From the IMG/VR virus record IMGVR_UViG_3300026484_000402, positions 1-64,000 of that record: a DNA stretch of 64,000 bases; one strand, written 5' to 3'. Numbering within the stretch: position 1 is the first letter of the stretch; each line of letters begins with the position of its first letter. Shown in pieces: positions 1 through 64,000 of the stretch. Both the position numbers and the translations under genes were made by a program. The notes beneath the pieces are model-generated. The model had not been told where the DNA came from and did not search any database. It saw only the letters and a list, made by a program, of their open reading frames with translations. Source of the DNA: a virus.

Positions 1-73
1 TCAACCACAGCTTTCTGAACTCTATTACATCCATTATGTCTGATTCGACTTCTGTGAATAATTTATTTGTCAT
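1..73 (-). CDS. Hypothetical protein, runs off the window start (MTNKLFTEVESDIMDVIEFRKLWL...)
   Basis: ATG at 73 preceded by AGGAGGTG SD; open to the window edge. Confidence 0.6.
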   Translation of the reverse strand, partial: MTNKLFTEVESDIMDVIEFRKLWL

Positions 74-82
74 ATCACCTCC

Positions 83-322
83 TTATGGTATCCAGTATAA
101 AATATGGCCATCTTCATCGACATTAAAATTTTTTAAAGAGTCGATATATTTAAAATGAGGCCTCAACTGTTTTTTTATTTCTGTTTCATACTCGATAGAT
201 AACTCTAAATCTTCCACTACATCATTTTCAAGTTCAGAAATCAATTCATCATCTTGAACGTCCAACTCTATTTCTGTATAATAGAGACAAGGAATTGCAA
301 CTTTAATTTTTTTCTTTTCCAT
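83..322 (-). CDS. Small acidic hypothetical phage protein
   Basis: ORF with AAGGAGG SD. Confidence 0.75.
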   Translation of the reverse strand: MEKKKIKVAIPCLYYTEIELDVQDDELISELENDVVEDLELSIEYETEIKKQLRPHFKYIDSLKNFNVDEDGHILYWIP

Positions 323-945
323 TGAACCTCCTTTTAAATTTTTTACAACAGAATTAAAATATAGTCGTTTTTGCTATCTATCTCAAACGCTATTAAAAGA
401 AATCCCCCTTGTAAGTACCTACATAGCCGACACACATTAAAATTGCTTATACGGCTTTATTTTTAATTATTTGTTTCGTTAAGGGATAATTTTTTTTAAA
501 ACGCAAAATAAACATTTTTTTACATTATTTTCGGTTATTGCCGTTTTTTAGGGGTTTAAACTGGTTTACTCGAAGAGAGTTATATTTTGGATAGATAATA
601 TTTATTCATTTTCCCAAAAAATCATACTTTTATAAATTAGAGTATTTTCTCCTGATGCTTCTTCTTAGCTCTTTTCAACCCCAACATTAAAAACATAGAG
701 AGTGAACTATATTTTCCTGTTGAAATTTAGGCGTTATATAAAGTTCATTTACAAGTTATTATACAATACCATTTGCCTAAAATACGGAACATCTAGGCGA
801 TAAAATAATATTTAGACATAAGGTAGTGAAAAAAATGTTGTTTTTCTTAGGTAAGTAGATAAAATTAACAGGAATTTTATATGTTTTTTTGGGGTATTTT
901 TGGAATTTTTATACATTTTTTTACACATAATTATCTTTTAATAGA

Positions 946-951
946 TATAAT
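946..951 (+). promoter_or_regulatory. Sigma70-type -10 (TATAAT) preceded by periodic T-tracts; would drive the 25-aa sORF
   Basis: TATAAT at 946-951 with T-tracts spaced roughly 10-11 bp over 875-940. Confidence 0.55.
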
Positions 952-990
952 GAAAAAATTTTATAAAAATACATTTATTTTTTAAGAGCT

Positions 991-1068
991 AAAAAGAAAA
1001 AAGAGGGAGAAAATATTCCTCAAGGAGAAAGAAAATGGGAAAAATCTCAATATTGTGCTTGCTGGGCA
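991..1068 (-). ncRNA. Putative ~75-80 nt antisense sRNA (cis to the 1035 sORF; trans-complementary to the rep RBS/start)
   Basis: Extended -10 TGATATAAT at 1074-1082 (minus strand); ends in GAGG...CCTC hairpin plus U6CU5; contains TTTTTCCCATTTTCTTTCTCCTT. Confidence 0.55.
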
Positions 1069-1112
1069 GTATTATTATATCATTATTTTTTCTTTGTGAC
1101 AAGATATGTTAG
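1035..1112 (+). CDS. 25-aa hydrophobic peptide MGKISILCLLGSIIISLFFLCDKIC, type I toxin-like
   Basis: AAGGAG SD at 1022-1027, ATG at 1035, TAG at 1110-1112; one TM-like stretch; below the ORF-track size cutoff. Confidence 0.5.
   Translation: MGKISILCLLGSIIISLFFLCDKIC
1074..1082 (-). promoter_or_regulatory. Extended -10 promoter TGATATAAT for the antisense sRNA
   Basis: Perfect TGnTATAAT with no protein gene immediately downstream. Confidence 0.55.
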
Positions 1113-1313
1113 ATGATATAATACAGCAAACCAACTTAATAATGAAGATATTAATAATACAATTATTGCTTCTTCCTTTGTTATACTCTCTCCGCTTTCT
1201 TCTCTTATTTCGTTAAGTATTTTTTCATATTCTTGATTAAATATAAACATCCCCAACAATATTGCAACTATCACTCCAACAATATAAACATTAAACATCA
1301 CCATCACCTCCAT
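1083..1313 (-). CDS. Small two-TM membrane protein
   Basis: Two hydrophobic segments; start may be a few codons downstream (GGAGGTG-ATG). Confidence 0.7.
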   Translation of the reverse strand: MEVMVMFNVYIVGVIVAILLGMFIFNQEYEKILNEIREESGESITKEEAIIVLLISSLLSWFAVLYHLTYLVTKKK

Positions 1314-1427
1314 CTTTTATTTTGTAATACATTTTTAACAACTTCAACAACCTAAGGTCACTTTTGTTGATTTCTTGTATATTTTGTTTGCAAACTCTGC
1401 ACAAGCAATTACATCTACATTTTACTC

Positions 1428-1676
1428 CTACATATAAATTTCAATAACATCGGCTTCGTTCACCTTGGAAATATCCTCATTAGTTAAAACGCTAAGTAAA
1501 AAAGATTTTATTTTATCCTCTTCATTTTCCTCTTTAACAATTCTCATAATTAAGAAATTATCCCCAATAGGCACAAGTACAGAAAAAGAAATATCATTTT
1601 TTTCAGCGAGTTCAATAGCTTTAAATTTGTTTATGTTTTCTGGTAAATCAAAATCTACAGTCATATACATTTGCAC
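1428..1676 (-). CDS. Hypothetical protein
   Basis: AAGGAG SD; part of a tightly packed minus-strand operon. Confidence 0.7.
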   Translation of the reverse strand: MQMYMTVDFDLPENINKFKAIELAEKNDISFSVLVPIGDNFLIMRIVKEENEEDKIKSFLLSVLTNEDISKVNEADVIEIYM

Positions 1677-1679
1677 TCC

Positions 1680-1946
1680 TTATACATCAAGCCATGCTTG
1701 AATTATTTTTACATCATCTAATTCTTTTGGAGAATATTCTATACCATCTATAATCTTGTCGTCGTTACATTCCAAGTCCGACAACTCAAATTCAACATAT
1801 GGACCACTATCGGTTTCTCTTTCCATATAATTGCTGTGTTCCGTATTCTCCTCAAGAAACTTTTTTAAGCTCTCATAATCATCTTTGTCAATTACAAAAT
1901 ACGCCACTTTTGTTATAAAAGGTCTATATTTTTTATTTTCCATCAT
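1680..1946 (-). CDS. Hypothetical acidic protein
   Basis: Overlaps upstream gene (ATGA); SD present. Confidence 0.7.
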   Translation of the reverse strand: MMENKKYRPFITKVAYFVIDKDDYESLKKFLEENTEHSNYMERETDSGPYVEFELSDLECNDDKIIDGIEYSPKELDDVKIIQAWLDV

Positions 1947-2332
1947 AACTCCTTAAATAATGGTTTAGTTGTTGAAAGCTCTATAGCCCTGTCAATTATT
2001 TTTTCAGCATCACTCAAACGAATTATTTTAAATTGAAATTCTGACTTTATTTTTTTTAATTCATTCATAGCGATTTTCAACTTATTGTTGTCTTCAACCT
2101 CAATCACAATGTTCCCATTGTTAAAATCTACACTTACATATTTTCCGTCTTCAAACATTACAACTACATCTTCAACGCTTTTTGAAACCACATAAGAACC
2201 GTCTTTTATAAATTTCTTTAGATATTCTGTAGCAGCTAAAGAATTAAGTCTTGATAGGTCTATTTTCTTATCCGATAGGTATTTGTAGATTTCATTAAAA
2301 TCAAATTCTCCCTGATATTCTATTTTCGCCAT
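1943..2332 (-). CDS. Hypothetical protein
   Basis: Operon packing; GGAGG SD. Confidence 0.7.
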   Translation of the reverse strand: MAKIEYQGEFDFNEIYKYLSDKKIDLSRLNSLAATEYLKKFIKDGSYVVSKSVEDVVVMFEDGKYVSVDFNNGNIVIEVEDNNKLKIAMNELKKIKSEFQFKIIRLSDAEKIIDRAIELSTTKPLFKEL

Positions 2333-2333
2333 C

Positions 2334-2732
2334 TTACCTCCTGTTTTTCAAAAACTGTTTGGCTTCATCCAAGTCAGATAAAGACACAAGCTCTCCGTTC
2401 TTAACATAGAACCAGTGTCTCTTATCAACTTTTCTTCCGGTTTCAAGCCGTACTTCAATTACATCATTTTCAGAAATCTCTACATCCCAATCCTCTTTGT
2501 AAAACCTCTTTTTCTTACACCATTCCTTACCGTTTGACGGAACAAATTCCCTATCAACCTCATCACCACATAAAAACAACTTAGCTACATATGCAGGACC
2601 AAATTTAGGATAAAAACAACCATCAGTTTTAAAATGCACCCATTTATTTTCCCTCCTTCTCGCTAATTCTAGTTTGGCTTCATCTATTAACTGTTCAAGT
2701 TCCTCTTCTGTTAATAATTCAAGCTTTAACAT
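2334..2732 (-). CDS. Hypothetical phage protein
   Basis: Operon packing; N-terminal helix plus beta-rich domain. Confidence 0.7.
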   Translation of the reverse strand: MLKLELLTEEELEQLIDEAKLELARRRENKWVHFKTDGCFYPKFGPAYVAKLFLCGDEVDREFVPSNGKEWCKKKRFYKEDWDVEISENDVIEVRLETGRKVDKRHWFYVKNGELVSLSDLDEAKQFLKNRR

Positions 2733-3156
2733 CGAAAGTTCTTTTTTTTAACCTATCGTTAATCACTTTCCTAATATTTGCTTTCAACTCCTCACGCTCT
2801 TTTATTTCCTCGCATTTTTCCGTTACAGGCTCTAATTGTTTTTTTTCGGCCTTTCTTTTGATTTCATTTATTTCTTTATTAAGCTCTTGAACAGTTTTTA
2901 CTTTTTTATTTTTTTGATAACCCATCTCAACTAAAGCTTCTAAAAGTGCCTTGTTTGAAGCTTTAAGAGATTCCATCTCTCTTTGCATTTCAACCTTTTC
3001 TTTTAAAAGGTTTTGAGCCCTCCAATACCAATCTACTAACTTTTTTCTGTCCGATTCAATCTCTTCATTCTCCTTTTCCAGTTTTTTTATAACTTCAAGA
3101 GATTTGTTAAGTAGCTCTTCAAGCCAAGCGATTCTAGCTTTTAATTTTTTAGACAT
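2719..3156 (-). CDS. Coiled-coil hypothetical protein
   Basis: AAAGGAG SD; heptad-like E/K/L pattern. Confidence 0.7.
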   Translation of the reverse strand: MSKKLKARIAWLEELLNKSLEVIKKLEKENEEIESDRKKLVDWYWRAQNLLKEKVEMQREMESLKASNKALLEALVEMGYQKNKKVKTVQELNKEINEIKRKAEKKQLEPVTEKCEEIKEREELKANIRKVINDRLKKRTFDVKA

Positions 3157-3251
3157 AACATCTCCTTTTAATTTAGTTAACTAAACAACAAATTAAATTA
3201 AAATAGAAAAAAAAGAAAAAGGGTGCAGTGTTATTACCCAATTATATATAA

Positions 3252-3273
3252 CAGGAAAATAATATTTTTCCCG
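3252..3273 (-). terminator. Hairpin directly after the stop of 3274..3972
   Basis: Minus strand CGGGAAAA-ATATTA-TTTTCCTG. Confidence 0.4.
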
Positions 3274-3972
3274 TTACGCATAGACGCTTTGCAGTGATGG
3301 TCTTCTTTGTAAAGAAGGTCTTGTTTGTAAAGAAGGTTTTTTGCCTTGATTTCTTAAAATTGATTTTATTTCACTTAGAGCTTTATATTTTTCTTGAGCT
3401 CTTTGTGAGATTTCAGATAACTCGTTTTTCATTTTACTTAGTTGCGTTTTAGAATATCCGTTTAACGGCTGAGGCTGATTATATAATCTTGCTGCATGCC
3501 TATATTTTTCGTACATAGTTTTTCCGTTTGGATTTAAAGACTTCAAACTTTTGGGAGCTCCTCTTAAAGACTGTCTATTCATATAGTTTAAGACTTTGCC
3601 TGTCCCACTTAATTCATGTAATACACTTTGAAGTGCTGCTGTTTTTTTAAGCTTCCTGCTTTTTCTTTTTAAATAAGAATAACCTTTTTGTGCCCCTATT
3701 GTACCTACTACACCAAGCCCTATTCCTGCTCCAACTTTTTTTGCTGTCCCTTGAGATGCTTCTTGAGTAACTTTTTTAAGTTTGTTCTTATAACTAGAAA
3801 TCTCTTTTGAATGTCTCAATCTTTCTTTTCTCACAAGGTCTAACGCTATCTTTTTACCGTCATCATCCAAAAGCTCTATAGGGTTTTTAAGGTTTTCAGG
3901 TCTTGCAGCTTTTACTGCTTTGTATATTTTAAAAGGGTTTACTGTGAAAGCTTTTTTATATAGTCCACTCAT
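3274..3972 (-). CDS. Basic glycine-zipper protein with K-x-A sites, putative internal virion protein
   Basis: GAGIGLGVVGTIG segment; KKA and KTA sites; C-terminal PSLQ x3. Confidence 0.6.
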   Translation of the reverse strand: MSGLYKKAFTVNPFKIYKAVKAARPENLKNPIELLDDDGKKIALDLVRKERLRHSKEISSYKNKLKKVTQEASQGTAKKVGAGIGLGVVGTIGAQKGYSYLKRKSRKLKKTAALQSVLHELSGTGKVLNYMNRQSLRGAPKSLKSLNPNGKTMYEKYRHAARLYNQPQPLNGYSKTQLSKMKNELSEISQRAQEKYKALSEIKSILRNQGKKPSLQTRPSLQRRPSLQSVYA

Positions 3973-4000
3973 TTGCTTCCTTTATAAAACTGGAAATGGA

Positions 4001-4987
4001 CTATTTGTCCTTATTTCCAGCTACTGCTTTATACGCTCCATAACCAACTGTTCCAACTCCAGCTGCAGTTCCTCCTATAGCAAGCGCTTGTCTTTTTCTA
4101 ATATTTTTCAATGATTTTTTTGTATTTTCAACATCTTTTAATTTTGCATGATATTTTTCTTGGAATTTTCTGATTAATGGGTCTTTTTTATCACGACCAG
4201 TCTCTCTAAGTTTTTTAAATGCTGCTGTTCCATCTTGCTCACCAGTTAAGAGTTTTGCTCTGTTATACATAACTTTTTTTGCTGCTTCTAAATTGTTTGT
4301 TTCTTTTGATAATCTACTTTTTACTTTATCTGCTCCTTTTCCTGTTAAAGCAGATTTGTAAGAATTCCAAGCGCCTTTCACTCTTCTCTTAATAGCCTTC
4401 CCTGCAGCGCCTATCACTCTATCTGCTAATCGCACTTCATTTTCAGATATTTTGGCTTCTTTTATAAGAGCTAAAGCTTCTTCAGGCAATAATCCAGTTT
4501 CAGCATAAATAGCTTCCGCAACTTTTTCTGCAAATTCGAGGTGCTCATCAGTATATCCAAGAGCAACTGCTTCACTAGCAACTTTTTCATCTACACTTCC
4601 ATCATCGTAAATAGATGACGCAAGGACCATAGCATCTTCAAAAGGCATTCCAGCTTCTTCAACATATATAGCATATTCTGCAACTTTATCCATCAAATCC
4701 TCTGCTCCTGCTGAAATTTCTTCAGCAACCTTAATCATATCTTCATCAACTCCACCAAGAAATTCTGCAACTTCAACAAGTGCTGCACTTTGTTCTGGAG
4801 TTAGTTCGTTTTCTACAACGCTTGCAACTTTTTCATTAAGAACATTCCCTTGCTCATCAGTTAAAGCAAGTGTAACAAGACCTCCTATAGGGTCAACTCC
4901 ATATGCTTCCAAATAATCCATTGCTTCAGCGACTTTTTCAATCATGTCTTCAGTCTGATAACCAGCTAGTTTTAATAAATTAGCCAT
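4001..4987 (-). CDS. Acidic KVA-repeat N-terminal region plus basic glycine-zipper C-terminus; putative processed head/ejection protein
   Basis: 8 K-x-A sites in the first ~180 aa; C-terminal LAIGGTAAGVGTVGYGAY; shares a domain with 39607..40245. Confidence 0.65.
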   Translation of the reverse strand: MANLLKLAGYQTEDMIEKVAEAMDYLEAYGVDPIGGLVTLALTDEQGNVLNEKVASVVENELTPEQSAALVEVAEFLGGVDEDMIKVAEEISAGAEDLMDKVAEYAIYVEEAGMPFEDAMVLASSIYDDGSVDEKVASEAVALGYTDEHLEFAEKVAEAIYAETGLLPEEALALIKEAKISENEVRLADRVIGAAGKAIKRRVKGAWNSYKSALTGKGADKVKSRLSKETNNLEAAKKVMYNRAKLLTGEQDGTAAFKKLRETGRDKKDPLIRKFQEKYHAKLKDVENTKKSLKNIRKRQALAIGGTAAGVGTVGYGAYKAVAGNKDK

Positions 4988-5048
4988 TTATTCTCCTTTG
5001 TTAGTTTTTATTTTTCTAATTGTATTCTAAAAAAAAAATATTGTCAAA

Positions 5049-6800
5049 TTATTGTTGAACATTTCCGTTTTGAGATTGTGTTTTTTGTTTCTGGTCTAAA
5101 AATTCCATTCTCCATTTTACGACCGCATATAAAACAGGATTTTCTTTAGAAAGTTCATCAAGTTTTGATTTTCTAACTCCGTAATCCATATTTTGAAGCT
5201 GCTGAACATAAGTGTCTGCTTCTTGAATAATTGCCGTTTGATTTATATTCCATGCGGAAGAGTTTTCCATCATTGATTCTTGTTTTATTTTATCTTCAAG
5301 CGAAGTAGCTACATCCTGTTGATACCTTTGTAATTCTAATTGTCTTCTTATATCCTCTTTCTGTTCTTCCATCATTCTTTCTTGCTCTTTATGATAATCT
5401 AAATCAAAAAAGTCAAGCGCTGTATGTCCAGAAACTTTTCCTGCTTGAAGAAGATTTAACATATTTTGCTTATCAGCTACATCATCAATAAGTTTTATAG
5501 GAACTAATTTAACTTTAATTTGTTCTTTATTTATTCTATTAGCTATTTGTTTTATAATAAAATTAGCTACCTGTTCTAAGGATTTAGTTAATTCTATTAA
5601 TTGATTTTGTAAAACTCTAAGCGAAGCACCTGCTCCTGAATAACTTAAACCTCCTTTTACAAACTCAGGCGGGACTCCTATAGCCGTCATAATCATAGTT
5701 GAGTACGCATCTATCTCTTGAGATAATTCAAGGTTTTTACCTTCACCAAATAAATTTATAGGCTCTAGCGGAATTGGGAAAAACTTAATAGCAGTAGGGT
5801 CTTTTTTCCAGCTTTTAAGCAAAGATTCAACCTTGTTTTTTAAATCACTGCCACCCATATAATTGTATATAGGCTGTTGGTCAACCCCCTGAACTCTCGG
5901 AACTAATCCACGTAATGGAAGTATCATATCTGAATATATCTTTTCATTCATCTTTCTTAACAACAACAATGAAATCATATCAGGTATAGCTGAAGTAAGC
6001 ATAGGAATACCCCACGATGTATTAGTTGAATTGAATTTTCTATTTCTGACATGCAAAACACTTGATTCGTTAAATTTTATTTTTCCATTAGTAAGAGAAG
6101 CTATTATTATATCTCTTGGTAAATTAAACAGCTTATCTTTATTTCCGTTTTTTATAAGCTCTTTATCTGATTCTGACGGATTATAATATATTGTTTTGAC
6201 ACCGGTTATTTCATCTTCATATAAATCTATATTATTTACAGGCCAAGATATTATTTTCATTTTAGATAAATCTTCTATTGGCCTATCCGATATTGTAAAA
6301 ACTGTTTCTTTTTTACATGCAGGACAAGTTCCCAAAAACACAAGCTCCTTGTTTCTAACTTCCGGCACAAGTTTTACATCTTCAACGTTTCTTCTCTTAA
6401 ATTTAGTTTCGCAAAATGAACAAGTTATAGTTCTGTCTATTGGAAAATTAACTGAGATAAACTGGTTTGCATATAAAAGAAAATTAAATCCTATTTCTTT
6501 TAATCTTTCTATAATTCCAACTTCATCTTCTAAAATACTTTTCCAGCTTAAAGCATCATCTTGTGATAATTCAGTTAAATCATTTGACAAATAAGAAAGA
6601 CTTGTGATTGAGATTGAAGCCATTTTATCTAATGCCGACTGAACCATTGGAACATTAGCTGTAATAAAATTAACCCATTTAAACACTTCTTTTATATCAT
6701 TAGGTAACACATACTGATATATTGAAGATAAATAATTGTACTTCTTTAAAAAACTAGTATCATAAAATTCAGTGTTTATCTTTGTGAAAGATGGTGTCAT
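5049..6800 (-). CDS. Phage portal protein with Zn-ribbon insertion
   Basis: 583 aa; VLHVR...WGIPML and AIGVPPEFVKGGLSYSGA portal-like motifs; CSFC...CPAC insertion. Confidence 0.75.
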   Translation of the reverse strand: MTPSFTKINTEFYDTSFLKKYNYLSSIYQYVLPNDIKEVFKWVNFITANVPMVQSALDKMASISITSLSYLSNDLTELSQDDALSWKSILEDEVGIIERLKEIGFNFLLYANQFISVNFPIDRTITCSFCETKFKRRNVEDVKLVPEVRNKELVFLGTCPACKKETVFTISDRPIEDLSKMKIISWPVNNIDLYEDEITGVKTIYYNPSESDKELIKNGNKDKLFNLPRDIIIASLTNGKIKFNESSVLHVRNRKFNSTNTSWGIPMLTSAIPDMISLLLLRKMNEKIYSDMILPLRGLVPRVQGVDQQPIYNYMGGSDLKNKVESLLKSWKKDPTAIKFFPIPLEPINLFGEGKNLELSQEIDAYSTMIMTAIGVPPEFVKGGLSYSGAGASLRVLQNQLIELTKSLEQVANFIIKQIANRINKEQIKVKLVPIKLIDDVADKQNMLNLLQAGKVSGHTALDFFDLDYHKEQERMMEEQKEDIRRQLELQRYQQDVATSLEDKIKQESMMENSSAWNINQTAIIQEADTYVQQLQNMDYGVRKSKLDELSKENPVLYAVVKWRMEFLDQKQKTQSQNGNVQQ

Positions 6801-6829
6801 TTCCGTCCTTTGTGTTTTCTTATTTTAAC

Positions 6830-6838
6830 ATTATATCA
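6830..6838 (-). promoter_or_regulatory. Extended -10 TGATATAAT upstream of the portal gene
   Basis: Perfect TGnTATAAT ~30 nt before the ATG, with AAAGG SD. Confidence 0.6.
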
Positions 6839-7606
6839 GTTTTCAATGTTTTTTTCATCAATTTCGGCATTCTCTATATCCACATCTATTACATCTAACT
6901 GCAAATTCCATTGCTCTTTTTGTATAACTTCGTCATTAAGTTTAACAAGGTAATTTTTAATTTCATCAAACGTGTTTCCACCAGATGTTTGAGTTGAAGC
7001 TTTTTGAATGTCTAATGCCGCACTTATTAGCTGCTTACCGCTTCTTATATGATTTTCTACTTCATCGGGTTTAAGCATAAAACTCTTTTCAACATATTTA
7101 AAATACATATCCATAAAAGTTGCTTTCATTACATCGTCTATAGCTATTTGTGATGTATTCAAAGCAAATTTCCATTCTATATATTTATAACCAAACGTAT
7201 GAGCGCTTTTAAGTATTACTCCAAGTTCTCTAAACTTTTCATTATCATGATAAATCAATTGTTTAAAAAAATTAATTTTCCCAAATACGCCTCTAAATTT
7301 TTTTACATTAAAAAAAAACATCTCAAATAATTCAATTGCTCTTACAGAAACTCCCATATATTCAGCTATTTTATCATAGGGAGCATTTGTAAAAAGCATT
7401 GATGCAACAAACATAAAATTCAAACTGTTTTCTTCTAAATATAAAATTTCATCAGCTATTTTAGATATTTTAACTGGTTTTTTTTTATTTTTAGGACATT
7501 TTATTGAAGCTATTTCTTTATAGTATTTAAGAGCTTTTTTTTGAACAACAATTCCATCTTTAATACAATAATTTTCATCAAACGCACTAATTTCTGGTAC
7601 TATCAA
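6836..7606 (-). CDS. HTH-containing protein upstream of portal (possible small terminase-like protein)
   Basis: YDKIAEYMGVSVRAIELF HTH-like segment; gene position. Confidence 0.4.
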   Translation of the reverse strand: MIVPEISAFDENYCIKDGIVVQKKALKYYKEIASIKCPKNKKKPVKISKIADEILYLEENSLNFMFVASMLFTNAPYDKIAEYMGVSVRAIELFEMFFFNVKKFRGVFGKINFFKQLIYHDNEKFRELGVILKSAHTFGYKYIEWKFALNTSQIAIDDVMKATFMDMYFKYVEKSFMLKPDEVENHIRSGKQLISAALDIQKASTQTSGGNTFDEIKNYLVKLNDEVIQKEQWNLQLDVIDVDIENAEIDEKNIEN

Positions 7607-7629
7607 ATAAAACGCCTTCTTTTTGGGTA

Positions 7630-7638
7630 ATTATAACA
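7630..7638 (-). promoter_or_regulatory. Extended -10 TGTTATAAT
   Basis: Upstream of the 7606 TTG start; flanked by CCT9G / CAAAAAGAAGG arms. Confidence 0.55.
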
Positions 7639-7741
7639 AAAAAAAAGGAATCAGCGAATTTTCGAGAGGAACAAGAGTTTTTTTCTATTTGCCTAAGCAT
7701 AAAATATTGTAAACGCTTTCTTGTTTAAAATGAAAGGCATT

Positions 7742-10234
7742 CTATATGCCTTCCAAATTAATTATAAAATCAGTCATTTTCTTAGATAACGCTTTTCCTT
7801 TATTTAAAAACGATGACAACATTCCATCACTAACACTATCAAGCATTTTATGGTAATTGCTATCTATAATCATAAGAACTCTAACCATGCCATTTACTCC
7901 ATCTTTAAGTTGCTCTATATAACTTTTTATAACTGCAACAGGCGTGTCAAGAGTTGCTAAATAACTTATAATAGCAGATTCTAAAACTTTTTTATCTGCT
8001 ATCTCTTTCAACTGTTCAAGCATCTCAGGGTCTATATTTTGTACCATAAAACCATTTTCATCCACTTCTGGAGTTTGCATATTATCATCAGCTTGATTAA
8101 CCTGCTGTTGAGCGCCTATGTCACCCTGTTGTTGCGCTTGAGGCATATCTTGCTGAGTTTGAGCATTAGGTTCTTGTTGCGCTTGAGGTATACCTTGCTG
8201 AATTTGAGCATTAGGTTCTTGTTGCGCTTGCTGCATTTGTTGTTCTTGTGGTTGGGCTCCCTGGGTTTGAGCAACATAATTATCAAGCTGAACTAGTAAA
8301 TCATCTAATGATAAACCTTGTTGTTGAGCAGCTTGAATTAACTGATTTGGGTCTTGCCCTATTTGTTGACACAATTCATTTATTTTATTTATTTTTTCTT
8401 GTTCATTAGGTTGAGCTTGTTGTTGGACCTGATTGTTGACATCAATATTTTGTTCTTCTTCAGATGGTTGTTGTCCAGCAATAGCTCCGGCGGTAGCAAA
8501 TTGTTGCAACGTTGAAGTTTGAATATCAATCGATTGTTTCATTTGAGCTATTAACATCATAAGTTGTTGCATTGTAAGTTGTTGCTGTTGAGCCATTTGA
8601 ATTAATTGCGCTATTTGTTCATTAAGTTGATATAACGGAGTAACAGTATCCGGTTGCTTTGCTGCTTCTTTAATTATTTTACATATTTCTTCTTCTTTAT
8701 AACCCTCGTTTGCAAGCTTAATAACAAAACCTTCTTTTGAATAAAATTCTCCATTGTATTCAATTTTCCCATCTCTTCTTTGAGTTACTTCTGCTGTTTT
8801 TGTAAGCATAAAATTGTTAATATCTTCACTTCTAAAAAAGTCGCATCTATTTCTTGAACAACTAAAAGCTTCTTCTTTCACAAAAAACGCATTATTTTTA
8901 GGTATATACAAAATATCATTATTTCTAATAATTCTTGTAATTTCATTATCAGGAACGACAACTATCTGTTTAATCGGACCAAAAGATTGTTCTATAACAA
9001 TTCTTCCATTTTTTAATTTAATTAATTCTCCAAACAAATATCTTATATAAGAAATTTCATTACCATTGTTGATTAATAAAAACCCACTTTTTTCAGAACT
9101 TGGATTTTCGTCAATCCATTTTTTTATATGGAGTTTTATAACAGAGCTTATACTCATACCGTATTCATCTTTTTTTATACCCATAATAGGATTATCACTT
9201 TTACCAGAGGTTACACAAACTTTTTCAGAAGACAACATCATCTTTTTATCTTCTCCAAACTTTGAAGCAACAATATACGTATATGGGTTTAATTCTTTGT
9301 CAAATAAAGTATATACACCAGAATCCGATACCTCAGTCAAATTTTTAAGAAACGACTCTTTAACTAAATCTTTAAGAGTAGGAGAATTAACTTCTGCAAC
9401 TTTGGTCAATACATCAGAATTTTTTATATAAAAACCTTGTGTTGCTATTTTTTTAAATGCTTTTTCTCTCTCATATTCAGGCAATGTTTTTATTTCGTCT
9501 TTTGTAAAATACACAACTGGTTTTTTATTTGCTGAAGCGACTTTTGAAATGTCAGACAATTTAGCATATCTTTCGATTTCTGAATAATCAGATACCATTT
9601 CAATCATTTTTTTTATATTTTCATTTTTAGAAGCTATTTTAACAATACTTTTTGCAAACTCTTTATCTTTAAAAGCCATATCACTCAACATTGATGATTC
9701 GTTATTTGAAGCAGTCTTATTAATTCCAGGAAGGCCGATTTGTTTGAACTTAAGAGTTTTGAAACCGCTTAAAACATCATCAAAATTTATTTCTTTAGAA
9801 AAATTATTGGATGCAACTTTAGGAGAGTATGTCATAGGTGTAGCAAATAAGCTCCCTATAATTCCTTTATCTATAGCTATCTCCCCTTCCTTATTTTTCA
9901 TATCTTCTTTTGTCAAAACCTGACCTATTGAATTTGAAATAGAATTGACAAGCTTGTTATATAAAAGTTTTGTAAGAGCATAATACCTACCAGTATTATC
10001 GTAACCTATATACGACACACAATCTACATTTCCATCTCTATAAATTATCGGAATAGTTAAATCTATTCCTGAAATAAGTAATTTAAAAGAACCTAAAGCT
10101 TCCGAACCATCTGGATTTATTTCATCCAGGCTATATTTAACAATAAATTGAGCAAAAGCTGGATAATTTGAAATAAGTTGTGAATAAGCTTCATCCAATA
10201 TGTTTTGTTTCATTACATTAATTTTAACGCCCAT
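7742..10234 (-). CDS. Large head-associated (core/scaffold-like) protein with K-x-A sites and Gln-rich region
   Basis: 830 aa; at least 9 K-x-A sites; long Q-rich low-complexity tract; near portal. Confidence 0.55.
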   Translation of the reverse strand: MGVKINVMKQNILDEAYSQLISNYPAFAQFIVKYSLDEINPDGSEALGSFKLLISGIDLTIPIIYRDGNVDCVSYIGYDNTGRYYALTKLLYNKLVNSISNSIGQVLTKEDMKNKEGEIAIDKGIIGSLFATPMTYSPKVASNNFSKEINFDDVLSGFKTLKFKQIGLPGINKTASNNESSMLSDMAFKDKEFAKSIVKIASKNENIKKMIEMVSDYSEIERYAKLSDISKVASANKKPVVYFTKDEIKTLPEYEREKAFKKIATQGFYIKNSDVLTKVAEVNSPTLKDLVKESFLKNLTEVSDSGVYTLFDKELNPYTYIVASKFGEDKKMMLSSEKVCVTSGKSDNPIMGIKKDEYGMSISSVIKLHIKKWIDENPSSEKSGFLLINNGNEISYIRYLFGELIKLKNGRIVIEQSFGPIKQIVVVPDNEITRIIRNNDILYIPKNNAFFVKEEAFSCSRNRCDFFRSEDINNFMLTKTAEVTQRRDGKIEYNGEFYSKEGFVIKLANEGYKEEEICKIIKEAAKQPDTVTPLYQLNEQIAQLIQMAQQQQLTMQQLMMLIAQMKQSIDIQTSTLQQFATAGAIAGQQPSEEEQNIDVNNQVQQQAQPNEQEKINKINELCQQIGQDPNQLIQAAQQQGLSLDDLLVQLDNYVAQTQGAQPQEQQMQQAQQEPNAQIQQGIPQAQQEPNAQTQQDMPQAQQQGDIGAQQQVNQADDNMQTPEVDENGFMVQNIDPEMLEQLKEIADKKVLESAIISYLATLDTPVAVIKSYIEQLKDGVNGMVRVLMIIDSNYHKMLDSVSDGMLSSFLNKGKALSKKMTDFIINLEGI
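8129..8230. repeat. 45-bp tandem repeat (~2.3 copies) encoding QAQQEPNAQxQQxxP
   Basis: GTTGCGCTTG at 8131, 8176 and 8221. Confidence 0.85.
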
Positions 10235-10256
10235 TACATTTCCTTGTTTTTAATGA

Positions 10257-10265
10257 ATTATAACA
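10257..10265 (-). promoter_or_regulatory. Extended -10 TGTTATAAT
   Basis: Upstream of the 10234 ATG with AAGGA SD. Confidence 0.6.
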
Positions 10266-10281
10266 AAGTATTGAGATTTTG

Positions 10282-10488
10282 TTAAATATTTATTTCTTTA
10301 ATATCTCTTCCAACAGATGAGATATTAACCGATAATGCTACTTTTCCATCATATGACAACACTTGATTATTAACAAAAGGACAAAGGTTAAATATGACCG
10401 CTTTTTTTTGCTCTTTGAAATAATTATCAATATCTTCGCTTTTAAGTGATACTTGACTAACAGGGATTCCTTTTATTTGTTCAGCCAT
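10282..10488 (-). CDS. Hypothetical protein
   Basis: AAAGGAG SD. Confidence 0.6.
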   Translation of the reverse strand: MAEQIKGIPVSQVSLKSEDIDNYFKEQKKAVIFNLCPFVNNQVLSYDGKVALSVNISSVGRDIKEINI

Positions 10489-10537
10489 AGTTTCTCCTTT
10501 TTTTCAAATAATATCATTATTATAAATAAAAGTGAAG

Positions 10538-10744
10538 CTAAGATAGAAGTTGTCTAAAATATTCATCGTTTTGTTTTATTATATAAAAATCTATTTTTAC
10601 ATTTTCTCCTATTTTGTTATACAGTTCTTTTATATATTGTTTTGCTTTTTTCTTAGTTTTAAAAATTGCGACAACTTCTTTTTCATTATAGACATTTTCA
10701 ACATAAACGACATATATTCTTTTAAAATCTGTTTCAATTAACAA
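10538..10744 (-). CDS. Small hypothetical phage protein coupled to rep
   Basis: Overlaps the rep stop; IYVVY...VAIFKTKKKAKQY pattern common in small phage proteins. Confidence 0.6.
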   Translation of the reverse strand: MLIETDFKRIYVVYVENVYNEKEVVAIFKTKKKAKQYIKELYNKIGENVKIDFYIIKQNDEYFRQLLS

Positions 10745-11799
10745 TTTTCATCCATTACTTTTATGATTTTAGAATTAAGTTCAGTAAATTTGTTAACATC
10801 AATTTTGTATAAATCAAAATAGCATCTACCCTCTTTAAGAAAGTTATAATAATCTTCTATCTTTTTTGCAAACATATATACGTTATTATAAATTTCCATA
10901 CTTTCATCTGAATCTATGTAAACTTCTTCACCGTTTGTTGTTTTAGCAAAAATTTTACCATTAACATCTATTCCATACCATACAACTTTGTTATTAAGTT
11001 TACCGACAATAAAATATTTACCAGTACCAGAATATGTTTCACGTAAAAATCTTACAAAATTTTTAATATTTTTAACTTCAGGCTTATCATACCTGTTTTT
11101 TTTATTATCGGTTACATAAAATACAACATTATACACTCTATTTCCATCTGTTTCAGTTTTATATGTAACGTATATATCAGTGTGTTGATTTATTTCTTTT
11201 ATAGCTGGTTCTAATAATCTTCTTTTAATATCATAAAAATCATACTTATCAGAACACATGAAAAAATCTCTAAGTTCATCTATAGAATACGATATTTCTC
11301 TTTTATATTTTTTTTGTATTTCATATTTGTTTTTTAATTCTTCAAAAAGCCTTAATGAATATGGTTTTCTTAAATTTTTCATATTTTTTATATGATATTT
11401 AAGATAATTATTTTTATACTCTATCAATATAGACAACATATCTTTGTCTATATAAAATACTATGTCTTGTCTTTTTTTATATATAACTTTATCTACAAAA
11501 TGTAAAAACATTTCTTCATTGCCATTTTTAATTATTATAACTTTTGACATTAATTCTTTTATTGCTTTTTTAATTTGTTTATATATTACACTTATATCTT
11601 TGTCAAAAAGACTAAACAATTCATCTTTTTTTATAGAATAAATATAGACATCTTCTTCAGTTTTTGTAACAACTATGTTTAATAGCTGAATTGCATAAAT
11701 AGACAAGTCATATTTACTCTTCATTATTATTGAACTTTTTTTTATGCTAAATTCTTCATCTAGCTCAATTACTACAATATCATCTTTATTTTTTCCCAT
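10738..11799 (-). CDS. rep: Plasmid replication initiator, Rep_3 (RepB/RepE-like winged helix)
   Basis: KSSIIMKSKYDLS, LRKPYSLRLFEEL, YSIDELRDFF and DIKRRLLEPAIKEINQHTDIYVTY Rep_3 motifs; adjacent iterons. Confidence 0.9.
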   Translation of the reverse strand: MGKNKDDIVVIELDEEFSIKKSSIIMKSKYDLSIYAIQLLNIVVTKTEEDVYIYSIKKDELFSLFDKDISVIYKQIKKAIKELMSKVIIIKNGNEEMFLHFVDKVIYKKRQDIVFYIDKDMLSILIEYKNNYLKYHIKNMKNLRKPYSLRLFEELKNKYEIQKKYKREISYSIDELRDFFMCSDKYDFYDIKRRLLEPAIKEINQHTDIYVTYKTETDGNRVYNVVFYVTDNKKNRYDKPEVKNIKNFVRFLRETYSGTGKYFIVGKLNNKVVWYGIDVNGKIFAKTTNGEEVYIDSDESMEIYNNVYMFAKKIEDYYNFLKEGRCYFDLYKIDVNKFTELNSKIIKVMDENC

Positions 11800-11890
11800 T
11801 TCTTTCTCCTTCTTTTATTGTATCTTATAATGTAACTATAATATGTAGAAATTTGAAACCTCGTAATCACGGTACTTCCAGCGATTTTTC

Positions 11891-12008
11891 ACCGACAACT
11901 TTGCCAATAAAACAGGGGGTTAAACCGACAACTTTGCCAATAAAAATCGATTTTCACCGACAACTTTGCCAAAATAAAACAGCAACACCGACAACTTTGC
12001 CAATAAAA
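11891..12008. repeat. Four iterons ACCGACAACTTTGCCAA (plasmid-type origin)
   Basis: Identical 17-bp core at 11891, 11924, 11956 and 11987 (33/32/31-bp phasing) upstream of rep, followed by an AT-rich tract. Confidence 0.9.
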
Positions 12009-12200
12009 TTTTACCACATTTTTAATGATTTAAGGGGATATTTTTTTGAGGAAAAAAAGCTTTAATTAAAGAAAGTACAAAAGCTCCAAGTTCTGGATAT
12101 TTTTAAGATTTTTATTTTTATTTTTTCAATTTTAAATTTCCTAATAAGGTAAGGAAATAAAACTGATTTTTAATTGTTGATTTACATATAAATTCATATC

Positions 12201-12216
12201 TGATATAATTATATCA
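12201..12216. promoter_or_regulatory. Perfect palindrome TGATATAATTATATCA giving an extended -10 on each strand
   Basis: 16-bp palindrome between ori and the 12247 gene. Confidence 0.55.
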
Positions 12217-12246
12217 AATTGATAATAAAAAAACAAAGGAGCTTAC

Positions 12247-12678
12247 ATGATAGCTTTAACATTACAATCAGCATTTAACTGGGATAAGGAAACAGCTAAT
12301 TTAATAGGTCACCTAGCGTCTACTTTATCTAAAGAATCTATAGGGTTAAGTGACATAGTTTCAGCTATAAAATCTAAAGATACAGACAATGATGTAACTA
12401 TAGCAGATAATTGGATTAAATATTTGCTAAATACTGTATTTAATGGAGTAAAAGAAAAAGCTTTATCTTTAACTTCGGACAGTAATGTAACAGATGTAAT
12501 CAATAAATTAGCCGACGATTTTAACCCAGTTATAAACGGAAAAGACTCGTCTTTTGGAAATATATTAGATATATTCATTGCTAAAGAATATTCATTCCAA
12601 GAATACGCAAATGCACTTATAGGTGAAGTAATGAAAGCTGACACATACTGGAAAGGTGTTATATGCGATAATAATTGA
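12247..12678 (+). CDS. Hypothetical protein adjacent to ori
   Basis: AAAGGAG SD; own promoter. Confidence 0.7.
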   Translation: MIALTLQSAFNWDKETANLIGHLASTLSKESIGLSDIVSAIKSKDTDNDVTIADNWIKYLLNTVFNGVKEKALSLTSDSNVTDVINKLADDFNPVINGKDSSFGNILDIFIAKEYSFQEYANALIGEVMKADTYWKGVICDNN

Positions 12679-12694
12679 GCGGATTAAACTCCGC
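12679..12694. terminator. Hairpin between convergent genes
   Basis: GCGGA-TTAAAC-TCCGC. Confidence 0.35.
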
Positions 12695-13595
12695 CCATTG
12701 TTATCATAATATTGCCTTCTTCATCTTTAATCATTTTAACAGAATCGCTAGGTATCTGGTCTTGAACAATATCTCTTCCTTCTTTATATTTGGCAAAGGC
12801 ATCAAAAACTTCTAAGTAACTTTTCGGGTTTGTATCGGTATGACTATATTTAGCCACTTTATCACTATAACCAGCTATTTCTACAAAAGTCTCTATTCCC
12901 ATTTTTACAAATTTAAAAGAGACTCTACCTATTCTTTCTTTTTTACCCTCACGATATTTAAATTTAACTCTATTATCTGAAATTTTTTCAATTATTTTTT
13001 CATCAGTTATATTATCTATTTGAGCGTTAAATGAGGGGTCAAAATAAATTTCAACAGATTCTATTTCTTTTATTTCTTCTTCATTATACGTTTCATCTTT
13101 TTGTTTCTCAGAAGCTGTTTTTTGCAGCTCATAATTGCTGTCAGAATTGTCATCCTGATTTTCTTCATTTTGTTCATCTTTTTGATTCTTGTCATTATCA
13201 ACAACTTTCATTGCTACTATTGACAAATTTTTCATAGCTTCAATTTGTTCATAAGATAAGTCTATTTTTATAGAATACGCAGATGGATTCAAAGAAAGTT
13301 CTTCATTGTTAGTTATAAATTTACCGTTTTTATAAGTTGCGATTATATATCTTTCATACGGAAATCTAAGTATTACCAAATTGCCATCATCTAATGCTTT
13401 ACCAAGTTTATCTGTAACGCTGTTAGGTTTAAGTGTAGACTTTGGAGAAGGTGTTCCGTTTATTATAATTCTTCCATCAACATCATATAATGCAATTTTA
13501 CCATCAAAATCAACCATTATAAAATTTTCATCCACAGAAAGCACTTTCCCAATACCTAAGAATTCACATTTTACTTCTTGTCCTTTTACAAACAT
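12684..13595 (-). CDS. Hypothetical protein with N-terminal Tudor/SH3-like domain
   Basis: FVKGQEVKCEFLGIGKVLSVDENFIMVDF resembles the UvrD/PcrA C-terminal Tudor pattern; acidic linker with a KTAS site. Confidence 0.55.
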   Translation of the reverse strand: MFVKGQEVKCEFLGIGKVLSVDENFIMVDFDGKIALYDVDGRIIINGTPSPKSTLKPNSVTDKLGKALDDGNLVILRFPYERYIIATYKNGKFITNNEELSLNPSAYSIKIDLSYEQIEAMKNLSIVAMKVVDNDKNQKDEQNEENQDDNSDSNYELQKTASEKQKDETYNEEEIKEIESVEIYFDPSFNAQIDNITDEKIIEKISDNRVKFKYREGKKERIGRVSFKFVKMGIETFVEIAGYSDKVAKYSHTDTNPKSYLEVFDAFAKYKEGRDIVQDQIPSDSVKMIKDEEGNIMITMGGV

Positions 13596-13605
13596 TAAAT
13601 CTCCT

Positions 13606-13800
13606 TTACCCTATTCTTTTAGTTCTTGTTGATATTCTAAATCCTGAATGTCCTCTAGTGCCTATTGACAATCTCATTTTTGCTTTTTCTGATGGGCTTC
13701 TTTTTCTTGATAAAAAACCATATCCTTCTTTTTCAAGAGGATTACATTCATTGTCAACTTCATATTTTAACATTTTTTGAGCAGAAATTTTATATAACAT
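13606..13800 (-). CDS. Small basic hypothetical protein
   Basis: AAAGGAG SD and TGTATAAT promoter upstream. Confidence 0.6.
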   Translation of the reverse strand: MLYKISAQKMLKYEVDNECNPLEKEGYGFLSRKRSPSEKAKMRLSIGTRGHSGFRISTRTKRIG

Positions 13801-13859
13801 TGTTTTTTCTCCTTTTTTTTGTTTTAATTATACAACAACTTTTTAAAAAGGTCTAAAGT

Positions 13860-14594
13860 GTGATTAACATAGTAGTTTCCAGTAACCTTAAAACAAGTTT
13901 AGATTATTTATTATTAAAATATACTATTCGAAGTATAGAAAAAAACTTTAGAGAACCAGATTATATAATTCATGTTTTTTCCAATTTTAATCCAACTTTC
14001 CTAAAAAATATAATTTATCATAAGGTTCATTTTGAAAAATCACACGATGAGCTTTTTTCAATTCATAATTCTTCAATTGTAAATGCAGCATCAAAATTTA
14101 AAGATTTTATATTTATTCAAAGTGGAAACATAATAAATGACAAAATAACTTCGATGTATACTAAAAATGCAAAAGGATTTAAAAAAGAAAGGAACCTTAT
14201 AGATGAAATAAGTGATGTTTATTCAAAATACGCATACATGACGTATATTGAGATGTCTACAAATTTTGGTCACAATAAAACTATTATCACAGATTTGTTT
14301 TCTCCGCAATTTATAAAATCAAAAGATTTTAACAAGATGATGAACGACTTTAGAACTATACAAACAAACAACTATAACGCTTTAATGCTTTATAGAAATT
14401 ATTTTAATACAATAAAAATTACAAAAATAAACAGAATGAATAGTTTTATAATAGATGAAGAGACATATTATTGTTTTATGAAAAGGTTTAAGAAAGATAA
14501 AGTTTTTTTTATAGAAAAATATGGGCTTAAAAACCCAATTGTAAAAACTTATATAGAAAAGAAATTTGGAAACAAATGTTCTTTTGAATGCTAA
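13860..14594 (+). CDS. Divergent Stealth CR2-like (sugar-phosphotransferase-related) protein
   Basis: LKYTIRSIEKNF...IHVFSNFNPTFL resembles ELRYSLRSIEK; the NDD motif is replaced by QSG. Confidence 0.4.
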   Translation: MINIVVSSNLKTSLDYLLLKYTIRSIEKNFREPDYIIHVFSNFNPTFLKNIIYHKVHFEKSHDELFSIHNSSIVNAASKFKDFIFIQSGNIINDKITSMYTKNAKGFKKERNLIDEISDVYSKYAYMTYIEMSTNFGHNKTIITDLFSPQFIKSKDFNKMMNDFRTIQTNNYNALMLYRNYFNTIKITKINRMNSFIIDEETYYCFMKRFKKDKVFFIEKYGLKNPIVKTYIEKKFGNKCSFEC

Positions 14595-14848
14595 TGTTTA
14601 TTTGTTACGCCTAGATATTTTTCTGCGGTTCTAAGTCCGGCAAGCACTCCTCCAGTGATAAGAATATCATTTAATCTAGATATTACTTCAGACGGTAATT
14701 CTATATGTATTCCAAATCCAGACAATATAGCATACGCAGTGGGATATACAATATAAATTAACACTACTGACATAACTATTGCAGCGGCTAAAACCGGTCT
14801 CCATGCTGGATTTATAAAATCTATTATTTTTTTTACCGTAGGATTCAT
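14591..14848 (-). CDS. Holin (GTA_holin_3TM-like)
   Basis: 85 aa; WRP...hydrophobic helices...LAGLRTAEK signature. Confidence 0.75.
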   Translation of the reverse strand: MNPTVKKIIDFINPAWRPVLAAAIVMSVVLIYIVYPTAYAILSGFGIHIELPSEVISRLNDILITGGVLAGLRTAEKYLGVTNKH

Positions 14849-15891
14849 TTTGTCTCCCTTCTTGCTGGAACTGTTATTTTAATTATTGTTCCGTTCTCAT
14901 CTGAATTAACCACTTCTTCATTACCATTTGCCGAATTTATTATTTCTTTACATAGATACATTCCAAATCCTCTTCCATTGCCTTTTGTGCTTTTTCCTAA
15001 ATCCCATATATTTGCAACCATATCCGGTGGTATTCCTTCTCCATTATCTATTATATAGAATGTGAGAATTTTATTTTCACAATCATATGATATATATTTA
15101 ATTTTTACTATCGAAGCATTTGCGTCTAAGCTGTTTTGTATATGATTATTTAAAACATTTAGCATTTCAACGGGTTTCATTGTTGTTAAATAAAAACATT
15201 TAAGTTCTTCCGAAACATAATAATCAAAATTATATTTATTAAACATACTAAACATTGAAAAAACATTATTTGCTATATTGTATAACGAGTCCTGATTTTT
15301 TAGTTTGTTATCTTTTATGCTTTTTATCATACCTAACGTTTCAAACATGCTATTTATTGAATTTTCTATTAAAGAACTATTTATTTGTATATCTTTTATA
15401 AGTTTAATATTTCCGTCACAATATCCTGTTAAAGAACAATTTTTACAATCTCTCGTTTTTTCATTACAACCATATACTATTCTATCTATGTTTCTTTTTC
15501 CATCTCTCTTTGCAGATGATACGAGTGTTTTTATTATCCTGTTGTTTTCCTCAAAAGCATTTCTTATAGCAATTAAAGGACTCATTAGTTGATGGTCTAT
15601 ATTTTGCATTAACGAATATGTTATTTTGTATGACAGAATATTTTTTTCTTTATTCAAGTATGTTTCAAATGTAATCTTAAAAAGGTTTGATATTTTATAT
15701 AAAAAAACAAAAAAACTTAAAACAATGAATAATGATTTTATTATCCACATCATATGCCCATTATCACAACAAGGGCATTTATTTAAATATTCAAATAAAA
15801 GCTCTATTAAGAATATTGATATTATAAAAATTAGTGTTATTTTTATAGCTTCGTGTATATGTTTTTTTGATTTATTATAATTCTTAAACAT
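14845..15891 (-). CDS. Membrane-bound sensor histidine kinase with Cys-rich insertion
   Basis: Two TMs; H-box NIDHQLMSPL; N-box NNHIQNSLDA; G1 DNGEGI; G2 GRGFGMYL; C-x6-C-x2-C-x5-C insertion. Confidence 0.9.
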   Translation of the reverse strand: MFKNYNKSKKHIHEAIKITLIFIISIFLIELLFEYLNKCPCCDNGHMMWIIKSLFIVLSFFVFLYKISNLFKITFETYLNKEKNILSYKITYSLMQNIDHQLMSPLIAIRNAFEENNRIIKTLVSSAKRDGKRNIDRIVYGCNEKTRDCKNCSLTGYCDGNIKLIKDIQINSSLIENSINSMFETLGMIKSIKDNKLKNQDSLYNIANNVFSMFSMFNKYNFDYYVSEELKCFYLTTMKPVEMLNVLNNHIQNSLDANASIVKIKYISYDCENKILTFYIIDNGEGIPPDMVANIWDLGKSTKGNGRGFGMYLCKEIINSANGNEEVVNSDENGTIIKITVPARRETK

Positions 15892-15892
15892 A

Positions 15893-16594
15893 TTAATCCT
15901 TAAACAAGCATTCTATAAAAAATTTTGCCCTATCATCAAAATAAGGTGTTTTTGTTAACACATTGTTTTTTAAATAATTTTCGCCTAATAATTTTATTAT
16001 TTTTTCTTTTTCTTTTGAGAAATGGTTATCAAGATAACAGCCAGTAAAAATACAAGTTTTTATATTAGGGTTAATTTTATGCAAATAGTACACAAGGTCT
16101 ATTCCGTCCATAGTATATTTTTTGCCATTTTTTATAATCGATTCTCCAAAAACAATATCTACTATTGCATAATCAAGAGAGCACAATGTTTTGTCGTAAC
16201 TATCACAAGTTTTTTGTATTCTGTAAGGTGCATAACTATCTACTATAGGTCTTATTTCAACATCTTCATAATTAAGTTTTACCGAGTCTATAAGTTTAAG
16301 GGTTTCAATGTCAGTGTAAATATCGACGTTTTTAGTAAGTATTCTTTTTAAATCTTTTAAAACAAGCTCAGTAACCCCTTTATTGTCATCAGTTACTAAT
16401 AGATGTTTTTTATTATCGTCTTTAAAACCGCAAAAATAATTTAAATCTTCCCATTTTTTTAATTTTTCAAACGTCTCTTTTTGTAATTCTTCTTTAATTT
16501 TTGATACCTCAAATATATCTTCTTCAGAGATTTTAAATTTTTGTCTATTTTGAAGAAAATTAAATAATTTATTTTTTATATTGATAAGACTCAT
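15893..16594 (-). CDS. Receiver-only response regulator with internal insertion
   Basis: LLVTDD acidic pocket, YAIVDI phospho-Asp, MDGIDL, IFTG, LTKTP; no DNA-binding output domain. Confidence 0.75.
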   Translation of the reverse strand: MSLINIKNKLFNFLQNRQKFKISEEDIFEVSKIKEELQKETFEKLKKWEDLNYFCGFKDDNKKHLLVTDDNKGVTELVLKDLKRILTKNVDIYTDIETLKLIDSVKLNYEDVEIRPIVDSYAPYRIQKTCDSYDKTLCSLDYAIVDIVFGESIIKNGKKYTMDGIDLVYYLHKINPNIKTCIFTGCYLDNHFSKEKEKIIKLLGENYLKNNVLTKTPYFDDRAKFFIECLFKD

Positions 16595-17058
16595 TTTATT
16601 CCTTTCACACTTGAAGTAATATCTTTTACTACTTCTGTTGATTTAACCATTGCTTTTTCGTCTAAATGATAAAAAACCATTAAACCGCCTATAAAAAGCA
16701 AGATTCCTAACACTATTGAAAAAATTATTTTAAATGGAGATTCAATAAAGAAACGATACCACTTCTTTTTAGTGCTAGGTTTAGTTTTGTCATACAATAT
16801 ATAAATATACTCTTGTTGTATATCTATAATACACCATGTCATTTCAGAAATTGTCAGTTTTAATTTTTTCTGCTCAGTTTCTATTTTAGAAGCCAATGTA
16901 ATGATAAAATCGCTTATTTCTTCTACGTTTTGAGCTTTAGTTAAATTGTAATAAATTTGTAAGTCGTTATTAGATAATGTGTCGTTATGCAATTCTTTTA
17001 GAACGTTTTTCAATTTTTCAATATATTCTTTTAGTTTTTCATCTTTTACTGAAGACAT
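16591..17058 (-). CDS. Helical protein with C-terminal TM anchor; first gene of the kinase/holin operon
   Basis: IIFSIVLGILLFIGGLMVFY TM; ATGA overlap with the regulator gene. Confidence 0.7.
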   Translation of the reverse strand: MSSVKDEKLKEYIEKLKNVLKELHNDTLSNNDLQIYYNLTKAQNVEEISDFIITLASKIETEQKKLKLTISEMTWCIIDIQQEYIYILYDKTKPSTKKKWYRFFIESPFKIIFSIVLGILLFIGGLMVFYHLDEKAMVKSTEVVKDITSSVKGIK

Positions 17059-17110
17059 TGCTGACCTTTGTATTTTTAAATAATTATAATAAATATTTTG
17101 AAGTCAGCAA
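17058..17110 (-). promoter_or_regulatory. Promoter (-10 at 17083-17088) enclosed by an inverted repeat that covers the RBS and start
   Basis: TTGCTGAC (17058-17065) / GTCAGCAA (17103-17110). Confidence 0.55.
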
Positions 17111-17142
17111 AAAAAAATAAAAAAAAGACGGAAAAAAGGAGA

Positions 17143-17565
17143 TTAAAAAGGTATCTCACTCTCGTCTATATTGTCTCCGTATTCATTATCGTAGTATTGA
17201 TAATTTTTATTTTTTTCTTGATTGTTCTTGTTGTTTGCATTATTGTTCTTTTTTGACAATATTCTAATATCGGAAGCAAGGACATATGTTTTACTTTTAT
17301 TGTTTCCATCTTTGTCTTTCCAAGTGTCTATTTTTATTTTTCCTGATAATTCAATTAAATCACCTTTATTTGTATAATTGTTTATAAATTCAGCATTGTT
17401 ACCCAATAATTTAATTGGGATAAATTCAGTAACTTCTTGATATGCCCCTTTTACTTTTTCATTGTCAGATACAGCTATATTTATTTCTAAAATACTAAAC
17501 CCATTTGGTGTTTTTGTTAGCTCTCTTTTAGAAGATATTCTTCCAGATAAACATACTTTGTTCAT
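17143..17565 (-). CDS. ssb: Single-stranded DNA-binding protein
   Basis: MNKVCLSGRI, KGDLIELSGKI, acidic C-terminus ending EIPF. Confidence 0.95.
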   Translation of the reverse strand: MNKVCLSGRISSKRELTKTPNGFSILEINIAVSDNEKVKGAYQEVTEFIPIKLLGNNAEFINNYTNKGDLIELSGKIKIDTWKDKDGNNKSKTYVLASDIRILSKKNNNANNKNNQEKNKNYQYYDNEYGDNIDESEIPF

Positions 17566-17966
17566 TTTTGTTCCTTTATTATTTGTTTTAAGACGTCTTC
17601 TTTATCATCTACTATTGAAGACAAGCAAGACCATATGTCGCTTATTTTTATTAAAGTTTCAGCTATACTTAATTCATCCGTAATTAAAGATACCAGGTTT
17701 TTTATAATTTCTGCTTCAGGATTTAAAAATGATGAATGTTCATTATAAAAAACATCACTTAATAATGCTGGTGAGTGCGCTCCTTTTACAAGAGTTAATT
17801 TTATTACGTTTGAAACTAACTCAGCTTCGTCATAGTTTTCTCCTGCCATTTTTAATGCAGATTCTTTTATAGCTAAAGATACATATAAGTCAAAAGAATT
17901 TTGGTCTACATTTGGCTTAATTATTTCAAAAGCATTAATTAAATTATTCATGCCCAACCTCCACAT
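17562..17966 (-). CDS. Hypothetical protein
   Basis: Overlaps both neighbours in the operon. Confidence 0.65.
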   Translation of the reverse strand: MWRLGMNNLINAFEIIKPNVDQNSFDLYVSLAIKESALKMAGENYDEAELVSNVIKLTLVKGAHSPALLSDVFYNEHSSFLNPEAEIIKNLVSLITDELSIAETLIKISDIWSCLSSIVDDKEDVLKQIIKEQK

Positions 17967-19368
17967 TTACAATATATGAAATATTGTTTAAAAGAATGGC
18001 TAATTCAGATGAGGATTTTAACACCTCTTCAATAGTTAATGCAGAATCATAAATGTCTTTTGCGTCATCAATATTGTAACCGTTCTTTTCAATTTTATTT
18101 TTTATAGCTGAAAAAATTTCAACAAAAGCATTAGGATTGGATGTTATATCATTAAGCTTCAAATAACTTTTACCAGCGCCTGGCATTGCGCCGTATATTT
18201 TTGATTTGTAATATGAATGAAGAGCATCGTCAACTCTGTCTCTTATCTCTTTTGCTTTGTTCTCTATTGACGTACCTATTATTATTTTCACAACTTCTCT
18301 TTCAAGTATTGCCAATATGGCTCTATATTTCGCAGCTTCATAATCATCTTTTGAATCACGTAACATAGCTTTGTATTTTTCTATTAGTTTAAAATCTTTT
18401 TCTCCTTCAATGTTCTCAACAGTTAAATAATTGTTATGAAAAAAAGCATTTTTAGGCGGTGTAAAGCCGTCAATATCAACATCTGACAAATATGCTCCAT
18501 AATCAATTCCACTAATAGGAGCATTCAAAGAAGAAGATATTATTTTTATAATATCAACGTTTTTCATAACTTCATCTCCACCTACAACAATAGGTAATAT
18601 ATTCATTACGCCTTGGAGGTGATTTATGGATAAAACACCTATTGCATCATCACTAAACCCGTTTGCTATGATAATAAGATTTTTATATCCGTACTCTCTG
18701 GCTTTTTCCAGTAGTTCAACACACTCCCTTTCTGTTTCCACTGTTCCAGCATTACAAACTATCAGAGGCGAAGGCATTTTAATTTTATTTTGATTTTCAA
18801 ATACTTCTGCAGCCGTCTTGCACCTTATTAATACACCGTTTATTATTTCCACTTTTGATTTTGAGTTAAGTTTTGTTTCAACAACTATATTATCAGATGT
18901 TGACAATTCTAGAGCTGAATTAATTAAGTCTGCCAAATTTTTATCTCCTGATACGGCAGTAAGCACTATTTTGTCTTTTATTTTATCTATATTTTTTATT
19001 TTTATTTGATTAATTTTTTCAACCATTTCTTCTATCTTTGAAGAAAGTTGCTCCTCTGTAATTTGATTGCTTTTTAATGCGTTTAGCATTTTTTCAGCCA
19101 ATACGATTGTTGATGTTGTGCCGTCACCGGCTTTCCTTAATACAGACTCAGAGGCTTCTTTTATAACCGTTACTATGTTGTTTACATATGGGTTGTTGCT
19201 TCTTATAAGTCTTAAACATGAAACACCGTCTTTTGTTGTGTGAACATTGTGCTCATTTCCTATTACAACATATTTTCCTGCCGGTCCTAAAGTTTCAGAA
19301 ACAAATCCGCTTACGTCTGATAATATCTTTTCTATCGCAGTAGGTTTTGCGAAATTGTACATTTCCAT
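17944..19368 (-). CDS. groEL: Phage chaperonin, GroEL-like (474 aa)
   Basis: TLGPAG, TKDGVS, AGDGTTS, DRVDDAL and MPGAG motifs; no GGM tail. Confidence 0.9.
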   Translation of the reverse strand: MEMYNFAKPTAIEKILSDVSGFVSETLGPAGKYVVIGNEHNVHTTKDGVSCLRLIRSNNPYVNNIVTVIKEASESVLRKAGDGTTSTIVLAEKMLNALKSNQITEEQLSSKIEEMVEKINQIKIKNIDKIKDKIVLTAVSGDKNLADLINSALELSTSDNIVVETKLNSKSKVEIINGVLIRCKTAAEVFENQNKIKMPSPLIVCNAGTVETERECVELLEKAREYGYKNLIIIANGFSDDAIGVLSINHLQGVMNILPIVVGGDEVMKNVDIIKIISSSLNAPISGIDYGAYLSDVDIDGFTPPKNAFFHNNYLTVENIEGEKDFKLIEKYKAMLRDSKDDYEAAKYRAILAILEREVVKIIIGTSIENKAKEIRDRVDDALHSYYKSKIYGAMPGAGKSYLKLNDITSNPNAFVEIFSAIKNKIEKNGYNIDDAKDIYDSALTIEEVLKSSSELAILLNNISYIVNVEVGHE

Positions 19369-20852
19369 TAAATACTCCTTATTTGATTTATAAGCGTTTT
19401 TTTGTCTGAATACGACATTGAAGATTGTTTAATTTGATTGATTTTTTTTAATTTTAAGCTTTCAATTACGCCTTCATACATTTCATCAAATTCTTCGTCT
19501 CCTATTATGTCGCATTCTAATTTTTTAATCATTTTTTCGTTTATATCCATACCCGTTAATGTTGATAATTTTTCTATCTCTTTTTTAAGACCATTTATAA
19601 GACAATATTTTATAACCATACATTCTTCAATAGTGATGTTTGATGGTTTTTGTTGCTTAAAAATAGACACATCTCCATTTGTTTTTGCGATATATCTTTC
19701 AATTATCTCTTCTTGTATAGGGTATGGGTATTTATCTATTGTAGATTTTAGCTCATCCAATCCTTTTATTTTTTTCTCCGTATTACCACTGATTAAATAC
19801 TCAACAACAAATGCCGTTCCTGACATATTGTTTTTTATTCTTCTTAAAAACTCATTAATCCCATATTGAGAAACTATATCTGCAGGGTCGTTATCTTTTA
19901 AAAAAGTTACTTTTGGTATTACTCCGTTTTGCAGCATTATATTTGTTGCTTTATACGCAGCATTATATCCAGCTTTATCACCATCATAGCAAATCAATAT
20001 CTTTTTGTCTTTTATATGATTTAACTGCATCTTTGTAAATGCAGTACCCTGGCTTGCTACAGCTATATCAAAACCGGCTTGATGTAAGAGTATTACATCT
20101 ATTTGCCCTTCTACTAAAACAATTTTTTTTCTTTTTTTATCTACGAAATTTAACCCATATAAAATATTTCTTTTTTTAAAATATTCACTTTCCGGAGAAT
20201 TTACGTATTTTGACTTACTTTTACCTGTAATATCTCTCCCTGAAAAACCAACTATAGTTCCAAACTTGTTAAAAATAGGAAACATTAACCTGTTATAAAA
20301 CTTAGGATAATACTCATTTTTTTCTTTATCATATCCAAGAATTTTTAGTTTTAAATACTCTTTTACATATGAGGTATTGAGCATAAAGTTTAATACATCT
20401 TTATATGCTGGAGCATATCCTATTCCAAATTTTTCGATACTACTATCGTTTATCCCTCTCGAGTATATATATTGCTTTATTCTTTCATTTAAATTCTTTT
20501 TAAAGAAATACTGAAGCGTGTCGATAGCATTTGAGTAAAACATCTCGTCTTCATCAGAATCTTCATATTCCACCTCTACTTTTAATATATCAGCACCCCT
20601 TTTAACTGCATCAGGAAAAGTTAAACTTTCATATTCCATAATGAAGCTTATAGGCCCCTTACCTCCTTTTCCGCTTGAAAAATCTTTCCAAATACCTTTA
20701 CTTGGTGAAACAGTAAAAGAGGGTGTTTTTTCTGAATTAAACGGAGAAAAGCCAACATATAGGCTCCCCCTTTTTTTTAAATCTACATAACTACTTATTA
20801 TCTCCACCAGGTATTGATTCACTGTTTCTATTGTTGTTTGTTTTATTTTCAT
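19368..20852 (-). CDS. dnaG: DNA primase (DnaG family)
   Basis: SPFNSEKTPSF N-domain, RLMFPI...GFSGR, KYVNSPE, TOPRIM VEGQID and YDGDKAG. Confidence 0.95.
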   Translation of the reverse strand: MKIKQTTIETVNQYLVEIISSYVDLKKRGSLYVGFSPFNSEKTPSFTVSPSKGIWKDFSSGKGGKGPISFIMEYESLTFPDAVKRGADILKVEVEYEDSDEDEMFYSNAIDTLQYFFKKNLNERIKQYIYSRGINDSSIEKFGIGYAPAYKDVLNFMLNTSYVKEYLKLKILGYDKEKNEYYPKFYNRLMFPIFNKFGTIVGFSGRDITGKSKSKYVNSPESEYFKKRNILYGLNFVDKKRKKIVLVEGQIDVILLHQAGFDIAVASQGTAFTKMQLNHIKDKKILICYDGDKAGYNAAYKATNIMLQNGVIPKVTFLKDNDPADIVSQYGINEFLRRIKNNMSGTAFVVEYLISGNTEKKIKGLDELKSTIDKYPYPIQEEIIERYIAKTNGDVSIFKQQKPSNITIEECMVIKYCLINGLKKEIEKLSTLTGMDINEKMIKKLECDIIGDEEFDEMYEGVIESLKLKKINQIKQSSMSYSDKKTLINQIRSI

Positions 20853-21297
20853 CCCTCACTCCAATTGTTTTGTTAGCTAGAGAAATCTCAAGGTCTTTAA
20901 TTATTGATTTTATTATTTCTTCAGCTTTTGTGTTATCGTTTTTTGCAGTAGCTTTTATAATTATAGACAATATAAATGCTATATCTGAATTGTCCAGTTC
21001 TTTATTTATTTTAAATTGTCCGTTTTCTTCTTTGATTATTTCTAGACCATCTATCTTATTTATCTTTTCTTCGTTGGAAATTTTTGTTTCCAAAAAGTTT
21101 TTAAAGATATTTAAAAAGTCTTTATACTCTTTATCTATTGAAACAATTAAAGGCTCTGCGCTTCTTAGAGATTTTTCAAGACCATTTATTAAACAATTGT
21201 TCACAAATACGCTTACAAAAAGTACATAAGCTTCATTTAAACCTAAATCCCCGTTTACTCTTATACCTTGTTTTTCTTTTATCATTGTTAATTTCAT
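20791..21297 (-). CDS. Hypothetical protein
   Basis: AAGGAGAG SD; operon position. Confidence 0.65.
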   Translation of the reverse strand: MKLTMIKEKQGIRVNGDLGLNEAYVLFVSVFVNNCLINGLEKSLRSAEPLIVSIDKEYKDFLNIFKNFLETKISNEEKINKIDGLEIIKEENGQFKINKELDNSDIAFILSIIIKATAKNDNTKAEEIIKSIIKDLEISLANKTIGVRDENKTNNNRNSESIPGGDNK

Positions 21298-21316
21298 TTG
21301 CTCTCCTTATATTTAA

Positions 21317-21439
21317 TTAATTTTTATGACCACCATGGATAATCCACAATATGCATCCCCATATAAATGCAAAAACATATTCTACACCAAAGAAAATAAA
21401 CCTAATTATAGCAAGAAGAATACCAAATGCAGCACCCAT
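21317..21439 (-). CDS. 40-aa membrane protein MGAAFGILLAIIRFIFFGVEYVFAFIWGCILWIIHGGHKN
   Basis: TAATG overlap with the upstream stop; AAAGG SD; fills the operon gap; absent from the ORF track. Confidence 0.65.
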   Translation of the reverse strand: MGAAFGILLAIIRFIFFGVEYVFAFIWGCILWIIHGGHKN

Positions 21440-21891
21440 TATTCGTCCTTTTTGTGATATTTTTTCTTCATTGGAGGATTTTTCTTAGTTATTTTGTCTA
21501 AAAATCTCTGCATTGCTTCTTCATCCATTAACGCAGCCCATTTTTCAAATTTCTTAACATCAAGCAATAGCGTTTGTTGTCCTTTTTTTATTTCATCAGC
21601 CATTACTATGATGCTATTTTTTAGCCCCTCTATAATGTCAGAAGCCAGTTCTTCAAACGTTAAGATTTCATCTACATCAGATGATGTTAACTCATTTGCT
21701 TTTACGTATTTTAAATACGAAACAGTATTTTTAGATTTGATAAGCGAAGCTAATGTTTTAATAAGCTCCATATTCAATTCTTGTTTAGGTAGGAATGTAG
21801 AAGCAATTGATATTTTATCTTTTAAGTCATCAATTGCCTCTTTCAAAGATTTGTTTTCATCCAAAATTTGTTCCATTTCCTTTTTAAGCAT
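21439..21891 (-). CDS. Hypothetical protein
   Basis: AAAGG SD; TGGTATAAT promoter. Confidence 0.7.
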   Translation of the reverse strand: MLKKEMEQILDENKSLKEAIDDLKDKISIASTFLPKQELNMELIKTLASLIKSKNTVSYLKYVKANELTSSDVDEILTFEELASDIIEGLKNSIIVMADEIKKGQQTLLLDVKKFEKWAALMDEEAMQRFLDKITKKNPPMKKKYHKKDE

Positions 21892-21921
21892 CGTTCATCC
21901 TTTTTTATAATTATACCAATA

Positions 21922-22179
21922 TTATCGATTATTCAGTAGTTCTATTGTCTTGTCTAAAGAACCACTTTTAATATCTGACACAATTCTAACCAATATCTCT
22001 TTTTTGTTATTGGTAAAAGATATTGGTTCTATGATATGCCCCTTATATTTAAATTTTATAGATGTAAATGTTTCATATTCGCAAACAGACAAAGCTTCAA
22101 TGTCTTTTGCCCTGGATTGCTTTTTAATCCAATCTTCAATTTCTTTTTTCTTTTCATCTGTCAATTTTTTTTCAGTCAT
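21922..22179 (-). CDS. Hypothetical protein
   Basis: Overlaps upstream gene; GAGG SD. Confidence 0.65.
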   Translation of the reverse strand: MTEKKLTDEKKKEIEDWIKKQSRAKDIEALSVCEYETFTSIKFKYKGHIIEPISFTNNKKEILVRIVSDIKSGSLDKTIELLNNR

Positions 22180-22843
22180 CGATTACCTCGATTCCACCAT
22201 TTTTTATTAAAGATTCTACATCTTTTTTTGGTAAATCAACTTTTACCAGAGAATTGTTTCCTTTTATAGCGAATAAAGTATTATCGCTAAACAAATATCC
22301 GTTCCATACATTACCTTGTTTATCCTTAACTCTCACAAGAGAGGGAGCATAATCTTCGTATACTTCCTGACTTATAAAAGTTTTTAAATGTTTCATATAA
22401 GTAGTGTCACCTATATCTTCACGATATAAATCAATGATGTGCATTGCTATTTCAGGTCTTATTTTAGATAACTTTGATTTTTTCCATTTCTCAAAAGCAT
22501 CTTTTTTGGAACCCGGATTGTGTTTTTCTCTATTGTAATGTTTCCATATCTTTTCAAAAGGTTCAGGATATTTGTTTTTAAGACTTGGTACTTCTACACC
22601 ATTAATGTCTTCAATGCTTATTTTGGTAAGATGAATTTTCCCATTTCCTTTTACTTCTATAATGTTTGTTTCTTTTAATTCAGAGAAAACCTTTTTTTTT
22701 CTTGAATCGCTCCAAAAAAACACATCAATATCGTTTATTGTAGGAAATTCTTTTTCAGATTCTACTATTTTCTGATACAAAACCGCACATTCTACCCCTA
22801 TCTTTTTAGCTAAAAGCCCATCAAAAACAACAGGTTTTTTCAT
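22172..22843 (-). CDS. Phage replication initiator / replisome organiser (lambda O-like)
   Basis: N-terminal wHTH-like LAKKIGVECAVLYQKI; FEKIWKHY...KKDAFEKWKK...YMKHLKTFISQ domain; next to dnaB. Confidence 0.65.
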   Translation of the reverse strand: MKKPVVFDGLLAKKIGVECAVLYQKIVESEKEFPTINDIDVFFWSDSRKKKVFSELKETNIIEVKGNGKIHLTKISIEDINGVEVPSLKNKYPEPFEKIWKHYNREKHNPGSKKDAFEKWKKSKLSKIRPEIAMHIIDLYREDIGDTTYMKHLKTFISQEVYEDYAPSLVRVKDKQGNVWNGYLFSDNTLFAIKGNNSLVKVDLPKKDVESLIKNGGIEVIDD

Positions 22844-22853
22844 TCTTCACTCC

Positions 22854-24182
22854 TTATACTTCTGGTATAGCGTCTAAATCTATACTACTCATATCTATAG
22901 AAGGTGACATTTCTACAACTTGAGCAGCTTCATCGTCCCCAACCCTTACGTATTTACCGTTAAACCAAGTTTCACATACTCCAGTAGACCCGTCTCTTTG
23001 TTTTAAAATAATAAGTTCCATTTTTGATGGATTAGGCTCTTCTTTTTCTTTACCATCTTTGACAAGATAATAAGCTTCTCTGTATAGACCTATAATAGTA
23101 TCTGCATCTTCTTCTATACTACCAGATTCTCTTAGGTCCGATAATGTAGGTCTTCTGTTTGGTCTATTTTCTATAGACCTGTTTAGCTGTGACAGCAACC
23201 ATATTTTAGCACCGGTTGTTTTTGCCACTTTTTTTAATTTTTTCGTTATATATCCAACTTTGTGATGTGTGCTAGAAAAATCTTCATCAACCGTTATCCA
23301 ACCTAAATGGTCGATGAAAAAATCCTCGATTTCAGGGTTAGACATTCTTATTTTTGTAATCATATTGCAAATACTTGTTATGTTATTGACGCTGTCAATT
23401 ACATTGAACCATCTATCGAGCGATATTAACTTTTTCTTTGCTTCAAGATATTTGTTATAATCGCTCAATCTCCCTTTTATAATTTCATTTATGGGAATTT
23501 CCCCAACATTTGATAATGCTCTGGCAGTAATTTTTTCTTCAGGCATTTCAAGAGAAAATATCACACTCCCTTTTTTTAACTTCGCCTTATTTAAAGCTAC
23601 CGAGACAATAAAGCCTGTTTTACCCATAGATGGTCTAGCACCAACAACAATTAAATCCCCAGGAGATGTTACAAGCCTATTATCTAAAGATGGTATTCCA
23701 GTTACGCTTACATTGTTTTTTATTTCTTCCATCTGTTTTTCTAATTTTTCTATTTGTTGCTCAACTGTATTTATAGTAACATCTTCAGATGGAATTTCAA
23801 CGTTTGATAATTCAGAATTGATGTCTATTTTTTCGCCATTTTTTATTTTTTCTAGCATTAAAGAAAGTTTGGCGGTCAACTGTCTATTATAATATGCCTC
23901 TTGAATATTTTTTAAATGTATAGGCATTGTTTTATCTGTTGCTACTACACCAAGTAAAACATCCTGAACTTCTGTGTTGTTATCGGGAAAGAAAGACATT
24001 ATTATGTCGTCACTAATGTCTTCTTTCCTAAAAAACAAATCAAATATAATGTCATATATTTGTTGATGTATAGTTAAGAAAAAATGTTTTTTATTAATGT
24101 CGGCTATATATTTTTCTCTTAACTTTTCTACTTTTATTAATGTGGAAAGTATTATTTTCTCTGAAGGTATATTGCTCAACAT
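22854..24182 (-). CDS. dnaB: Replicative DNA helicase
   Basis: GARPSMGKT, FSLEM, LSQLNR, DLRESGSIEEDAD, KQRDG. Confidence 0.95.
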   Translation of the reverse strand: MLSNIPSEKIILSTLIKVEKLREKYIADINKKHFFLTIHQQIYDIIFDLFFRKEDISDDIIMSFFPDNNTEVQDVLLGVVATDKTMPIHLKNIQEAYYNRQLTAKLSLMLEKIKNGEKIDINSELSNVEIPSEDVTINTVEQQIEKLEKQMEEIKNNVSVTGIPSLDNRLVTSPGDLIVVGARPSMGKTGFIVSVALNKAKLKKGSVIFSLEMPEEKITARALSNVGEIPINEIIKGRLSDYNKYLEAKKKLISLDRWFNVIDSVNNITSICNMITKIRMSNPEIEDFFIDHLGWITVDEDFSSTHHKVGYITKKLKKVAKTTGAKIWLLSQLNRSIENRPNRRPTLSDLRESGSIEEDADTIIGLYREAYYLVKDGKEKEEPNPSKMELIILKQRDGSTGVCETWFNGKYVRVGDDEAAQVVEMSPSIDMSSIDLDAIPEV

Positions 24183-24198
24183 TTACATCTCCTTCTGT

Positions 24199-25194
24199 TT
24201 ACCCTTCGAACCCAACCTCTTCTTCAATATTGTATTTATACCAATTAGGTAAAGATATAACTTGAAAAGGTGTTTTCTTTTTGTCTTCGAAATTCATTTC
24301 ATAACCAAACCAGTCACCAGTTTCAGTACAGTATGAATACTGTTCTAAAACCTTTTTGGCAATTTTGTCGGTATAGTATGTGATATCTTCGGGAGATATA
24401 ACCAGTCCGTTAACAAGATAAGGCCTTGTTTTTTCAACCGCAACAAAGCCAAACATTTTTTTAGCATCTCCTCCTAACTCACATATTCTTAAATACAGCC
24501 AGTTTTGCAAATCGTATCCGAATTTTGCACTTGTTGCTGAGAAGTCGCTTGCGTTAGCTGAAGTTGTTGTTTTTAAATCAAGTACTTTATCGTTAGTGTC
24601 AGCATCCACTTTAACTCTCAATACGCATTTGTATTCATCGTCCCACACAAACATTGCTCTCTCATTGTGTCCGCTTCTTAATAATTGTAAGAAGTTGTAG
24701 TGATTTTTTAATGATTCCGCCATCCCTTCAATATCTTTAAACACTGTATCTTTTATTAATTCTTTTCCTTTTGCGTCTTCAGCATATTTTTTATAAGCAG
24801 CACTGTTTTTTCTAACTTCTCCAGGATATACAAAATACTCATTATAAAAGTCATTAGGTTCTAGCACGTATTTGTGAAATGCCCTACCAAAAACAAGAGC
24901 ATCTCTGTTTTGCTTTTCTGGATAATCTTTTAAGGCTCTATATTTTGCCGGTGTGTTGTGATAAATTGACTTCATCCCTGATGAACTTAAACCAGGAGTC
25001 AATGGATTATGATATAAATAGTCTTCTAGTTTTATCCATTCACCAAGAGGTATTCCAAGCACTTCAAGCTGTTCTTTTTCGTCCATTAAGTCCCATTCAA
25101 TAGGGTCTATTCCAAGCAATTCCAACATTGAATCTTTGTCATTATTTTGGTATACTTCATCAAACGTTAATTCCATAAATTTTTTAGTAGCCAT
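24199..25194 (-). CDS. RecE/exonuclease VIII-like PD-(D/E)XK exonuclease (DUF3799-like)
   Basis: LSSSGMK, FGRAFHKYVLEP, KVD...DLKTT, YDLQ; adjacent to recT. Confidence 0.85.
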   Translation of the reverse strand: MATKKFMELTFDEVYQNNDKDSMLELLGIDPIEWDLMDEKEQLEVLGIPLGEWIKLEDYLYHNPLTPGLSSSGMKSIYHNTPAKYRALKDYPEKQNRDALVFGRAFHKYVLEPNDFYNEYFVYPGEVRKNSAAYKKYAEDAKGKELIKDTVFKDIEGMAESLKNHYNFLQLLRSGHNERAMFVWDDEYKCVLRVKVDADTNDKVLDLKTTTSANASDFSATSAKFGYDLQNWLYLRICELGGDAKKMFGFVAVEKTRPYLVNGLVISPEDITYYTDKIAKKVLEQYSYCTETGDWFGYEMNFEDKKKTPFQVISLPNWYKYNIEEEVGFEG

Positions 25195-25208
25195 TTCTCT
25201 CTCCTTAA

Positions 25209-26156
25209 TTATTTATTTTCAACCGGTTCATAAACAATATCTTCTTCTTCACTTATTTCATATTCAACAATAGATTGCGCTTTCCCAACCAAATGGTCCG
25301 GCAATTTGGCTGTTGTTGTTAATTTTAATTTATCTATAAGTTCCTCAGGGATGTCTTTCTTGGATACTTTTACATATCCCTTTTTCAGTTCATATTCAAC
25401 TCCCATATCATCCAAAGCCATCTGTAAGGTAACTTTTTTTTCGACTTCTTGATTTAATTCTTCTATAGCCTCATAAGTGCTGTCTACTTTTTCACTTTTT
25501 TCAATTTCATCAATTGTTGCATAATTTTCATTGTCTATCTCTGTAGCGTATCTTAATGATTCTGGGACAGGAATCATTTTAACCAATCTTTTTAACGGGA
25601 CTTTTTTCGCTACTTCATCAAACCAAGTATCCCATACAGTATGTTTTCCTTTTGATTTGATTTTAGCTGCTTTCCGAGCCTCATTTAATTCATTTAAATT
25701 AGCAGTAGCAATTACAACTTCTCCGCTTGGTAAAACGCCTCTTGCATAGGCACCTATAACCCTATTGTCAGTATTAAATGGATTAACAGTATGTTTTATT
25801 TCAGTTTTTCCATTGTCAATATTTATTTGAAAGTTTTCACCCTCTCTTACTACATATGCATCCACTAATTTAAAAACCCCATATTCAATAAGTTTTTTGG
25901 GCCAAAATGTATATTTTTGTTCAATTTTAATTGTTCCATTGTACACTATAATATAAATATCATCTACAGCTGACAATTCTGGGTCTGCTGTGATAATTTT
26001 AAGTATAGTATTTAAAACAGCTTCTTTAGGTGGAATTTCTTTTTGATAGATTTTATTTAACAGTAATGAAAGTTTGTTTTTTTTTAAAGCATCAACTTTT
26101 AAATCAAGTTCTTTTACTATTTCTTCTACAGTTAATTTATTATTTCTTGCAGCCAT
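25209..26156 (-). CDS. recT: RecT-family single-strand annealing protein
   Basis: VVREGENF, VIGAYA, WDTWFDEVAKKVPLKRLVKMIP. Confidence 0.85.
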   Translation of the reverse strand: MAARNNKLTVEEIVKELDLKVDALKKNKLSLLLNKIYQKEIPPKEAVLNTILKIITADPELSAVDDIYIIVYNGTIKIEQKYTFWPKKLIEYGVFKLVDAYVVREGENFQINIDNGKTEIKHTVNPFNTDNRVIGAYARGVLPSGEVVIATANLNELNEARKAAKIKSKGKHTVWDTWFDEVAKKVPLKRLVKMIPVPESLRYATEIDNENYATIDEIEKSEKVDSTYEAIEELNQEVEKKVTLQMALDDMGVEYELKKGYVKVSKKDIPEELIDKLKLTTTAKLPDHLVGKAQSIVEYEISEEEDIVYEPVENK

Positions 26157-26176
26157 TTCTTTCTCCTTGTGTTTTT

Positions 26177-26569
26177 TTAGTATTCCGGCAAGTATTTAGG
26201 TCTTTTTCCTTTATTAGCCCATCTGTCTTTAATGTTTAATGATTGATTAACCCATTCCAAATTATTCACTTGATAATCACTTCTGTTTCCATTTTTGTGA
26301 TTTACAATATTGTAATCCGGTCTTGGTTTAGGTAAAAATGTCTCCGCAACCGCCCTATGTATTTTTACTTCATGTTTTTTCCCGTCTGACATAAGGGTTA
26401 CTCTGGGATATCCCATCCATGTCCGTCCCCTTAAAATTTTTTTTGTTTTAGCATTCCTTATACCTAGAAAGGGATGAACTTCATAATTGTTAAATTTTTC
26501 AAGTCTTTTCCATTGAGCTGAAGATAGTGAATGCAGAGATAGGTGAGATGTTTCTACCTGTTGTCCCAT
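26177..26569 (-). CDS. HNH homing endonuclease (NUMOD4/HNH type)
   Basis: IHRAVAETFLPKP...VNHKNGNRSDYQVNNLEWV. Confidence 0.85.
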   Translation of the reverse strand: MGQQVETSHLSLHSLSSAQWKRLEKFNNYEVHPFLGIRNAKTKKILRGRTWMGYPRVTLMSDGKKHEVKIHRAVAETFLPKPRPDYNIVNHKNGNRSDYQVNNLEWVNQSLNIKDRWANKGKRPKYLPEY

Positions 26570-26916
26570 CTTGCCTTACCTTCTCTAACGTCTACGTGAG
26601 TTCTACCAATATATCTTCCTATTCCATATTTGTTTGGATATTTACTTTCAAGATAATCAGCAACTGCATCTTGATTTTCCCCTAAATTTAAAACTACAAA
26701 ATCACATGCCATACCTTTTGTATGCATAGAATTTGGACTACCGCCTACAGCTTTGTTGTGCTCTATACATCTACACCCAGAGTTTATTTTAATAGGGGAA
26801 TTAAAATGTGCTCTAACATCTTCTAAAACCTCTAAAAGTTCACTATCCATAGCAGCAAAACCACAACCACATTTACATGCAAATTCACTTCTTTTAAAAT
26901 GCCCTTTACTATACAT
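26554..26916 (-). CDS. Endolysin, peptidase M15A (Peptidase_M15_3); start revised to MYSKG
   Basis: HFKRSEFACKCGC, SGCRC..HN..VGG, SMHTKGMACD, HVDVR; AAAGG SD before 26916. Confidence 0.9.
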   Translation of the reverse strand: MYSKGHFKRSEFACKCGCGFAAMDSELLEVLEDVRAHFNSPIKINSGCRCIEHNKAVGGSPNSMHTKGMACDFVVLNLGENQDAVADYLESKYPNKYGIGRYIGRTHVDVREGKARWDNR

Positions 26917-26924
26917 ATGTATCC

Positions 26925-26949
26925 TTTTTGTGTAATTATAACACAAAAA
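26925..26949 (-). promoter_or_regulatory. Endolysin promoter TGTTATAAT within a perfect 9-bp inverted repeat
   Basis: TTTTTGTGT-AATTATA-ACACAAAAA. Confidence 0.6.
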
Positions 26950-27071
26950 TAAAAGTCATTTTTTTGCATTAAAAATATCATATATCTTTTTAGAGGTAAT
27001 AAGAATAGAACATTTAATTGAATATATCCAAAAAATAAATTTTGAATTTTTAATGTCAGACAGGAAAAGAA

Positions 27072-27266
27072 CTACTTTCCCTTACGTTTCTTTTGCAACA
27101 AGAGTTTGTATTTTTTAATTCTTTCATTTATAAACTCTTTATCATCGTTAGCCATTCCAAAAATAGCTAGAACTTTTTTTAAATATGCAGTTTTAAGAAG
27201 AGACTTAAGCTCGTCTTCTGTATATCCGTTTTGTCTCGCTATAGCATCTTTTTCTTTAAGAGTCAT
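27072..27266 (-). CDS. Small basic hypothetical protein
   Basis: ATGA overlap with upstream gene. Confidence 0.6.
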   Translation of the reverse strand: MTLKEKDAIARQNGYTEDELKSLLKTAYLKKVLAIFGMANDDKEFINERIKKYKLLLQKKRKGK

Positions 27267-27856
27267 TTTTCAATCCTTTTTTTTATTTTTACAAATTCTA
27301 CACTATTTTTCCATTTGTCTGCAACAACACATTTTATTGCTTTTATCATATTGTTTATATTTGCAGCATACGCTTTTGCTTGAGCGCTTTTATAATGTGT
27401 GCCAGCATTATATGATGCCCATATTTGCATCCAATTGTTTTCACCTCTTATTTTCTGCCAACATCTTATTTCAGCAACAGCCTCAGCGAATGCAAAATCT
27501 AAATTTTCAATTAATCTAGTACATATCATATTTGCATTCACTCTTGTCCACCTCCATTCTTTATGTCTTCCGAATACGCTTTTAAGCCTATAGTGGAAAA
27601 TACCGCAACTTCCGCCATCTCCATCCCACATATCAATTTTGGCGAGCCCAGCTATTGATTCTTTCCAAGCTATTGCCGTGAGAGTATATTGCAAGTTGAC
27701 AGTTTCACCTTTTTTGAAAACTTCATATAAAAGTTTTTGTTGTGACAAAGAAAGCAAGTTAAATGCTCTTATATATTCCTTAACAGAATATACTTTATAA
27801 TTTGATGCAAATAAAAAACTAATAAATGTTAACGCAATTAGTACTTTTTTTATCAT
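27263..27856 (-). CDS. Lysozyme-like / lytic transglycosylase with N-terminal signal peptide
   Basis: MIKKVLIALTFISFLFAS leader; AIAWKES catalytic Glu; CGIFH; ASYNAG. Confidence 0.75.
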   Translation of the reverse strand: MIKKVLIALTFISFLFASNYKVYSVKEYIRAFNLLSLSQQKLLYEVFKKGETVNLQYTLTAIAWKESIAGLAKIDMWDGDGGSCGIFHYRLKSVFGRHKEWRWTRVNANMICTRLIENLDFAFAEAVAEIRCWQKIRGENNWMQIWASYNAGTHYKSAQAKAYAANINNMIKAIKCVVADKWKNSVEFVKIKKRIEK

Positions 27857-27999
27857 ATTTTTCTCGTTTTGTAAACTTTGCCGTCTTTAATAAACAGCAT
27901 TATTTTCTTAAACGTTAAAATTAGACTGTCTTCAGTCCTTTTAATTTTTAATGGTACACGACCATTTAAGGTATTTGTTAAAATATCAAAACCTTTCAT
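27853..27999 (-). CDS. Small hypothetical protein (start revised to MKGFD)
   Basis: AAGGAGG SD before 27999. Confidence 0.55.
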   Translation of the reverse strand: MKGFDILTNTLNGRVPLKIKRTEDSLILTFKKIMLFIKDGKVYKTRKI

Positions 28000-28064
28000 T
28001 AGTCCTCCTTTCATAATATTCGAAACTGGGCTCATATATATATAACATGAAAAAACCTTTTTTC

Positions 28065-28670
28065 CTAATTTGCTGAACTATTAATTGTAGTTTCATTTAA
28101 AGAAGTAGCAATTTCAGATGTGGTTATTTTTGAGTTAATAGACGAAGGTGATAAAAAGGACGAAGAGCTAGGCGAGGTAGTGTTAAAATTAAAAGCCTTA
28201 CTAGTGAATGTATATTTATTGAATCTTTTTGAATTATTCATATTAAACGGAGAAACTGTTTTTGATTTATCTATTTCTATAAAACCTATAGAGTCTATTT
28301 CGTCGGCTTTAAAACAATATAATTTATCATATATTTTTTCGGCATTAAAAAACATATTCCTTCCGTCAACAGTAAACACAGATATTGGTATTGCATCAGG
28401 GTTTTTATTTTTTATATCATAAACAAATATATAATATGAAATAGCCCCTTTTATCATTACTTGAAATGACTTTTCTCCCATTACTATATAGTATCCGTCA
28501 TTTGCGGCCAAAAATTTAAGAATATACTTTCCGTTATATTCAGATTGCTCTAAATTTAATTCTGTAGATTTTTCTCCGTTAAAATATACAACTGTAATAG
28601 TCTTAGGGTTAGTGGTTTTAATAAACCCGTATAACCCTGTGATAGGAATAAAAGTTTTTATATGTTTCAA
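28065..28670 (-). CDS. Putative virion structural protein (beta-rich, Ser/Thr tail)
   Basis: Follows the 562-aa beta-rich gene; composition. Confidence 0.45.
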   Translation of the reverse strand: MKHIKTFIPITGLYGFIKTTNPKTITVVYFNGEKSTELNLEQSEYNGKYILKFLAANDGYYIVMGEKSFQVMIKGAISYYIFVYDIKNKNPDAIPISVFTVDGRNMFFNAEKIYDKLYCFKADEIDSIGFIEIDKSKTVSPFNMNNSKRFNKYTFTSKAFNFNTTSPSSSSFLSPSSINSKITTSEIATSLNETTINSSAN

Positions 28671-28671
28671 T

Positions 28672-30360
28672 TTACACCTGCTTGTAAGAATTTCCTATTT
28701 TAAGTATTCCATGATTATTAGGATTAAGAACTGCATACATTAATCCTTCTTCTCCATAAGTAGCTGTTCCGCTTTCAAGCTCATCCCCATCTATGCTTTT
28801 TAATACATAATTTAATGTAGTGTTTTCGGTATAATTAGGACTGTAAGCTATAACAATGTTTTTTGAGTCTCCTACCTTAAAAATTTTTATTGCTTTATCT
28901 ATTTTTGCTATATACACGCAATCATTTAATTCAGCCGTAAATTCAGTACCATATATATTGTCAAACAATTGGTTCATTCCGGCAACTTGTATTTTTTCAA
29001 ATGTTCCATCCTGTTTCACAGCATACAATTTATATACCGGAACTGCTCCGCTTTTAGATATAACACTAAACGTTATTTTATCTCCTATACTATATTCTTC
29101 AGCGTTATCGCTTGCATTTACAGATGTTATTTCAGTAGATAATTTTTTAGTATTTCCTCCCGCATCTATAAGATATGCTTCAATAATATATTTACCAATT
29201 TGTTTCATTTCAAGGTCTATAGATATAGCATCGTTTCCGGCTAACTCTTCATATACTATATCTGTTTTTATATGTTCGTCTTTGCCTGCAATATTTACAA
29301 CATTTTGAATTACATACGAATCAAACACTACTCTCCATAAGATATTTGTAATGTTTTGTAAAGAATCGTTTTTTGATGATAAAATTATTGTATATATACC
29401 TATATCAGAATTATATTCTACGCCTAATGAAGCATCTATGTTTTCGGAGACAAATATTGTTTTTTTATCTTCAAAAGATACTTGTTTTCCATCTTCATCC
29501 AAACAATTGAATATTAGTTTTATTTCGTTGTTTTGATAACTATTACAAGTGGATATATTTATATTTTTCAAAGGAGTCGCAAAGTCTTTAATGGTTTCTG
29601 TTTTCTGTGTGTTTATAAACACATCTACGCTTTGTGGAATTAGGTTTTTGGATATGTATAAAGCAATAGGCATCATAGGTTTTACGGCATTACTATAAAT
29701 AGGGCTAAAATATGCAAATTGATATTTTATTTGATTAAGTGTTACAAATTCTTGTTCCTCATTTTCTCCGATTACTTTTATTTTAATGTTTGTTTCATCT
29801 GTAAACGTATCATCGGAAAAAACCAATCTTATATTTAAATCGTATTCCCCTTTTTGTAATCCCGTAAATCCATCAAAAGGAACTGCTCCATTTTCCGTTA
29901 GTTCTTCAATTAAGTATTTTCTTTGTGGAAAAATTATTTTATCTTTAAAACTATACATTACTTGGGGTGTTACTTGTATTTCATTTAAAGTTTCGTTTAT
30001 CTTTATAGTATATTCTTTTGTTATGTCAACTTTTATATCCGATTTTTTGATAAGCGATGTGGTTATATATTCAGAAACTTTATTATTGTTATTCTCAATC
30101 AATAAATTGTTAAGATAATTATGCATATGCAATCTGTTACTATCACCAGACCATAAACATATCAATATATCACTTCCATCGCTCCAAGGTGTTTCAAAAG
30201 ATGATTTATTAGGTATTTTAACTTCAGTTATATTTGATGTTATTTTAAAAACATCTCCTTCATAATTGTCTTTGCCGTTTGCATCAAAAATAAATAATTG
30301 ACCATATATTGTTTCACCTATTTCGTTAAAATTTAAAATGTCGACAATTATACTTTTCAT
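28672..30360 (-). CDS. Beta-rich (Ig/PKD-like) putative virion protein
   Basis: GEYDLNIRL and GKYIIEAYLIDAGGN Ig-like strand motifs. Confidence 0.5.
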   Translation of the reverse strand: MKSIIVDILNFNEIGETIYGQLFIFDANGKDNYEGDVFKITSNITEVKIPNKSSFETPWSDGSDILICLWSGDSNRLHMHNYLNNLLIENNNNKVSEYITTSLIKKSDIKVDITKEYTIKINETLNEIQVTPQVMYSFKDKIIFPQRKYLIEELTENGAVPFDGFTGLQKGEYDLNIRLVFSDDTFTDETNIKIKVIGENEEQEFVTLNQIKYQFAYFSPIYSNAVKPMMPIALYISKNLIPQSVDVFINTQKTETIKDFATPLKNINISTCNSYQNNEIKLIFNCLDEDGKQVSFEDKKTIFVSENIDASLGVEYNSDIGIYTIILSSKNDSLQNITNILWRVVFDSYVIQNVVNIAGKDEHIKTDIVYEELAGNDAISIDLEMKQIGKYIIEAYLIDAGGNTKKLSTEITSVNASDNAEEYSIGDKITFSVISKSGAVPVYKLYAVKQDGTFEKIQVAGMNQLFDNIYGTEFTAELNDCVYIAKIDKAIKIFKVGDSKNIVIAYSPNYTENTTLNYVLKSIDGDELESGTATYGEEGLMYAVLNPNNHGILKIGNSYKQV

Positions 30361-30410
30361 TTTTTTTCCTTTTTCTTATACGAGTGTTTTGATATTTTGT
30401 AATATTTTAT

Positions 30411-30416
30411 TATAAT
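30411..30416 (+). promoter_or_regulatory. -10 TATAAT for the RNAP subunit gene, inside a TTTGATA...TATCAAA inverted repeat
   Basis: Arms at 30388-30394 and 30431-30437, the latter running into the AAAGGA SD. Confidence 0.5.
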
Positions 30417-30447
30417 TGTAGCAAAAAGATTATCAAAGGAAAACTTT

Positions 30448-32187
30448 ATGGACGCTGTATCTGCTTTAAACAGTTTTCTTCCAGATGAATTTCATATTAA
30501 AAAAAGCGACTTACCACTTACAAAAGCAAAATTAAATAAGTTATTAACAGAATATGCTAAAAAATATCCTGACCACTACGCAAAAAATATACATAAAATA
30601 GGTGATTTAGGAGAAGAGTTGGCATACTTACACGGACATCACGTAGGTATAAATGATTTGCTGCACCCCAATAGAAAAAAAATAGAATCTTTTTTAGAAA
30701 AAGAAAATAAAAAACTGTCTTTAATGAGTACAGAAAAGAAAAAAGAACATTTAATAAAATTATTTGATAAAGTCCAAGAGTTAACTATGGAACCTGATGG
30801 CAACCATTTAGTTGACCAAGGAAAATCGAGAAGTAGAGGAAATCCAGCTACAATAACTAGAACAATTGGGGCTTCAGTATATACTGTAGATATGAATTCT
30901 GAGCCATTTCCTTTCCTAATTAAAAATTCATTATCATCAGGGTATAGGAGTCATGAAATGTTTGCTGCAGGTTCCCAAGCCAGATATGCAGCCGTACAAT
31001 CTGCTACTTCAACATCTGAACCTGGAGCTATGAGTAAAGTTTTAGTGGCTAACACAGAACATTTAAAAATATGTTGTAAAGACTGTGGCACTAAAAATGG
31101 TATTGAATATAAAATTGATGACTCCCAAATAATAGGAAGATATGAAGCAGGCACCAACAGATTAATAACTAAAGATTACGTTAATCAATTGAAAAAACAA
31201 AGAAAAAAAACAATAGTAGTAAGAGACCCTATTACTTGTCAAGCTAAAGACGGAATATGCGCAATGTGTTATGGACATAATGCAATGGGTAAATTATATG
31301 AACCAGGGCACAATATAGGCATTCAGGCTTCACAAACAGTAGGTGAAAAAGCAACTCAGCTTGTTTTGTCAGCTAAACATAACATAAAAGGTAAATTAAC
31401 ATCTAATATACCTACAGGTTTTGAAGCACAAAAAATCTTATTAAATACTCCTAAATCTTTTAGAGGGAAAGCCACTATATCAACTACAGATGGTAAAGTT
31501 GAAAAAATAGAAAGATTAAACACTGGTGGATATAATGTAGTAATAGCGGGGAAAACTCATTATATTTCTCCAGAAGTCAAACCAAAAGTCAAAGTTGGCG
31601 ATGAGGTTTTCAAAGGGCAAACGTTAAGCACAGGTTTAGCTTCCCCAAGAGAAATAATGGAGCATTCCGGAGTGTATCAAGCTAGAAAATATACCGTAGA
31701 TAAATTATATGAGGCAAATGGCGGAGATATAGATAAAAGAGTGTTTGGAGTTTTAGCAAGGGGATATTTGGAATTAGCTAAACATAAAAAAGATGAAATG
31801 CACGAATTACATAATTATGATGCATTATTGCACACTATAGAAGAGCCTAATACACATATTGTCAAGGTTTCAGATAGACAGATTACAAATAAATATCTAG
31901 CCCAGCCTTTTTTACATTATAGTCCTGGTACTAAAATTACACCTGGAATAGTTAAAAAAATGAAACAACACGGATTAAAAGAAGTAAAGGTATCTCATAA
32001 TCCATTTCCTATTGTACCAGTATATAAAACTTATGAACAAAAACCATTGGCAAATACAACAATTTGGCAGAAAATGAATTATAGAGGAATTAAAAAAGGA
32101 TTAACAGGAGAGCTTTTATATAATAAAGAAACTGATATCAATAGATTGCAAAGTGATAGGGCTAAATACACTCTTGGGAGATTGTAA
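30448..32187 (+). CDS. Multisubunit RNA polymerase beta-prime C-terminal half (split subunit)
   Basis: SRGN, bridge-helix-like ARYAAVQSATSTSEPGAMSKVL, Zn site DCGT...RDPITC...GICAMCYG, trigger loop ASQTVGEKATQLVLSAKH; no NADFDGD. Confidence 0.9.
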   Translation: MDAVSALNSFLPDEFHIKKSDLPLTKAKLNKLLTEYAKKYPDHYAKNIHKIGDLGEELAYLHGHHVGINDLLHPNRKKIESFLEKENKKLSLMSTEKKKEHLIKLFDKVQELTMEPDGNHLVDQGKSRSRGNPATITRTIGASVYTVDMNSEPFPFLIKNSLSSGYRSHEMFAAGSQARYAAVQSATSTSEPGAMSKVLVANTEHLKICCKDCGTKNGIEYKIDDSQIIGRYEAGTNRLITKDYVNQLKKQRKKTIVVRDPITCQAKDGICAMCYGHNAMGKLYEPGHNIGIQASQTVGEKATQLVLSAKHNIKGKLTSNIPTGFEAQKILLNTPKSFRGKATISTTDGKVEKIERLNTGGYNVVIAGKTHYISPEVKPKVKVGDEVFKGQTLSTGLASPREIMEHSGVYQARKYTVDKLYEANGGDIDKRVFGVLARGYLELAKHKKDEMHELHNYDALLHTIEEPNTHIVKVSDRQITNKYLAQPFLHYSPGTKITPGIVKKMKQHGLKEVKVSHNPFPIVPVYKTYEQKPLANTTIWQKMNYRGIKKGLTGELLYNKETDINRLQSDRAKYTLGRL

Positions 32188-32225
32188 TGAATATTGATAA
32201 AAAAATAAAGCGGAAAGGATAAAGC

Positions 32226-32534
32226 ATGCGAAATTGGAGAAATTCAAGAGAATATAGAAAGTGGAGAGCTCAAGTTATACGCAGAGATGTTAAGTGTGTA
32301 ATATGTGGAAGTATTAAAAAAAGAGTTGCTCACCATTTAAATCATGCTAGTTATTTTATAGATGAAAGGTTTGATGTAGATAACGGTGTGTGTTTATGTG
32401 AAGAATGTCATATACAATTTCACAATAATTTTAAAAGAAATAATCGTGTAAAATGCACGAAATATGACTTTGATAATTTTGTGAAATTATTAAGATATGC
32501 AAAGGAGAAACTATGCTTTTCAGAATCAAATTAA
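32226..32534 (+). CDS. HNH endonuclease
   Basis: YRKWRAQVIRRD..CVICG..AHH..NGVCLCEECH..FH. Confidence 0.85.
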   Translation: MRNWRNSREYRKWRAQVIRRDVKCVICGSIKKRVAHHLNHASYFIDERFDVDNGVCLCEECHIQFHNNFKRNNRVKCTKYDFDNFVKLLRYAKEKLCFSESN

Positions 32535-32821
32535 TATTGGTAGGAATAGGAACTATTTTAATTACCTTTTTGGGCTTGTTTGCTAAATTAAAATCAACAG
32601 AACATCGTGTGGAAGATTTAGAGAATGAAAACGAGAATATTAAACAGCAAAATGAAGCTTTAAAACAAAATGTAGAAGTTAAAAAAGAAGAGCTTAACTT
32701 ATCAAACGTGCAGCATAAAATAGAAAAAGAATTTGATACTGCCCAAAAGAAAAAAGAAATTGAAATTGAAGAAAAAATTACAAAGGCTGAAGATGGTGAA
32801 AAAATTACTATTACTATTTAG
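32513..32821 (+). CDS. Inner-membrane spanin (Rz-like)
   Basis: N-terminal TM plus coiled coil; overlaps a lipoprotein gene. Confidence 0.7.
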   Translation: MLFRIKLILVGIGTILITFLGLFAKLKSTEHRVEDLENENENIKQQNEALKQNVEVKKEELNLSNVQHKIEKEFDTAQKKKEIEIEEKITKAEDGEKITITI

Positions 32822-33089
32822 TTCATTGTTTATTATCGGTTGTGCACAAAAAAAAGTTGTATATATAAAAAACAAATGCCCGTCTTTTAGGTATGAACCA
32901 AGCATCCCTAAAAGTAAGACTTTTACTTTTTCAAGTAAAAATGATAAAATTGTTTTATCAAAGCAGGATTTTAAAGAAATTTTAAAAAATTATTCTTTTA
33001 TGAAAAATGAACTAAATCAAACAAAAAAATATATAAAAGAATACAACAAAATGATACAAAGGATTAACAATGTCAGATATAGTAACTAA
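32793..33089 (+). CDS. Outer-membrane spanin lipoprotein (Rz1-like); start revised to MVKKLL
   Basis: Signal peptide with lipobox FIIGC; overlaps the 3' end of the i-spanin. Confidence 0.7.
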   Translation: MVKKLLLLFSSLFIIGCAQKKVVYIKNKCPSFRYEPSIPKSKTFTFSSKNDKIVLSKQDFKEILKNYSFMKNELNQTKKYIKEYNKMIQRINNVRYSN

Positions 33090-33630
33090 ATTGGAGAAAA
33101 TAGCTGAAGAGCTTCCTAAAATAGAAGACGCTATTGGGGCTAAAAACACATTGGAAAAAATAGCTTTTGCAGTTAAAGCGCTAGAAATAATAGACAATGG
33201 TGGAATGAGTAAAGAAGCAGCAGTGTCTAGCAATTCATTAAGCCAAATAGGTGGGACTATGGCTAAAGCGTTAGTTGCGGGTCTAGGTATAGGACTTGCT
33301 GGAGAAGCATTAGATATTGGTCATCAAAAAGTAAAAAAGATGTTTTTTGAGAGAAAATTGAATTCTTTAGCAAAAGCGGTAAAAAAGGAAGCCCCTGAAC
33401 TTAAACATACAGATGATGCAAAAATAAAGAAAATGCTAGAGGCTGGATATGAATTGGCCCCTGAAGTAATGGAAAATCCAACTCTTGCTGCAAGTTTTGT
33501 AAGCATAGGAAATAGTTTAGGTGGAAAAGTTGACCCTAATACGATGAAAATTTTCGCAGACATACATTCAAAATTAAATGGGAGAGGAAAGTTTTCCGAT
33601 AATTTAACATCAGGAATAGGACTTATATAA
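33070..33630 (+). CDS. K-x-A leader plus glycine-zipper putative internal virion protein
   Basis: EKIA x2 and KEAA, then ALVAGLGIGLAG. Confidence 0.6.
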   Translation: MSDIVTKLEKIAEELPKIEDAIGAKNTLEKIAFAVKALEIIDNGGMSKEAAVSSNSLSQIGGTMAKALVAGLGIGLAGEALDIGHQKVKKMFFERKLNSLAKAVKKEAPELKHTDDAKIKKMLEAGYELAPEVMENPTLAASFVSIGNSLGGKVDPNTMKIFADIHSKLNGRGKFSDNLTSGIGLI

Positions 33631-33639
33631 GGTGGTAAA

Positions 33640-34185
33640 ATGGGAGCTTATAAAATAAAACAAAAAACAAAAAAACCAAAATATAACATATTCAATATAC
33701 CTAAAATTAAAACAAATATTGATTTAGCTAAATATGACCCTGTTACTGGAGAGAAAATAGCACTAGATTCCAATTTAAATAATTCCGAACAAAATGTAAC
33801 CGGGAATGTTCCAAGTGCGTTATCTGGGAGAAAACAGGCTGATAAAAATGATTATTACAATTTAAGAAAAATGAAAATGGAAACTATGGCAGATGCTCTT
33901 CAAAGCAGAAAACAACCGGTGGATTTATTTGAAGCTGTAAAAAATGGAACAGTAGGAACTACTGCAGGGGTTGCGATAGGAAATATCTTGAATACTTCTA
34001 ATAGAGCTAAAGGTTTGTTGGGTCTGGGACTTGGAGGCGCTATTGCTGCGATGGATGTTAATAGACAACTTAGAAAATATAATAATCAAATGGCTGCTAG
34101 AGAAGCTTTAATTGGACAGCCAACAGATAGGGAAAAAGCTTACATGAAATTATTGAGAGAAAAATATTCACAAGGTAAAAAATAA
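33640..34185 (+). CDS. Glycine-zipper putative internal virion protein
   Basis: EKIA site; GTVGTTAGVAIG and GLLGLGLGGAIA. Confidence 0.6.
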   Translation: MGAYKIKQKTKKPKYNIFNIPKIKTNIDLAKYDPVTGEKIALDSNLNNSEQNVTGNVPSALSGRKQADKNDYYNLRKMKMETMADALQSRKQPVDLFEAVKNGTVGTTAGVAIGNILNTSNRAKGLLGLGLGGAIAAMDVNRQLRKYNNQMAAREALIGQPTDREKAYMKLLREKYSQGKK

Positions 34186-34709
34186 TGGATATTTTTAATT
34201 ATTCAGACACAGATTATTCTGCGATTTTGTATAAAGATTTTTTTGTAATTTATATGAACTTAATAAAATCAAAACTTAGAGATAATAATATTGATGAAAA
34301 AATAGTTAGGCTCATAGATGCAGATACAATAAATGTTAATAGAGCGCCTTTGATAATCCTTAAAAGAACACATAGTCCACAACCTCCTACAGGAGCATTA
34401 TTAAATGAAAGGCTTAACACTATAAATAACAAAAATATAATTAACAGTGTTTCATACCAAATGTTTAATTTGTTGATAACTTGCTATGGAAACACATATC
34501 TAGAATCTGAAAGACTTGCCAGTTTAGTAATAGAGTCAATAATTCTTTCATCAATAAACAAAATTAGGGCTTTAAGTGAAAACAGAATTATAGGTCACGA
34601 ATTTTTAAATTGGTCAGAAACAGGGTTAGTGTCACAAGATACTAAATTATTTGCAAGTTCTATAGAAATAAGAATAAGCACAATGTTTGAAACATCAACA
34701 GTGTTATAA
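34185..34709 (+). CDS. Putative tail completion/terminator-like protein
   Basis: 174 aa; PLIILKR...ITCYG...SERLASLV pattern; structural context. Confidence 0.4.
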   Translation: MDIFNYSDTDYSAILYKDFFVIYMNLIKSKLRDNNIDEKIVRLIDADTINVNRAPLIILKRTHSPQPPTGALLNERLNTINNKNIINSVSYQMFNLLITCYGNTYLESERLASLVIESIILSSINKIRALSENRIIGHEFLNWSETGLVSQDTKLFASSIEIRISTMFETSTVL

Positions 34710-34724
34710 AAAAAAGGAAGTAAT

Positions 34725-35657
34725 ATGAATTTATACCCTTTGTTTTTAGGAAATGGAAATTCCTCAGCAGGACATGGTTCTTTTACTTTAGCTATTAAGG
34801 CCACTTGCGAAACAATCCAGAATACAAATAATACGTATAAATTAAACGGAGAAGTAGCGAATTATGAATCTAATTCAAATCTAGAATTAAGTGGATTTAT
34901 AGCTGAGGGGTTGCCATATTATGCTATGTGGATGCAAACGGTAGATAATTCAATTGCATTAAATTTCTCTCTTTTGTCTGAGGAATATGAGATAGCGATT
35001 TTGGACCAGGAAGTAAATATACAACAACCAGATGTAATATTCACCTTTGAAGCCCTTCCCGCTTCTGTTAGTTTAAGTTGTATTTTGGAAGAAAAAGATT
35101 TCACTTCAACACTTTCTATAGGAGAAAACAAAATTATAGAAATTACCGAAAATGTTATAGAGTTAAATGAGAACAATGTTGTCTTTAACACTCAAGCAGG
35201 TAATATATACAGCACTCTTCTAGAGGAAACAATATATCCAACAAATATTAATGCAGAAATATTAAACAACAATATTACCATACTTGGATATGTAAATGGT
35301 GAATTTGTAAGCATTAACACCAATATCGATAAGAATTATGTAATAGAAATTAAAAAAGGATGGAACAACATTATAGTGCCAACCATTATAGCAAACAATA
35401 AAGAAATGAGAATTTATGATTTTGTAAACATATTGGCTAATTATATAGACAAAGAGCCTTATGAATTATTTGAAATCGCTTCATTCGTGGAAAATGATAC
35501 TGAAAACAATTTTATTATTACAAAAGAATTTGTTTCAAATGTTAATGGTCCAAATAATTTTAAACTATTTAAACAAATTAATAAAAAGATGTATCCTGTT
35601 CCATTCTTAATTAAATCTTTAGTTGATATTAATATTCCATTAAAAGAAGTGTTATGA
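34725..35657 (+). CDS. Putative virion structural protein
   Basis: Acidic, beta-rich; IEIKKGWNNIIVP motif. Confidence 0.45.
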   Translation: MNLYPLFLGNGNSSAGHGSFTLAIKATCETIQNTNNTYKLNGEVANYESNSNLELSGFIAEGLPYYAMWMQTVDNSIALNFSLLSEEYEIAILDQEVNIQQPDVIFTFEALPASVSLSCILEEKDFTSTLSIGENKIIEITENVIELNENNVVFNTQAGNIYSTLLEETIYPTNINAEILNNNITILGYVNGEFVSINTNIDKNYVIEIKKGWNNIIVPTIIANNKEMRIYDFVNILANYIDKEPYELFEIASFVENDTENNFIITKEFVSNVNGPNNFKLFKQINKKMYPVPFLIKSLVDINIPLKEVL

Positions 35658-35887
35658 CGTGTGTAAGAATTGATAACATTGGGGTTATACAAGAAATAAC
35701 CAGATACATGAGAGAAAAAGTGTTTATTTGTAGAAAAAGATATGTTTGTTTAAAAGCTAAAGATTTTGCTACAGAAAAAGTATATTTAAACGAATTAATG
35801 GATATTTTGAGAAATACGCCAATAAAAACAACTTTTGAAATAATGTATAATTATATAAAAGATGAAGGAGAATGTAATGCTCACTAA
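35654..35887 (+). CDS. Small hypothetical protein
   Basis: Overlaps both neighbours. Confidence 0.5.
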   Translation: MTCVRIDNIGVIQEITRYMREKVFICRKRYVCLKAKDFATEKVYLNELMDILRNTPIKTTFEIMYNYIKDEGECNAH

Positions 35888-37178
35888 ATATATAGATGCA
35901 CAAATTGAATACGCTGAAGCAGAAAAAGAAATATGTCCCAATGGAATGTGCTCAATAGTAAAAACAGCTTCTGAAAGACCTGAGATTTTTAATGATATAA
36001 AAATTAAAAAAAATCACGCATATTTATATGTAATAGCTATGGGAGCTGGAGATTTTTATGGCGAAAACAAAAATGGAGACTTTTTTTGGGAAAAAGATTT
36101 AAAACAATATTACACTAAATTTTTAACATCAGGAGTATTTGTTCAACACGACAATAAAGACCCATCAAAAAGTATTGGTAAGGTTTTAAAAGCTATTTAT
36201 AACGATGAAATGCATAGAGTGGAACTACTTATAGAGATAAAAAAGGAATTAGCACCAGATATTTATTATTCTATTGAAAATGGAGAAAGAATAGCGGTTT
36301 CTATGGGAACCAAAGTTACCGAAGAACATTGCTCTTATTGTGGGCATGTCACAAAAGACAGTCTAGCAAACAGATGTGAGCATTTGAAATATATGATGCA
36401 TCAAATAATGCCTAATGGTGTAAGAGTTTTTGCTATAAACCATCCTCCTTTAAATTTCTTTGATATTTCTATAGTAAGAAGACCTGCTGATACTCAGGGG
36501 TATGCATTATTTCAAAAAGTAGCATCTGATAATAGTGAAAGGTTAATGCCCCAAAAAAAAGCTCTTTCTAAAATAGCAGAATTAAAAAAAAGAATAGATG
36601 CGTGGGCAGTATCAAATCCTCTCAACTATTCTGATATTAGAGAAATGAAACAAATACCTATGCCTATATTGAGTAATTTTATTAAAACAAATAATATTTT
36701 ATTAAGACCATCTGAGATAATAGGTTTATTAAGCAATATAGATGAATATACATATTCTTCTCTAACCAAGTATGACACTTTAAAAACAATGATTAGATTA
36801 TTGTCTTTATTGGAAGGGTGTGCACAACCACATATTGCTCCGGTTATTAAAATGGCCTCTGAAGACAGATATCCTGTTTTGAACAAATTAAAACATAGAG
36901 AAATATTAGTAAAAGAAGCTATGAATCAAATGGAATCGGAAAATATAGACGCTTTTGGAAATAAAAGAATAAAAATGAGAAAAAAACACAAAACCACTTC
37001 ATATCCATATAATGAATATGCTGGAATAAGAATAAATTTAAACAATGGAGATAGTGTAACAGTTCAAGAACATATATTTGACGATGTTTTTGAAGCCTTC
37101 AAAGACAGTGGAGCAATTGATTCAGTATATGGAATATTGCCTAATGGAACTGAGAAAATAATATCTATCCAAAGGTAA
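35877..37178 (+). CDS. Prohead (capsid maturation) protease, HK97/assemblin fold with Zn-finger insertion; start revised to MLTKY
   Basis: NKNGDFF, VQH (His), SIGKV, AVSMG (Ser), CSYC...CEH, FFDISIVRRPAD; AAGGAG SD. Confidence 0.8.
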   Translation: MLTKYIDAQIEYAEAEKEICPNGMCSIVKTASERPEIFNDIKIKKNHAYLYVIAMGAGDFYGENKNGDFFWEKDLKQYYTKFLTSGVFVQHDNKDPSKSIGKVLKAIYNDEMHRVELLIEIKKELAPDIYYSIENGERIAVSMGTKVTEEHCSYCGHVTKDSLANRCEHLKYMMHQIMPNGVRVFAINHPPLNFFDISIVRRPADTQGYALFQKVASDNSERLMPQKKALSKIAELKKRIDAWAVSNPLNYSDIREMKQIPMPILSNFIKTNNILLRPSEIIGLLSNIDEYTYSSLTKYDTLKTMIRLLSLLEGCAQPHIAPVIKMASEDRYPVLNKLKHREILVKEAMNQMESENIDAFGNKRIKMRKKHKTTSYPYNEYAGIRINLNNGDSVTVQEHIFDDVFEAFKDSGAIDSVYGILPNGTEKIISIQR

Positions 37179-37181
37179 TTT

Positions 37182-38357
37182 GTGGGCAAAAAAATTGGTA
37201 TTGGCAAAGTGGTAAATGTTTTTATTGATTCAACAAACACAATAAAAGCAGATGTTAAATTAGATAGTGGTGGTTATATAAAAGCTGTATTAGGGTCTGA
37301 AAAAATAAATGAAGACGATATTGTATATGTTATGAAAGATGATTTTGGCAGATATTATTTGACCCATAAAACATCATATAACCAAAGTTTGTTTACTTAT
37401 TTGGAATCCCCTTTTTACACTACTGTTGCAGGAGATTTTATTACAGGTGTTACCTTACTTGATATAGGAAATGATAGTTTTGTTATAAATTTTGATTTAT
37501 TAAATTCGGGTTCTCTGGCTATTGGTTCAGATATTGCATATATGGGGGTTGATTATGTTAATTATGTAGCTATAAAAAATGATACTAGTATTAGAAAGTT
37601 TGAAAGCGGCACATTGATAGAGGGTCCATTAATAAAAGGTTTTTCTTTTGATAAAAAGATTTCGTTTGAATTTTTAATAGGAAAAGTAAGAGATGATTTA
37701 CTGCATCTAAAATCTATACAAGATATTGGAAAGATAATAGTTAAATCTACGAATTCTTTTGCTGAAATTATGGGCAAGTATGGAGCTCAACTAATATCTA
37801 TATCTGAGGTATATAAAATAAAAGGCGTTGGTATAGGTTCTTATGTTGAATTAATTGCTATAGACCCTTCTTTTGCATCAGATTATTTAGATGATGTTAG
37901 AACAAATTTTTCCAAATTAACAGAAGAACTTAATGCACTAAAAATAAATCCTGATGTAATTATTGAATTTGATTTAGTTTTATCAAAAACTCCATACAAT
38001 TCAAATATCTCAATTTCTTTTTTTGGTGAAATATATTATGTTACTTATTTTAAAGCAATAACTCTTGATGGAAATCGTATTGAAATATCAGCAAAACATA
38101 TAAAATTAAATAATACAGATATTCTTAAAACAAATATTTCAGAAATGAAATTTAACAAGATTTTTGTAAACAATGCTTTTTATGTTAATGAAGGAGAAAC
38201 CTCTCTAGCAATATTAAACCCAAAATTAACGTTATTACTAAGAGATGCCGTATTGTCTGTTGATAAATATGAAATCACTGCCACAGACTATATAGATATG
38301 CATGTAGGCGGCAAAGGATTCTATATAGATATATATGGTACTAGCTCACATCACTGA
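37182..38357 (+). CDS. Putative baseplate central spike (gpV/gp5-like)
   Basis: N-terminal OB-like IGKVVNV...ADVKL, beta-rich body, His pair at the extreme C-terminus. Confidence 0.4.
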   Translation: MGKKIGIGKVVNVFIDSTNTIKADVKLDSGGYIKAVLGSEKINEDDIVYVMKDDFGRYYLTHKTSYNQSLFTYLESPFYTTVAGDFITGVTLLDIGNDSFVINFDLLNSGSLAIGSDIAYMGVDYVNYVAIKNDTSIRKFESGTLIEGPLIKGFSFDKKISFEFLIGKVRDDLLHLKSIQDIGKIIVKSTNSFAEIMGKYGAQLISISEVYKIKGVGIGSYVELIAIDPSFASDYLDDVRTNFSKLTEELNALKINPDVIIEFDLVLSKTPYNSNISISFFGEIYYVTYFKAITLDGNRIEISAKHIKLNNTDILKTNISEMKFNKIFVNNAFYVNEGETSLAILNPKLTLLLRDAVLSVDKYEITATDYIDMHVGGKGFYIDIYGTSSHH

Positions 38358-38442
38358 TGATTCGTGTTTTTTTATAGTAATAATTTACTTTTTTCTATTT
38401 TTAAGTAAAATAATAATGAAAACTAAAATTAAAGGAGATAAT

Positions 38443-39093
38443 ATGAACGAAATTCAACAATTGTTACAGCTTGTTGCGCAACATTTTGGTTGGCAGGTTG
38501 GGGACAAGATAAAGACAGAAATAAACAGTATACTTGCCCTAGAAAATGTAGACATTAAGGAACTTCAAAACAGAATAAAAACCATTGAAAGTATTCTTGA
38601 TGCCGACCCTGATACTGAGGAATTTGATGTAGCGCAAAATATTATCACTCAGCTTACTAATATTTTAACTAGACTTACAGATATTGAAAACAATATTTCA
38701 GATATTAGTTCAAGACTAGCTGATGTTGAATCACAAAATCAACAACAAAACAAAAGACTTGATGATATAGAATCACAATTATCCAATTTAACTTCAAATG
38801 ATACAATTAATGGGATTCAGGAAGAAATTAGCAATATTGAAACAGAAATTGATAATATTGAAAACATAATAGACAGTAAAGCCGACAAAACATATGTTGA
38901 TGAAAAATTTGTAACAAAAGAAAGTGTTACATCTATTAATGTAGAAGCATTAGCAAATATATTTAGAGCAGCAATGGATTGTGGATTTAACGGAGTTAGT
39001 TTAAGCGATTGCAATACTAATAATTCAAACAATAACCCACAAGATAATTCTGATAATGAAAATGGTGATACTGGGGACGGAGCAGTAATATAA
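38443..39093 (+). CDS. Coiled-coil fibre-like protein; start revised to MNEIQQ
   Basis: AAAGGAG SD; heptad repeats; KADKTYVD motif. Confidence 0.6.
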   Translation: MNEIQQLLQLVAQHFGWQVGDKIKTEINSILALENVDIKELQNRIKTIESILDADPDTEEFDVAQNIITQLTNILTRLTDIENNISDISSRLADVESQNQQQNKRLDDIESQLSNLTSNDTINGIQEEISNIETEIDNIENIIDSKADKTYVDEKFVTKESVTSINVEALANIFRAAMDCGFNGVSLSDCNTNNSNNNPQDNSDNENGDTGDGAVI

Positions 39094-39120
39094 TTGATTT
39101 TCCTCCCTCTTTTTTTGTAT

Positions 39121-39144
39121 AATGCCTTTTAAAAAGGCGTTTTT
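39121..39144 (+). terminator. Terminator-like hairpin overlapping a -10 (39118-39123) and the SD of the next gene
   Basis: AATGCCTTTT-A-AAAAGGCGTT followed by T's. Confidence 0.5.
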
Positions 39145-39570
39145 ATGAAAATACCTTCTAAAAAACCTCTTACTGAAAAACAAATTCAAAATATGATTAT
39201 AAAATATTTAGAATGGAGAAAAGATATATTCTTTTGGAGGCAAAATTCAGGTTCTTTTACTGAAAAAGCAAAATCTGTTTTAAGTAAAATAATTAATTCT
39301 ATCCCCAGTTTGAGTCCTACTATTAAGGCAAGAATTATAGGTTCGTTTTACAGACAAGTAGGGCATTACGATTGTGCTAGTGTTAAAGGGCTTCCTGATA
39401 TAATAGTTATCCAAAACGGAAAATTTATAGGACTTGAAGTAAAGACCAAAACAGGAAGACAAAGAGAGACCCAAAAAAACGTTCAAAATAAAATAGAAAA
39501 AGTTGGAGGGGAGTATTATATAGTAAGAAGTGTAGATGATGTAAAAAGAATATTGGACAAAAACAAATAA
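39145..39570 (+). CDS. VRR-NUC domain nuclease
   Basis: TEKQIQ, GLPDII, GLEVKT..GRQ...Q, YYIVRS. Confidence 0.85.
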   Translation: MKIPSKKPLTEKQIQNMIIKYLEWRKDIFFWRQNSGSFTEKAKSVLSKIINSIPSLSPTIKARIIGSFYRQVGHYDCASVKGLPDIIVIQNGKFIGLEVKTKTGRQRETQKNVQNKIEKVGGEYYIVRSVDDVKRILDKNK

Positions 39571-39606
39571 ACTTGTTACAATTAAAAAAAATTACAAGGA
39601 GCATTT

Positions 39607-40245
39607 ATGAGCTTTATAGAAAAAGTAGCTAGTTATTTTCAAACTTATGAAAATTCGTCAACTAAGGAAGGGTTGTTGAAAATAGCGGCTGAAGACGGGG
39701 TAACTGCCGATGACTTGGTTGCATTTCACAATTTAGTGTACGGTAATATTTTTACCGGCAAGAATCTCTTAAAAACAGCAAGCGAAAATCCTGAAAGTAA
39801 AATTATTGCTATAGGCATGGCATTTGACAAAGTTGCAAGTGGTGAAATGACCCCAGAAGAGGTTGTTGCTTACGCAAATGAACTAGGTATGACGAAAGAA
39901 GATGTTGATTTTATTTATGCACAAATTGAAAAACAAGCAGAAGAAGCTGGAATTATTGAACCAGAGGCAAATGAGTACGATGAAGATTTAACTGATAAAG
40001 TTGCAGAAGCAATGGATTATCTTGACGCAAACGGCATTGACCCTATAAGCGGGCTAATAATTGCTGCAAATGTTAATGAAGAAGGACTGATTGCTGACGA
40101 AAAAGTTGCTGAGGAAGCAGTTGAGGCTGGCTTTACAGAAGAGGACCTAACTAAAATTGCCGAAGTAGTTGATTTTCTAGGCGCTGTAGATGAAAAAGTT
40201 TTAGCTACTGCTGAAGCATTATTTGAAGCAGCGCATCAAGAATAA
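39607..40245 (+). CDS. Acidic K-x-A repeat protein (scaffold-like)
   Basis: 8 K-x-A sites; C-terminal domain paralogous to 4001..4987. Confidence 0.65.
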   Translation: MSFIEKVASYFQTYENSSTKEGLLKIAAEDGVTADDLVAFHNLVYGNIFTGKNLLKTASENPESKIIAIGMAFDKVASGEMTPEEVVAYANELGMTKEDVDFIYAQIEKQAEEAGIIEPEANEYDEDLTDKVAEAMDYLDANGIDPISGLIIAANVNEEGLIADEKVAEEAVEAGFTEEDLTKIAEVVDFLGAVDEKVLATAEALFEAAHQE

Positions 40246-40325
40246 ACCGCCTTTTCTCTTTCTTTTCACCTTTTAATTTCACTTATCTATCTTTTTTTAG
40301 TATAATTAACAAAAAAAGGACTGTT

Positions 40326-41288
40326 ATGTATCCAATAGAAGAATTAGCAAATCAAATAGTTAATTCAGACGATGTTGCTGCAGAATTTGCAAAAATCGCA
40401 AGCAATATGGATGAAAGGTGGAAAGTTACTTTAGCTAGAGAGGTAAATAAACAGAATTTTATTAAAAAACTTCAAGAATCAGACTTAAATTCAGATATAA
40501 GATTTGATGTAGTAGAAACCCCTGAAATGTCTAAACTAGCTTCTGAAAAAGAAAAAAGTAGACCCCAAAATCTTACTAAAACAGCTTCTGTTAACAAACA
40601 GGCGAACATAGAAAAAAAAGCACAAATATTGCCTTCAATGTTTGTTATAAAACAAAATGAAAATATTTATAGAGAAAAAATTTCCTCAGGATACACATAT
40701 AAAGAAACTTTAACAAAAGAAGCAAAAGAGGCAATTAATGATGAATTAGCATATGAATTAAAGGATAAAATAGCAAAAGAAGAAAATGAAAAAAATAGAT
40801 TATTATTTGAAGCAGAGGTGGCAAAAGAAATACTGCTTGATAAAATAGCTTCTTTAACAGATATGGAGTCTGAAATGAGAGATATTATAAAAACTCTAGT
40901 AAAATCTAATATGGAAAAATATGCTGAAGATGTTTTAATGAGAAGCAATGTGAGAACAGATATGTTATCAAAAGTAGCAAGCGAAAATCTTGATATTGAG
41001 AAAAAAGCCAAATTAGACGATGCTATAAATAAACTTGCTCAGATTGACGAATTAATGGAAAAAAAAGCTATTGGTCCTCTGGCTAGAGTTGTGACAACTG
41101 TATTAGGTAAAGGGCTAAATTTAATTGGGACTGGTGCTGCATATGGAGCAAGAGGAGCTGCAATAGCAGCAAAGGGATTTGCTAGAACAGCTATTAAACA
41201 CCCTATTGCCACTACTGCTGTAGTAGCCGGCTCTAATGTATCAGATAAATCTACTAATCAAATAAGAAATGTAGTGCTAGGATATTGA
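40326..41288 (+). CDS. K-x-A repeat region plus C-terminal Gly/Ala-rich basic segment
   Basis: About 12 K-x-A sites, then IGPLARVVTTVLGKGLNLIGTGAAYGARGAAIAAKG. Confidence 0.65.
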   Translation: MYPIEELANQIVNSDDVAAEFAKIASNMDERWKVTLAREVNKQNFIKKLQESDLNSDIRFDVVETPEMSKLASEKEKSRPQNLTKTASVNKQANIEKKAQILPSMFVIKQNENIYREKISSGYTYKETLTKEAKEAINDELAYELKDKIAKEENEKNRLLFEAEVAKEILLDKIASLTDMESEMRDIIKTLVKSNMEKYAEDVLMRSNVRTDMLSKVASENLDIEKKAKLDDAINKLAQIDELMEKKAIGPLARVVTTVLGKGLNLIGTGAAYGARGAAIAAKGFARTAIKHPIATTAVVAGSNVSDKSTNQIRNVVLGY

Positions 41289-41289
41289 G

Positions 41290-42525
41290 ATGTTAAACAA
41301 TTTTAATTCTCTAATTTCTGATTCGTTTAAAAAAGCTGTTTTAAATACAGCTAGAAAAGAAGTGAATAATATTGTAGATACTTCAGTTATGACTGATGAG
41401 CAGAAAGAAGCAATAGAAACTTTTTTTGTTCAACCATTATTTTGGTCTAAATTATATTTTTTTGCAGGGATTTATTTTCAATTCAATGAAACTGATATTA
41501 CATCAGTTATTATGAATCCAAATATTTCAGATGATGATAAAAAATATTTTCTTAACACTTTGTTGCTTAAACTAGGAATAGATAGTACGGGCGACATAAA
41601 TAAAGACGCCCAACTTATTTTAAATAAACTTTTTTATACAAATGAAATAAAGACTTCTAAAGTGTCATCATTACTTGAGCATAATGAAATAAAAGCAATA
41701 CAATTTAATCCAAACCTAATTCATTTTTGTAATGAATTATCACAATATGCTTATGATAATTTTAAAGATTTGTATCTAGCTGAAAATTTGAAAAGTTTAT
41801 TTTATATATCTGAAATAGCAGATAAAACTGTGTCTTTTGATAAAATTAACGAATATTTTAACACCAAACAATCTACATATCACCGTAATTCAGTTGCAAT
41901 ATACACCAGTGATGCAACTATAGTTAAAAACTCCCAAAATATTTATGTTCCAGAAGGTGATATCAAAACAGTGTCTATTGATGGTATGTTTTTTGATATT
42001 AAGATTTTAGCCGACAATAAGGAAAATGTAAAAGTAAGTTTTGCTAAAAATAATTTTATAGGGAATGAAAAAAAAGAATATTTATTAACATTGATAGGCC
42101 CGGTAAATGTAACTATAGAGTTATATGGTAGTGAGATTTCTAATGATATTATCTCTGAAATTAATTCAACATTTAAAGAATATGATTGTAAAGTAATGGC
42201 TCCATTTAAAATAGAGGCTGAAATAACAGTAAACAATGAGAATAATTTAAATAAATTATATGAATTAACTAATTTTAAAGATTATGATTATTTTTTTGAA
42301 AAAATAAAAACATATGCTAATGAATTGATTTTAAATAATAATATGATTGCGGATTATGTCGCTAATATTTTTCTAAACCCTTTTGTGTTTAAATCGATTA
42401 GCTTTAATTATTTAGGAATTCCATTTAATGAAACTAAAATAACATCCAATATGAACAAAGATAATTGTTTAATTAAAATTGCTAAAATAATAGTTAGGGA
42501 AACAGGCAATGTTTACTCCTTTTAG
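41290..42525 (+). CDS. Putative baseplate protein
   Basis: Size and position before the tape measure; no diagnostic motif. Confidence 0.35.
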   Translation: MLNNFNSLISDSFKKAVLNTARKEVNNIVDTSVMTDEQKEAIETFFVQPLFWSKLYFFAGIYFQFNETDITSVIMNPNISDDDKKYFLNTLLLKLGIDSTGDINKDAQLILNKLFYTNEIKTSKVSSLLEHNEIKAIQFNPNLIHFCNELSQYAYDNFKDLYLAENLKSLFYISEIADKTVSFDKINEYFNTKQSTYHRNSVAIYTSDATIVKNSQNIYVPEGDIKTVSIDGMFFDIKILADNKENVKVSFAKNNFIGNEKKEYLLTLIGPVNVTIELYGSEISNDIISEINSTFKEYDCKVMAPFKIEAEITVNNENNLNKLYELTNFKDYDYFFEKIKTYANELILNNNMIADYVANIFLNPFVFKSISFNYLGIPFNETKITSNMNKDNCLIKIAKIIVRETGNVYSF

Positions 42526-43216
42526 TGTTGTATACGGCAGTTATTCTGATAATATAGAAAAAGATAACGATATTTTAAAAATAATATCATTGTATAATTC
42601 ACTTACAGAAATACAATATATAAATTATATAAATAATGATTTTTTTATTCTTCCTACATATATAGAGGATATAGATGATGAAAACTTTACTCTGAAAGAC
42701 GCTTTTGGAAAACAAATAAATTCAATCGTTGGATATATTAATGATGATAACGCTTTAATTAATATTAATATCACATTTCCAGCTTCCAAAAATGATTATA
42801 TTGATTTTTATAATTTAAAAGGTTTTATTGTTTACGTTAAAATACCCAATGAAAAACAACTAAAAATAACACCTATTTTTAAAAACAAAAACCAATATTC
42901 TATATTTGATAAAGTTTTGCTTAACAGAGCTGAATTGTTTTTAAATTATTTATTTGGATGCACTTATTCAACATTGAATGATAAAGTTACTGAAATAGGT
43001 GACGGTTATGTCAAAATAGGGGAAACAACTTTTAATGTTGATAATGAATTAATATGTGTAAAAGTTGATGATGTTGTTAAAAAAGGCGATTTAATTGAAA
43101 AAAATTTCTCATTCACAAAGCAAAAAGGAATTATAGTTTTATCATATAAAAAAGATTTTACTTTTCCAATAGATATGGTACTACCTTTTGAAAAAATAAA
43201 AATCATTAAGGAATAA
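42509..43216 (+). CDS. Putative baseplate protein
   Basis: Position; VKVDDVVKKGD hybrid-motif-like segment. Confidence 0.35.
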   Translation: MFTPFSVVYGSYSDNIEKDNDILKIISLYNSLTEIQYINYINNDFFILPTYIEDIDDENFTLKDAFGKQINSIVGYINDDNALININITFPASKNDYIDFYNLKGFIVYVKIPNEKQLKITPIFKNKNQYSIFDKVLLNRAELFLNYLFGCTYSTLNDKVTEIGDGYVKIGETTFNVDNELICVKVDDVVKKGDLIEKNFSFTKQKGIIVLSYKKDFTFPIDMVLPFEKIKIIKE

Positions 43217-43218
43217 TA

Positions 43219-46200
43219 ATGTATTCTCCGTTTGCGTATGACCCATATGAAACTACAGGAAGTTCTTACTATTCTCCTTTATCAGGCTATTTAGCTGCCC
43301 CTCATATATTTAATCCTTCCACATATGGACAATATGCCCCAGATACTATGGCTATGATGAGAACTCCTTACGGAGGGGCCTTTCAGACTCCTATGTCTAA
43401 TAATTATTATGCCGCTATGATTGCTCATCCATTTAAATCGTTCTTGACCTATAAAGTGCCTCTCTATATGGCTCCTGCTGGCTTAAATCCAGTTTTATTT
43501 GACACTTATGCTAACGAAGCTAAAGCTCAAGGGACAATTGGAACAGCAGGGTTTGTAGCAGGTAGCGGAATGTCGTTGGCTTTAGGCGCTGTAGGAGCTT
43601 CTTTTGCGGGTCCTATTGGTGGTATTGCCGGTTCTTTATTAGGAGAAGCACTTGGAAATACTATAATGGCTCCTCTTAATACTGCTGCCGGAAGAATTAT
43701 ACAAACGCATGAAGCAGCTAATTTGCTTAATGTAGCAGGGGCAGGAAAATATGGTTTTGGAATAAGTATGGGACAAGCAACTAAATTATATAAAGACTTT
43801 ACTGCCTCCGCCGTTGAACATCCTAGATTCTCACCAGAAGAACAACAATTAGCATTCAATGAATTAGCAAGAAATTCAATGATAGATGATAGCGGTGATT
43901 TTGGTGAGGTGGAAATGAATATTAAAAAAATGAAAAATGTTGTTGAGAAATTAAGAGATTTATTTAATGGAAGTATAAAGCAAACCATTCAAGCATTAAG
44001 GCAATTAAATTTATCAGGAATAAGTTCTGAAGATTTTGTTCATGTTACAGCAGCTGCAGGAGTTGCTGCAGCAAACAAAGGTCAAACCACAGCTGATTAT
44101 ATTAATAATACAGTAAACACTGCTCAAATAACATCTAATCAGACAGGTTTTTCAAAAGGAACAATGTTTGAAGTTAAAACAATGTTTGACTCAACTACAG
44201 ATATTGTTGGAAATGCTGTAAAACAGTTTTACAAAAAAGGATTATCAAACAAAGATAGAGTAGAAAAATTTCAACAAGATTTTATAAGAAGTATGTCGGC
44301 GTTAGGAATGAATGGAAATGTTTTATTGGCAAATAAAGCAATGTCTCCTCAACAATATGTTCTAACTGCGTTAGAAGCTGGTATACAGAAATACAATAAA
44401 GATGTTGGAGAACATTTAACATTAAGGGACGTAATTAATAATAAGCAACTTCAAGAAAAAATTATGAATAGATATGGAGTTAAAGAACTTCAGAAATTAG
44501 AACAGCAATATAATGGAGACTACAATAAAATATTTAATTATTTAGCAAACAAAGATAGTAGTTATTATTATGATGTATTGGATTTTCGTCGAACAGCTAA
44601 TGATGTAAAAAGAATAGACAGTAAAAAGGTCTTAAATCTTATAAGTAGTTATTTGCCCAATATGAGTAGTAAATTAAAAGATTTATTAGTTCATAAAAAA
44701 CTTGGAATGTTAAATCCGGAAGAGTATGACTCTACATTAAAATTGTTAGATATATATAACAATAATCCAGATTTGTTTGAAAAAATATTTAAAACAAGTG
44801 AACAAAGAACAGAAAAAGCTATAGCAAAAGATAGATGGCAAAGATTAAAAGCTGAAAATAGTTTTCAAGCAGTCTTTAGAAGAGTGAAATACAATTTTCA
44901 AAAAAGTATGGCAACTTTAGTTTCATGGATGCCTGGATTTGGTGAAGATGAAACATTCAAACCATTAAACACAAAAGTGGCGCAAGGAAAAATAGGTAAA
45001 TATTATAACGCATTGAATAAACTAGGTTCGGTAAAACTAGATGATATGTTAGTGCGTGGATATTTTCCTTCTTCTTTTGAAGGGAATGTGTTTAGCGCTT
45101 TAAGAAGAACGTTTGTTGGAAGTGAAGATGAAAGAGATGTAAGTAATAGAATGCAAGATTTATTAGGGGGACAATGGTTTTCTTACAATAAAGAGGACTT
45201 TCCGCATATATGGGCGGCTGCTAAACATAGAAGAAGAGCAATGGAACATATGTATCGTACTATCGATTCATGGTCTAAAGGAGATGAAGAAGCAACTTCC
45301 GTGTTGGCTGCATACTTTTCAAAGAAAAGAACAGAAGACGAAACGAATTCGGCTGTTACCAATATTGGAGCGACTGATGAATTTAAAAATTATTTTAAAA
45401 AATTAACACAGACAATAACAGAAATAAATAACGCTATTAAAGAGGCTAAAGCAAAAATAGGCGCATCACAATTTGAAGCTATGAATAGTGACGATGTTAG
45501 AGAAGGATTGCTTAAAAAATTAAACTTTAACGGTTCTTATGAAGAGATGATAGAAAAAGCGCACAGTGACAACAATTTAAAAAGTAAAATAATAAAAACA
45601 TATGAAAAAGCAGGATTAGACCAAAAACAAGCTAATGCGTTATTTGAATATGAATTTAATAGAGCAAAAAAACAAAAAACAATAAACGAAATGAAAACTA
45701 TATATACAGCTGATGAAGCGGGTATAGTTGGAGTTTTAAGGCAAATGGGATACAAGGGGGATATAAAATATGATGATATTAAAGACATATCTGAAGCATT
45801 ATCAGAAAACGCTATTTTTAGGAAAAAATTTACAGAATCTTTAATGAAAAGTAATCATATAAGCAAAGAAGCAGCTACCAAAGTAGTTAACTATTTAACT
45901 AAATACGGAGACAAAGACGCAAATATTAGAGCAGATGTGTTGTCATTTAATCAGATATCTCAAGAAGATTATATGGAAGTATTTAAGAAAGATAATATTG
46001 TTTCTAATATGTTTAAAAAGGGAGCGGCAATAGAGACGCTAAAAGCCATGCAAGCATATAAAAATAATTTTGAAGATTTTTATAAAGATATAAAATTCCT
46101 ACAAGAAAATGAAGAATTTAATGATTATTATGGAAGCAGCGAAAACTCTAAAAAAATAATGAATTTTATGATGTCAAGAGGACATTTTAACAATAAAGAA

Positions 46201-46707
46201 CAACTAGACGCAATAACTAAAGTATATACTTCTTTGAGAGATTATTTTGATAAGCATGGTAAATTAGATTTTAATGGACGTACCTATATGTCTTTTAAAG
46301 AATTTGTTGCAGATGAGCCTATGTTTAAATTATATACTAAAAAAATATTAAGTGCTGGATTTGCTTCTCAATTAAGTAAAAAACTTGGAATAGATGCTTA
46401 TGAGAATCCAGAAGATATTATGAAGTTAATAAAAGGCGCTTTTAAATATGATGAACAAACTGGTAAATTTACGCTTAAAAGCAAAGAAGAACTAGATAAA
46501 AATTTTAAAGATTTGCCGGCATTGTTAAAAAAATTGCACCTTGGAGAATCGTATGCTGATTTGGGAAGAATAGAAAGCCAATTAAATGGGGACAACAGTC
46601 TAAAACAGACAAATTCTTGGCTACAATCTATCTATAGAGTATTAGAAGAAATTAAAAATGGAGATGAAAAAAACTCAAAAATTAAAAATGATAATATAAA
46701 ACATTAA
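43219..46707 (+). CDS. Tape measure-like protein
   Basis: 1162 aa, mostly helical; Gly/Ala-rich hydrophobic stretch (GAVGASFAGPIGGIAGSLLG); near the frameshifting chaperone. Confidence 0.6.
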   Translation: MYSPFAYDPYETTGSSYYSPLSGYLAAPHIFNPSTYGQYAPDTMAMMRTPYGGAFQTPMSNNYYAAMIAHPFKSFLTYKVPLYMAPAGLNPVLFDTYANEAKAQGTIGTAGFVAGSGMSLALGAVGASFAGPIGGIAGSLLGEALGNTIMAPLNTAAGRIIQTHEAANLLNVAGAGKYGFGISMGQATKLYKDFTASAVEHPRFSPEEQQLAFNELARNSMIDDSGDFGEVEMNIKKMKNVVEKLRDLFNGSIKQTIQALRQLNLSGISSEDFVHVTAAAGVAAANKGQTTADYINNTVNTAQITSNQTGFSKGTMFEVKTMFDSTTDIVGNAVKQFYKKGLSNKDRVEKFQQDFIRSMSALGMNGNVLLANKAMSPQQYVLTALEAGIQKYNKDVGEHLTLRDVINNKQLQEKIMNRYGVKELQKLEQQYNGDYNKIFNYLANKDSSYYYDVLDFRRTANDVKRIDSKKVLNLISSYLPNMSSKLKDLLVHKKLGMLNPEEYDSTLKLLDIYNNNPDLFEKIFKTSEQRTEKAIAKDRWQRLKAENSFQAVFRRVKYNFQKSMATLVSWMPGFGEDETFKPLNTKVAQGKIGKYYNALNKLGSVKLDDMLVRGYFPSSFEGNVFSALRRTFVGSEDERDVSNRMQDLLGGQWFSYNKEDFPHIWAAAKHRRRAMEHMYRTIDSWSKGDEEATSVLAAYFSKKRTEDETNSAVTNIGATDEFKNYFKKLTQTITEINNAIKEAKAKIGASQFEAMNSDDVREGLLKKLNFNGSYEEMIEKAHSDNNLKSKIIKTYEKAGLDQKQANALFEYEFNRAKKQKTINEMKTIYTADEAGIVGVLRQMGYKGDIKYDDIKDISEALSENAIFRKKFTESLMKSNHISKEAATKVVNYLTKYGDKDANIRADVLSFNQISQEDYMEVFKKDNIVSNMFKKGAAIETLKAMQAYKNNFEDFYKDIKFLQENEEFNDYYGSSENSKKIMNFMMSRGHFNNKEQLDAITKVYTSLRDYFDKHGKLDFNGRTYMSFKEFVADEPMFKLYTKKILSAGFASQLSKKLGIDAYENPEDIMKLIKGAFKYDEQTGKFTLKSKEELDKNFKDLPALLKKLHLGESYADLGRIESQLNGDNSLKQTNSWLQSIYRVLEEIKNGDEKNSKIKNDNIKH

Positions 46708-46758
46708 TTTTGCTTTTTTTATTGAATTTTTGGTAAAATACAGAAAAAAAGGAATTGT

Positions 46759-47016
46759 ATGATTGTTCCTATGTATGACAATATATGTTGTAAAAGAATA
46801 GGTGACGACAAGAAAACTGCGTCAGGAGTAATAAGAGGAATTTCAAAAGAAAAACCGTTAATTGTAAAAGTTATATCCGTAGGCGATGAAATAAAAGAAG
46901 TGCAGCCTGATGATATTCTTTTAATAAATAAATACTCCGGAGTTGAAATGGAGATAGAGAAAGAATTACTGCTTTTTATAAAACCAACAGATATATTAGC
47001 AAAAATAAAAGGATAA
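46759..47016 (+). CDS. groES: Co-chaperonin GroES
   Basis: PMYDNI, KTASG mobile loop, KEKPL, KYSGVE, DILAKI. Confidence 0.9.
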   Translation: MIVPMYDNICCKRIGDDKKTASGVIRGISKEKPLIVKVISVGDEIKEVQPDDILLINKYSGVEMEIEKELLLFIKPTDILAKIKG

Positions 47017-47019
47017 AAA

Positions 47020-47598
47020 ATGGCATTAGATTTAGAACAATTGGCAGAAGAATCAACTGAGACAACAGAAACACCAAAAAACAATGAACATTCTGAAAAC
47101 GTTAAAGAAAAAACAAAAGAAAAAAAATCTATTTTTGATGAGGCGTCTCAAATATTGGAATTACCTTTTGAGGTTGCTATGCAAAATCTAAAAGTTAGTG
47201 AAGAGGATATACTAGAAGCGGGAAAACAGTTGTTTATTAATGGTAATTTCGAATATAAGTTAAAACTACCTTTTGGAATGGAAGTGATTCTAAAAAGTAA
47301 AAAAGCCCTTGATGAAGTAGATTACTATACCTTTCTGTATGATGCAATGCAAAAAGAACTAAGCATGGAAGAATTTAGATATATGTTAAACATAAGAAAC
47401 CTTGCTCACTGTATTGTTAAGCTTGGAGATAAAGATATGTCTAAGATGACTTTTGATGAAAAGGTTGATTATTTACTATCATTACCATCACCATTGATAG
47501 CTTCAATTTTAAATCAGACCCAAAAATTTTGGAGTTTAATGTTGTTAATGATGCATAAAGATTTTGTGGGTTTTTTAATGGAAAAAGAGGGGCAGTAA
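47020..47598 (+). CDS. Tail assembly chaperone (G-like)
   Basis: Acidic N-terminus; G GGT TTT slippery site near the 3' end. Confidence 0.65.
   Translation: MALDLEQLAEESTETTETPKNNEHSENVKEKTKEKKSIFDEASQILELPFEVAMQNLKVSEEDILEAGKQLFINGNFEYKLKLPFGMEVILKSKKALDEVDYYTFLYDAMQKELSMEEFRYMLNIRNLAHCIVKLGDKDMSKMTFDEKVDYLLSLPSPLIASILNQTQKFWSLMLLMMHKDFVGFLMEKEGQ
47568..47574 (+). other. -1 programmed ribosomal frameshift site G GGT TTT
   Basis: In-frame X XXY YYZ heptamer; the -1 frame is open from 47559 to 47843. Confidence 0.75.
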
Positions 47599-47843
47599 TA
47601 TACTGGGCGTTAAAGCGTCTAGACAAAATGGATTCCCCTCCAGATGACGCTTTAGAAAATTTGGTTTTTGAGCAGTTAATATATTTGAAAAAATATTCCA
47701 AATTTTTAGAAATTATAATTCCTACACGTTTAATAGAAAAAGCTATAATGTTGCCTAACGTAAAAGAAGAGTTTAGAAAAGATTTAGAAGAACAATCTCA
47801 AGAGAATTTAAAAGAACTGATAAAAGGACTAATAATTGATTAA
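47568..47843 (+). CDS. Frameshift extension (T-like) of the tail chaperone
   Basis: The -1 frame reads GFFNGKRGAVIYWALKRLDK-MDSPP...; the 47628 ATG lacks an obvious SD. Confidence 0.65.
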   Translation, partial: GFFNGKRGAVIYWALKRLDKMDSPPDDALENLVFEQLIYLKKYSKFLEIIIPTRLIEKAIMLPNVKEEFRKDLEEQSQENLKELIKGLIID

Positions 47844-49683
47844 GTTTGACAGGTACTCTCCGCTGGCAGAAGTTTTTAAAAACGAGTTCAATATTAAACC
47901 TTTTGATGTTCAATATTGTTTTGAAAAACATTTAATATTATATAAAAATAAATATTGGTTTGATACGGTTACTTCATTTATTAATTTTATTAAACCCAAA
48001 ATGGATATTGAATATTTTATAAATGAACACAAGACAATAATATCCCCTCTTGAAACTCTAAGAATGGAAGAATATAAGCAAAACCTAATCAATATAGATA
48101 AGATTATATCTCAAATACCGCATCAGGACAAAGGAAAAAATTACTTAATAGTTACAGAATCAACTTCTATTAACTTCAAAGATAAAACTGTAAAAATACC
48201 AAAATACGGAAGATTGTATTTTGAAAAAAACTTTGCAAACCAAACTACAGGTCTTTTTATTACAAATAAAAACGGTCAGATTTTATTTTATGTTAGAGCT
48301 GCTTCCTTGTTATCTAAACCATTAAATTTTGACTCAACAAAAATAAATAAAATATATTTTGACTACAATATGGATATAAATCAATTCACTAAAGAGGAAG
48401 ACACTATAGTTGTGAAACCAAATCAATTTTTATTACTTGAAGATATTGTTAAAAAAAATAAAAGAATAATAAAATTTTTTATGAGAGGAAAATTAACAGG
48501 AAAATTTTTATTAAAACATCAAGATATTATATGGGCAATGTATAGAAACTCTCCTGTAAATGGCGAATTAATTTACGATTCTATTTTATCAGGAGATTAT
48601 ACGCCTAATGAAATTACCCTAATAAAGAAAATGTTGTATGAGTTAGATATAACTAAATATATACATCCAAAATATTATAATGATTTTAGAAATTTAATTG
48701 TTTCTCTTCAAAGAAAAATTAACGAGAAAAAACAAATATACAAATTAACCAATAAATATATTATAGTTAGAGATTTTAAAACCATTAAAGAAAATAAAGC
48801 AAAATATCTTTTTGACGCTTTTTTTGATTATAAACATATTTCAAAAGATGAAATTTTAGTAAAATCAAAGACGTTAAAATTCAAACAAAAATTAACTCAC
48901 GCCAATATTCCTCAAGTTGCATTTAAAATAATGCAAAAAGTATCTCATACTGAGCTTTTTAATGAAATACGTGAATATGTATCAGAATCTTTTAAAATTC
49001 AATACGGGATGGAAATAGTTTTATTAAAACTTTTAAACAAACACAAACCTTTCTTTTTTGGTAATTTCAATAACACTTTTCATATGGTTGGTAAAAACGG
49101 GACATTAAAAATTATATATGATAAAAAAGTGGAATTAATTAAAGATGTTAAAAATCAAAAACAGTGGGTTAAATTCAACAATTTTAAAAGTTTTTATATT
49201 TATAAAACAGATTTATCCTTTAATTTAAATAGATTACTAGATTTTGTTAAACAAGCAACATATATTAAAAAACCTGTTATTATAGATAATATTTTAAAAT
49301 TAATTATTGCTGGACCAACTTATCATTTGTTTAATATTGATTTTGATTTTCCTTTGTATGTAAAGGAAGGATGGCATTCTAAAAAATTATTTCACTTATT
49401 AAACGCTAACGGGATAATTGACATTCCTTATCATAAAACGTCTTACAGTAATATTCACCCTTTTTATACCGACCATAGATTCGGTGTTTATAAAAATAAA
49501 GAGCTAGAAAAAAAAGCCAAAAGGATATACAGGGAAATAAAAAAAGAAGATATTAAAAATGCACAAATAAATTTTTTGTTACAAAGTATAAAAAATGGCC
49601 CTGAGGAATTTGATAAAAAGAAGTGGAAAGAATCTTTTGAGAAGACCTGGTCTTTTATTTTAGAAGAGGGAATAACGGTTTAA
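47836..49683 (+). CDS. Large basic hypothetical protein
   Basis: 615-aa ORF; no motif recognised. Confidence 0.7.
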   Translation: MIKFDRYSPLAEVFKNEFNIKPFDVQYCFEKHLILYKNKYWFDTVTSFINFIKPKMDIEYFINEHKTIISPLETLRMEEYKQNLINIDKIISQIPHQDKGKNYLIVTESTSINFKDKTVKIPKYGRLYFEKNFANQTTGLFITNKNGQILFYVRAASLLSKPLNFDSTKINKIYFDYNMDINQFTKEEDTIVVKPNQFLLLEDIVKKNKRIIKFFMRGKLTGKFLLKHQDIIWAMYRNSPVNGELIYDSILSGDYTPNEITLIKKMLYELDITKYIHPKYYNDFRNLIVSLQRKINEKKQIYKLTNKYIIVRDFKTIKENKAKYLFDAFFDYKHISKDEILVKSKTLKFKQKLTHANIPQVAFKIMQKVSHTELFNEIREYVSESFKIQYGMEIVLLKLLNKHKPFFFGNFNNTFHMVGKNGTLKIIYDKKVELIKDVKNQKQWVKFNNFKSFYIYKTDLSFNLNRLLDFVKQATYIKKPVIIDNILKLIIAGPTYHLFNIDFDFPLYVKEGWHSKKLFHLLNANGIIDIPYHKTSYSNIHPFYTDHRFGVYKNKELEKKAKRIYREIKKEDIKNAQINFLLQSIKNGPEEFDKKKWKESFEKTWSFILEEGITV

Positions 49684-50443
49684 TTCTAGCATCGTTTGAA
49701 GGAATTATTTGAGCTGTTATTTGTGTTGATGTTCTAACTCCTCCAATAGATGCTTCATTAGCGTTTTTTATTTCAAAAAACTCTCTTGTTGTTAAATCAA
49801 ACATTATACTACCTAATACAAAATCAAGCCTACTAAATGTAGTATATATAGCTAAATTGTAAAAGGTAATACCTTTATCTGTAATTACTTGTTGTGATTG
49901 TGTTTTTATTCTTCTAGCTTTAAAATAAATAGGGATATAATGGTTAATTTGCCCTGTTCCATTACACATTGAACAATTGGTAGATATTCTTTGCCCCAGG
50001 TCATCATCATAGCATTCTGGGCACGGTTGACTTTCCAAATTCTTTACAAATAATGCGCATTCAGTTCCAGAAATCGACCAAAGTCTTTCAAAGTCGAACA
50101 TTAACTTATTTACTATTCCATATAAATCTTTTCTTCCTTTTGGTTCTAATTTAAACGCTGAAGATGTTTCTACAACTTTACCATCTTTTAATAATTCGAA
50201 ATAAAAATCTTTATAAAAGATAAAATCAAATTCAATCATATTTACTTCAACTTCATAAATATCATCATCTTTTTTTATCAAAATATTATTCTTGGATTTA
50301 TCATTAATCAAATCGTATGAATCCATTTCTATTGTTGTGTTTTCAGTTTTCATTTTTAGAACAATGGTGTCGTATTCAGAATCTGTAATTATCTTAAACT
50401 CAAGATTCCCTGCTGTAATTAGTAATATTTTAATATCAATCAT
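49655..50443 (-). CDS. Putative neck/head-closure protein with Zn ribbon
   Basis: CPEC...CSMCNGTG; structural context. Confidence 0.45.
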   Translation of the reverse strand: MIDIKILLITAGNLEFKIITDSEYDTIVLKMKTENTTIEMDSYDLINDKSKNNILIKKDDDIYEVEVNMIEFDFIFYKDFYFELLKDGKVVETSSAFKLEPKGRKDLYGIVNKLMFDFERLWSISGTECALFVKNLESQPCPECYDDDLGQRISTNCSMCNGTGQINHYIPIYFKARRIKTQSQQVITDKGITFYNLAIYTTFSRLDFVLGSIMFDLTTREFFEIKNANEASIGGVRTSTQITAQIIPSNDARIKPLFPLLK

Positions 50444-50883
50444 AATGAAATACTTTCATCATTATATTTTATTTCATTATTTGTAATTTCAATGTTGTCT
50501 TTGTTTTCTGGAGAAACAATCACATTATCTCTATAAATTGAAATAGTGCCCTCTATTTTATCTGTTTTATATTTTATATTAGAGATATTAGAAGCTGCAT
50601 TCACAATTAAAGGGGTTTCTGAAATTTTATTATTTAAATCTACAAAAAAACTATTAATTAATTTTATATTTTCATTTAAAATAGGAATTATGTTTTCTAT
50701 CCTGTCTATTTTTTTCAATTCTATTATAGGCATTTCAAATCCTTTTTCTTTTATCTTGTTAATATAATAATTTATTGACAACTCTATATCATCTAACATA
50801 GAATTAACACTGTTTAAACTTAAACTATCTATAGAATTTATTTTTTTAAAAAACACTTTTAATTCAGCTATTATTGATACCAC
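50440..50883 (-). CDS. Hypothetical protein
   Basis: Overlaps neighbours in the operon. Confidence 0.55.
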   Translation of the reverse strand: MVSIIAELKVFFKKINSIDSLSLNSVNSMLDDIELSINYYINKIKEKGFEMPIIELKKIDRIENIIPILNENIKLINSFFVDLNNKISETPLIVNAASNISNIKYKTDKIEGTISIYRDNVIVSPENKDNIEITNNEIKYNDESISL

Positions 50884-51484
50884 TATAATCCCTTAATACT
50901 TTAATATATGCTTGTTTCATTTTGTCTTGTAATTCTTTTCGCTTAGAATAATATGTGGTTTTTGGTAGTCCCGTATATTTGTATGCTTTTTCAGGGCTCA
51001 TATTTTGTGTAATTGTATGCAATATTTTTTCCTCATCCTTAGAAAGTCCATGCAATAAATCTTTTGGATTAATGTTTATTTTAGAAGTATCAACTCCATG
51101 CACAATAGCTACGTGCTGATTATTTTCAAGTATATTTTTTACTTTAGATTCAGGTATTTTTAATTTTTTTGCAATATCGTATGTTGTTGGAGTGATATGC
51201 TTATAAGTTTTCATTTCTTTATAGGTATTAATAACTTTATTTTCTAAACTTTTAGAATATTCCGTGGTTTTTACTAATCCTCCTTTTGCTTGAGCTGCCC
51301 TACTCATTTTATTCATATATGATGCTAAATGAGTTTGAAATTGAGATTTATTAGGGTCATAAGTTTTCACCGCCTGATTATACAGTCTCTCAATATGAAA
51401 ATCCAACATAGCAGGAGAAAAATGTCCCTCATATTTAGTCTTATAATAAGACAATAATTTGTTTTTTTGTTTTTCATCTAACAC
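50864..51484 (-). CDS. Sigma70-like phage sigma factor
   Basis: Region 2 AVKTYDPNKSQFQTHL; region 3 PTTYDIAKKLKIPESKVKNIL; region 4-like LSKDEEKIL...GLPKTT. Confidence 0.7.
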   Translation of the reverse strand: MLDEKQKNKLLSYYKTKYEGHFSPAMLDFHIERLYNQAVKTYDPNKSQFQTHLASYMNKMSRAAQAKGGLVKTTEYSKSLENKVINTYKEMKTYKHITPTTYDIAKKLKIPESKVKNILENNQHVAIVHGVDTSKININPKDLLHGLSKDEEKILHTITQNMSPEKAYKYTGLPKTTYYSKRKELQDKMKQAYIKVLRDYSGINNS

Positions 51485-51485
51485 T

Positions 51486-52451
51486 TTACATCCTTGTAGC
51501 TACATCTTTATATGATTCCATTTTGTTGCGGTTATGATATCTATCATATAATACTCCTCCCGTCAAACCAACACCTATTGTATCATATATCATATTACTT
51601 TTGTGTTTGTCTATTTCTTTTGTTAATTTTTTATAATCGGGATGACTTTCAGCTAATTCACCATAATCTTTTTTAAGCTGCTCTAAATTTTTCATAGCAC
51701 CTCTATACCTTTGAAAACTGGTTATAATTGGAACATATGAAGCTCTTTTTTGTATCATATTAGGAATATTAGCAACATCATCAATATATGGAGTATATTT
51801 TAAAGCAGGATTCATTGTATTCTTTTCATTTGTTTCTTTTTGTTGTTTTTTCTTATGTAAATAATATGAAATTGCAGGAATAGCAGACAATCCCAGACCA
51901 ATCAGGTTACTTCCTTTTAAAAATCTGCTAAATTTACTCATTTTTATAGTAGGGTTAAAAGCTTTAAATCCCTCCCCTATTTCTTTAACACCTCTTTTTA
52001 GATGTTCGGCAGGATTAAAGGCATGTTTTAGATTTTTAAATAATTCAGCCTTATGTTTAGAATTAATAATTTTTTTACCGGCATCCATTCCATGCATCAT
52101 AGCCCCAAACGAATATACACTTCCTGCAGCAGCTGGAGCATATATCATTCCTGCATGTAGCAAACTTGGTTTATCATCTTCTCTCATATATTTTTCTCTT
52201 AAAGCTTGTGATGCCTCATTCCCTGCATAAGAAGCTGCAGCTCCAGTTATACCTCCTGCAAATCCTCCAGCAAGCCCCCCTCCTATATTTTTAGCTATCC
52301 CCTTTATTTTACTTGTGTTTTTGTCTATTTTATCAAAAGCACTCATAGTGCCAGTAAGGGCGGTATTAATTAGTGTGTCATTTTTTATTTGCTCATATGG
52401 ATTTTTTTTATTTATTTGTTGTACATTATTATATTGTTGTATCTCTGACAT
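51486..52451 (-). CDS. Multi-glycine-zipper putative internal virion protein
   Basis: IGGGLAGGFAGGITGAAA, LIGLGLSAI and IGVGLTGGV; internal QKRAS site. Confidence 0.6.
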   Translation of the reverse strand: MSEIQQYNNVQQINKKNPYEQIKNDTLINTALTGTMSAFDKIDKNTSKIKGIAKNIGGGLAGGFAGGITGAAASYAGNEASQALREKYMREDDKPSLLHAGMIYAPAAAGSVYSFGAMMHGMDAGKKIINSKHKAELFKNLKHAFNPAEHLKRGVKEIGEGFKAFNPTIKMSKFSRFLKGSNLIGLGLSAIPAISYYLHKKKQQKETNEKNTMNPALKYTPYIDDVANIPNMIQKRASYVPIITSFQRYRGAMKNLEQLKKDYGELAESHPDYKKLTKEIDKHKSNMIYDTIGVGLTGGVLYDRYHNRNKMESYKDVATRM

Positions 52452-52464
52452 TTGTCTGCTCCTA

Positions 52465-52758
52465 TTAATATTGTGCTTTTATTTTATAATATGTGTTAAT
52501 TATAACACCATTATTATTAATTGTAAACCATCCATAATATGTAGTAGGTCTTGTTAGAAAATCATTAGTATTATATACAAAAATTATTTTATTCCCGTTT
52601 ATCGATTGTGGAGAAACTTCTTTTATTTTGTCACTTAAACCCTGTGCCATATTCTTTCTATAAAGGGTTAATTTAATATTAGATGCATTGGGAGATAGAT
52701 TATCTATTTCCACATTTAATGTTACAGTATCTCTAACTTTATGTTTAAATATAATCAT
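52465..52758 (-). CDS. Small Ig-like putative baseplate/tail protein
   Basis: RDTVTLNVEI...TYYGWFTI beta-sandwich pattern. Confidence 0.4.
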   Translation of the reverse strand: MIIFKHKVRDTVTLNVEIDNLSPNASNIKLTLYRKNMAQGLSDKIKEVSPQSINGNKIIFVYNTNDFLTRPTTYYGWFTINNNGVIINTYYKIKAQY

Positions 52759-52768
52759 ATTTATCTCC

Positions 52769-54547
52769 TTATTTCCCTATTTTCTTGGTTTCAATAATTT
52801 TTCCGTATTTATCTTTAATTGTCATTATTCCAACATTTGAATTGTCATTGGATAGATTTCCACTATATGTTATATTTCCATTTTTATCTGTTATCGTTAT
52901 ATGATTATCGTTTGATTGGTTTTTTAGTTCATTTGATAAATCTTGCTTTGATATAATGTTGCCATTTTTATCTTTAATTATAAGACTATTTGCAATAGTG
53001 TCATTTTTTCTATCGTCTGGTTTTATTTTATCTATGATATTACCATCTTTATCTTCAATTATCAACGTTTCTAAATCAGATTCATTGTCTTTATAATTTA
53101 ATATATCATTATATATCACATCTCCATCTTTGTCTTTTATAATCAAGCATCCACCATATTGAGACTCTGTATTGTTTTCTGACACTTCTTTATCTATTTC
53201 TTTTTCTATGTCAGTTAGGGTTATTTTAATAAAATCATCTTTTAGTTCTGTGCATAATAAATTTGAAACAACCTCAATTCCATCTGATGTAGGTATAAAT
53301 TGCACACTAGTTGAAAGCACTAATAAATCAACTTGATTTATTTCTAATTGTTTATATTCTTCATAATTAAAATCGTTATATTTTTCTAAAACAAAATTAT
53401 CTTCGGGAGCTACATTAACTACAGAATATACCGGGGCTATTCCTACTATGGAAACATTTGTTGAGACTGTATTAATTCTATTTTTTAGACTTGATATATA
53501 TTTTAAATAAGCTAGCAACAGTGAACTGCCTTTATATTCTGAATCAGCAGAAGAATTATCTTTTTTAGCTTTTAGTCCTAAAATCTTACTTTTGTTTATT
53601 TCCAGTGGTTCTTTTTGTTTTTTCTCTTTTATTTTTACATCAACATTCGTAAAAAACGACATTAAAGGTGATGAGATTGAATATTGATAATTTCCTCCTA
53701 TAGCAGTTGAATGGCTTAAATTTGTATCTTTTAAAAACGAAATTACGTGCTTATTTGCCCAGTCGTCATATTTTATAGAACCATTAAATGGATTAGCACT
53801 TGAAATTCCCCCTTCATTATCTAAAGTGTAACTAATAAAGGTGATGTTTTTTGAATAATCTACAGTTTCATTCAATGATAGCACAGATTCAACATTGCTA
53901 GGAATGCCGTTATCTTTAGAGAACAATTCTTCTAGAGTATACATAGTAAAAGATGGTTGCGCCATATCTAAATCAACTGGGAAATCTTGAACTATTCTTA
54001 ATCCCATATTCTGATATAAAACATTTAAGATTTCGTTTACATTTATATATGAATTAATCATATTAAATAACATTTTAACTGAATTTGGGTTTATTGTTAA
54101 TTTGTTTAAAATAAAATTATCAGTATCTTTTAGCATTTTTGATTTTTTTATAAAAATCTTATCAGTATCTTCAAGTTTTTCTGCTTTATAAACCAAATTT
54201 AACAATTGATTTATTAGGTCTACCGGAGACAAAACAATATTTGCATCTGCTGTAATAATTTGTAGAAAATCAGCAGAATTTATAACTGGAATATCTGTAA
54301 TTTTTGAGAGAGTAGATATTGGGTAATTTCTATTCATATATACAAATAATTTAGGGATTAAAACAGAAGTAGTTCCTATATTTGATGAACTAACTTGGGA
54401 AATCCCTTTTGTTTCTATCCAACCAATATTGTTACTAATTTCAGGCTTTGATACATATGTTTTTGATATAGAATAAAAAGTACTTATTTGCGCATTAAAA
54501 CTATTAATTGAAAGCTGAGTTAAATTTTCAAAATATTTTAAATTCAT
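52769..54547 (-). CDS. Putative tail/baseplate protein with C-terminal IxDKxG repeats
   Basis: 592 aa; five C-terminal repeats. Confidence 0.5.
   Translation of the reverse strand: MNLKYFENLTQLSINSFNAQISTFYSISKTYVSKPEISNNIGWIETKGISQVSSSNIGTTSVLIPKLFVYMNRNYPISTLSKITDIPVINSADFLQIITADANIVLSPVDLINQLLNLVYKAEKLEDTDKIFIKKSKMLKDTDNFILNKLTINPNSVKMLFNMINSYINVNEILNVLYQNMGLRIVQDFPVDLDMAQPSFTMYTLEELFSKDNGIPSNVESVLSLNETVDYSKNITFISYTLDNEGGISSANPFNGSIKYDDWANKHVISFLKDTNLSHSTAIGGNYQYSISSPLMSFFTNVDVKIKEKKQKEPLEINKSKILGLKAKKDNSSADSEYKGSSLLLAYLKYISSLKNRINTVSTNVSIVGIAPVYSVVNVAPEDNFVLEKYNDFNYEEYKQLEINQVDLLVLSTSVQFIPTSDGIEVVSNLLCTELKDDFIKITLTDIEKEIDKEVSENNTESQYGGCLIIKDKDGDVIYNDILNYKDNESDLETLIIEDKDGNIIDKIKPDDRKNDTIANSLIIKDKNGNIISKQDLSNELKNQSNDNHITITDKNGNITYSGNLSNDNSNVGIMTIKDKYGKIIETKKIGK
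52790..53147 (-). repeat. Five ~27-aa protein repeats with core (L/I/M)xI(K/E/T)DKxGxII
   Basis: LIIKDKDGDVI, LIIEDKDGNII, LIIKDKNGNII, ITITDKNGNIT, MTIKDKYGKII. Confidence 0.8.
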
Positions 54548-54554
54548 AATTCAC

Positions 54555-56024
54555 CTAAAATAAATAAGTTTTTTCAGCTGCTATATTAATTCCGTTATTA
54601 ATATTTACAGCCTTACAAGGCAACTCATTGTTTACACATATAGGAGATGTAAAGAAATAATTATCATCATCCAAAAAAGAAACTTTATTACTTAAAATAT
54701 TCAAAAATTCTAAATTTGAAACTAAAATTCCAGCGTTCATATTGTTAAATAAAGTGACAAGCAAATTAACGTTTGCTAATGTTGCAGGAATTCCTGAAAT
54801 CGGTTCAATAAAAGAATATAGAACATCATCACAATATTTGTTTAATCGTCTAGATGTTATTAAATATATAAAAAGTTCCGTATATATTTTTTCAGTATTT
54901 GGTTCAGTTAAATCAGCATATTTTAGATAATCGAATAAATTTGAATTTACACTTTCTGTCGCAGCGTTTGTTGAGTGTTCAGAGTATCTGTTTTTAAAAA
55001 ATTCATTTCTTTCTTGGTACATCTTTTTAAAGAGAGATTCAAACGAATCACTAGTCTGAATTAACTTATATAAATAATCCATATATTTTCCGGTAAAAGT
55101 ATTGTTTTTAGTTAAATAGTTTTTGGCATCCATATTTATTTTTAACGATTCTTGTTTACTAATTTTAAATGTTCCTAATTTAGCTAAAAAAGCTGAATGA
55201 GATATTACAGAATTTAATTCTGTCGAATCAATTACTGTTAATTGTTTTAAATTATTTAAATTTTTTAGAATTACTTCATTAGATATTGCTGTATCTGTAA
55301 TAACTGAATTTAAATCACTTAATAAAAATGTTTTTATATTTGAAAATTCGACAACAGTATCTGTATTTGATAAGCTAAAAGATGAATCTAACACAGAAAA
55401 AATGTTGGTATTTATACTTTTTAAAACATTAACATACATATTTTTATTCTGTTTGTTTATAGATGATAAGATATTTCCAATTCCAATATTAACAATACTG
55501 TCATCTGTGAATTGTTCTAATTTTTTAGAGAATATCTTAAATTTTATAGTTTTATCGTTTTTTATATAATAATTGTTTTTAAACCATTCAAATGATGGTA
55601 TTTGAGCGTCTTTAAAATCGGAAGAGCTTATTTCATCTGTATATGTAAATTCAAACTCATTTATTTGTGATAATTCGGCAAATGTTTTTGATAATTCAGC
55701 AATTAATTTATCTACATTATCAACAAGAAAAACAGTATTGTTTTTAATGCGTGAATAATCACATTCTATATCGTTGTTAAATAATTTTATTTTTATATCA
55801 GTTAAAGCAGACCATGTATTATCTTCGGGAACAACTTTAAGCCCTCCTCCTATTTGTATTTGTTCAATAGAGGATGAAAACACAGGAACGGGCATTATTG
55901 TTTTTTTTCTGCTTTCAAGATAATTATTTACAAAATCCTGCAACGTTTCATCAATATAAGTAGTGGAGGTGTCTATATAATCTATTATAGATTTGTAATA
56001 ATCAAAATCAAAAGTTACATTCAT
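54555..56024 (-). CDS. Hypothetical (putative structural) protein
   Basis: 489-aa ORF in the structural operon. Confidence 0.6.
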   Translation of the reverse strand: MNVTFDFDYYKSIIDYIDTSTTYIDETLQDFVNNYLESRKKTIMPVPVFSSSIEQIQIGGGLKVVPEDNTWSALTDIKIKLFNNDIECDYSRIKNNTVFLVDNVDKLIAELSKTFAELSQINEFEFTYTDEISSSDFKDAQIPSFEWFKNNYYIKNDKTIKFKIFSKKLEQFTDDSIVNIGIGNILSSINKQNKNMYVNVLKSINTNIFSVLDSSFSLSNTDTVVEFSNIKTFLLSDLNSVITDTAISNEVILKNLNNLKQLTVIDSTELNSVISHSAFLAKLGTFKISKQESLKINMDAKNYLTKNNTFTGKYMDYLYKLIQTSDSFESLFKKMYQERNEFFKNRYSEHSTNAATESVNSNLFDYLKYADLTEPNTEKIYTELFIYLITSRRLNKYCDDVLYSFIEPISGIPATLANVNLLVTLFNNMNAGILVSNLEFLNILSNKVSFLDDDNYFFTSPICVNNELPCKAVNINNGINIAAEKTYLF

Positions 56025-56036
56025 ATCGATTCCTTA

Positions 56037-56726
56037 TCATACATATTTAAGTGCATGTTTTTTTATATCAAAATTACCATATTCTAATTCGCTAACGGCC
56101 TCGTCATAAAGTTTTCTATCAAGACCAGGAAATGGTAATTTTTCTTTCAAAATATCTTTTGCTGCTATATTGCCATCATAATCATAAAGCTCTATTTTAG
56201 AACTGCCAGGCCTTAAAGTAAACCAATTATTTTTTTTAAAATCACAAACAAAATAGAACCCAGCTTTATTCTTAACTATAAATTTTTCTTTGGCAGTCCC
56301 AACAGCCAAATATATGTCTACTTTTTTAGGATTAATAGCTACAAGCCCTTTTGTAACAGGTTGAACTTCATCAGACCCTTCTTCATAGCCACCTATGTCT
56401 CTTTTATAACATACTGAACTAACCTCTACTCCTACATTAAATTTTTCATGGATAAACAATTTACCATCAACTAATTCAATAGGGTATGTAGATATAAAAA
56501 TGCCTATATTTTTATTTGACGACATTTGTTCTTCCGTCATCATTAAGAGTCTTTTTTTGTCATCCCATTTAACACCTACATAAAAGAGATGCTGATTTTC
56601 ATAGGTAACTTTTCTATTGTCTATTACTCCTATATCCATTCTGCCTTTTACTGTTAAGGCAATTCCAGAAGGTATGTTTTTTTCTTTTTTACTCAATTGC
56701 GCATTAAAGATTACTTTAGCCATCAA
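56037..56726 (-). CDS. Hypothetical protein
   Basis: Operon packing. Confidence 0.65.
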   Translation of the reverse strand: MMAKVIFNAQLSKKEKNIPSGIALTVKGRMDIGVIDNRKVTYENQHLFYVGVKWDDKKRLLMMTEEQMSSNKNIGIFISTYPIELVDGKLFIHEKFNVGVEVSSVCYKRDIGGYEEGSDEVQPVTKGLVAINPKKVDIYLAVGTAKEKFIVKNKAGFYFVCDFKKNNWFTLRPGSSKIELYDYDGNIAAKDILKEKLPFPGLDRKLYDEAVSELEYGNFDIKKHALKYV

Positions 56727-57030
56727 TATCCTTTGTAAAATTGTATATTTTAAAATCTCTTAAATACATCAATTGATAAATTAAACCGGAATCATTTTTT
56801 ATTGCACTTTCATATTGAAAATTATGTTGATTTAAATACGGATTTATTTTATTTTTTTTTGTATTTGAAGAAAAAACATCACTTTTTGCAACTATATCAA
56901 ATTCAGTTTTCTCTGCATTAAAAAAATTATCTATTTGGGAATTTTCTTTATATAAAAAACCCTCCCTATGAAGCTGATTAACATCTTTAAAAAACCCATT
57001 TTTAATTAGCTCCAAAACATCATTTAACAT
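56716..57030 (-). CDS. Hypothetical protein
   Basis: Operon packing. Confidence 0.6.
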   Translation of the reverse strand: MLNDVLELIKNGFFKDVNQLHREGFLYKENSQIDNFFNAEKTEFDIVAKSDVFSSNTKKNKINPYLNQHNFQYESAIKNDSGLIYQLMYLRDFKIYNFTKDIDG

Positions 57031-57031
57031 T

Positions 57032-57286
57032 TTATTCCTCTATTATTGGATTTTGTTCAACATCAGATTCTTTAACAATTACAGAATATGTAATTATTCT
57101 CGTTACGGTTCCCTGCATATCTGTACTTTCTATAGTTTCAATATGCTCATATCTATTATCTGTTAAAAGTTTCTGCATAAATTCCTCATATAGTTCTGCC
57201 ACAGAAAAATCAGCAAAAATGAACATTTTTGTTTTTATTACTTTCTTATATCCGTCTAACCCGAAAGTGCCAAAAACGTCCATCAT
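57032..57286 (-). CDS. Hypothetical protein
   Basis: Operon packing. Confidence 0.6.
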   Translation of the reverse strand: MMDVFGTFGLDGYKKVIKTKMFIFADFSVAELYEEFMQKLLTDNRYEHIETIESTDMQGTVTRIITYSVIVKESDVEQNPIIEE

Positions 57287-57525
57287 CCTCTTCTATCTCT
57301 GGCCATAATAGCAGATTTTACCATTTTTAAATATGGAGCAACTTTTCTTGCTACTTCTCCGCTACATTCTCTTAATTTTAACTGAAGGGCTGAGACCTGT
57401 TGTAAATCCAAATTATCCACCATCCAATTAGGGCTTTTACTTTCAAAAAAATGTCTTAATTTTGTGCAACTCCATCTTCCAATATCTCCTACATTCATTT
57501 TATTCTCCTTTGTAAAAAGTTCCAA
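57283..57525 (-). CDS. Hypothetical protein (true start probably MNVGD)
   Basis: AAAGGAG SD before the internal ATG. Confidence 0.6.
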   Translation of the reverse strand: MELFTKENKMNVGDIGRWSCTKLRHFFESKSPNWMVDNLDLQQVSALQLKLRECSGEVARKVAPYLKMVKSAIMARDRRG

Positions 57526-57724
57526 TATTTTGTAGCAATCTTACGTTAAAAGCTTCAACTGTTTTAAATCTTTCAAAATTTCTTACTTCAGCTGTAGAAA
57601 CAATAAAATCATCCATAAACTTAGGACAATTTTTTGCACTAACATTATAAAAATAATTTTTTTGCTGCGATATTCTTTCTAATTTTTCAGTTGTAAGCTT
57701 ACCAGATATTATAGCATTTTTCAT
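57500..57724 (-). CDS. Hypothetical protein
   Basis: TAATG overlap with upstream gene. Confidence 0.6.
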   Translation of the reverse strand: MKNAIISGKLTTEKLERISQQKNYFYNVSAKNCPKFMDDFIVSTAEVRNFERFKTVEAFNVRLLQNIGTFYKGE

Positions 57725-60700
57725 TATGTTTCCTTAATATAATTTGTTAAAACTAAATTATTTTTATCATTATATATTAATTTTAAATCAGTACCATTTA
57801 AAGTTACATTACAATTTTTACCTAAAGCCTGTTCAATATTAGCCTCAAAATCATATTTAGATAAATCTATATCTAAAACATCTCCCTCTGTTATATCGTT
57901 CATTACACCAATACTACATAAAAACATATGAAATAATTCATAAGGCAATATATCTGTTGCAGTGTCATCATTCATAAAAATAGTTCCAATACATCCATTA
58001 AAATAATCTTGATAATCAGAAGATGCAATATTATTTCGTTTTATTGATTCATATATTCTAATAAATAAATTGATTAAGGCACTTTCAGATGAGTAAATAT
58101 TATTAGTAGGTCCCAATAATGCCGCAAAATCCCAAGGGTCTACTCCATTAAATCTATCGTAAAGTATCTTAATTTGAGAAACCGAATCTTGTACACCTAT
58201 AATATTATCTTTATCTTTGATAAAAAACGTTTTAATCAAAGCATTCCATACTGTGTCTTTATACTTTAAAGATACCCCGCTTGTACATCTGTTAGACAAG
58301 AAACCACCTAAAGTAGCAAAATATCCGTTTCTTACAACATCTATAAGCAGCATATCATCATAAATTGATATAGTTTCTATAATTTTATGTTTAGAAGTTG
58401 CTAGAGGCAGCACTACCTCTTTGCTTCCACTGTCATATTTAAGTGTTGCTTTAATAGCTGCTGGCAGTATTCTTAATGTAAGAGCTTTTTCATTGATGGA
58501 CATATTTTTATATTCTTGCGTTGTTATTTTATTCAAGTCTAAATCGAGAGTTTTATTTATCTCTGTTTTATATTGTCTTATGTAAAGAGTTGAAAAACTA
58601 ACCACGGCTTCTTCCGGAGTTCCATCTAGCCCATAATCCATAGCTGGGGCAGATTCTGGAGTGTCTAATTCCAAGACCACATCCCTAAAAGTATCACTAT
58701 ATAAATGAATTATTACATCGTTGAGGTCAAAGAAAAACACTTCCAATAATACAGTAATTTGTTCAAGCATATTAGGTGCATTTTGCGCAAGAAATAAATC
58801 CATCAAAGCATGTTTTAAAACATATTCATCTATTTGTATCTCATTATTATTGTTGTCTAATAGTGTGTCATTTTTAAATAATTTAATTAATTCAGGTTTT
58901 TTAGATAAATCATTTAATGTTATTTTTCCATAAGTTTTAAAATTGAACTCTTTAACATTTAACATGCCATAATAAGGTTTAAATACTTCTTTTAAATCTG
59001 TTTCTTTAAACACATATGGCCCTATATTATTTATGTTTTGTTTAGTTAATAAATCATGGAGTGTATATATGTTTTCTTCTTGCATATAATTGCTAAACGT
59101 ATTTTGCATTGTTGAATAATGTGTATCACTCATACCTAAAAACGTTTTTTGAACATCATCTAAAGATATCTCATCAAAATATTTTAATTGTATAGATGGA
59201 ATAAATTGATTCTTTGGCGCAGTAAATATACCGTATTTTTCTACAATTGAAGCATTTTGAAAATAAAAATCTGCATCTATAACGCTATCATATATAGAAA
59301 TGTATTCTAATTTTTTTTGCAATAACAAATTTTTATTAATAAGAGTAAGATTTATTATTTCATCAACACTTTCATATAGGGTTGATATATCATCATCGTC
59401 TTTTGAATAATATTTATAATTTTCTTTATCAAATTTTAGTCTAACATCGGAAATGGCGTTTGATGTAAAAATAATTCCTGTATTCATTATATCTTCAGAT
59501 TCTTTTAGGCTAATAGGCGAATTTAAAGTATTAATACTATTTTGTGGTTTGTATAATTTTAAATTAGTTCCCTGAAAAGCATAATTTCTTACATCATATT
59601 TAACTAAAGCGTTTCTGCTTACAGGTTCTACATAATCTTGTTCTCCACTAGTTGAAATAGTGTGTTCTGTGTAATCTTTTAATGTAAGTAAAATTTTATT
59701 TGAACTATTTGTAGCTGTTCCCAATGTTCCTGCATTTATTAATTCTACAAATTTAGAAGCTAAAGCTACTTCATTGTTTACATCAGGATTATTTTCATTG
59801 GTAGTATCAATAGTGTATTGAGTGTCATCTACTTTTATATAATAAACATATCCTCTTCTAAATTTAACAACTTCTATACTCCCACTTTGATGTTTACCAT
59901 CAGCATAAGATTGTATTTTACTTATATTAAATAAATCTGTAGGGGCACCTGTTACTGTTAAATCTGTTTTTTCAGAAGTTAAAATCAATTTACTGTCTGT
60001 TTGCTCTAAGGTAAAATCCATTTCGTAAGGATAATCATCGTCTACAGTATATGATGAATTAACTAATTCTACCTTTATAGGACTAGATGAATTATTAACC
60101 GCATCCAATATTTCACCTATCGTAGGGAATATTGTATCTGAACCATCTGAAGCATACACTACTTCTAAAGTGTAGTTTTCTTCATCCCAGTTTACCTCCA
60201 GGTCATGTTCGCTTGAGTTGTCTTCAGTAAGGGATACATTTATAGTTAACCCTGTTTCAGTTGTAGGATAATACCACGCAAGTTTTACCTCATTATCATC
60301 GTCTATTGGAGCAGCAGAATAATAACCTGCTTCGGTAGCATAACTTACTCCGTCTATTCCTTCAGTAATATTGCTTCCAAGTGTATCAGCAACTATATCG
60401 GGAGTATCGTCTGTTGTTGGAGTATAAGAATAAGCAGTTCCGTTTACATCTAAAGTATTTGTTTGTTCAGGAAGTAAATATTTCACATATATTTCAACTA
60501 TTGCGTTTTGTGCATCTTGTGCTGCCTGGGTTTCTGTAAAATTACTTATTTTACATCCGCTACCAGTAATTTCAGAATCAGTAAGATTTAGTTTGATTTC
60601 TTTAAAAGTCGAATTATCTAGAAATAATCCGTCTAGATTATTTAATGTTAAAAACATATAATCTATAGATTCATCTTTATGATAAAAAACATCTTTAAAA

Positions 60701-61218
60701 GCTTTTACATTTAAGATTGAATTGTCCTCAAACTTAACATATGATACAGTTCCCGAAGTTACCGTTAATGTTTCAGTGGCTTTTGATAAAGTATTTATTT
60801 TTTCTTGTTGTATTATTTCTCTAACACTTAAAGCATTAGTGTTAAAACTATTTTTCTCTTGAATTTTATCCCAGGTTTTACTTTTTTTTAGAAAATTAAC
60901 TTCAAGAAAATCGTAAAAATCTGAATATTTCTTAATAGAATCATCCTCTGAAACCAAATTATTACATTTGATTTTAAAAACATCAGATTGCAATTCATAT
61001 TCAACTCCCAGCAAGTCACCAGATATTTGTTTTAAATACCCATCTATATTGTTAGTAAATACTTTATTCAAAGTCACTCCTAATAAATTATTTTTTATAT
61101 TGTTTTCATTTGTTAGCAATGTAAAAATTTTATCATATTGATTAACGGCATCAGAAAGAGCTAATTTTAGCTCATCTAGAGTATAATTGCCGCTTAAAAG
61201 TAATTCAACGTTAGTCAT
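57724..61218 (-). CDS. Large acidic virion (tail/baseplate/fibre) protein
   Basis: 1164 aa; Thr/Asp-rich beta segments. Confidence 0.55.
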   Translation of the reverse strand: MTNVELLLSGNYTLDELKLALSDAVNQYDKIFTLLTNENNIKNNLLGVTLNKVFTNNIDGYLKQISGDLLGVEYELQSDVFKIKCNNLVSEDDSIKKYSDFYDFLEVNFLKKSKTWDKIQEKNSFNTNALSVREIIQQEKINTLSKATETLTVTSGTVSYVKFEDNSILNVKAFKDVFYHKDESIDYMFLTLNNLDGLFLDNSTFKEIKLNLTDSEITGSGCKISNFTETQAAQDAQNAIVEIYVKYLLPEQTNTLDVNGTAYSYTPTTDDTPDIVADTLGSNITEGIDGVSYATEAGYYSAAPIDDDNEVKLAWYYPTTETGLTINVSLTEDNSSEHDLEVNWDEENYTLEVVYASDGSDTIFPTIGEILDAVNNSSSPIKVELVNSSYTVDDDYPYEMDFTLEQTDSKLILTSEKTDLTVTGAPTDLFNISKIQSYADGKHQSGSIEVVKFRRGYVYYIKVDDTQYTIDTTNENNPDVNNEVALASKFVELINAGTLGTATNSSNKILLTLKDYTEHTISTSGEQDYVEPVSRNALVKYDVRNYAFQGTNLKLYKPQNSINTLNSPISLKESEDIMNTGIIFTSNAISDVRLKFDKENYKYYSKDDDDISTLYESVDEIINLTLINKNLLLQKKLEYISIYDSVIDADFYFQNASIVEKYGIFTAPKNQFIPSIQLKYFDEISLDDVQKTFLGMSDTHYSTMQNTFSNYMQEENIYTLHDLLTKQNINNIGPYVFKETDLKEVFKPYYGMLNVKEFNFKTYGKITLNDLSKKPELIKLFKNDTLLDNNNNEIQIDEYVLKHALMDLFLAQNAPNMLEQITVLLEVFFFDLNDVIIHLYSDTFRDVVLELDTPESAPAMDYGLDGTPEEAVVSFSTLYIRQYKTEINKTLDLDLNKITTQEYKNMSINEKALTLRILPAAIKATLKYDSGSKEVVLPLATSKHKIIETISIYDDMLLIDVVRNGYFATLGGFLSNRCTSGVSLKYKDTVWNALIKTFFIKDKDNIIGVQDSVSQIKILYDRFNGVDPWDFAALLGPTNNIYSSESALINLFIRIYESIKRNNIASSDYQDYFNGCIGTIFMNDDTATDILPYELFHMFLCSIGVMNDITEGDVLDIDLSKYDFEANIEQALGKNCNVTLNGTDLKLIYNDKNNLVLTNYIKET

Positions 61219-62953
61219 TAATATTACCTTCGAGTTGACTCAATCTGTTTTCAATTTCCTCAAATTTTACCTTATTGTTCTGATTTTGCGTTTTGAACTT
61301 ATCTGCTAAGACAGTTAATGCATCTGAGATTGATTTAATAGCTTCTACATGCTTATTCATAGATTCAGCAACTTTAGTTTGCAATACAGCTGTATCTATA
61401 TCTCTGTAAATTATTTCTTCAGGTAATAGCGACGTATCAAGCTCATCAGTAATTTCTGCTTCTAATAATTCGAAACTTGAAGCCCCTTTAATGTAAATTG
61501 CTAATTTACCAGTTTCAAAAGAAGGCTCTTCCACTGAGAGCATTTTTGTTTTTATTTCGATAAAATTTCCATTTATACTTTTAAACAATCTTAGACTTTT
61601 ACCAAATGGAGTAAATGAAATTACAAGTTTATAAATATTATTGTCAAAAGACAAGAATTCCTCAGGAATTACTGAAAATCCATCTACTAGAAAACTATTT
61701 TTAGGTTGTGCTTTAAAATTATAAGCGAGGTCTGCTCCATTAGGATGTTTTACAATACAATACCCTTTAATATTGTTTGCCAAGACTTCAAACATAGTAT
61801 CCTTTTCAGTCGATTCAACAATTACTGGTGTTTGTTCGCCAAGAGAATTTACCCCATAAACCACATCTGAAGTAACATTGTATGTTTGCACTCCAAATAC
61901 TACATTAAAAATATCGTTTCTCGCCAATTCTGGATATTTTGCAAAAGATTGTTTATTGTTTACACTTTCTTGATAAGTTACTATATCCAAGGAAATGCCG
62001 CTATGTTTATTATCTCTATCTACAAAAAGATAATTTCCATTTTCATCAACAAATGACCATACAGGATATTTTAATGAAAGCTCAATCTCTTCTTCATTGT
62101 AAATTTTAACCACCCCATTTAAAGAAACAATATAATATTTTCCATTGGCAAGTTGCGCATCTTGCACTTCATTTTCAGTATTAACTGTACCATCAATAAA
62201 GTTGAAAAAATACAAATTATTGTCAATATCTATTAATGTTAATGAATTTTTAAACGCTTTGATTGTTTTGTATGTTAGTGTGGTATCAACAGCAGAATAA
62301 TCTCCATCTCCCCAAATTGAAATTTTGCCGTTTGCTTTTTTAATTATTATAAAATCGCTTCCTGCAAATATTTTTACCGGAGCATCTGTTGAACTATCAT
62401 AATCATTTACAGTATCGGGAACTGATACATTATTACCAGCGCTTTTACCGTTTACAATTACTATGTTTTTATTTTCATCAGTGTTTTTATAGATATATGC
62501 AATAAACCCGTCTCCGGTTGCAACATCTATTACATTATCAGGCTGATTATCAATTTGCCCATTACTATTGTCACCATAAACATAAACATTACCGTTAATT
62601 AACGCTACTTTATTAGTCGAACTCCCATCTAGTTTTAAATTTTGGAAATCAATTTCATTAAAAGCGGTTTTTTCTTCTCCATCAACAATTAATTTTTTCT
62701 CACTGTTAATATAGATTTTTTCATCTCCATCAAACCAATACGGTGCAGGTAATTCTGTTTCAACATAAGGGTCAGCTTTAAATAAAAAAACAACGCTTTT
62801 GTTTACAGATAAATCAAATGTATCATTTGAAACAATTCCTGTGTTATAGTCTTGATTTTTTACATTATTTAAATAGATTCCGCCATTTTCTGTTAATACA
62901 GCAGTAGCTCCTACTACAGAGAAATCACTATTGGTTAATTTTTGGGTCGCCAT
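61211..62953 (-). CDS. RCC1/BLIP-II-like beta-propeller tail or receptor-binding protein with C-terminal coiled coil
   Basis: VYVYGDNSNGQ, VIDVATGDGFIAY, IFAGSDFIIIKKANGKISIWG. Confidence 0.6.
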   Translation of the reverse strand: MATQKLTNSDFSVVGATAVLTENGGIYLNNVKNQDYNTGIVSNDTFDLSVNKSVVFLFKADPYVETELPAPYWFDGDEKIYINSEKKLIVDGEEKTAFNEIDFQNLKLDGSSTNKVALINGNVYVYGDNSNGQIDNQPDNVIDVATGDGFIAYIYKNTDENKNIVIVNGKSAGNNVSVPDTVNDYDSSTDAPVKIFAGSDFIIIKKANGKISIWGDGDYSAVDTTLTYKTIKAFKNSLTLIDIDNNLYFFNFIDGTVNTENEVQDAQLANGKYYIVSLNGVVKIYNEEEIELSLKYPVWSFVDENGNYLFVDRDNKHSGISLDIVTYQESVNNKQSFAKYPELARNDIFNVVFGVQTYNVTSDVVYGVNSLGEQTPVIVESTEKDTMFEVLANNIKGYCIVKHPNGADLAYNFKAQPKNSFLVDGFSVIPEEFLSFDNNIYKLVISFTPFGKSLRLFKSINGNFIEIKTKMLSVEEPSFETGKLAIYIKGASSFELLEAEITDELDTSLLPEEIIYRDIDTAVLQTKVAESMNKHVEAIKSISDALTVLADKFKTQNQNNKVKFEEIENRLSQLEGNIND

Positions 62954-62965
62954 ATTTTTTCCTTA

Positions 62966-63295
62966 TTATTTATTTTTCCCAATCGCCTCTATAACTTTAT
63001 TGGCTATTTTATCACCTAGCACATCTGCTATTTTTACTAAATTTGCAATATCTGTATTTCCAGCTTCTTCAGCTACTTTTATTAAACCGTCAAGGGAATT
63101 AACTTTGTCTATTTCTGTAGCTATTTTTTCAATTGATTGACTTACTTTATTTACAGTTTCAATTTCAAGATTTAAATCATCAAGTTCAACTGCTTTCTTT
63201 TCTGATGCTTCTTTTTGTAGGTTTACATCAGGTTTAGTCTCTTCTGATTTTACTTCTTCTTTTATGTTTTGGATAAATTCTTGAAAAGAATGCAT
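62966..63295 (-). CDS. Small acidic K-x-A repeat protein
   Basis: 6 K-x-A sites in 109 aa; own promoter (63317-63325) and SD. Confidence 0.65.
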   Translation of the reverse strand: MHSFQEFIQNIKEEVKSEETKPDVNLQKEASEKKAVELDDLNLEIETVNKVSQSIEKIATEIDKVNSLDGLIKVAEEAGNTDIANLVKIADVLGDKIANKVIEAIGKNK

Positions 63296-63368
63296 GACAA
63301 ATCCTTTTTTTGTTAAATAATATCAAAAAATAAGGGTATTAGCAAGAAAAAAAGAAAGAAAGAAATCG

Positions 63369-64000
63369 TTAGAGATTTGAAAGATAATTGTATTTTCTGA
63401 TTTTACCACCAAAAATAACATAAATATATTTATCTTCATTAACGGTTTCTACATTGATTACATCATTACCAAGCTGAATATCTTTTACATCTGTTACTGT
63501 TGTCACATTACCATCGGCGTCTTTATACCACAAAGTATTTGTTTTATCTAAAACAAACAGATGTTCATTTAAAGAAAGGGCTTTTACAATTCCGTTAGAT
63601 ACTGCTGATGATTTAACGTTGTTATCGTTATCTACAATCTTATAATCATCAAAAATATCTGAGTCTACCAATTCGCTATCTGTAATTTCTTTTACAGCAT
63701 TGCTGTTTAATACAGCGATAATTTTATCTCCTACAGGAAATACATTAGCAATATCTGTTATATTCGCTGTCGCTATAGTTGAAACTGATTTTGCATTGTA
63801 TGCTGTTTCACCAAGAACTACAATTTTATCTTCAGCTTGAACTAATGTTACAGTGTTGTATAGGATTACCAATTTGATTTTTTTAATATCAAATTTTTCC
63901 TCTGTATAATATTTGTTGTCTTTCAGTTTTCCATCTACAGTAACAATAACCATATGGTTTTTATTTGTTCCAGCATAACTTATATCAACATTTGACGCCA
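63369..64000 (-). CDS. Beta-propeller-like putative virion protein, 5'-truncated by the window edge
   Basis: Frame stays open upstream of 63953 to the window end. Confidence 0.6.
   Translation of the reverse strand, partial: ASNVDISYAGTNKNHMVIVTVDGKLKDNKYYTEEKFDIKKIKLVILYNTVTLVQAEDKIVVLGETAYNAKSVSTIATANITDIANVFPVGDKIIAVLNSNAVKEITDSELVDSDIFDDYKIVDNDNNVKSSAVSNGIVKALSLNEHLFVLDKTNTLWYKDADGNVTTVTDVKDIQLGNDVINVETVNEDKYIYVIFGGKIRKYNYLSNL

What the first reader, a model, noticed from the sequence alone, without database searches (positions are those of the whole stretch)
1022..1044. The same sRNA is complementary to the rep RBS and start codon 10.8 kb away: possible coupled addiction and replication control
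Seen: plus strand 1022-1044 reads AAGGAGAAAGAAAATGGGAAAAA. The rep mRNA initiation region (minus strand of 11790-11811) reads AAGGAGAAAGAAATGGGAAAAA, identical except for one A. The minus-strand sRNA could therefore form a 22-bp duplex (one bulge) over the rep SD and AUG. Inference: one RNA represses both a toxin peptide in cis and the plasmid initiator in trans; read-through from the early operon could also silence Rep on lytic induction. Iteron replicons are normally controlled by handcuffing and autorepression, and known antisense copy-control RNAs are encoded in cis, so I know of no described equivalent. Caveat: the sequence is purine-rich and includes an SD, which inflates chance similarity.
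Basis: partly seen in the sequence, partly recalled or inferred. Interest (0 to 1): 0.85.

Follow-up and report, generated by a model that had tools for sequence, protein, structure and literature searches.

The report
Two look-alike ribosome-binding sites, link unproven
The start region of a tiny gene, which an opposite-strand RNA would cover, is almost letter-for-letter the same as the start region of the element's plasmid replication gene 10.8 kb away, but this most likely reflects two strong ribosome-binding sites of a type common in this phage rather than a shown regulatory link.

Summary
Plus strand 1022-1044 and the rep start region (minus strand 11811-11790) share 22 bases with one extra A.

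A strong minus-strand promoter (1102-1074) is conserved. It is one of only four of that quality in 80 kb. Its RNA would be antisense to the small ORF's start region and could pair with rep mRNA (-30 kcal/mol). With accessibility included, rep ranks first of 98 starts in this element.

Both sites are consensus start regions (AAGGAG, purine spacer, ATG). Unrelated start-site pairs in the same genome match as well or nearly as well.

Only one relative holding both loci could be read (G001, 176 kb). There the rep site has an uncompensated mismatch and bulge, and rep ranks 2nd to 7th of 261 depending on the method. G001's RNA would pair better with this element's rep than with its own.

Two positions do change together (GG/AA) at both sites. 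Such parallel changes occur in about 1.5% of random start-site pairs.

The RNA has no predicted stable fold and no convincing terminator here. The peptide's reading frame is not conserved, and no RNA data exist.

My odds: coincidence about 0.5, real trans control about 0.25.

The parts
1022..1044 (+). Start region of the small ORF: SD AAGGAG, spacer AAAGAAA, ATG, then GGA AAA A. This is the stretch the finding reported.
   Evidence: The 13-nt block AAGGAGAAAGAAA is identical in G001, and with the ATG that follows G001 reads AAGGAGAAAGAAATG, one A fewer than here. The flanks have diverged.
1035..1112 (+). 25-codon ORF, MGKISILCLLGSIIISLFFLCDKIC.
   Evidence: No Pfam family. The G001 counterpart is MKKLFLSTAAVAGQHYYIIIFSL; a 7-nt indel puts its 3' half in another frame.
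1074..1102 (-). Sigma-70-type promoter TTGTCA-17-TGnTATAAT, with a predicted start near 1067.
   Evidence: 11 of 12 matches, with TG. It is one of 4 such sites in 80 kb against 0.45 expected, and all four are conserved in synteny in G001. The block is 100% identical in G001.
990..1067 (-). Predicted antisense transcript. The 3' end is uncertain. Bases 1044-1022 would pair with the rep start region.
   Evidence: Inferred from the promoter. The fold is weak (-7.1 kcal/mol, z +0.9). The consensus structure with G001 is -0.9 kcal/mol. No Rfam match.
1003..1021 (.). Short inverted repeat followed, on the minus strand, by a T-run. It is a possible weak terminator.
   Evidence: -3.9 kcal/mol here (z 0) and -9.1 kcal/mol in G001. 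One A:T to G:C double change keeps a pair. The terminator scan did not call it.
922..951 (+). Candidate promoter for the small-ORF mRNA (TACACA-18-TATAAT).
   Evidence: 10 of 12 matches. It is weaker in G001 (TAAAAT, poor -35).
1094..1122 (+). Second promoter-like site. It diverges from the minus-strand promoter and shares a palindromic -35 (TTGTGACAA).
   Evidence: 10 of 12 matches, with TG. Kept in G001 as TTGTGA-17-TACAAT.
11790..11811 (-). rep start region AAGGAGAAAGAAATGGGAAAAA, the proposed trans target.
   Evidence: Predicted to be unstructured. In G001 it reads AAGGAGATGAAATGAAAAAAA.
10738..11799 (-). rep, a Rep_3-family initiator of 353 aa.
   Evidence: Pfam Rep3_N 8.7e-18 and Rep3_C 7.6e-18. 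Only two close relatives are known.
11886..12008 (.). Four iterons (core CCGACAACTTTGCCAA) spaced 31-33 bp apart, upstream of rep.
   Evidence: Conserved in G001.
26153..26168 (-). Start region of the RecT-like gene, AAGGAGAAAGAAATGG. It is the second-best predicted partner of the antisense RNA.
   Evidence: -23.8 and -15.4 kcal/mol. PHROG RecT-like.

Best explanation
Bases 1022-1044 are the ribosome-binding site, start codon and first codons of a 25-codon ORF. The ORF lies in a 760-bp conserved non-coding region. A strong, conserved promoter on the opposite strand (1102-1074, start near 1067) reads across it, so any regulation by that RNA is most simply in cis.

The near-identity to the rep start region is, most likely, a coincidence between two strong, purine-rich start regions. 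Both follow a design this AT-rich phage reuses: AAGGAG, an A/G-rich spacer, ATG, then G/A-rich codons. An RNA antisense to a consensus Shine-Dalgarno site is automatically complementary to other consensus sites.

Shown: the sequences, the quality and conservation of the promoter, and the pairing energies. Inferred: that the RNA is made, that it acts in cis, and that pairing with rep has no dedicated function.
For: - About a third of the genes carry AAGGAG at the right distance, and several spacers recur 2-3 times.
- rep, recT and recE share AAGGAGA(A/G)AGAAATGG.
- Unrelated start-region pairs score 21.5 and 19.5 in this element. Five pairs score 20 or more in G001.
- In G001, rep falls to rank 7 of 261 by identity and rank 6 by duplex energy (-22.2 kcal/mol). 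Five unrelated genes pair as well or better.
- The fall from 20 to 15.5 is the same regression seen for other high-scoring pairs, whose mean in G001 is 13.3.
- G001's antisense core pairs better with this element's rep (-27.4) than with its own (-22.2).
- The recE/recT pair gains identity in G001 (16.5 to 21.5) through two substitutions, with no antisense RNA involved.
- The RNA is unstructured and lacks a convincing terminator.
Against: - In this element rep stands alone. It scores -30.2 kcal/mol against -23.8 for the next start region, or -24.6 against -15.4 with accessibility included. None of 358 other start regions reaches -25.
- With accessibility included, rep is still 2nd of 261 in G001.
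- Positions +4 and +5 read GG at both sites here and AA at both sites in G001.
- The third known Rep (P0011) lies near the ancestor of the other two and has Lys at codon 2. The GG in rep is therefore a derived double change that raised the match.
- Random drift reproduces the observed pairing in 0.1% of trials or fewer in three of four scenarios.
Confidence: 0.5

Rival explanations
1. The minus-strand RNA from the 1102-1074 promoter really does regulate in trans. Besides covering the small ORF's start region in cis, it pairs with the SD and AUG of rep mRNA and lowers Rep translation. It may do the same at the recT and recE start regions, which share the 15-nt core. This would tie replication control to the level of one RNA.
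For: - The duplex is 22 bp with one bulge, at -30.2 kcal/mol. rep ranks 1st of 98 here and 2nd of 261 in G001 with accessibility included.
- Both partners are predicted to be unstructured.
- The promoter is one of the four best in the element and is conserved.
- GG/AA changes together at both sites. Given that AA is ancestral in rep, this fits a path through G.U pairs: -22.2, then -27.4, then -30.2 kcal/mol.
- No strong antisense promoter lies opposite the rep leader.
- Distant-acting antisense RNAs exist in phage-plasmids: P1/P7 c4 (PMC12197685) and P4 CI (PMC4825925).
Against: - In G001 the centre of the duplex carries an uncompensated mismatch and bulge. Other genes pair as well or better by identity and by duplex energy.
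- G001's RNA prefers the foreign rep to its own.
- Parallel double changes occur in 43 of 2850 random start-region pairs, and both of these sites are unusually variable (13 and 16 variable positions against a median of 4).
- The RNA lacks the stem-loops and terminator typical of antisense regulators.
- Only one relative could be compared.
Confidence: 0.25
2. The identity was made by DNA, not selected at the RNA level. A short-patch gene conversion or templated mutation copied one start region onto the other in this lineage. The element encodes RecT-like and RecE-like recombination proteins. The match would then have no regulatory meaning.
For: - All four differences between this rep start region and G001's (T to A, +A, and two A to G) go towards the small ORF's sequence, within 12 nt. 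Identity stops abruptly on both sides.
- The change at codon 2 of rep is the only two-base replacement among 10 on this branch.
- The recE/recT start regions show the same kind of homogenisation in G001.
- RecT-like and exonuclease VIII-like genes are present.
Against: - The sites are 10.8 kb apart, inverted, and share very little homology to start from.
- The extra A at 1022-1044 is not shared.
- Nothing tests this directly, because the direction of change at the small ORF and in the rep spacer is unknown.
Confidence: 0.1
3. This reading does not exclude those above. The minus-strand transcript may not be a discrete ~78-nt sRNA. It could be the long untranslated leader of the next minus-strand operon (the 79-aa gene at 322-83 and beyond), or a promoter-proximal read-through RNA. 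The small plus-strand ORF would then be an incidental open frame.
For: - No minus-strand terminator was called between 1067 and 500. The hairpin at 1021-1003 is -3.9 kcal/mol.
- The whole 760-bp spacer is conserved in blocks.
- No conserved minus-strand ORF lies in it.
- The plus-strand peptide's frame is not conserved.
Against: - The SD and ATG of the small ORF are perfectly conserved at proper spacing in both genomes.
- G001 has a better hairpin followed by a T-run (-9.1 kcal/mol).
Confidence: 0.3

Closest known systems
P1/P7 c4 antisense RNA (immunity region of a phage-plasmid)
   Same: A small phage-encoded RNA pairs with short complementary stretches around the ribosome-binding site of a target that it does not overlap, and blocks translation. 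Regulator and target differ together between heteroimmune relatives (PMC12197685).
   Different: c4 targets the antirepressor operon, not a replication initiator. It presents its pairing sequences in structured loops. The RNA here is predicted to be unstructured, and co-variation rests on two positions in one relative.
P4 CI RNA
   Same: In a phage-plasmid, an RNA keeps the element's own replication genes off by pairing with complementary sites elsewhere (PMC4825925).
   Different: CI RNA is processed from the same transcript and causes premature transcription termination at seqA and seqC. Here the proposed action is occlusion of the SD and AUG of a Rep_3 gene 10.8 kb away.
Counter-transcribed copy-control RNAs (pT181 RNAI, pMV158 RNAII, pSK41 RNAI)
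   Same: An antisense RNA complementary to the rep leader or start region lowers Rep synthesis (PMC5703833).
   Different: Those RNAs are encoded opposite the rep leader itself and are structured. Here no strong antisense promoter lies at rep, and the RNA is encoded 10.8 kb away. That review describes copy control of the Rep_3 plasmid family (pSK639) as not yet studied in detail.
Type I toxin-antitoxin loci with a cis-encoded antitoxin RNA (for example SprA2/SprA2AS)
   Same: A short hydrophobic ORF has its start region covered by an antisense RNA from a strong promoter. Some cis-encoded antitoxins are described as acting in trans (abstract of PMC6393315).
   Different: The peptide is not conserved in frame in the relative. 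The RNA has no stable fold. Toxicity is untested.
PrpT/PrpA (a type II TA system whose antitoxin controls plasmid copy number)
   Same: This is a precedent for coupling an addiction module to replication control of an iteron plasmid (PMC7848731).
   Different: PrpA is a protein that binds the iterons. Here the coupling would be RNA-RNA pairing at the rep start region.

Membership tests
Rep_3 iteron replicon | Initiator with Rep3_N (WH1) and Rep3_C (WH2) domains | tested here: met
   Pfam E = 8.7e-18 and 7.6e-18, above the curated cut-offs.
Rep_3 iteron replicon | Tandem direct repeats (iterons) next to rep | tested here: met
   Four copies at 11886-12008, spaced 31-33 bp. Conserved in G001.
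Counter-transcribed antisense copy-control RNA | RNA complementary to the rep leader or start region | tested here: met
   22 bp with one bulge, -30.2 kcal/mol.
Counter-transcribed antisense copy-control RNA | Encoded in cis, opposite the rep leader | tested here: not met
   The RNA's promoter is 10.8 kb from rep. Only chance-level antisense promoter matches lie near the rep 5' end.
Counter-transcribed antisense copy-control RNA | Stable stem-loops that present the recognition sequence, plus an intrinsic terminator | tested here: not met
   MFE -7.1 kcal/mol for 84 nt, z +0.9. Consensus fold -0.9 kcal/mol. Hairpin -3.9 kcal/mol.
Type I toxin-antitoxin | Short hydrophobic ORF with its own SD | tested here: met
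   25-aa peptide with AAGGAG 7 nt upstream.
Type I toxin-antitoxin | Peptide conserved in relatives | tested here: not met
   A 7-nt indel shifts the frame. The G001 peptide is unrelated in its second half.
Type I toxin-antitoxin | Antisense RNA promoter overlapping the toxin mRNA | tested here: met
   TTGTCA-17-TGnTATAAT at 1102-1074, conserved.
Type I toxin-antitoxin | The peptide is toxic and the RNA neutralises it | not testable with these tools
   Needs expression assays.
Trans-acting phage antisense RNA (c4 / CI type) | Regulator and target co-vary between relatives | tested here: inconclusive
   GG/AA changes together at +4 and +5, but a spacer change in rep is not compensated. Parallel changes occur in 1.5% of random pairs. 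Only one relative was available.
Trans-acting phage antisense RNA (c4 / CI type) | The RNA is expressed | not testable with these tools
   No RNA run holds the sequence.

The most novel reading that the evidence does not exclude
One unstructured RNA from a strong constitutive promoter covers the start region of a small membrane-peptide ORF in cis. Through the same 22 nt it also blocks translation of the Rep_3 initiator 10.8 kb away, and possibly of recT and recE, which share the 15-nt core. The level of a single RNA would then set both replication and the fate of cells that lose the element. The GG/AA change at both sites would be a specificity switch between related phage-plasmids.
Probability: 0.22. 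Interest if true: 0.75.

Novelty: new member of a known kind. Interest (0 to 1): 0.32.

Why it matters
If the pairing were functional, it would be the first case I know of in which an iteron-type (Rep_3) initiator is controlled by an antisense RNA encoded far from rep and shared with a toxin-like ORF. It would also show that large vent phage-plasmids use RNA to sense copy number.

As the evidence stands, the value is cautionary. An RNA antisense to a consensus Shine-Dalgarno site will look complementary to other strong start sites in an AT-rich genome, so such matches need a start-region-specific null and several relatives before they are read as regulation.

A cheap decisive test exists. At least two more sequence variants of this element sit in public vent metagenomes.

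Tried and rejected
- **Public phage and plasmid records.** Megablast of 1-14000 found no match.
- **Rfam.** Nothing at gathering thresholds over the window. Permissive thresholds over 250-1400 gave only noise.
- **More relatives.** The searches were: the Rep protein and Rep alignment in viral, metagenome and genome contigs; the promoter block in all three collections; the iteron pair; the 2-TM protein, the 830-aa protein and the 583-aa protein. Together they returned only G001.
- **G002.** The 79-aa protein search also found G002, a 161-kb phage. It lacks rep and the whole small-ORF region, so it gave no information.
- **The look-up of encoding contigs.** The 12.9-kb contig encoding the third Rep variant (P0011) could not be read.
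- **Sequencing runs.** No RNA holder was listed.
- **Read laying.** Run X2 matches the window exactly. Run X5 holds a third variant (44 differences over 11255-11900, against 73 for G001). The output did not list letters at either site, and no listed X5 contig piece spans 1022-1044.
- **Second copy of the module.** None in either genome.
- **PHROGs.** No function for the genes between the two sites.
- **Failed or empty calls.** One drift simulation timed out and was rerun smaller. The relatives look-up gave only a note on head proteins of G001.
- **Rejected idea.** The spacer AAAGAA is not specially enriched; other spacers recur as often.

Full report
**What the window is**

The window is the first 64 kb of an 80,340-bp IMG/VR viral contig (29% G+C, CheckV completeness 43%) from hydrothermal-vent metagenomes. 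It has no near relative among public phage or plasmid records.

- Plus strand 1022-1044 reads AAGGAGAAAGAAAATGGGAAAAA. The minus strand of 11790-11811 reads AAGGAGAAAGAAATGGGAAAAA.
- The first site is the Shine-Dalgarno site, start codon and codons 2-3 of a 25-codon ORF, MGKISILCLLGSIIISLFFLCDKIC.
- The second site is the same part of a 353-aa gene with Rep3_N and Rep3_C domains. Four iterons lie upstream of it at 11886-12008.

**The antisense RNA is plausible, but its form is uncertain**

- On the minus strand, TTGTCA-17-TGnTATAAT (1102-1074) matches the consensus at 11 of 12 positions with an extended -10.
- Only four sites of that quality exist on either strand of the 80-kb contig, against 0.45 expected in shuffles. 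All four recur at syntenic places in the relative G001.
- A transcript starting near 1067 would carry the complement of 1022-1044 at about +24 to +46.
- Its 3' end is not defined. The hairpin at 1021-1003 is four pairs and -3.9 kcal/mol, no better than shuffles. In G001 it is -9.1 kcal/mol, with one A:T to G:C double change.
- The terminator scan calls nothing on that strand.
- The 84-nt stretch folds less well than shuffled sequence. The consensus fold with G001 is -0.9 kcal/mol. No Rfam family matches.
- The RNA lies in a 760-bp spacer between a 2-TM protein gene (1083-1313) and a 79-aa gene (83-322). The spacer is conserved in blocks and holds no conserved minus-strand ORF. A long leader is therefore as likely as a discrete sRNA.

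**The small ORF is weak as a gene**

G001 keeps the SD and ATG exactly. A 7-nt indel puts the second half in another frame, giving MKKLFLSTAAVAGQHYYIIIFSL. Hydrophobicity is cheap on a T-rich strand.

**How special the match is in this element**

- Against whole-sequence shuffles it is unique. That null is wrong for two ribosome-binding sites.
- I called 98 genes roughly and compared all start regions (-20 to +15). The rep/small-ORF pair scores 20 and ranks second of 4851 pairs. Unrelated pairs score 21.5 and 19.5.
- About a third of genes carry AAGGAG, and 18% carry AAGGAGA. Spacers recur. ATGGGA begins 4% of genes.
- rep, recT and recE share AAGGAGA(A/G)AGAAATGG.
- As a pairing partner of the antisense core, rep scores -30.2 kcal/mol. 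recT scores -23.8 and recE -23.3 (mean -11, sd 4.8).
- With opening energies included, rep scores -24.6 and recT -15.4.
- None of G001's 261 start regions reaches -25 with this core.
I estimate that a match of this quality to some gene arises by chance with p of about 0.01-0.03.

**The one relative**

- Every search for relatives returned only G001 (IMGVR_UViG_3300028534_000013, 176,653 bp, complete; Rep 94% identical).
- A second phage, G002, shares the 79-aa gene but lacks both rep and the small-ORF region.
- In G001 the small-ORF site reads AAGGAGAAAGAAATGAAAAAA and the rep site reads AAGGAGATGAAATGAAAAAAA.
- Two things happened. The GG at +4/+5 is AA at both sites. The rep spacer differs (AAAG against ATG) with no matching change in the RNA.
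- The duplex drops to -22.2 kcal/mol.
- rep ranks 7th of 261 by identity, 6th by duplex energy, and 2nd when accessibility is included.
- G001's core would pair better with this element's rep (-27.4, through G.U pairs) than with its own. This element's core pairs poorly with G001's rep (-14.9).

**Is the joint GG/AA change meaningful?**

- A third Rep (P0011, protein only) differs from the other two by 12 and 13 residues, with only two unique changes, so it sits near their common ancestor. It has Lys at codon 2. The Gly (GGA) here is therefore a derived two-base change that increased the match.
- Random drift of the observed amount reproduces the observed pairing in 0.1% of trials or fewer in three of four scenarios. 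In the fourth it does so in 35% of trials, because of G.U tolerance.
- Across 2850 pairs of orthologous start regions, 43 pairs (1.5%) show two or more positions that changed in parallel. rep and the small ORF are among the most variable start regions, with 13 and 16 variable positions against a median of 4.
- Rep codons 2-7 hold 4 of the 21 Rep differences.
- The score drop from 20 to 15.5 is the ordinary regression seen for other high-scoring pairs, whose mean in G001 is 13.3.
- The recE/recT pair moves the other way (16.5 to 21.5) through two substitutions towards identity, with no antisense RNA involved.
- Start-region identity therefore rises and falls between these genomes in general.

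**Weighing the readings**

- **Coincidence of two strong start regions, about 0.5.** This is the simplest reading.
- **Real trans repression of rep, possibly also of recT and recE, about 0.25.** It is thermodynamically easy and fits the logic of a copy-number-sensing RNA. It rests on one relative, in which the pairing is degraded.
- **Short templated conversion between the two sites, about 0.1.** It would explain why all four rep differences point towards the small-ORF sequence.
- Whether the RNA is a discrete sRNA or a leader is a separate open point.

**What is already known**

- Distant-acting antisense RNAs exist in phage-plasmids. P1/P7 c4 blocks the ant ribosome-binding site (PMC12197685). 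P4 CI RNA shuts off P4's own replication genes by pairing with seqA and seqC (PMC4825925).
- Antisense control of rep is standard for many Gram-positive plasmids, but there the RNA is encoded opposite the rep leader. Control of the staphylococcal Rep_3 plasmid family (pSK639) is described as not yet studied in detail (PMC5703833).
- A protein antitoxin, PrpA, controls copy number by binding iterons (PMC7848731).
- The proposed arrangement would therefore be a new variant rather than something without any equivalent.

**Limits**

- No RNA run holds the sequence.
- Read laying showed that further variants exist in runs X3 and X5, but it did not print their letters at the two sites.

Noticed in passing
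window 1074-1122: Two strong promoter-like sites face away from each other and share a palindromic -35 (TTGTGACAA). The plus-strand site (TTGTGA-17-TATAAT, with TG) would make an RNA antisense to the 3' part of the 2-TM protein gene at 1083-1313. Both sites are kept in G001.
   Followed up: partly
window 323-1082: A 760-bp spacer with no conserved ORF is conserved in blocks between this element and G001 (for example AACGCCTAAATT.CAACAGGAAAAT.TAGTTCACTCTC). It also has phased T-tracts at about 880-930. It may be a regulatory or origin-like region.
   Followed up: partly
window 12181-12209 (+), 10257-10285 (-), about 52499-52527 (-), 1074-1102 (-): Only four sites in 80 kb match the sigma-70 consensus at 11 of 12 positions with an extended -10. 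All four are conserved at syntenic places in G001. They probably mark the main host-polymerase transcription units.
   Followed up: partly
window 25192-25207 and 26153-26168; G001 55550-55565 and 56518-56533: The adjacent RecE-like and RecT-like genes have nearly the same start region (AAGGAGA(A/G)AGAAATGGCT). In G001 the two are identical over 20 nt. Start regions seem to be homogenised or convergently selected in this phage.
   Followed up: partly
window 11779-11799 (Rep codons 1-7): The first seven codons of Rep hold 4 of the 21 amino-acid differences between this element and G001. These include a two-base Lys to Gly change here and three adjacent changes in G001. It is a local hot spot in an otherwise 94% identical protein.
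   Followed up: partly
L016 (IMGVR_UViG_3300026382_000002, 161 kb, terminal repeats): A complete related phage shares the 79-aa gene (92% identity) and a few neighbours in a different order. It has no Rep_3 gene and no small-ORF region, so the plasmid replicon is not universal in this group.
   Followed up: partly
window 11255-11900 and 1429-4099, runs X5 and X3: Public vent metagenome runs hold contigs of at least one further variant, intermediate between this element and G001 (44 against 73 differences over 646 nt). These are the obvious material for a co-variation test.
   Followed up: no
window 12198-12219: There is a palindrome, ATCTGATATAAT / ATTATATCAAAT, at the -10 of the strong plus-strand promoter beside the iterons. 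It again shows two opposed extended -10 boxes, as at 1074-1122.
   Followed up: no

Follow-up and report, generated by a model that had tools for sequence, protein, structure and literature searches.

K-x-A motifs linked to a prohead-protease family mark candidate internal head proteins with glycine-zipper segments in an uncultivated phage

Six proteins of an uncultivated phage, P0001–P0006, appear from their sequences to be internal head proteins that the prohead protease of the phage processes and that are perhaps ejected, a reading to which we give a probability of about 0.6. The source phage is ~176 kb in size and also encodes a multisubunit RNA polymerase (RNAP); the window analysed here is a stretch of 64,000 nucleotides (positions 1 to 64,000 of IMG/VR record IMGVR_UViG_3300026484_000402). 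All six ORFs singled out in an initial annotation, starting at 3274, 4001, 33070, 33640, 40326 and 51486, were present (Table 1), and each was full-length in a 176-kb relative at 70–90% amino-acid identity. As had been noted, signal peptides are absent, with an N-terminal hydrophobic segment in 0/6. Most of what that annotation had observed was real and was confirmed in part, with several points corrected below; its interpretation was supported in part, K-x-A proving to be tied to the prohead-protease family, whereas the view of the six as a single family was not supported.

Organization and relationships of the six genes

The six genes had been described as dispersed, which overstated the case. 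P0001 and P0002 adjoin each other just downstream of the portal gene, which lies directly upstream of P0002 and P0001 in transcription order, P0003 and P0004 are neighbours near the protease, and P0005 lies within the same head module; P0003, P0004 and P0005 are all less than 5 kb from the protease. Homologues of P0003 abut the protease in loci L010 and L011 and in the cultured phage Arash, and in the relatives L002–L005 the homologue of the 62966 protein comes straight after the syntenic trio of P0003, P0004 and gp34185. The portal assignment itself rests on a match to Arash gp204 (Table 1).

Nor did the six form one homologous family. No pair among them gave E < 0.1 in blastp, and each has a separate set of homologues. 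The sole paralogy was between the N-terminus of P0002 and the acidic 39607 protein (blastp, E 9e-18), and the similarity between the leaders of P0001 and P0004 was marginal (p=0.03). By these comparisons the six proteins are at least five unrelated lineages which have an architecture, and not an ancestry, in common.

Table 1. Positions of the proteins discussed, numbered from the first nucleotide of the window
Protein	Coordinates	Strand	Description
P0001	3274..3972	-	232 aa; lineage-specific orphan
P0002	4001..4987	-	328 aa
Portal protein	5049..6800	-	Matches Arash gp204, which is annotated as portal, at E 4e-58
830-aa protein	7742..10234	-	Six strict sites (139-278 and 479); probable substrate
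P0003	33070..33630	+	186 aa; homologue of Arash gp221
P0004	33640..34185	+	181 aa; syntenic with P0003 and gp34185
174-aa globular protein (gp34185), conserved	34185..34709	+	Without K-x-A; third of the P0003-P0004 syntenic trio
Prohead (head maturation) protease	35862..37178	+	Presumed enzyme for the K-x-A sites
Acidic 212-aa protein	39607..40245	+	Six strict sites; paralogue of P0002 pro-region; scaffold/core-like candidate substrate
P0005	40326..41288	+	320 aa; architecture like Arash gp220
1162-aa protein	43219..46707	+	Gly-zipper 105-131; without N-terminal K-x-A leader
P0006	51486..52451	-	321 aa, basic
Acidic 109-aa protein	62966..63295	-	Six K-x-A

The K-x-A motif and the prohead protease

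Computation showed the motif to be real and specific, to track the protease family and to be conserved in position. The plain form K-x-A, by which the proteins had been grouped, was barely enriched (166 vs 131, z 3.3), whereas K-[VILTM]-A-[S/E], hereafter the strict motif, was strongly so, with 37 sites observed against 5.7 expected (z 13.7); the reversed motif, K-x-G, K-x-S and R-x-A, used as controls, showed no enrichment. The strict sites were concentrated in 15 proteins compared with ~28 expected, and the commonest form of the site in the set was [L/I/M]-x-K-[V/I/T/L/M]-A-[S/E/A/G]. Enrichment recurred in 19 of 20 loci with a related protease (z 4.8–17; z 2.1 in the remaining locus, L020), as well as around gp222 of Arash and around gp19 of phage G (27 vs 8.4, z 7.1).

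The Lys and the Ala are 80–100% conserved, compared with 20–50% for the middle residue and the flanks, and sites keep their positions within variable sequence: K30 in 24/24 members of the P0003 family (K48 in 20/24), K39 in 5/5 for P0004, K23, K85 and K216 in 6/6 at ~30% identity for P0005, and K235 in 14/15 for P0006. Strict sites are absent from P0001, P0004 and P0006, yet P0004 and P0006 have one positionally conserved K-x-A apiece. A motif at a conserved position was thus found in P0003–P0006; P0002 was counted with them on its six strict sites and its paralogy, and for P0001 and P0002 only close relatives are available, so that site conservation is uninformative there. The lone site of the portal protein, K59-M-A-S, reads K-[L/M]-S-S in distant orthologues, which shows that not every single site is meaningful. 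Overall, these sequence patterns indicate that K-x-A is a short linear motif in its behaviour, conserved and linked to the prohead-protease family.

The protease itself has conserved K-x-A sites at 34, 219, 237, 330 and 351, flanking its catalytic domain. Two of these, K34/A36 and K219/A221, bracket the domain and are invariant in 19 protease sequences of 40–89% identity, and K330/A332 forms a conserved island inside an otherwise unalignable linker. From the enrichment of the motif and its placement within the protease, we infer that K-x-A is the cleavage motif of this enzyme. The protease gave no sequence match to solved proteases, as it has diverged too far to be matched in Pfam or the PDB, and the bond that it would cut can therefore only be guessed. 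A literature search found no paper on a K-x-A protease specificity. The motif is very clean and unlike the Glu-cutting codes, and marks probable substrates across an uncultivated clade of 150–190 kb phages, and the same code is apparently present in two phages that are in culture, Arash and G. Head-internal cargo can therefore be flagged computationally by the motif, which is useful in genomes with ~80% of their genes unannotated.

Architecture of the six proteins

A flip in composition, from acidic or charged helical sequence to basic Gly/Ala-rich sequence after the last K-x-A, had been proposed for P0002, P0003 and P0005. It was clearest in P0002, in which an acidic pro-region (residues 1–157/178), whose net charge is -30 to -34 and which holds six strict K-V-A-[S/E] sites, gives way to basic sequence (net -30, pI 4.1 to net +19, pI 10.0). 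This pro-region is better conserved than the basic middle section, which diverges, and a Gly-zipper at the C-terminus (301–319) is conserved. In P0005, the flip from -7 to +7 also held: the first 248 aa are helical and mildly acidic with 14 K-x-A, and the remaining 72 aa form a basic tail rich in Gly, Ala and Lys (pI 11.1, 32% G+A), which differs in length among orthologues. In P0003 the flip held weakly (-3 to +4); its leader has K-x-A at the conserved positions K10, K30 and K48, and downstream of it are a Gly-zipper helix (60–78) and then a conserved helical domain (~90–165). In all three proteins, the part before the last K-x-A looks, from its sequence, like a disposable pro-region.

The basic leader of P0004 ends in a conserved D-P-V-T-G-E-K-I-A and is followed by a variable linker, Gly-rich apolar runs at 103–114 and 125–138, and a conserved C-terminal helix. 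As a candidate P22_gp7 protein (PF25688), P0004 was rejected: it scored 22.5 bits against a cutoff of 28, with matches in only 2/5 family members, and a P0004-family profile searched against the PDB retrieved no P22 gp7 chain.

P0001 and P0006 had been viewed as two-module polyproteins split by KTA and KRA respectively. P0001 is very basic throughout (net +35), with a basic leader ending in G-K-K-I-A-L-D (residues 39–45), a Gly-zipper at 80–94, the KTA at 110–112 and PSLQ repeats at its C-terminus; its Atlas model has a pLDDT of 0.45. All its relatives are of >77% identity, so that the KTA split is not assessable. For P0006 the proposed split was borne out, as K235 lies at a module boundary, a single conserved K-x-A-[A/S]-Y-x-P with a variable linker before it and the C-terminal module after it; the identity of its flanks is 0.22 and the site falls in a low-pLDDT linker of the structure model. 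Four Gly-rich apolar segments are conserved in P0006, at 53–76, 97–125, 181–198 and 291–302.

Hydrophobic GxxxG segments had been ascribed to all six. Gly/Ala-rich apolar runs, defined as at least 12 aa with at least 3 Gly, were found in P0001–P0004 and P0006; the G/A-rich basic tail of P0005 is interrupted by Lys and Arg and holds no hydrophobic Gly-zipper. Such runs occur in 8 of the 95 proteins of the contig compared with 0.73 expected after shuffling (maximum 3). Strict GxxxG counts were above chance only in P0006 (p=0.002) and in the 75792 protein (p=0.03), and marginally so in P0001. Zipper registers of (G/A/S)xxx(G/A/S) with three or more repeats were present, P0005 again excepted, and registers with at least 3 Gly were seen in P0001, P0006, and the 43219 and 75792 proteins. 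These last two had escaped the initial annotation: the 75792 protein (75792–76043, beyond the window) has the same architecture as the six, and the 43219 protein, with its zipper, is probably of a different class (cf. Arash gp4).

The 19-residue Kyte–Doolittle maximum of the zipper segments was 1.0–1.4, compared with 2.3–2.9 for true transmembrane (TM) helices of the same contig. A hydrophobicity below the usual TM threshold fits conditional insertion after oligomerization but fits no insertion as well; judged from composition, it would allow a life that is first soluble and then membrane-active, and proves nothing. Structure models of P0003 and P0006 (AF2, pLDDT 57, low confidence) gave no match, known pore formers included. 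The probable substrates include a recurrent, convergent design of leader plus glycine-zipper.

Cultured relatives and known systems

P0003 is a homologue of Arash gp221 (E 1e-9), which was detected by MS in Arash virion preparations with 8 peptides and 355 spectra, as were gp220, gp224 and gp213, along with RNAP subunits (PMC10585845). This proteome is permissive, since it lists 116 proteins, ribonucleotide reductases included (PMC10585845). Arash gp220 mirrors P0005, with ten K-x-A and then a basic G/A tail, and gp213 and gp224 mirror P0004 and P0006, with a K-x-A leader and multiple zippers; all four sit beside the homologous protease. Apart from gp221, the similarity of these look-alikes to the window proteins is marginal (E 0.002–0.006 in a 95-protein database). 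They are annotated only as ‘structural protein’, and their function, processing and motif are undescribed (PMC10585845). The 7742 protein is a homologue of the abundant Arash virion protein gp218, the Arash major capsid protein (MCP) has LVKEA|GA at residue 27, and the phage G portal has a K-x-A site near its N-terminus. Both Arash and phage G can be cultured, which makes the prediction directly testable.

By analogy, the processing of internal head proteins proposed here is most likely a variant of what T4 and phiKZ show. In T4, small basic internal proteins have short N-terminal leaders that are removed by the gp21 prohead protease, the acidic scaffold is cut to peptides, and the internal proteins are ejected alongside the DNA. 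The T4 core (gp21; gp22, gp67, gp68, IPI–III, Alt; capsid-targeting sequences) thus resembles the present set in its small basic proteins with short leaders. However, T4 cuts after Glu in L/I-x-E and not at K-x-A, and its internal proteins (IPs) are soluble and without Gly-zippers. Podovirus ejection proteins (P22 gp7/gp20/gp16; T7 gp14/gp15/gp16) leave the capsid and build a trans-envelope channel, P22 gp7 losing an N-terminal leader; as head-internal proteins with hydrophobic segments, they were the model behind the initial interpretation, although Arash is a myovirus, where the conduit is usually made by the tail tube and tape measure. Herpesvirus assemblin cuts (V/L)-x-A|S, and its self-cleavage sites flank its catalytic domain. 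As a capsid maturation protease with P1 Ala and P1′ Ser, it shows the same pattern as the motif here, in which, unlike in assemblin, the invariant residue is Lys at P3.

To our knowledge, prohead-protease processing of internal head or ejection proteins is described only for T4, phiKZ, 201phi2-1 and SPN3US, all of which cut after Glu. The phiKZ-like giants (phiKZ gp86 and gp93, among others; 201phi2-1; SPN3US gp47, gp53 and gp54) are, as here, large phages with a virion-type multisubunit RNAP. They use one S80 prohead protease and a short linear motif for many head substrates, for which the parallel here is presumptive, and the several sites in their pro-regions, so that fragments clear the capsid, and the self-processing of the protease are likewise comparable. 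In phiKZ, 201phi2-1 and SPN3US, the MCP, portal and ejection proteins are processed at S/A/G-X-E, in contrast with K-x-A(-S/E) here, and the propeptides hold extra sites; at least one of the processed ejection proteins, SPN3US gp47, is predicted to have a TM helix (PMC5694885). A PHROG search gave no matches for the six proteins, none of which is homologous to phiKZ proteins, and Gly-zipper modules were not found described for inner-body proteins in a literature search.

As we envisage it, the pro-regions would build the proteins into the prohead: in P0002 a copy of the scaffold-like 39607 protein, in P0005 the long helical region, and in P0001, P0003 and P0004 a short leader. The protease would then cut at K-x-A; if assemblin-type proteases are a guide, the bond cut is probably the one following Ala. 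Multi-site pro-regions would yield small peptides, which exit the capsid, and the basic Gly-zipper parts would remain within the DNA-filled head; P0006, cut once, would give a 237-aa piece with three zippers and an 84-aa piece with one. The steps that we infer are the cleavage, a place inside the head, and delivery along with the DNA. As a last step, the zipper helices may oligomerize in the membrane of the host, which is a plausible extension. Should they be ejected, these proteins would be the leading candidates for components that interact with membranes early in infection, in phages which inject an RNA polymerase of their own.

A possible but rather doubtful alternative is that P0002, P0005, the 39607 and 62966 proteins, and perhaps P0003 and P0004, serve as core or scaffold in assembly only, being processed or degraded at maturation without membrane insertion, with the basic Gly/Ala-rich parts acting inside the capsid, for example in core oligomerization, in portal or shell contact, or in neutralizing DNA charge. 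There are precedents in T4 gp22, gp67, gp68 and the IPs (PMC5694885). Such a role would suit P0005, a head-module protein whose long helical part is rich in K-x-A and whose tail is basic and not hydrophobic, the paralogy of the P0002 pro-region with an acidic scaffold-like protein, the charge of P0001, as expected of a DNA-binding internal protein, and the sub-TM hydrophobicity of the zippers. However, Gly-zipper runs occur in far more proteins than chance would give (8 vs 0.7) and are conserved, for instance fully between P0006 orthologues and at the C-terminus of P0002. Moreover, the conserved helical domains past the sites in P0003 and P0006 imply a function after cleavage, and in phages of this kind the virion holds an RNAP (Arash MS), which has to be ejected.

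An unlikely, more far-reaching version of the processed-and-ejected reading concerns the RNAP-packaging clade as a whole, of which Arash and phage G are the cultured outliers: it would load and release a dedicated, conditionally membrane-active zipper set through an undescribed K-x-A|S code. The zipper proteins would be soluble while encapsidated, leave the head together with the DNA and RNAP, and oligomerize in the host inner membrane, forming a DNA/protein conduit or the seed of a Chimalliviridae-like early-infection vesicle. Which phage proteins anchor in or build that vesicle is an open question (PMC13282480), and if true this version identifies phage-encoded membrane components of early-infection compartments.

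Quite improbable, in our view, is that K-x-A is a docking or helix motif, bound for example by the portal, the capsid interior, the protease or a phage GroEL, which recruits proteins into the prohead without proteolysis. Many sites do lie in predicted helices (e.g. P0003 K10 and K30), and K-x-A repeats are regular in the acidic proteins. Nevertheless, sites bracket the catalytic domain of the protease like the autoprocessing sites of T4 and phiKZ-type enzymes (PMC5694885), the Arash MCP and the phage G portal each have a site close to the N-terminus, enrichment tracks the protease family across otherwise unrelated gene sets, and a small residue at P1 with Ser at P1′ agrees with assemblin-type specificity. 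Least probable is a role as membrane proteins of the producing cell (for example in lysis, superinfection exclusion or membrane-associated assembly) outside the virion and with incidental K-x-A, for although Gly-zipper helices are typical of membrane oligomers and P0006 has weak neighbours in the Atlas that are bacterial proteins without a name, the six lack signal peptides and TM-level hydrophobicity, their K-x-A positions are conserved, their genes lie among portal, protease and scaffold-like genes, and the Arash counterparts were detected in virion preparations.

Protease family and the K-x-A motif

The window covers the initial 64 kb of a virus contig that is 80,340 bp long and has ~29% G+C; besides the features collected in the table, the window encodes GroEL, a primase, DnaB and a Rep protein. 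The closest relative was a 176.6-kb IMG/VR contig, IMGVR_UViG_3300028534_000013, rated complete by CheckV, with a protease 89% identical to that of the window, and we therefore take the contig to be a fragment of a ~176-kb phage. No GenBank phage was matched by Megablast with a 20-kb query.

Features of the contig, with Arash proteins of the same architectural type or matched by sequence
Feature	Position	Strand	Assignment	Arash
P0001	3274-3972	-	Probably type B	gp221, gp213
P0002	4001-4987	-	Type A: long multi-site pro-region, then basic G/A-rich C-terminus	gp220
Portal	5049-6800		Portal	gp204 (E 4e-58)
RNA polymerase piece	30448-32187		Beta piece, phiKZ/AR9-type	
P0003	33070-33630	+	Type B: short leader, then zipper helix, then helical domain	gp221, gp213
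P0004	33640-34185	+	Type B	gp221, gp213
gp34185	34185-34709	+	174-aa protein	
Protease	35862-37178	+	Head maturation protease (phrog_18299, phrog_2774)	gp222
39607 protein	39607-40245	+	Acidic, 212 aa	
P0005	40326-41288	+	Type A	gp220
1162-aa protein	43219-46707			
Sigma-like gene	50864-51484		Pfam Sigma70_r3	
P0006	51486-52451	-	Type C: multi-zipper protein, internal site	gp224
75424 product (outside window)	75424-75723		Small gene	
75792 product (outside window)	75792-76043		Small gene, 83 aa; type B	gp221, gp213
77383 product (outside window)	77383-78399			

Among the contig proteins, plain K-x-A was barely enriched (166 observed against 131 expected), and the stricter form K-[VILTM]-A-[S/E] reached 37 occurrences, with 5.7 expected (z 13.7), with the reversed motif, K-x-G, K-x-S and R-x-A all at chance. 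The strict sites were clustered, being confined to 15 proteins where ~28 were expected. Of 20 IMG/VR loci encoding a related protease, gathered with the protease alignment, 19 were enriched in the motif (z 4.8-17), down to 38% protease identity; the exception was a locus of 64% G+C (z only 2.1). Enrichment was also found around gp222, the protease of the cultured Salmonella phage Arash, and around gp19 of Bacillus phage G (K-x-A-[SAGE], 27 against 8.4 expected, z 7.1); in a high-GC mycobacteriophage [K/R]-x-A alone was enriched, weakly. These patterns, together with the site placement in the protease described below, suggest, with a probability of roughly 80%, that this protease family uses K-x-A as its processing motif. 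Assemblin cleaves at V/L-x-A|S, and by analogy the scissile bond would lie after the Ala.

About 70 homologs of the protease were found on uncultivated contigs of 150-190 kb, and its catalytic domain matched Arash gp222 (40%), Vibrio phages D181/D148/D69, phage G gp19 and cluster C mycobacteriophages among cultured phages. The catalytic domain is bracketed by K34/A36 and K219/A221, which showed no variation among 19 sequences (40-89% identity), and K237, K330 and K351 were 89-100% conserved within linkers whose flank identity was 29-39%. This placement matches the pattern of autoprocessing sites in T4- and phiKZ-type prohead proteases (PMC5694885). A search of the protease profile against PDB sequences for the gp21/assemblin fold gave no match. 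An invariant C-x2-C ... C-x-H cluster at residues ~157-174 (C157, C160, C172 and H174) looks like a zinc-binding insert in the catalytic domain. Several homologs of 600+ aa (P0049 and P0052-P0055) carry intein/LAGLIDADG Pfam domains, and their protease genes are therefore intein-interrupted.

In phage G (JN638751.1, 5137-29706), K-x-A marks the portal gp14 (MAKQA|AS at 18), gp7 and gp11, and the protease gp19 itself has LEKVAS at 248 and LLKIAS at 274. In Arash it marks gp220, gp223, gp225 and the MCP gp226, the last with LVKEA|GA at residues 25-31 (K-x-A at 27). No mention of a K-x-A code in either phage was found in the literature searched.

Architecture of the six proteins

The initial annotation had treated P0001-P0006 as one family of K-x-A leader plus Gly-zipper proteins. 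Its six ORFs were borne out, all being conserved full-length in the 176-kb relative, and the proposed lack of signal peptides agreed with the finding that none of the six has an N-terminal hydrophobic segment. The single family did not hold: blastp gave no significant pair among the six and their homolog sets were separate. The features that they have in common are a convergent architecture of three types. The six were also scanned against PHROG and Pfam; the only hit, P22_gp7 for P0004, was sub-threshold, and this assignment was rejected after failing family-wide and PDB-profile tests.

Gly/Ala-rich apolar runs were present in eight of the 95 contig proteins (0.73 expected after shuffling): P0001-P0004, P0006, the portal, where the run is probably irrelevant, the 1162-aa protein and the 75792 product. 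Five of the six proposed zipper proteins thus have such runs, and P0005 fails the test because Lys and Arg break up its basic G/A-rich tail. The suggested flip from acidic or charged to basic sequence held for P0002 (net charge -30 to +19) and P0005 (-7 to +7), and modestly for P0003 (-3 to +4); P0001, P0004 and P0006 are basic over their whole length. The zipper segments were weakly hydrophobic, with a 19-residue Kyte-Doolittle maximum of 1.0-1.4 compared with 2.3-2.9 for the real transmembrane helices of the contig.

Type A is represented by P0002 and P0005. Six strict sites lie in the acidic region of P0002 (residues 1-175), which is paralogous to the 39607 protein (E 9e-18); between close relatives, the pro-region and C-terminal zipper of P0002 are conserved and its basic middle section has diverged, with indels. 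P0005 had orthologs in all five relatives at ~30% identity, with K23, K85 and K216 retained in 6/6 sequences and a basic G/A/K tail of differing length.

The family of the type B protein P0003 (24 members, with identity falling to 15%) shares a K-x-A leader, after which come a Gly-zipper helix and a helical domain that is conserved. K30-x-A32 was present in all 24, K48 in 20 and K10 in 14, with a flank identity of just 18-28%, and homologs adjoin the protease in two IMG/VR loci (L010 and L011) and in Arash (gp221, E 1e-9). The AF2 model of the family was all-helical with low confidence (pLDDT 57.5, reaching 73-82 at residues 90-150 only). In P0004, the site D-P-V-T-G-[E/D]-K-[I/V]-A was conserved in 5/5 sequences; after it come a linker that varies, the Gly-rich runs and, at the C-terminus, a conserved helix. 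P0004's synteny with P0003 and gp34185 was kept in all relatives at 45% identity. The relatives of P0001, an extremely basic protein (net charge +35), are all >77% identical. The end of its leader, G-K-K-I-A-L-D, resembles G-E-K-I-A-L-D of P0004; a common capsid-targeting sequence was considered and rejected, the overall similarity being only marginal (p=0.03).

Both the 75424 and 75792 products start with MLYKIA, which the P0001 N-terminus M-S-G-L-Y-K-K-A resembles. The 75792 product ends in the Gly-zipper SGIAGVIGGIAGS and therefore belongs to the leader-plus-zipper class; the 77383 product has IYKIAS at residue 21. The C-terminus of P0001 (3274-3330) carries tandem K/R-P-S-L-Q repeats, KKPSLQTRPSLQRRPSLQ, with one copy number in the window and another in the 176-kb relative.

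In the type C protein P0006, exhaustive HMMER searching gave 15 family representatives, 14 of which have K235-x-A-[A/S]-Y-x-P at the junction of a variable low-complexity linker and the C-terminal module. The site lies in a low-pLDDT stretch of an all-helical AF2 model (pLDDT 57.2), and for these reasons the proposed KRA split of P0006 is supported; conservation of K142-H-A was not found in the family. Foldseek searches with the P0003 and P0006 models against BFVD and PDB gave nothing at E <0.001, just generic helical bundles/GPCRs (TM ~0.2). In the ESM Atlas, P0006 and P0001 scored below 0.9 only, all with unnamed clusters. The clusters nearest P0006, at scores of 0.85-0.86 that fall short of the reliable range, contain unnamed proteins from Candidatus Melainabacteria bins, a weak lead to host or prophage-like relatives.

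Genomic placement, virion evidence and proposed role

P0002 and then P0001 directly follow the portal gene, and genes 7742 and 6836 encode homologs of Arash gp218 and gp219. The portal had been considered as an MCP on account of its K59-M-A-S and was reassigned by its match to Arash gp204; in distant orthologs this site is K-[L/M]-S-S rather than K-x-A. Residues ~130-190 of the portal form a Cys4 zinc-ribbon-like insert (C-x2-C ... C-x2-C), with a middle of ~20 to ~60 residues among orthologs. A phmmer search with the Arash MCP gave no credible match on the 80-kb fragment, and the MCP gene may lie off it. P0006 adjoins the sigma-like gene directly downstream of it, and the otherwise unannotated block around this gene probably contains structural genes; in Arash, the sigma factor (gp10) and RNAP subunits are among the virion-detected proteins (PMC10585845).

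LC-MS/MS of Arash virion preparations detected gp213, gp220, gp221, gp222, gp223, gp224, gp225 and gp226, within a list of 116 proteins that includes ribonucleotide reductases and with coverage values that cannot reveal processing (PMC10585845). All eight have K-x-A sites, and gp213, gp220, gp221 and gp224 have the leader-plus-zipper or basic-tail architecture.

The best-supported model for these proteins follows the T4/phiKZ paradigm and uses a new motif: pro-regions would carry the proteins into the prohead core, where the protease would cut at K-x-A; multi-site pro-regions would become peptides that escape, and the basic zipper-bearing parts would stay with the DNA. From there these parts may go on to be ejected and to act on membranes. 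The low hydrophobicity of the zippers would let them remain soluble in the capsid. It is also compatible with the main rival, a role in assembly only, through core oligomerisation or DNA neutralisation, which we regard as the less probable reading. That K-x-A is a non-proteolytic docking motif, set against its enrichment along with the protease family and its placement around the protease catalytic domain, is unlikely, and a role in the membrane of the producer cell is very improbable.

Arash and phage G are in culture, and processing at K-x-A, as predicted by the T4/phiKZ-type model, can be tested in them directly. A literature search, with most subscription journals outside its scope, found neither a K-x-A prohead-protease specificity nor Gly-zipper ejection proteins, and both would provisionally be new.

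The 1162-aa protein lacks a K-x-A leader and carries a Gly-zipper of 27 residues (105-131), and Arash gp4 (1097 aa, second in virion MS abundance) has an even longer one near its N-terminus. Sequence homology between the two was sought and none was detected; the 1162-aa protein may be tape-measure-like or a tail-associated membrane-active protein.

Follow-up and report, generated by a model that had tools for sequence, protein, structure and literature searches.

Plasmids of the Rep_3 type carry direct iterons upstream of rep, beside an AT-rich tract. Their initiators, among them RepE of F, pi of R6K and RepA of pPS10 and pSC101, have a WH1+WH2 architecture, and origins of the pPS10 and pSC101 type show the same order: iterons upstream of rep and then the AT-rich tract. 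In phage lambda the origin-binding initiator is lambda O, whose ori combines four iterons with an adjoining AT-rich region. Known phage-plasmids (P1 with its RepA, and the SSU5 group) also use iteron-binding initiators. Neither lambda O nor G38P of phage SPP1 is known to be a Rep_3 protein. In the lytic phage SPP1, the origin binder G38P works together with a DnaB-type helicase (G40P), a RecT-like recombinase (G35P), an exonuclease (G34.1P), an SSB (G36P) and the host replicase (PMC5615212).

The locus described here belongs to a phage of deep-sea hydrothermal-vent origin. The stretch analysed, hereafter the window, comprises 64,000 nucleotides (positions 1 to 64,000) of IMG/VR record IMGVR_UViG_3300026484_000402, an 80-kb contig referred to as G000, and represents 43% of the phage. 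A complete and collinear relative, G001 (176,653 bp, CheckV 100%), is ~82% identical to G000 overall, i.e. the two differ by ~18% at the DNA level.

The phage Rep has the WH1+WH2 architecture of RepE, pi and RepA, and its iterons also lie upstream of rep beside an AT-rich tract. However, Rep has an extra conserved C-terminal domain of 115 aa, there is no convincing DnaA box, and the replicon sits in a phage of 177 kb. The job that we propose for it is that of G38P/oriL and of O/ori-lambda, namely repeat binding and assembly of a replisome with the host replicase, and the partners of the initiator would be of the same kinds as in SPP1. In contrast to SPP1 and lambda, the vent phage brings its own primase, and no helicase loader was identified in it. 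As in the phage-plasmids P1, SSU5/pHCM2 and N15 (PMC7969092), virion genes occur together with a plasmid-type initiator; unlike in these, no partition system, lysogeny module, protelomerase, copy-control array or host-resident copy was detected.

The Rep protein and the iterons

The features of the locus are collected in Table 1. An earlier note on this DNA had described an intact Rep_3 gene, and the 353-aa reading frame is indeed intact. Residues 19-155 of the protein match Pfam Rep3_N (E 8.7e-18) and residues 172-228 match Rep3_C (E 7.6e-18). The two Rep_3 Pfam models (PF01051 and PF21205) score 65.5 and 65 bits, both over their cut-offs, and Rep also matches PHROG 4402, 'replication initiation protein'. 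A profile search with Rep finds RepE (1rep/2z9o, ~5e-25), as well as pi (2nra) and RepA (1hkq). The AF2 model of Rep has a pLDDT of 82, and its top fold match is the pi-iteron complex 2nra_C (Z 19.4, rmsd 2.7 A, 219 residues), although sequence identity to the fold-matched Rep_3 proteins is only ~20% in the fold alignments. By Pfam, profile and fold, both winged-helix domains of the Rep_3 family are present.

The C-terminal domain is conserved among the nearest relatives and is modelled at a pLDDT of 94. It gave no Foldseek match at E<=0.001 and, against the PDB, a best Z of only 4.1 with VIA; such a lack of matches is no proof of a new fold. The domain may be an interaction module that contacts a helicase or serves oligomerisation, and its structure would be worth solving.

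Table 1. Features of the replicon and of neighbouring genes in the window.
Feature	Position	Strand	Basis or description
Portal protein	5049-6800	-	tblastn of G001 orthologue to Arash gp204 portal, E 1e-50
Structural-protein-like gene	7742-10234		Weak likeness to Arash structural gp218
Two 68-aa ORFs downstream of rep	10282-10744	-	ORFs; only sub-threshold DUF7336
rep	10738-11799	-	353-aa Rep_3 initiator: WH1 ~19-155, WH2 ~172-228, C-terminal domain ~240-353
rep leader and putative promoter	11800-11885	-	SD AAGGAG; 30-nt block ACATATTATAGTTACATTATAAGATACAAT
Four direct iterons	11886-12008	+	Repeats 11886-11912, 11919-11945, 11951-11977, 11982-12008
AT-rich tract, candidate unwinding element and promoter of divergent gene	12009-12246	.	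Composition
Divergent 143-aa gene	12247-12678	+	ORF, no Pfam match, conserved in G001
SSB	17143-17565	-	Pfam SSB, E 2.3e-21
GroEL-like gene	17944-19368		PHROG 5725, 2.8e-45
DnaG-type primase	19368-20852	-	PHROG 6444, E 8e-89
DnaB-like replicative helicase	22854-24182	-	PHROG 19, E 2.3e-70
PDDEXK exonuclease	24199-25194	-	Pfam DUF3799, E 8.6e-26
RecT recombinase	25209-26156	-	Pfam RecT, E 2.2e-13
RNAP beta-prime C-terminal subunit	30448-32187	+	Pfam RNA_pol_Rpb1_5, E 5e-11; 33% identity to Arash gp216

Upstream of rep we find four direct repeats, in agreement with the note, which had reported 17-bp iterons phased at about three helical turns. Their exact 16-nt cores, CCGACAACTTTGCCAA, start at 11892, 11925, 11957 and 11988, so that the start-to-start spacing is 33, 32 and 31 bp, or about three helical turns, and the first core starts 92 nt upstream of the rep start codon. 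The exact core has four copies at rep and none elsewhere in the window; when up to two mismatches are allowed there are five sites, while 0.02 are expected from 100 shuffles. In the alignment of G000 and G001 the cores are invariant, whereas changes have accumulated in the spacers and in the AT-rich tract. Position 11.9 kb of the window corresponds to 42.2-42.4 kb of G001, which also has a lone site at 18333-18353. Rep itself is 94% identical between the two. Only one iteron cluster is seen, and there is no second copy-control array.

The AT-rich tract next to the iterons is also as described earlier, reaching 88% A+T (78-88% in 50-nt windows over 12100-12249). It contains an extended -10 promoter-like site, TTTACA-17-TGATATAAT, at 12181-12209(+), and as single-stranded DNA its predicted fold is no different from that of shuffled sequences. 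For the DnaA box TTATCCACA, a consensus that may not be that of the host, the candidate origin region holds no site at up to one mismatch, the best having two. The rep promoter probably lies in the leader, which contains a 30-nt block identical in G000 and G001; a sigma-70 consensus scan of 11800-11885 called no site.

An Rfam scan of the window and the contig end gave tRNAs only, with no ctRNA-type family near rep. GC skew tracks the direction of transcription and gives no origin signal. We also considered a small RNA, as the plus strand at 1022-1044 resembles the SD and start of rep with one extra A. A strict search without indels missed this resemblance, and a similar SD/start context was found at 26152; the candidate was rejected and is read as a shared ribosome-binding context.

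The surrounding phage genome

Small plasmids with related Reps co-occur in samples of this kind, and a plasmid contig could in principle have been misjoined into a phage contig; otherwise nothing speaks for such an assembly chimera. The Rep/iteron context is identical in G001, which is an independent IMG/VR contig, and single contigs run across both junctions: in Logan, record 12 of run X2 spans 10466-13079 with zero differences, and record 4 of run X1 spans 8511-11409. A third strain of ~7% divergence from another study (X5) spans 7000-13174 save for short gaps at 7685-8171 and 12071-12140. Further, the G+C of the cassette is 24.5%, low like that of its flanks (25-31%). Given the identical context in G001 and the contigs across both junctions, we reject a chimera as practically impossible, and the replicon does lie inside a phage genome.

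The complete size of G001 means that the element is not a jumbo phage of >200 kb. It is a distant relative of the lytic Salmonella phage Arash (OQ632216.1). The two have in common, at 26-33% identity, the terminase, the portal, the major capsid protein, a fused beta/beta-prime-N RNAP and a beta-prime-C subunit; one shared structural protein reaches 40%. Vibrio phages D69, D148 and D181, compared for terminase and RNAP fusion only, are 27-28% identical. All four have genomes of ~180 kb, like the vent phage, and hosts among the Gammaproteobacteria. A megablast search of 25 kb against cultured phages gave no match. The G+C content is 53% in Arash against 29-33% in the vent phage, and Arash has pieces of a PolA-type polymerase and a 965-aa primase. 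Since both Arash, which has these instead, and D69 are without Rep_3, its presence here is a lineage-specific gain, dispensable in the wider group.

The terminase of G001 matches Pfam GpA_ATPase and Terminase_6N, and a major capsid homologue is also found there. The head genes that had been noticed beside the replicon are confirmed by the portal homologue, 95% identical to its G001 orthologue, and less firmly by the structural-protein-like gene. The same is true of a multisubunit RNA polymerase: homologues of cellular RNAP beta and beta-prime are present, with 28-33% identity to Arash and Vibrio phage proteins, and in G001 a 1418-aa protein matches Rpb2_6, Rpb2_3, Rpb1_1 and Rpb1_2. Other parts of the description were less durable. 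A GroEL-like gene exists, but the supposed GroES (17562-17966) is without a Pfam match, and the sigma factor finds neither a Sigma70_r2 match in six frames nor a BLAST match to the sigma factors of Arash.

Genes for SSB, primase, DnaB, exonuclease and RecT are on the strand of rep and within 15 kb of it, the nearest 5.3 kb off. The interval between rep and this nearest replication gene holds unassigned genes and a kinase-like gene. We scanned 29 large ORFs, 24 with Pfam and 14 with PHROG, some by both; 19 had no match at the thresholds used and four had sub-threshold matches only. Since most ORFs thus lack family matches, an 'absent' polymerase, partition system or repressor should be read as 'not recognised'.

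Related initiators in vent plasmids

The nearest full-length relatives of Rep share 27-34% identity with it, C-terminal domain included. They occur on plasmid-like contigs of 1-12.5 kb, binned mostly to Nautiliaceae and other Campylobacterota or vent MAGs, where plasmid-like is judged from contig sizes and from loci in genome contigs; the latter were scanned with a profile from an 8-sequence alignment. The carriers include iteron plasmids of ~2-3 kb from vent MAGs and the Arcobacter plasmids CP129952.1 and NC_012733.1. In these related plasmids four to five iterons stand directly upstream of rep. However, they are contiguous units of 21-23 bp and of unrelated sequence, while the pitch in the phage is ~32 bp. 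Among cultured phages, a tblastn search with Rep gave only three weak matches, to Burkholderia FLC10 and a 4-kb faecal contig. With fold and profile matches to RepE, pi and RepA, and with small vent plasmids as the carriers of its relatives, the replicon is of plasmid-type ancestry.

Possible roles of the replicon

On balance, we think that a Rep_3/iteron replicon was captured from a small plasmid, became fixed in the ~177-kb vent phage and serves as its origin and initiator. We infer that Rep monomers bind the four iterons, which would lie on the same face of the helix, and that bound Rep opens the adjacent AT-rich tract. At the opened tract the DnaB-like helicase, the DnaG-type primase and the SSB of the phage would assemble, and DNA would be synthesised by the host replicase (Pol III). 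Early rounds would be of the theta type; later, the PDDEXK exonuclease and RecT may switch replication to recombination-driven concatemers, which would feed packaging. In the CheckV-complete G001 we recognised neither a DNA_pol_A, DNA_pol_B or pol3_alpha nor a second Rep_3 gene (one sub-threshold fragment only), so an origin binder that recruits the host polymerase would be needed. Also in favour are the Rep_3 identity of Rep, the pPS10-like order of iterons and AT-rich tract, the invariant cores amid diverged DNA, the replication genes on the strand of rep, the lack of recognised partition, integration and S24 repressor genes, the parallel with lytic SPP1, the comparable layout in contig L041 (see below) and the lytic cycle of Arash. 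Against this stand the lack of Rep_3 in Arash and D69, the distance of rep from the recognised replication genes and the apparent lack of a helicase loader; the genome could also hide a polymerase or partition system too divergent to be recognised, a repressor or a further initiator.

Instead, the cassette might keep the genome in a vent bacterium as an extrachromosomal prophage, or allow a pseudolysogenic or long-lived carrier state there. The concept of phage-plasmids is set out in PMC7969092, and both the plasmid-type ancestry and the combination of virion and packaging genes with a plasmid-type initiator fit it. No tyrosine integrase, serine recombinase/resolvase or protelomerase was detected in G000 or G001, which extends the lack of an integrase noticed earlier in the window to the whole 80-kb contig and to the 176.7-kb relative; any lysogeny would therefore have to be extrachromosomal. 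A large part of the genome also lacks annotation. However, a partition system is to be expected in a large phage-plasmid (PMC7969092), and parAB was detected neither in G000 nor in the complete G001. ParA (AAA_31, CbiA), ParB_N and tubulin/TubZ gave no match in six frames of either, with positive controls, and no ParA-type KGGxGK Walker box occurs among the ORFs of G001; a StbA/ParM search also found nothing, but here the control genomes gave no match either. A Peptidase_S24 repressor is found in neither contig, nor is a clear CI-type one, and a sub-threshold HTH_3 lies near the left end of G001. The single iteron cluster also speaks against plasmid maintenance, as does the absence of portal relatives from five MAGs that carry related plasmids and from 401 sampled Campylobacterota genomes. 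Arash, the one cultured relative whose life cycle has been described, is lytic and has no apparent lysogeny genes (PMC10585845). Large virulent phages with plasmid-like genes have been a source of error before, for example in the BigBertha group (PMC7969092). IMG/VR classes both contigs as linear, and we find no terminal overlap in either and no inverted terminal repeat in G000; as assembly ends do not show the true termini, this is neutral as to a circular or telomere-capped replicon. Because the lytic SPP1 also uses iterons and an origin-binding initiator, plasmid carriage does not follow from a Rep/iteron cassette by itself. We regard maintenance as a plasmid or carrier as possible but unlikely. 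Its more specific form, in which a near-jumbo RNAP phage persists in vent Campylobacterota as a plasmid or stable carrier through the captured replicon and without a recognisable partition system, seems quite unlikely; if true, it would be the first plasmid-prophage lifestyle in a large RNAP-encoding phage. Thus, the earlier reading stands as to a real, plasmid-type replicon in a phage with a multisubunit RNAP, whereas the plasmid-prophage lifestyle gained no support.

It could also be that a small plasmid recombined into the phage and is now neutral cargo, or interferes with resident plasmids through Rep titration or incompatibility, with phage replication starting elsewhere. The same habitat is rich in related plasmids, mostly in Campylobacterota bins, RecT and the exonuclease offer a possible route for recombination, and Arash-like relatives manage without Rep_3. 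However, invariant iterons and a highly conserved Rep in genomes that differ so much at the DNA level argue against a mere passenger, as does the presence of the cassette in the third strain, and no other origin or initiator was recognised. Further, since the iterons of the phage differ in sequence and pitch from those of the related plasmids, cross-titration is unlikely. A role as passenger or weapon is therefore improbable.

Whatever its role, the replicon is clearly a captured module: of a kind typical for vent plasmids of 2-3 kb, it is now a conserved part of a 177-kb phage, one with its own transcription machinery and no recognisable DNA polymerase. For screens that look for phage-plasmids it calls for caution, as a Rep gene alone is no sign of a plasmid lifestyle. 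If the cassette is the origin of the phage, a phage lineage that is hardly characterised at all gains a defined origin and initiator that can be tested. In that case Rep_3 would also supply replisome organisers to phages of very different size, with L041, an unrelated siphovirus-like contig of 33.6 kb, as a second case. There, a Rep_3 gene has four iterons with a pitch of 32, 32 and 31 bp. It is found 1.7 kb downstream of RecT, with TerS, TerL and portal following closely, the place that a replisome organiser would occupy.

A putative origin with a Rep_3 initiator

The rep gene encodes both Pfam domains of Rep_3 initiators: residues 19-155 match Rep3_N/WH1 (E 8.7e-18) and residues 172-228 match Rep3_C/WH2 (E 7.6e-18). 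The protein also matches PHROG 4402, 'replication initiation protein'. Built into a profile, 23 full-length Rep homologues match the solved initiators RepE of F (1rep, 2z9o) at about 5e-25, as well as pi of R6K (2nra) and RepA of pPS10 (1hkq). For the AlphaFold model of Rep (pLDDT 82), the best superposition is with pi in its complex with iteron DNA (2nra_C; Z 19.4, rmsd 2.7 A over 219 residues).

Four direct repeats lie upstream of rep, starting at 11886, 11919, 11951 and 11982, i.e. with a spacing of 33, 32 and 31 bp. Their exact 16-nt core, CCGACAACTTTGCCAA, occurs in these four copies and nowhere else in the 80-kb contig; when two mismatches are allowed five sites are found, against 0.02 expected. 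Beyond the iterons is an AT-rich tract (12009-12246), where 50-nt windows between 12100 and 12249 reach 78-88% A+T. Along the rep strand the AT-rich tract comes first, followed by the iterons, the leader and rep itself, as is classical for origins of the pPS10 and pSC101 type. The Rep_3 gene with phased iterons and AT-rich tract, described in an earlier note on this DNA, is thus correct. The region has no DnaA box at one mismatch or fewer, and there is a single iteron cluster; a second, copy-control array was not found.

The AT-rich tract also contains a strong extended -10 promoter-like site serving the divergent gene at 12247. A palindrome, ATCTGATATAA/TTATATCAAAT (12198-12219), overlaps this extended -10, and its motif GATATAATTAT recurs on the minus strand at 75751 and 76022 of the record; it may be an operator or mark a phage promoter class. 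The plus strand at 1022-1044 repeats the Shine-Dalgarno and start context of rep at 11790-11816, AAGGAGAAAGAAA[A]TGGGAAAAA. As a similar context is found at another gene (26152), we read this as a shared ribosome-binding context.

The C-terminal domain of Rep (about 115 aa, residues 236-353, window 10741-11094) is conserved and common to the nearest relatives; it is also present in the Reps of small vent and Arcobacter plasmids. It consists of a helix, a four-stranded sheet and four helices, with a pLDDT of 94 when modelled alone, and a fold search of the PDB gave no match (best Z 4.1). This uncharacterised domain is among the more unusual side results.

The cassette in related genomes

The record studied here, G000 (IMGVR_UViG_3300026484_000402), is linear, 80,340 bp long and 43% complete according to CheckV; its bases 1-64000 are the window. 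It is collinear, at about 82% nucleotide identity, with positions 30,033-110,733 of its relative G001 (IMGVR_UViG_3300028534_000013; 176,653 bp, CheckV 100%). The two Rep proteins are 94% identical. Spacers and AT-rich tract have diverged between the two genomes, but none of the four iteron cores differs at all. Further, the cassette is joined to the DNA on either side in Logan contigs of hydrothermal-vent metagenomes: one of run X2 (record 12) matches 10466-13079 without a single difference, one of run X1 (record 4) spans 8511-11409, and a strain about 7% divergent from a different study (X5) covers 7000-13174 with short gaps at 7685-8171 and 12071-12140. An assembly chimera at rep, which the earlier note had named as a refutation, is ruled out by these contigs and the collinear relative.

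Two further features lie outside the cassette. A tRNA cluster (Ser, Ser, Gln, Tyr) at the end of G000 (79848-80251) matches G001:162326-162724 inverted, about 50 kb away from the collinear block; therefore, either a large rearrangement separates the strains or one of the assemblies contains a wrong join at the cluster. G001 also has a lone 21-nt iteron-like site, CACCTACAACTTTGCCAATAT (18333-18353), one mismatch from the iteron. This site is inside coding sequence, 24 kb from the putative origin and in a part that the G000 contig does not cover; it may be a second binding site for Rep, similar to oriR of phage SPP1.

A phage with its own RNA polymerase

Among cultured phages, the nearest relatives are Arash, a lytic Salmonella myovirus (OQ632216.1, 180.8 kb), and three Vibrio phages of about 187 kb, D69, D148 and D181. 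Six proteins match Arash at E<1e-5, five of them at 26-33% identity (see table); for the Vibrio phages the comparison was limited to the terminase and the RNAP fusion, at 27-28%.

Genes of the phage (window coordinates unless G001 is given)
Feature	Position	Strand	Remarks
Terminase			Arash match
Portal	5049-6800		Arash match
Major capsid protein			Arash match
Structural protein	35862-37178		Arash match, 40% identity
Fused RNAP beta/beta-prime-N, 1418 aa	G001 115160-119416	minus	Arash match; Rpb2_6, Rpb2_3, Rpb1_1, Rpb1_2 (Pfam)
RNAP beta-prime-C, 579 aa	30448-32187		Arash match; Rpb1_5 (Pfam)
rep ORF, 353 aa	10738-11799	minus	
SSB	17143-17565	rep strand	
DnaG-type primase	19368-20852	rep strand	
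DnaB-like helicase	22854-24182	rep strand	
PDDEXK exonuclease	24199-25194	rep strand	
RecT	25209-26156	rep strand	

The division of the RNA polymerase is unusual: beta is fused to the N-terminal part of beta-prime, and beta-prime domain 5 is carried on a separate protein. Arash has the same split (gp206 and gp216), and all three Vibrio phages match the fused protein. The separate beta-prime gene (30448-32187) is the multisubunit RNAP subunit of the earlier note, and a GroEL-like gene is also confirmed, but not the sigma factor and GroES claimed with them. Lysogeny genes are not apparent in Arash, whose purified virions contain abundant RNAP subunits (PMC10585845).

The rep gene is on the same strand as the SSB, primase, helicase, exonuclease and RecT genes, all less than 15 kb away, the nearest (SSB) at 5.3 kb. 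Between rep and the SSB and primase genes, a 348-aa protein (14845-15891, minus) has a histidine-kinase-type ATPase C-terminus (PHROG 857 and 10912, 'kinase'). No DNA polymerase of family A, B or C was recognised in the complete 176.7-kb G001, despite its DnaB, primase, SSB, RecT and own RNAP, and this lack is another of the more unusual side results. Ten large ORFs there (325-1243 aa, 133.9-157 kb) gave no PHROG match, nor did the two also scanned with Pfam match any family. A second Rep_3 gene was not found.

Origin and role of the replicon

A Rep_3 gene is missing from both Arash and D69 and was thus gained in the lineage of G000 and G001; Arash, for its part, encodes pieces of a PolA-type polymerase and a large primase. 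Among 1.84 billion representatives, HMMER gave 4374 matches to Rep at E<=1e-3 but only four, the query included, at E<=1e-30. The nearest relatives (339-366 aa) align end to end at 28-34% identity and are found on contigs of 1.3-5 kb, plus one of 22.5 kb. In GTDB genomes, relatives are on MAG contigs of 1-12.5 kb. Nautiliaceae, Nautiliales and Campylobacterales account for most of these bins, and Desulfurellales, Aquificota and Gracilibacteria for others. The PLSDB matches spanning most of Rep are Arcobacter and Nitratiruptor plasmids. Five of six small contigs examined have 3-5 contiguous iterons of 21-23 bp directly upstream of rep. Because the nearest relatives are on such small, plasmid-like contigs, the phage replicon is of small-plasmid ancestry. 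One 5.1-kb MAG contig (JALVYZ010000042.1) has two arrays of five to six iterons (1644-1794 and 4695-4866); with some 3 kb between them, the contig is probably a small circular plasmid whose assembly ran on past one unit length. Habitat, a G+C of 29-33% and the Rep relatives suggest a host among vent Campylobacterota.

Replicon and plasmid ancestry thus stand, while the plasmid-prophage lifestyle suggested with them has the Rep gene itself as its sole positive support. Partition systems are expected in large phage-plasmids (PMC7969092), and the earlier note had pointed to parAB. Six-frame searches of G000 and the complete G001, with positive controls that gave signal, found no ParA (AAA_31 or CbiA), ParB_N, tubulin/TubZ, protelomerase, S24 repressor peptidase, tyrosine integrase or serine recombinase, so the reported lack of an integrase holds; the ParM search was empty, and its control equally so. 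None of the only five P-loop proteins of G001 has a ParA-type Walker box, and the portal of this phage was not found in five MAGs carrying related plasmids or in 401 sampled genomes of their phylum. A plasmid-prophage or carrier state is rather unlikely, keeping some weight because most of the genome is unannotatable. Doubts about plasmid-like genes in large virulent phages have been raised earlier (PMC7969092). We consider a passenger or anti-plasmid role of the cassette improbable: such a role is hard to square with a cassette so strictly conserved and with iterons unrelated to those of the small plasmids, which are contiguous and 21-23 bp long, whereas the phage iterons differ in sequence and have a pitch of about 32 bp (three turns).

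The most likely reading, which we favour with moderate confidence, is that the cassette was acquired from a small plasmid and is the origin and initiator of the phage genome. The origin would draw on helicase, primase and SSB of the phage and on the host polymerase, and concatemer synthesis dependent on RecT and the exonuclease would follow. The replication genes near rep form the same set as in the lytic phage SPP1. The origin binder of SPP1, G38P, organises a replisome in which the phage helicase G40P works with the replicase of the host, and the RecT-like G35P together with exonuclease G34.1P later drives the change to concatemers (PMC5615212).

The Rep_3/iteron origin module is of a kind already known, found here in a large RNAP-encoding vent phage. 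An independent, siphovirus-like contig of 33.6 kb (IMGVR_UViG_3300001097_000029) carries four iterons with a 32/32/31-bp pitch ahead of a Rep_3 gene (9790-10894). RecT lies 1.7 kb upstream of that gene, and TerS, TerL and an SPP1-type portal come directly after it, which makes this contig a second case of a phage with a Rep_3 module in the slot of a replisome organiser. Rep_3-like genes with iterons are also found on two further viral contigs, and BFVD contains several double-winged-helix initiators from uncultured phages.
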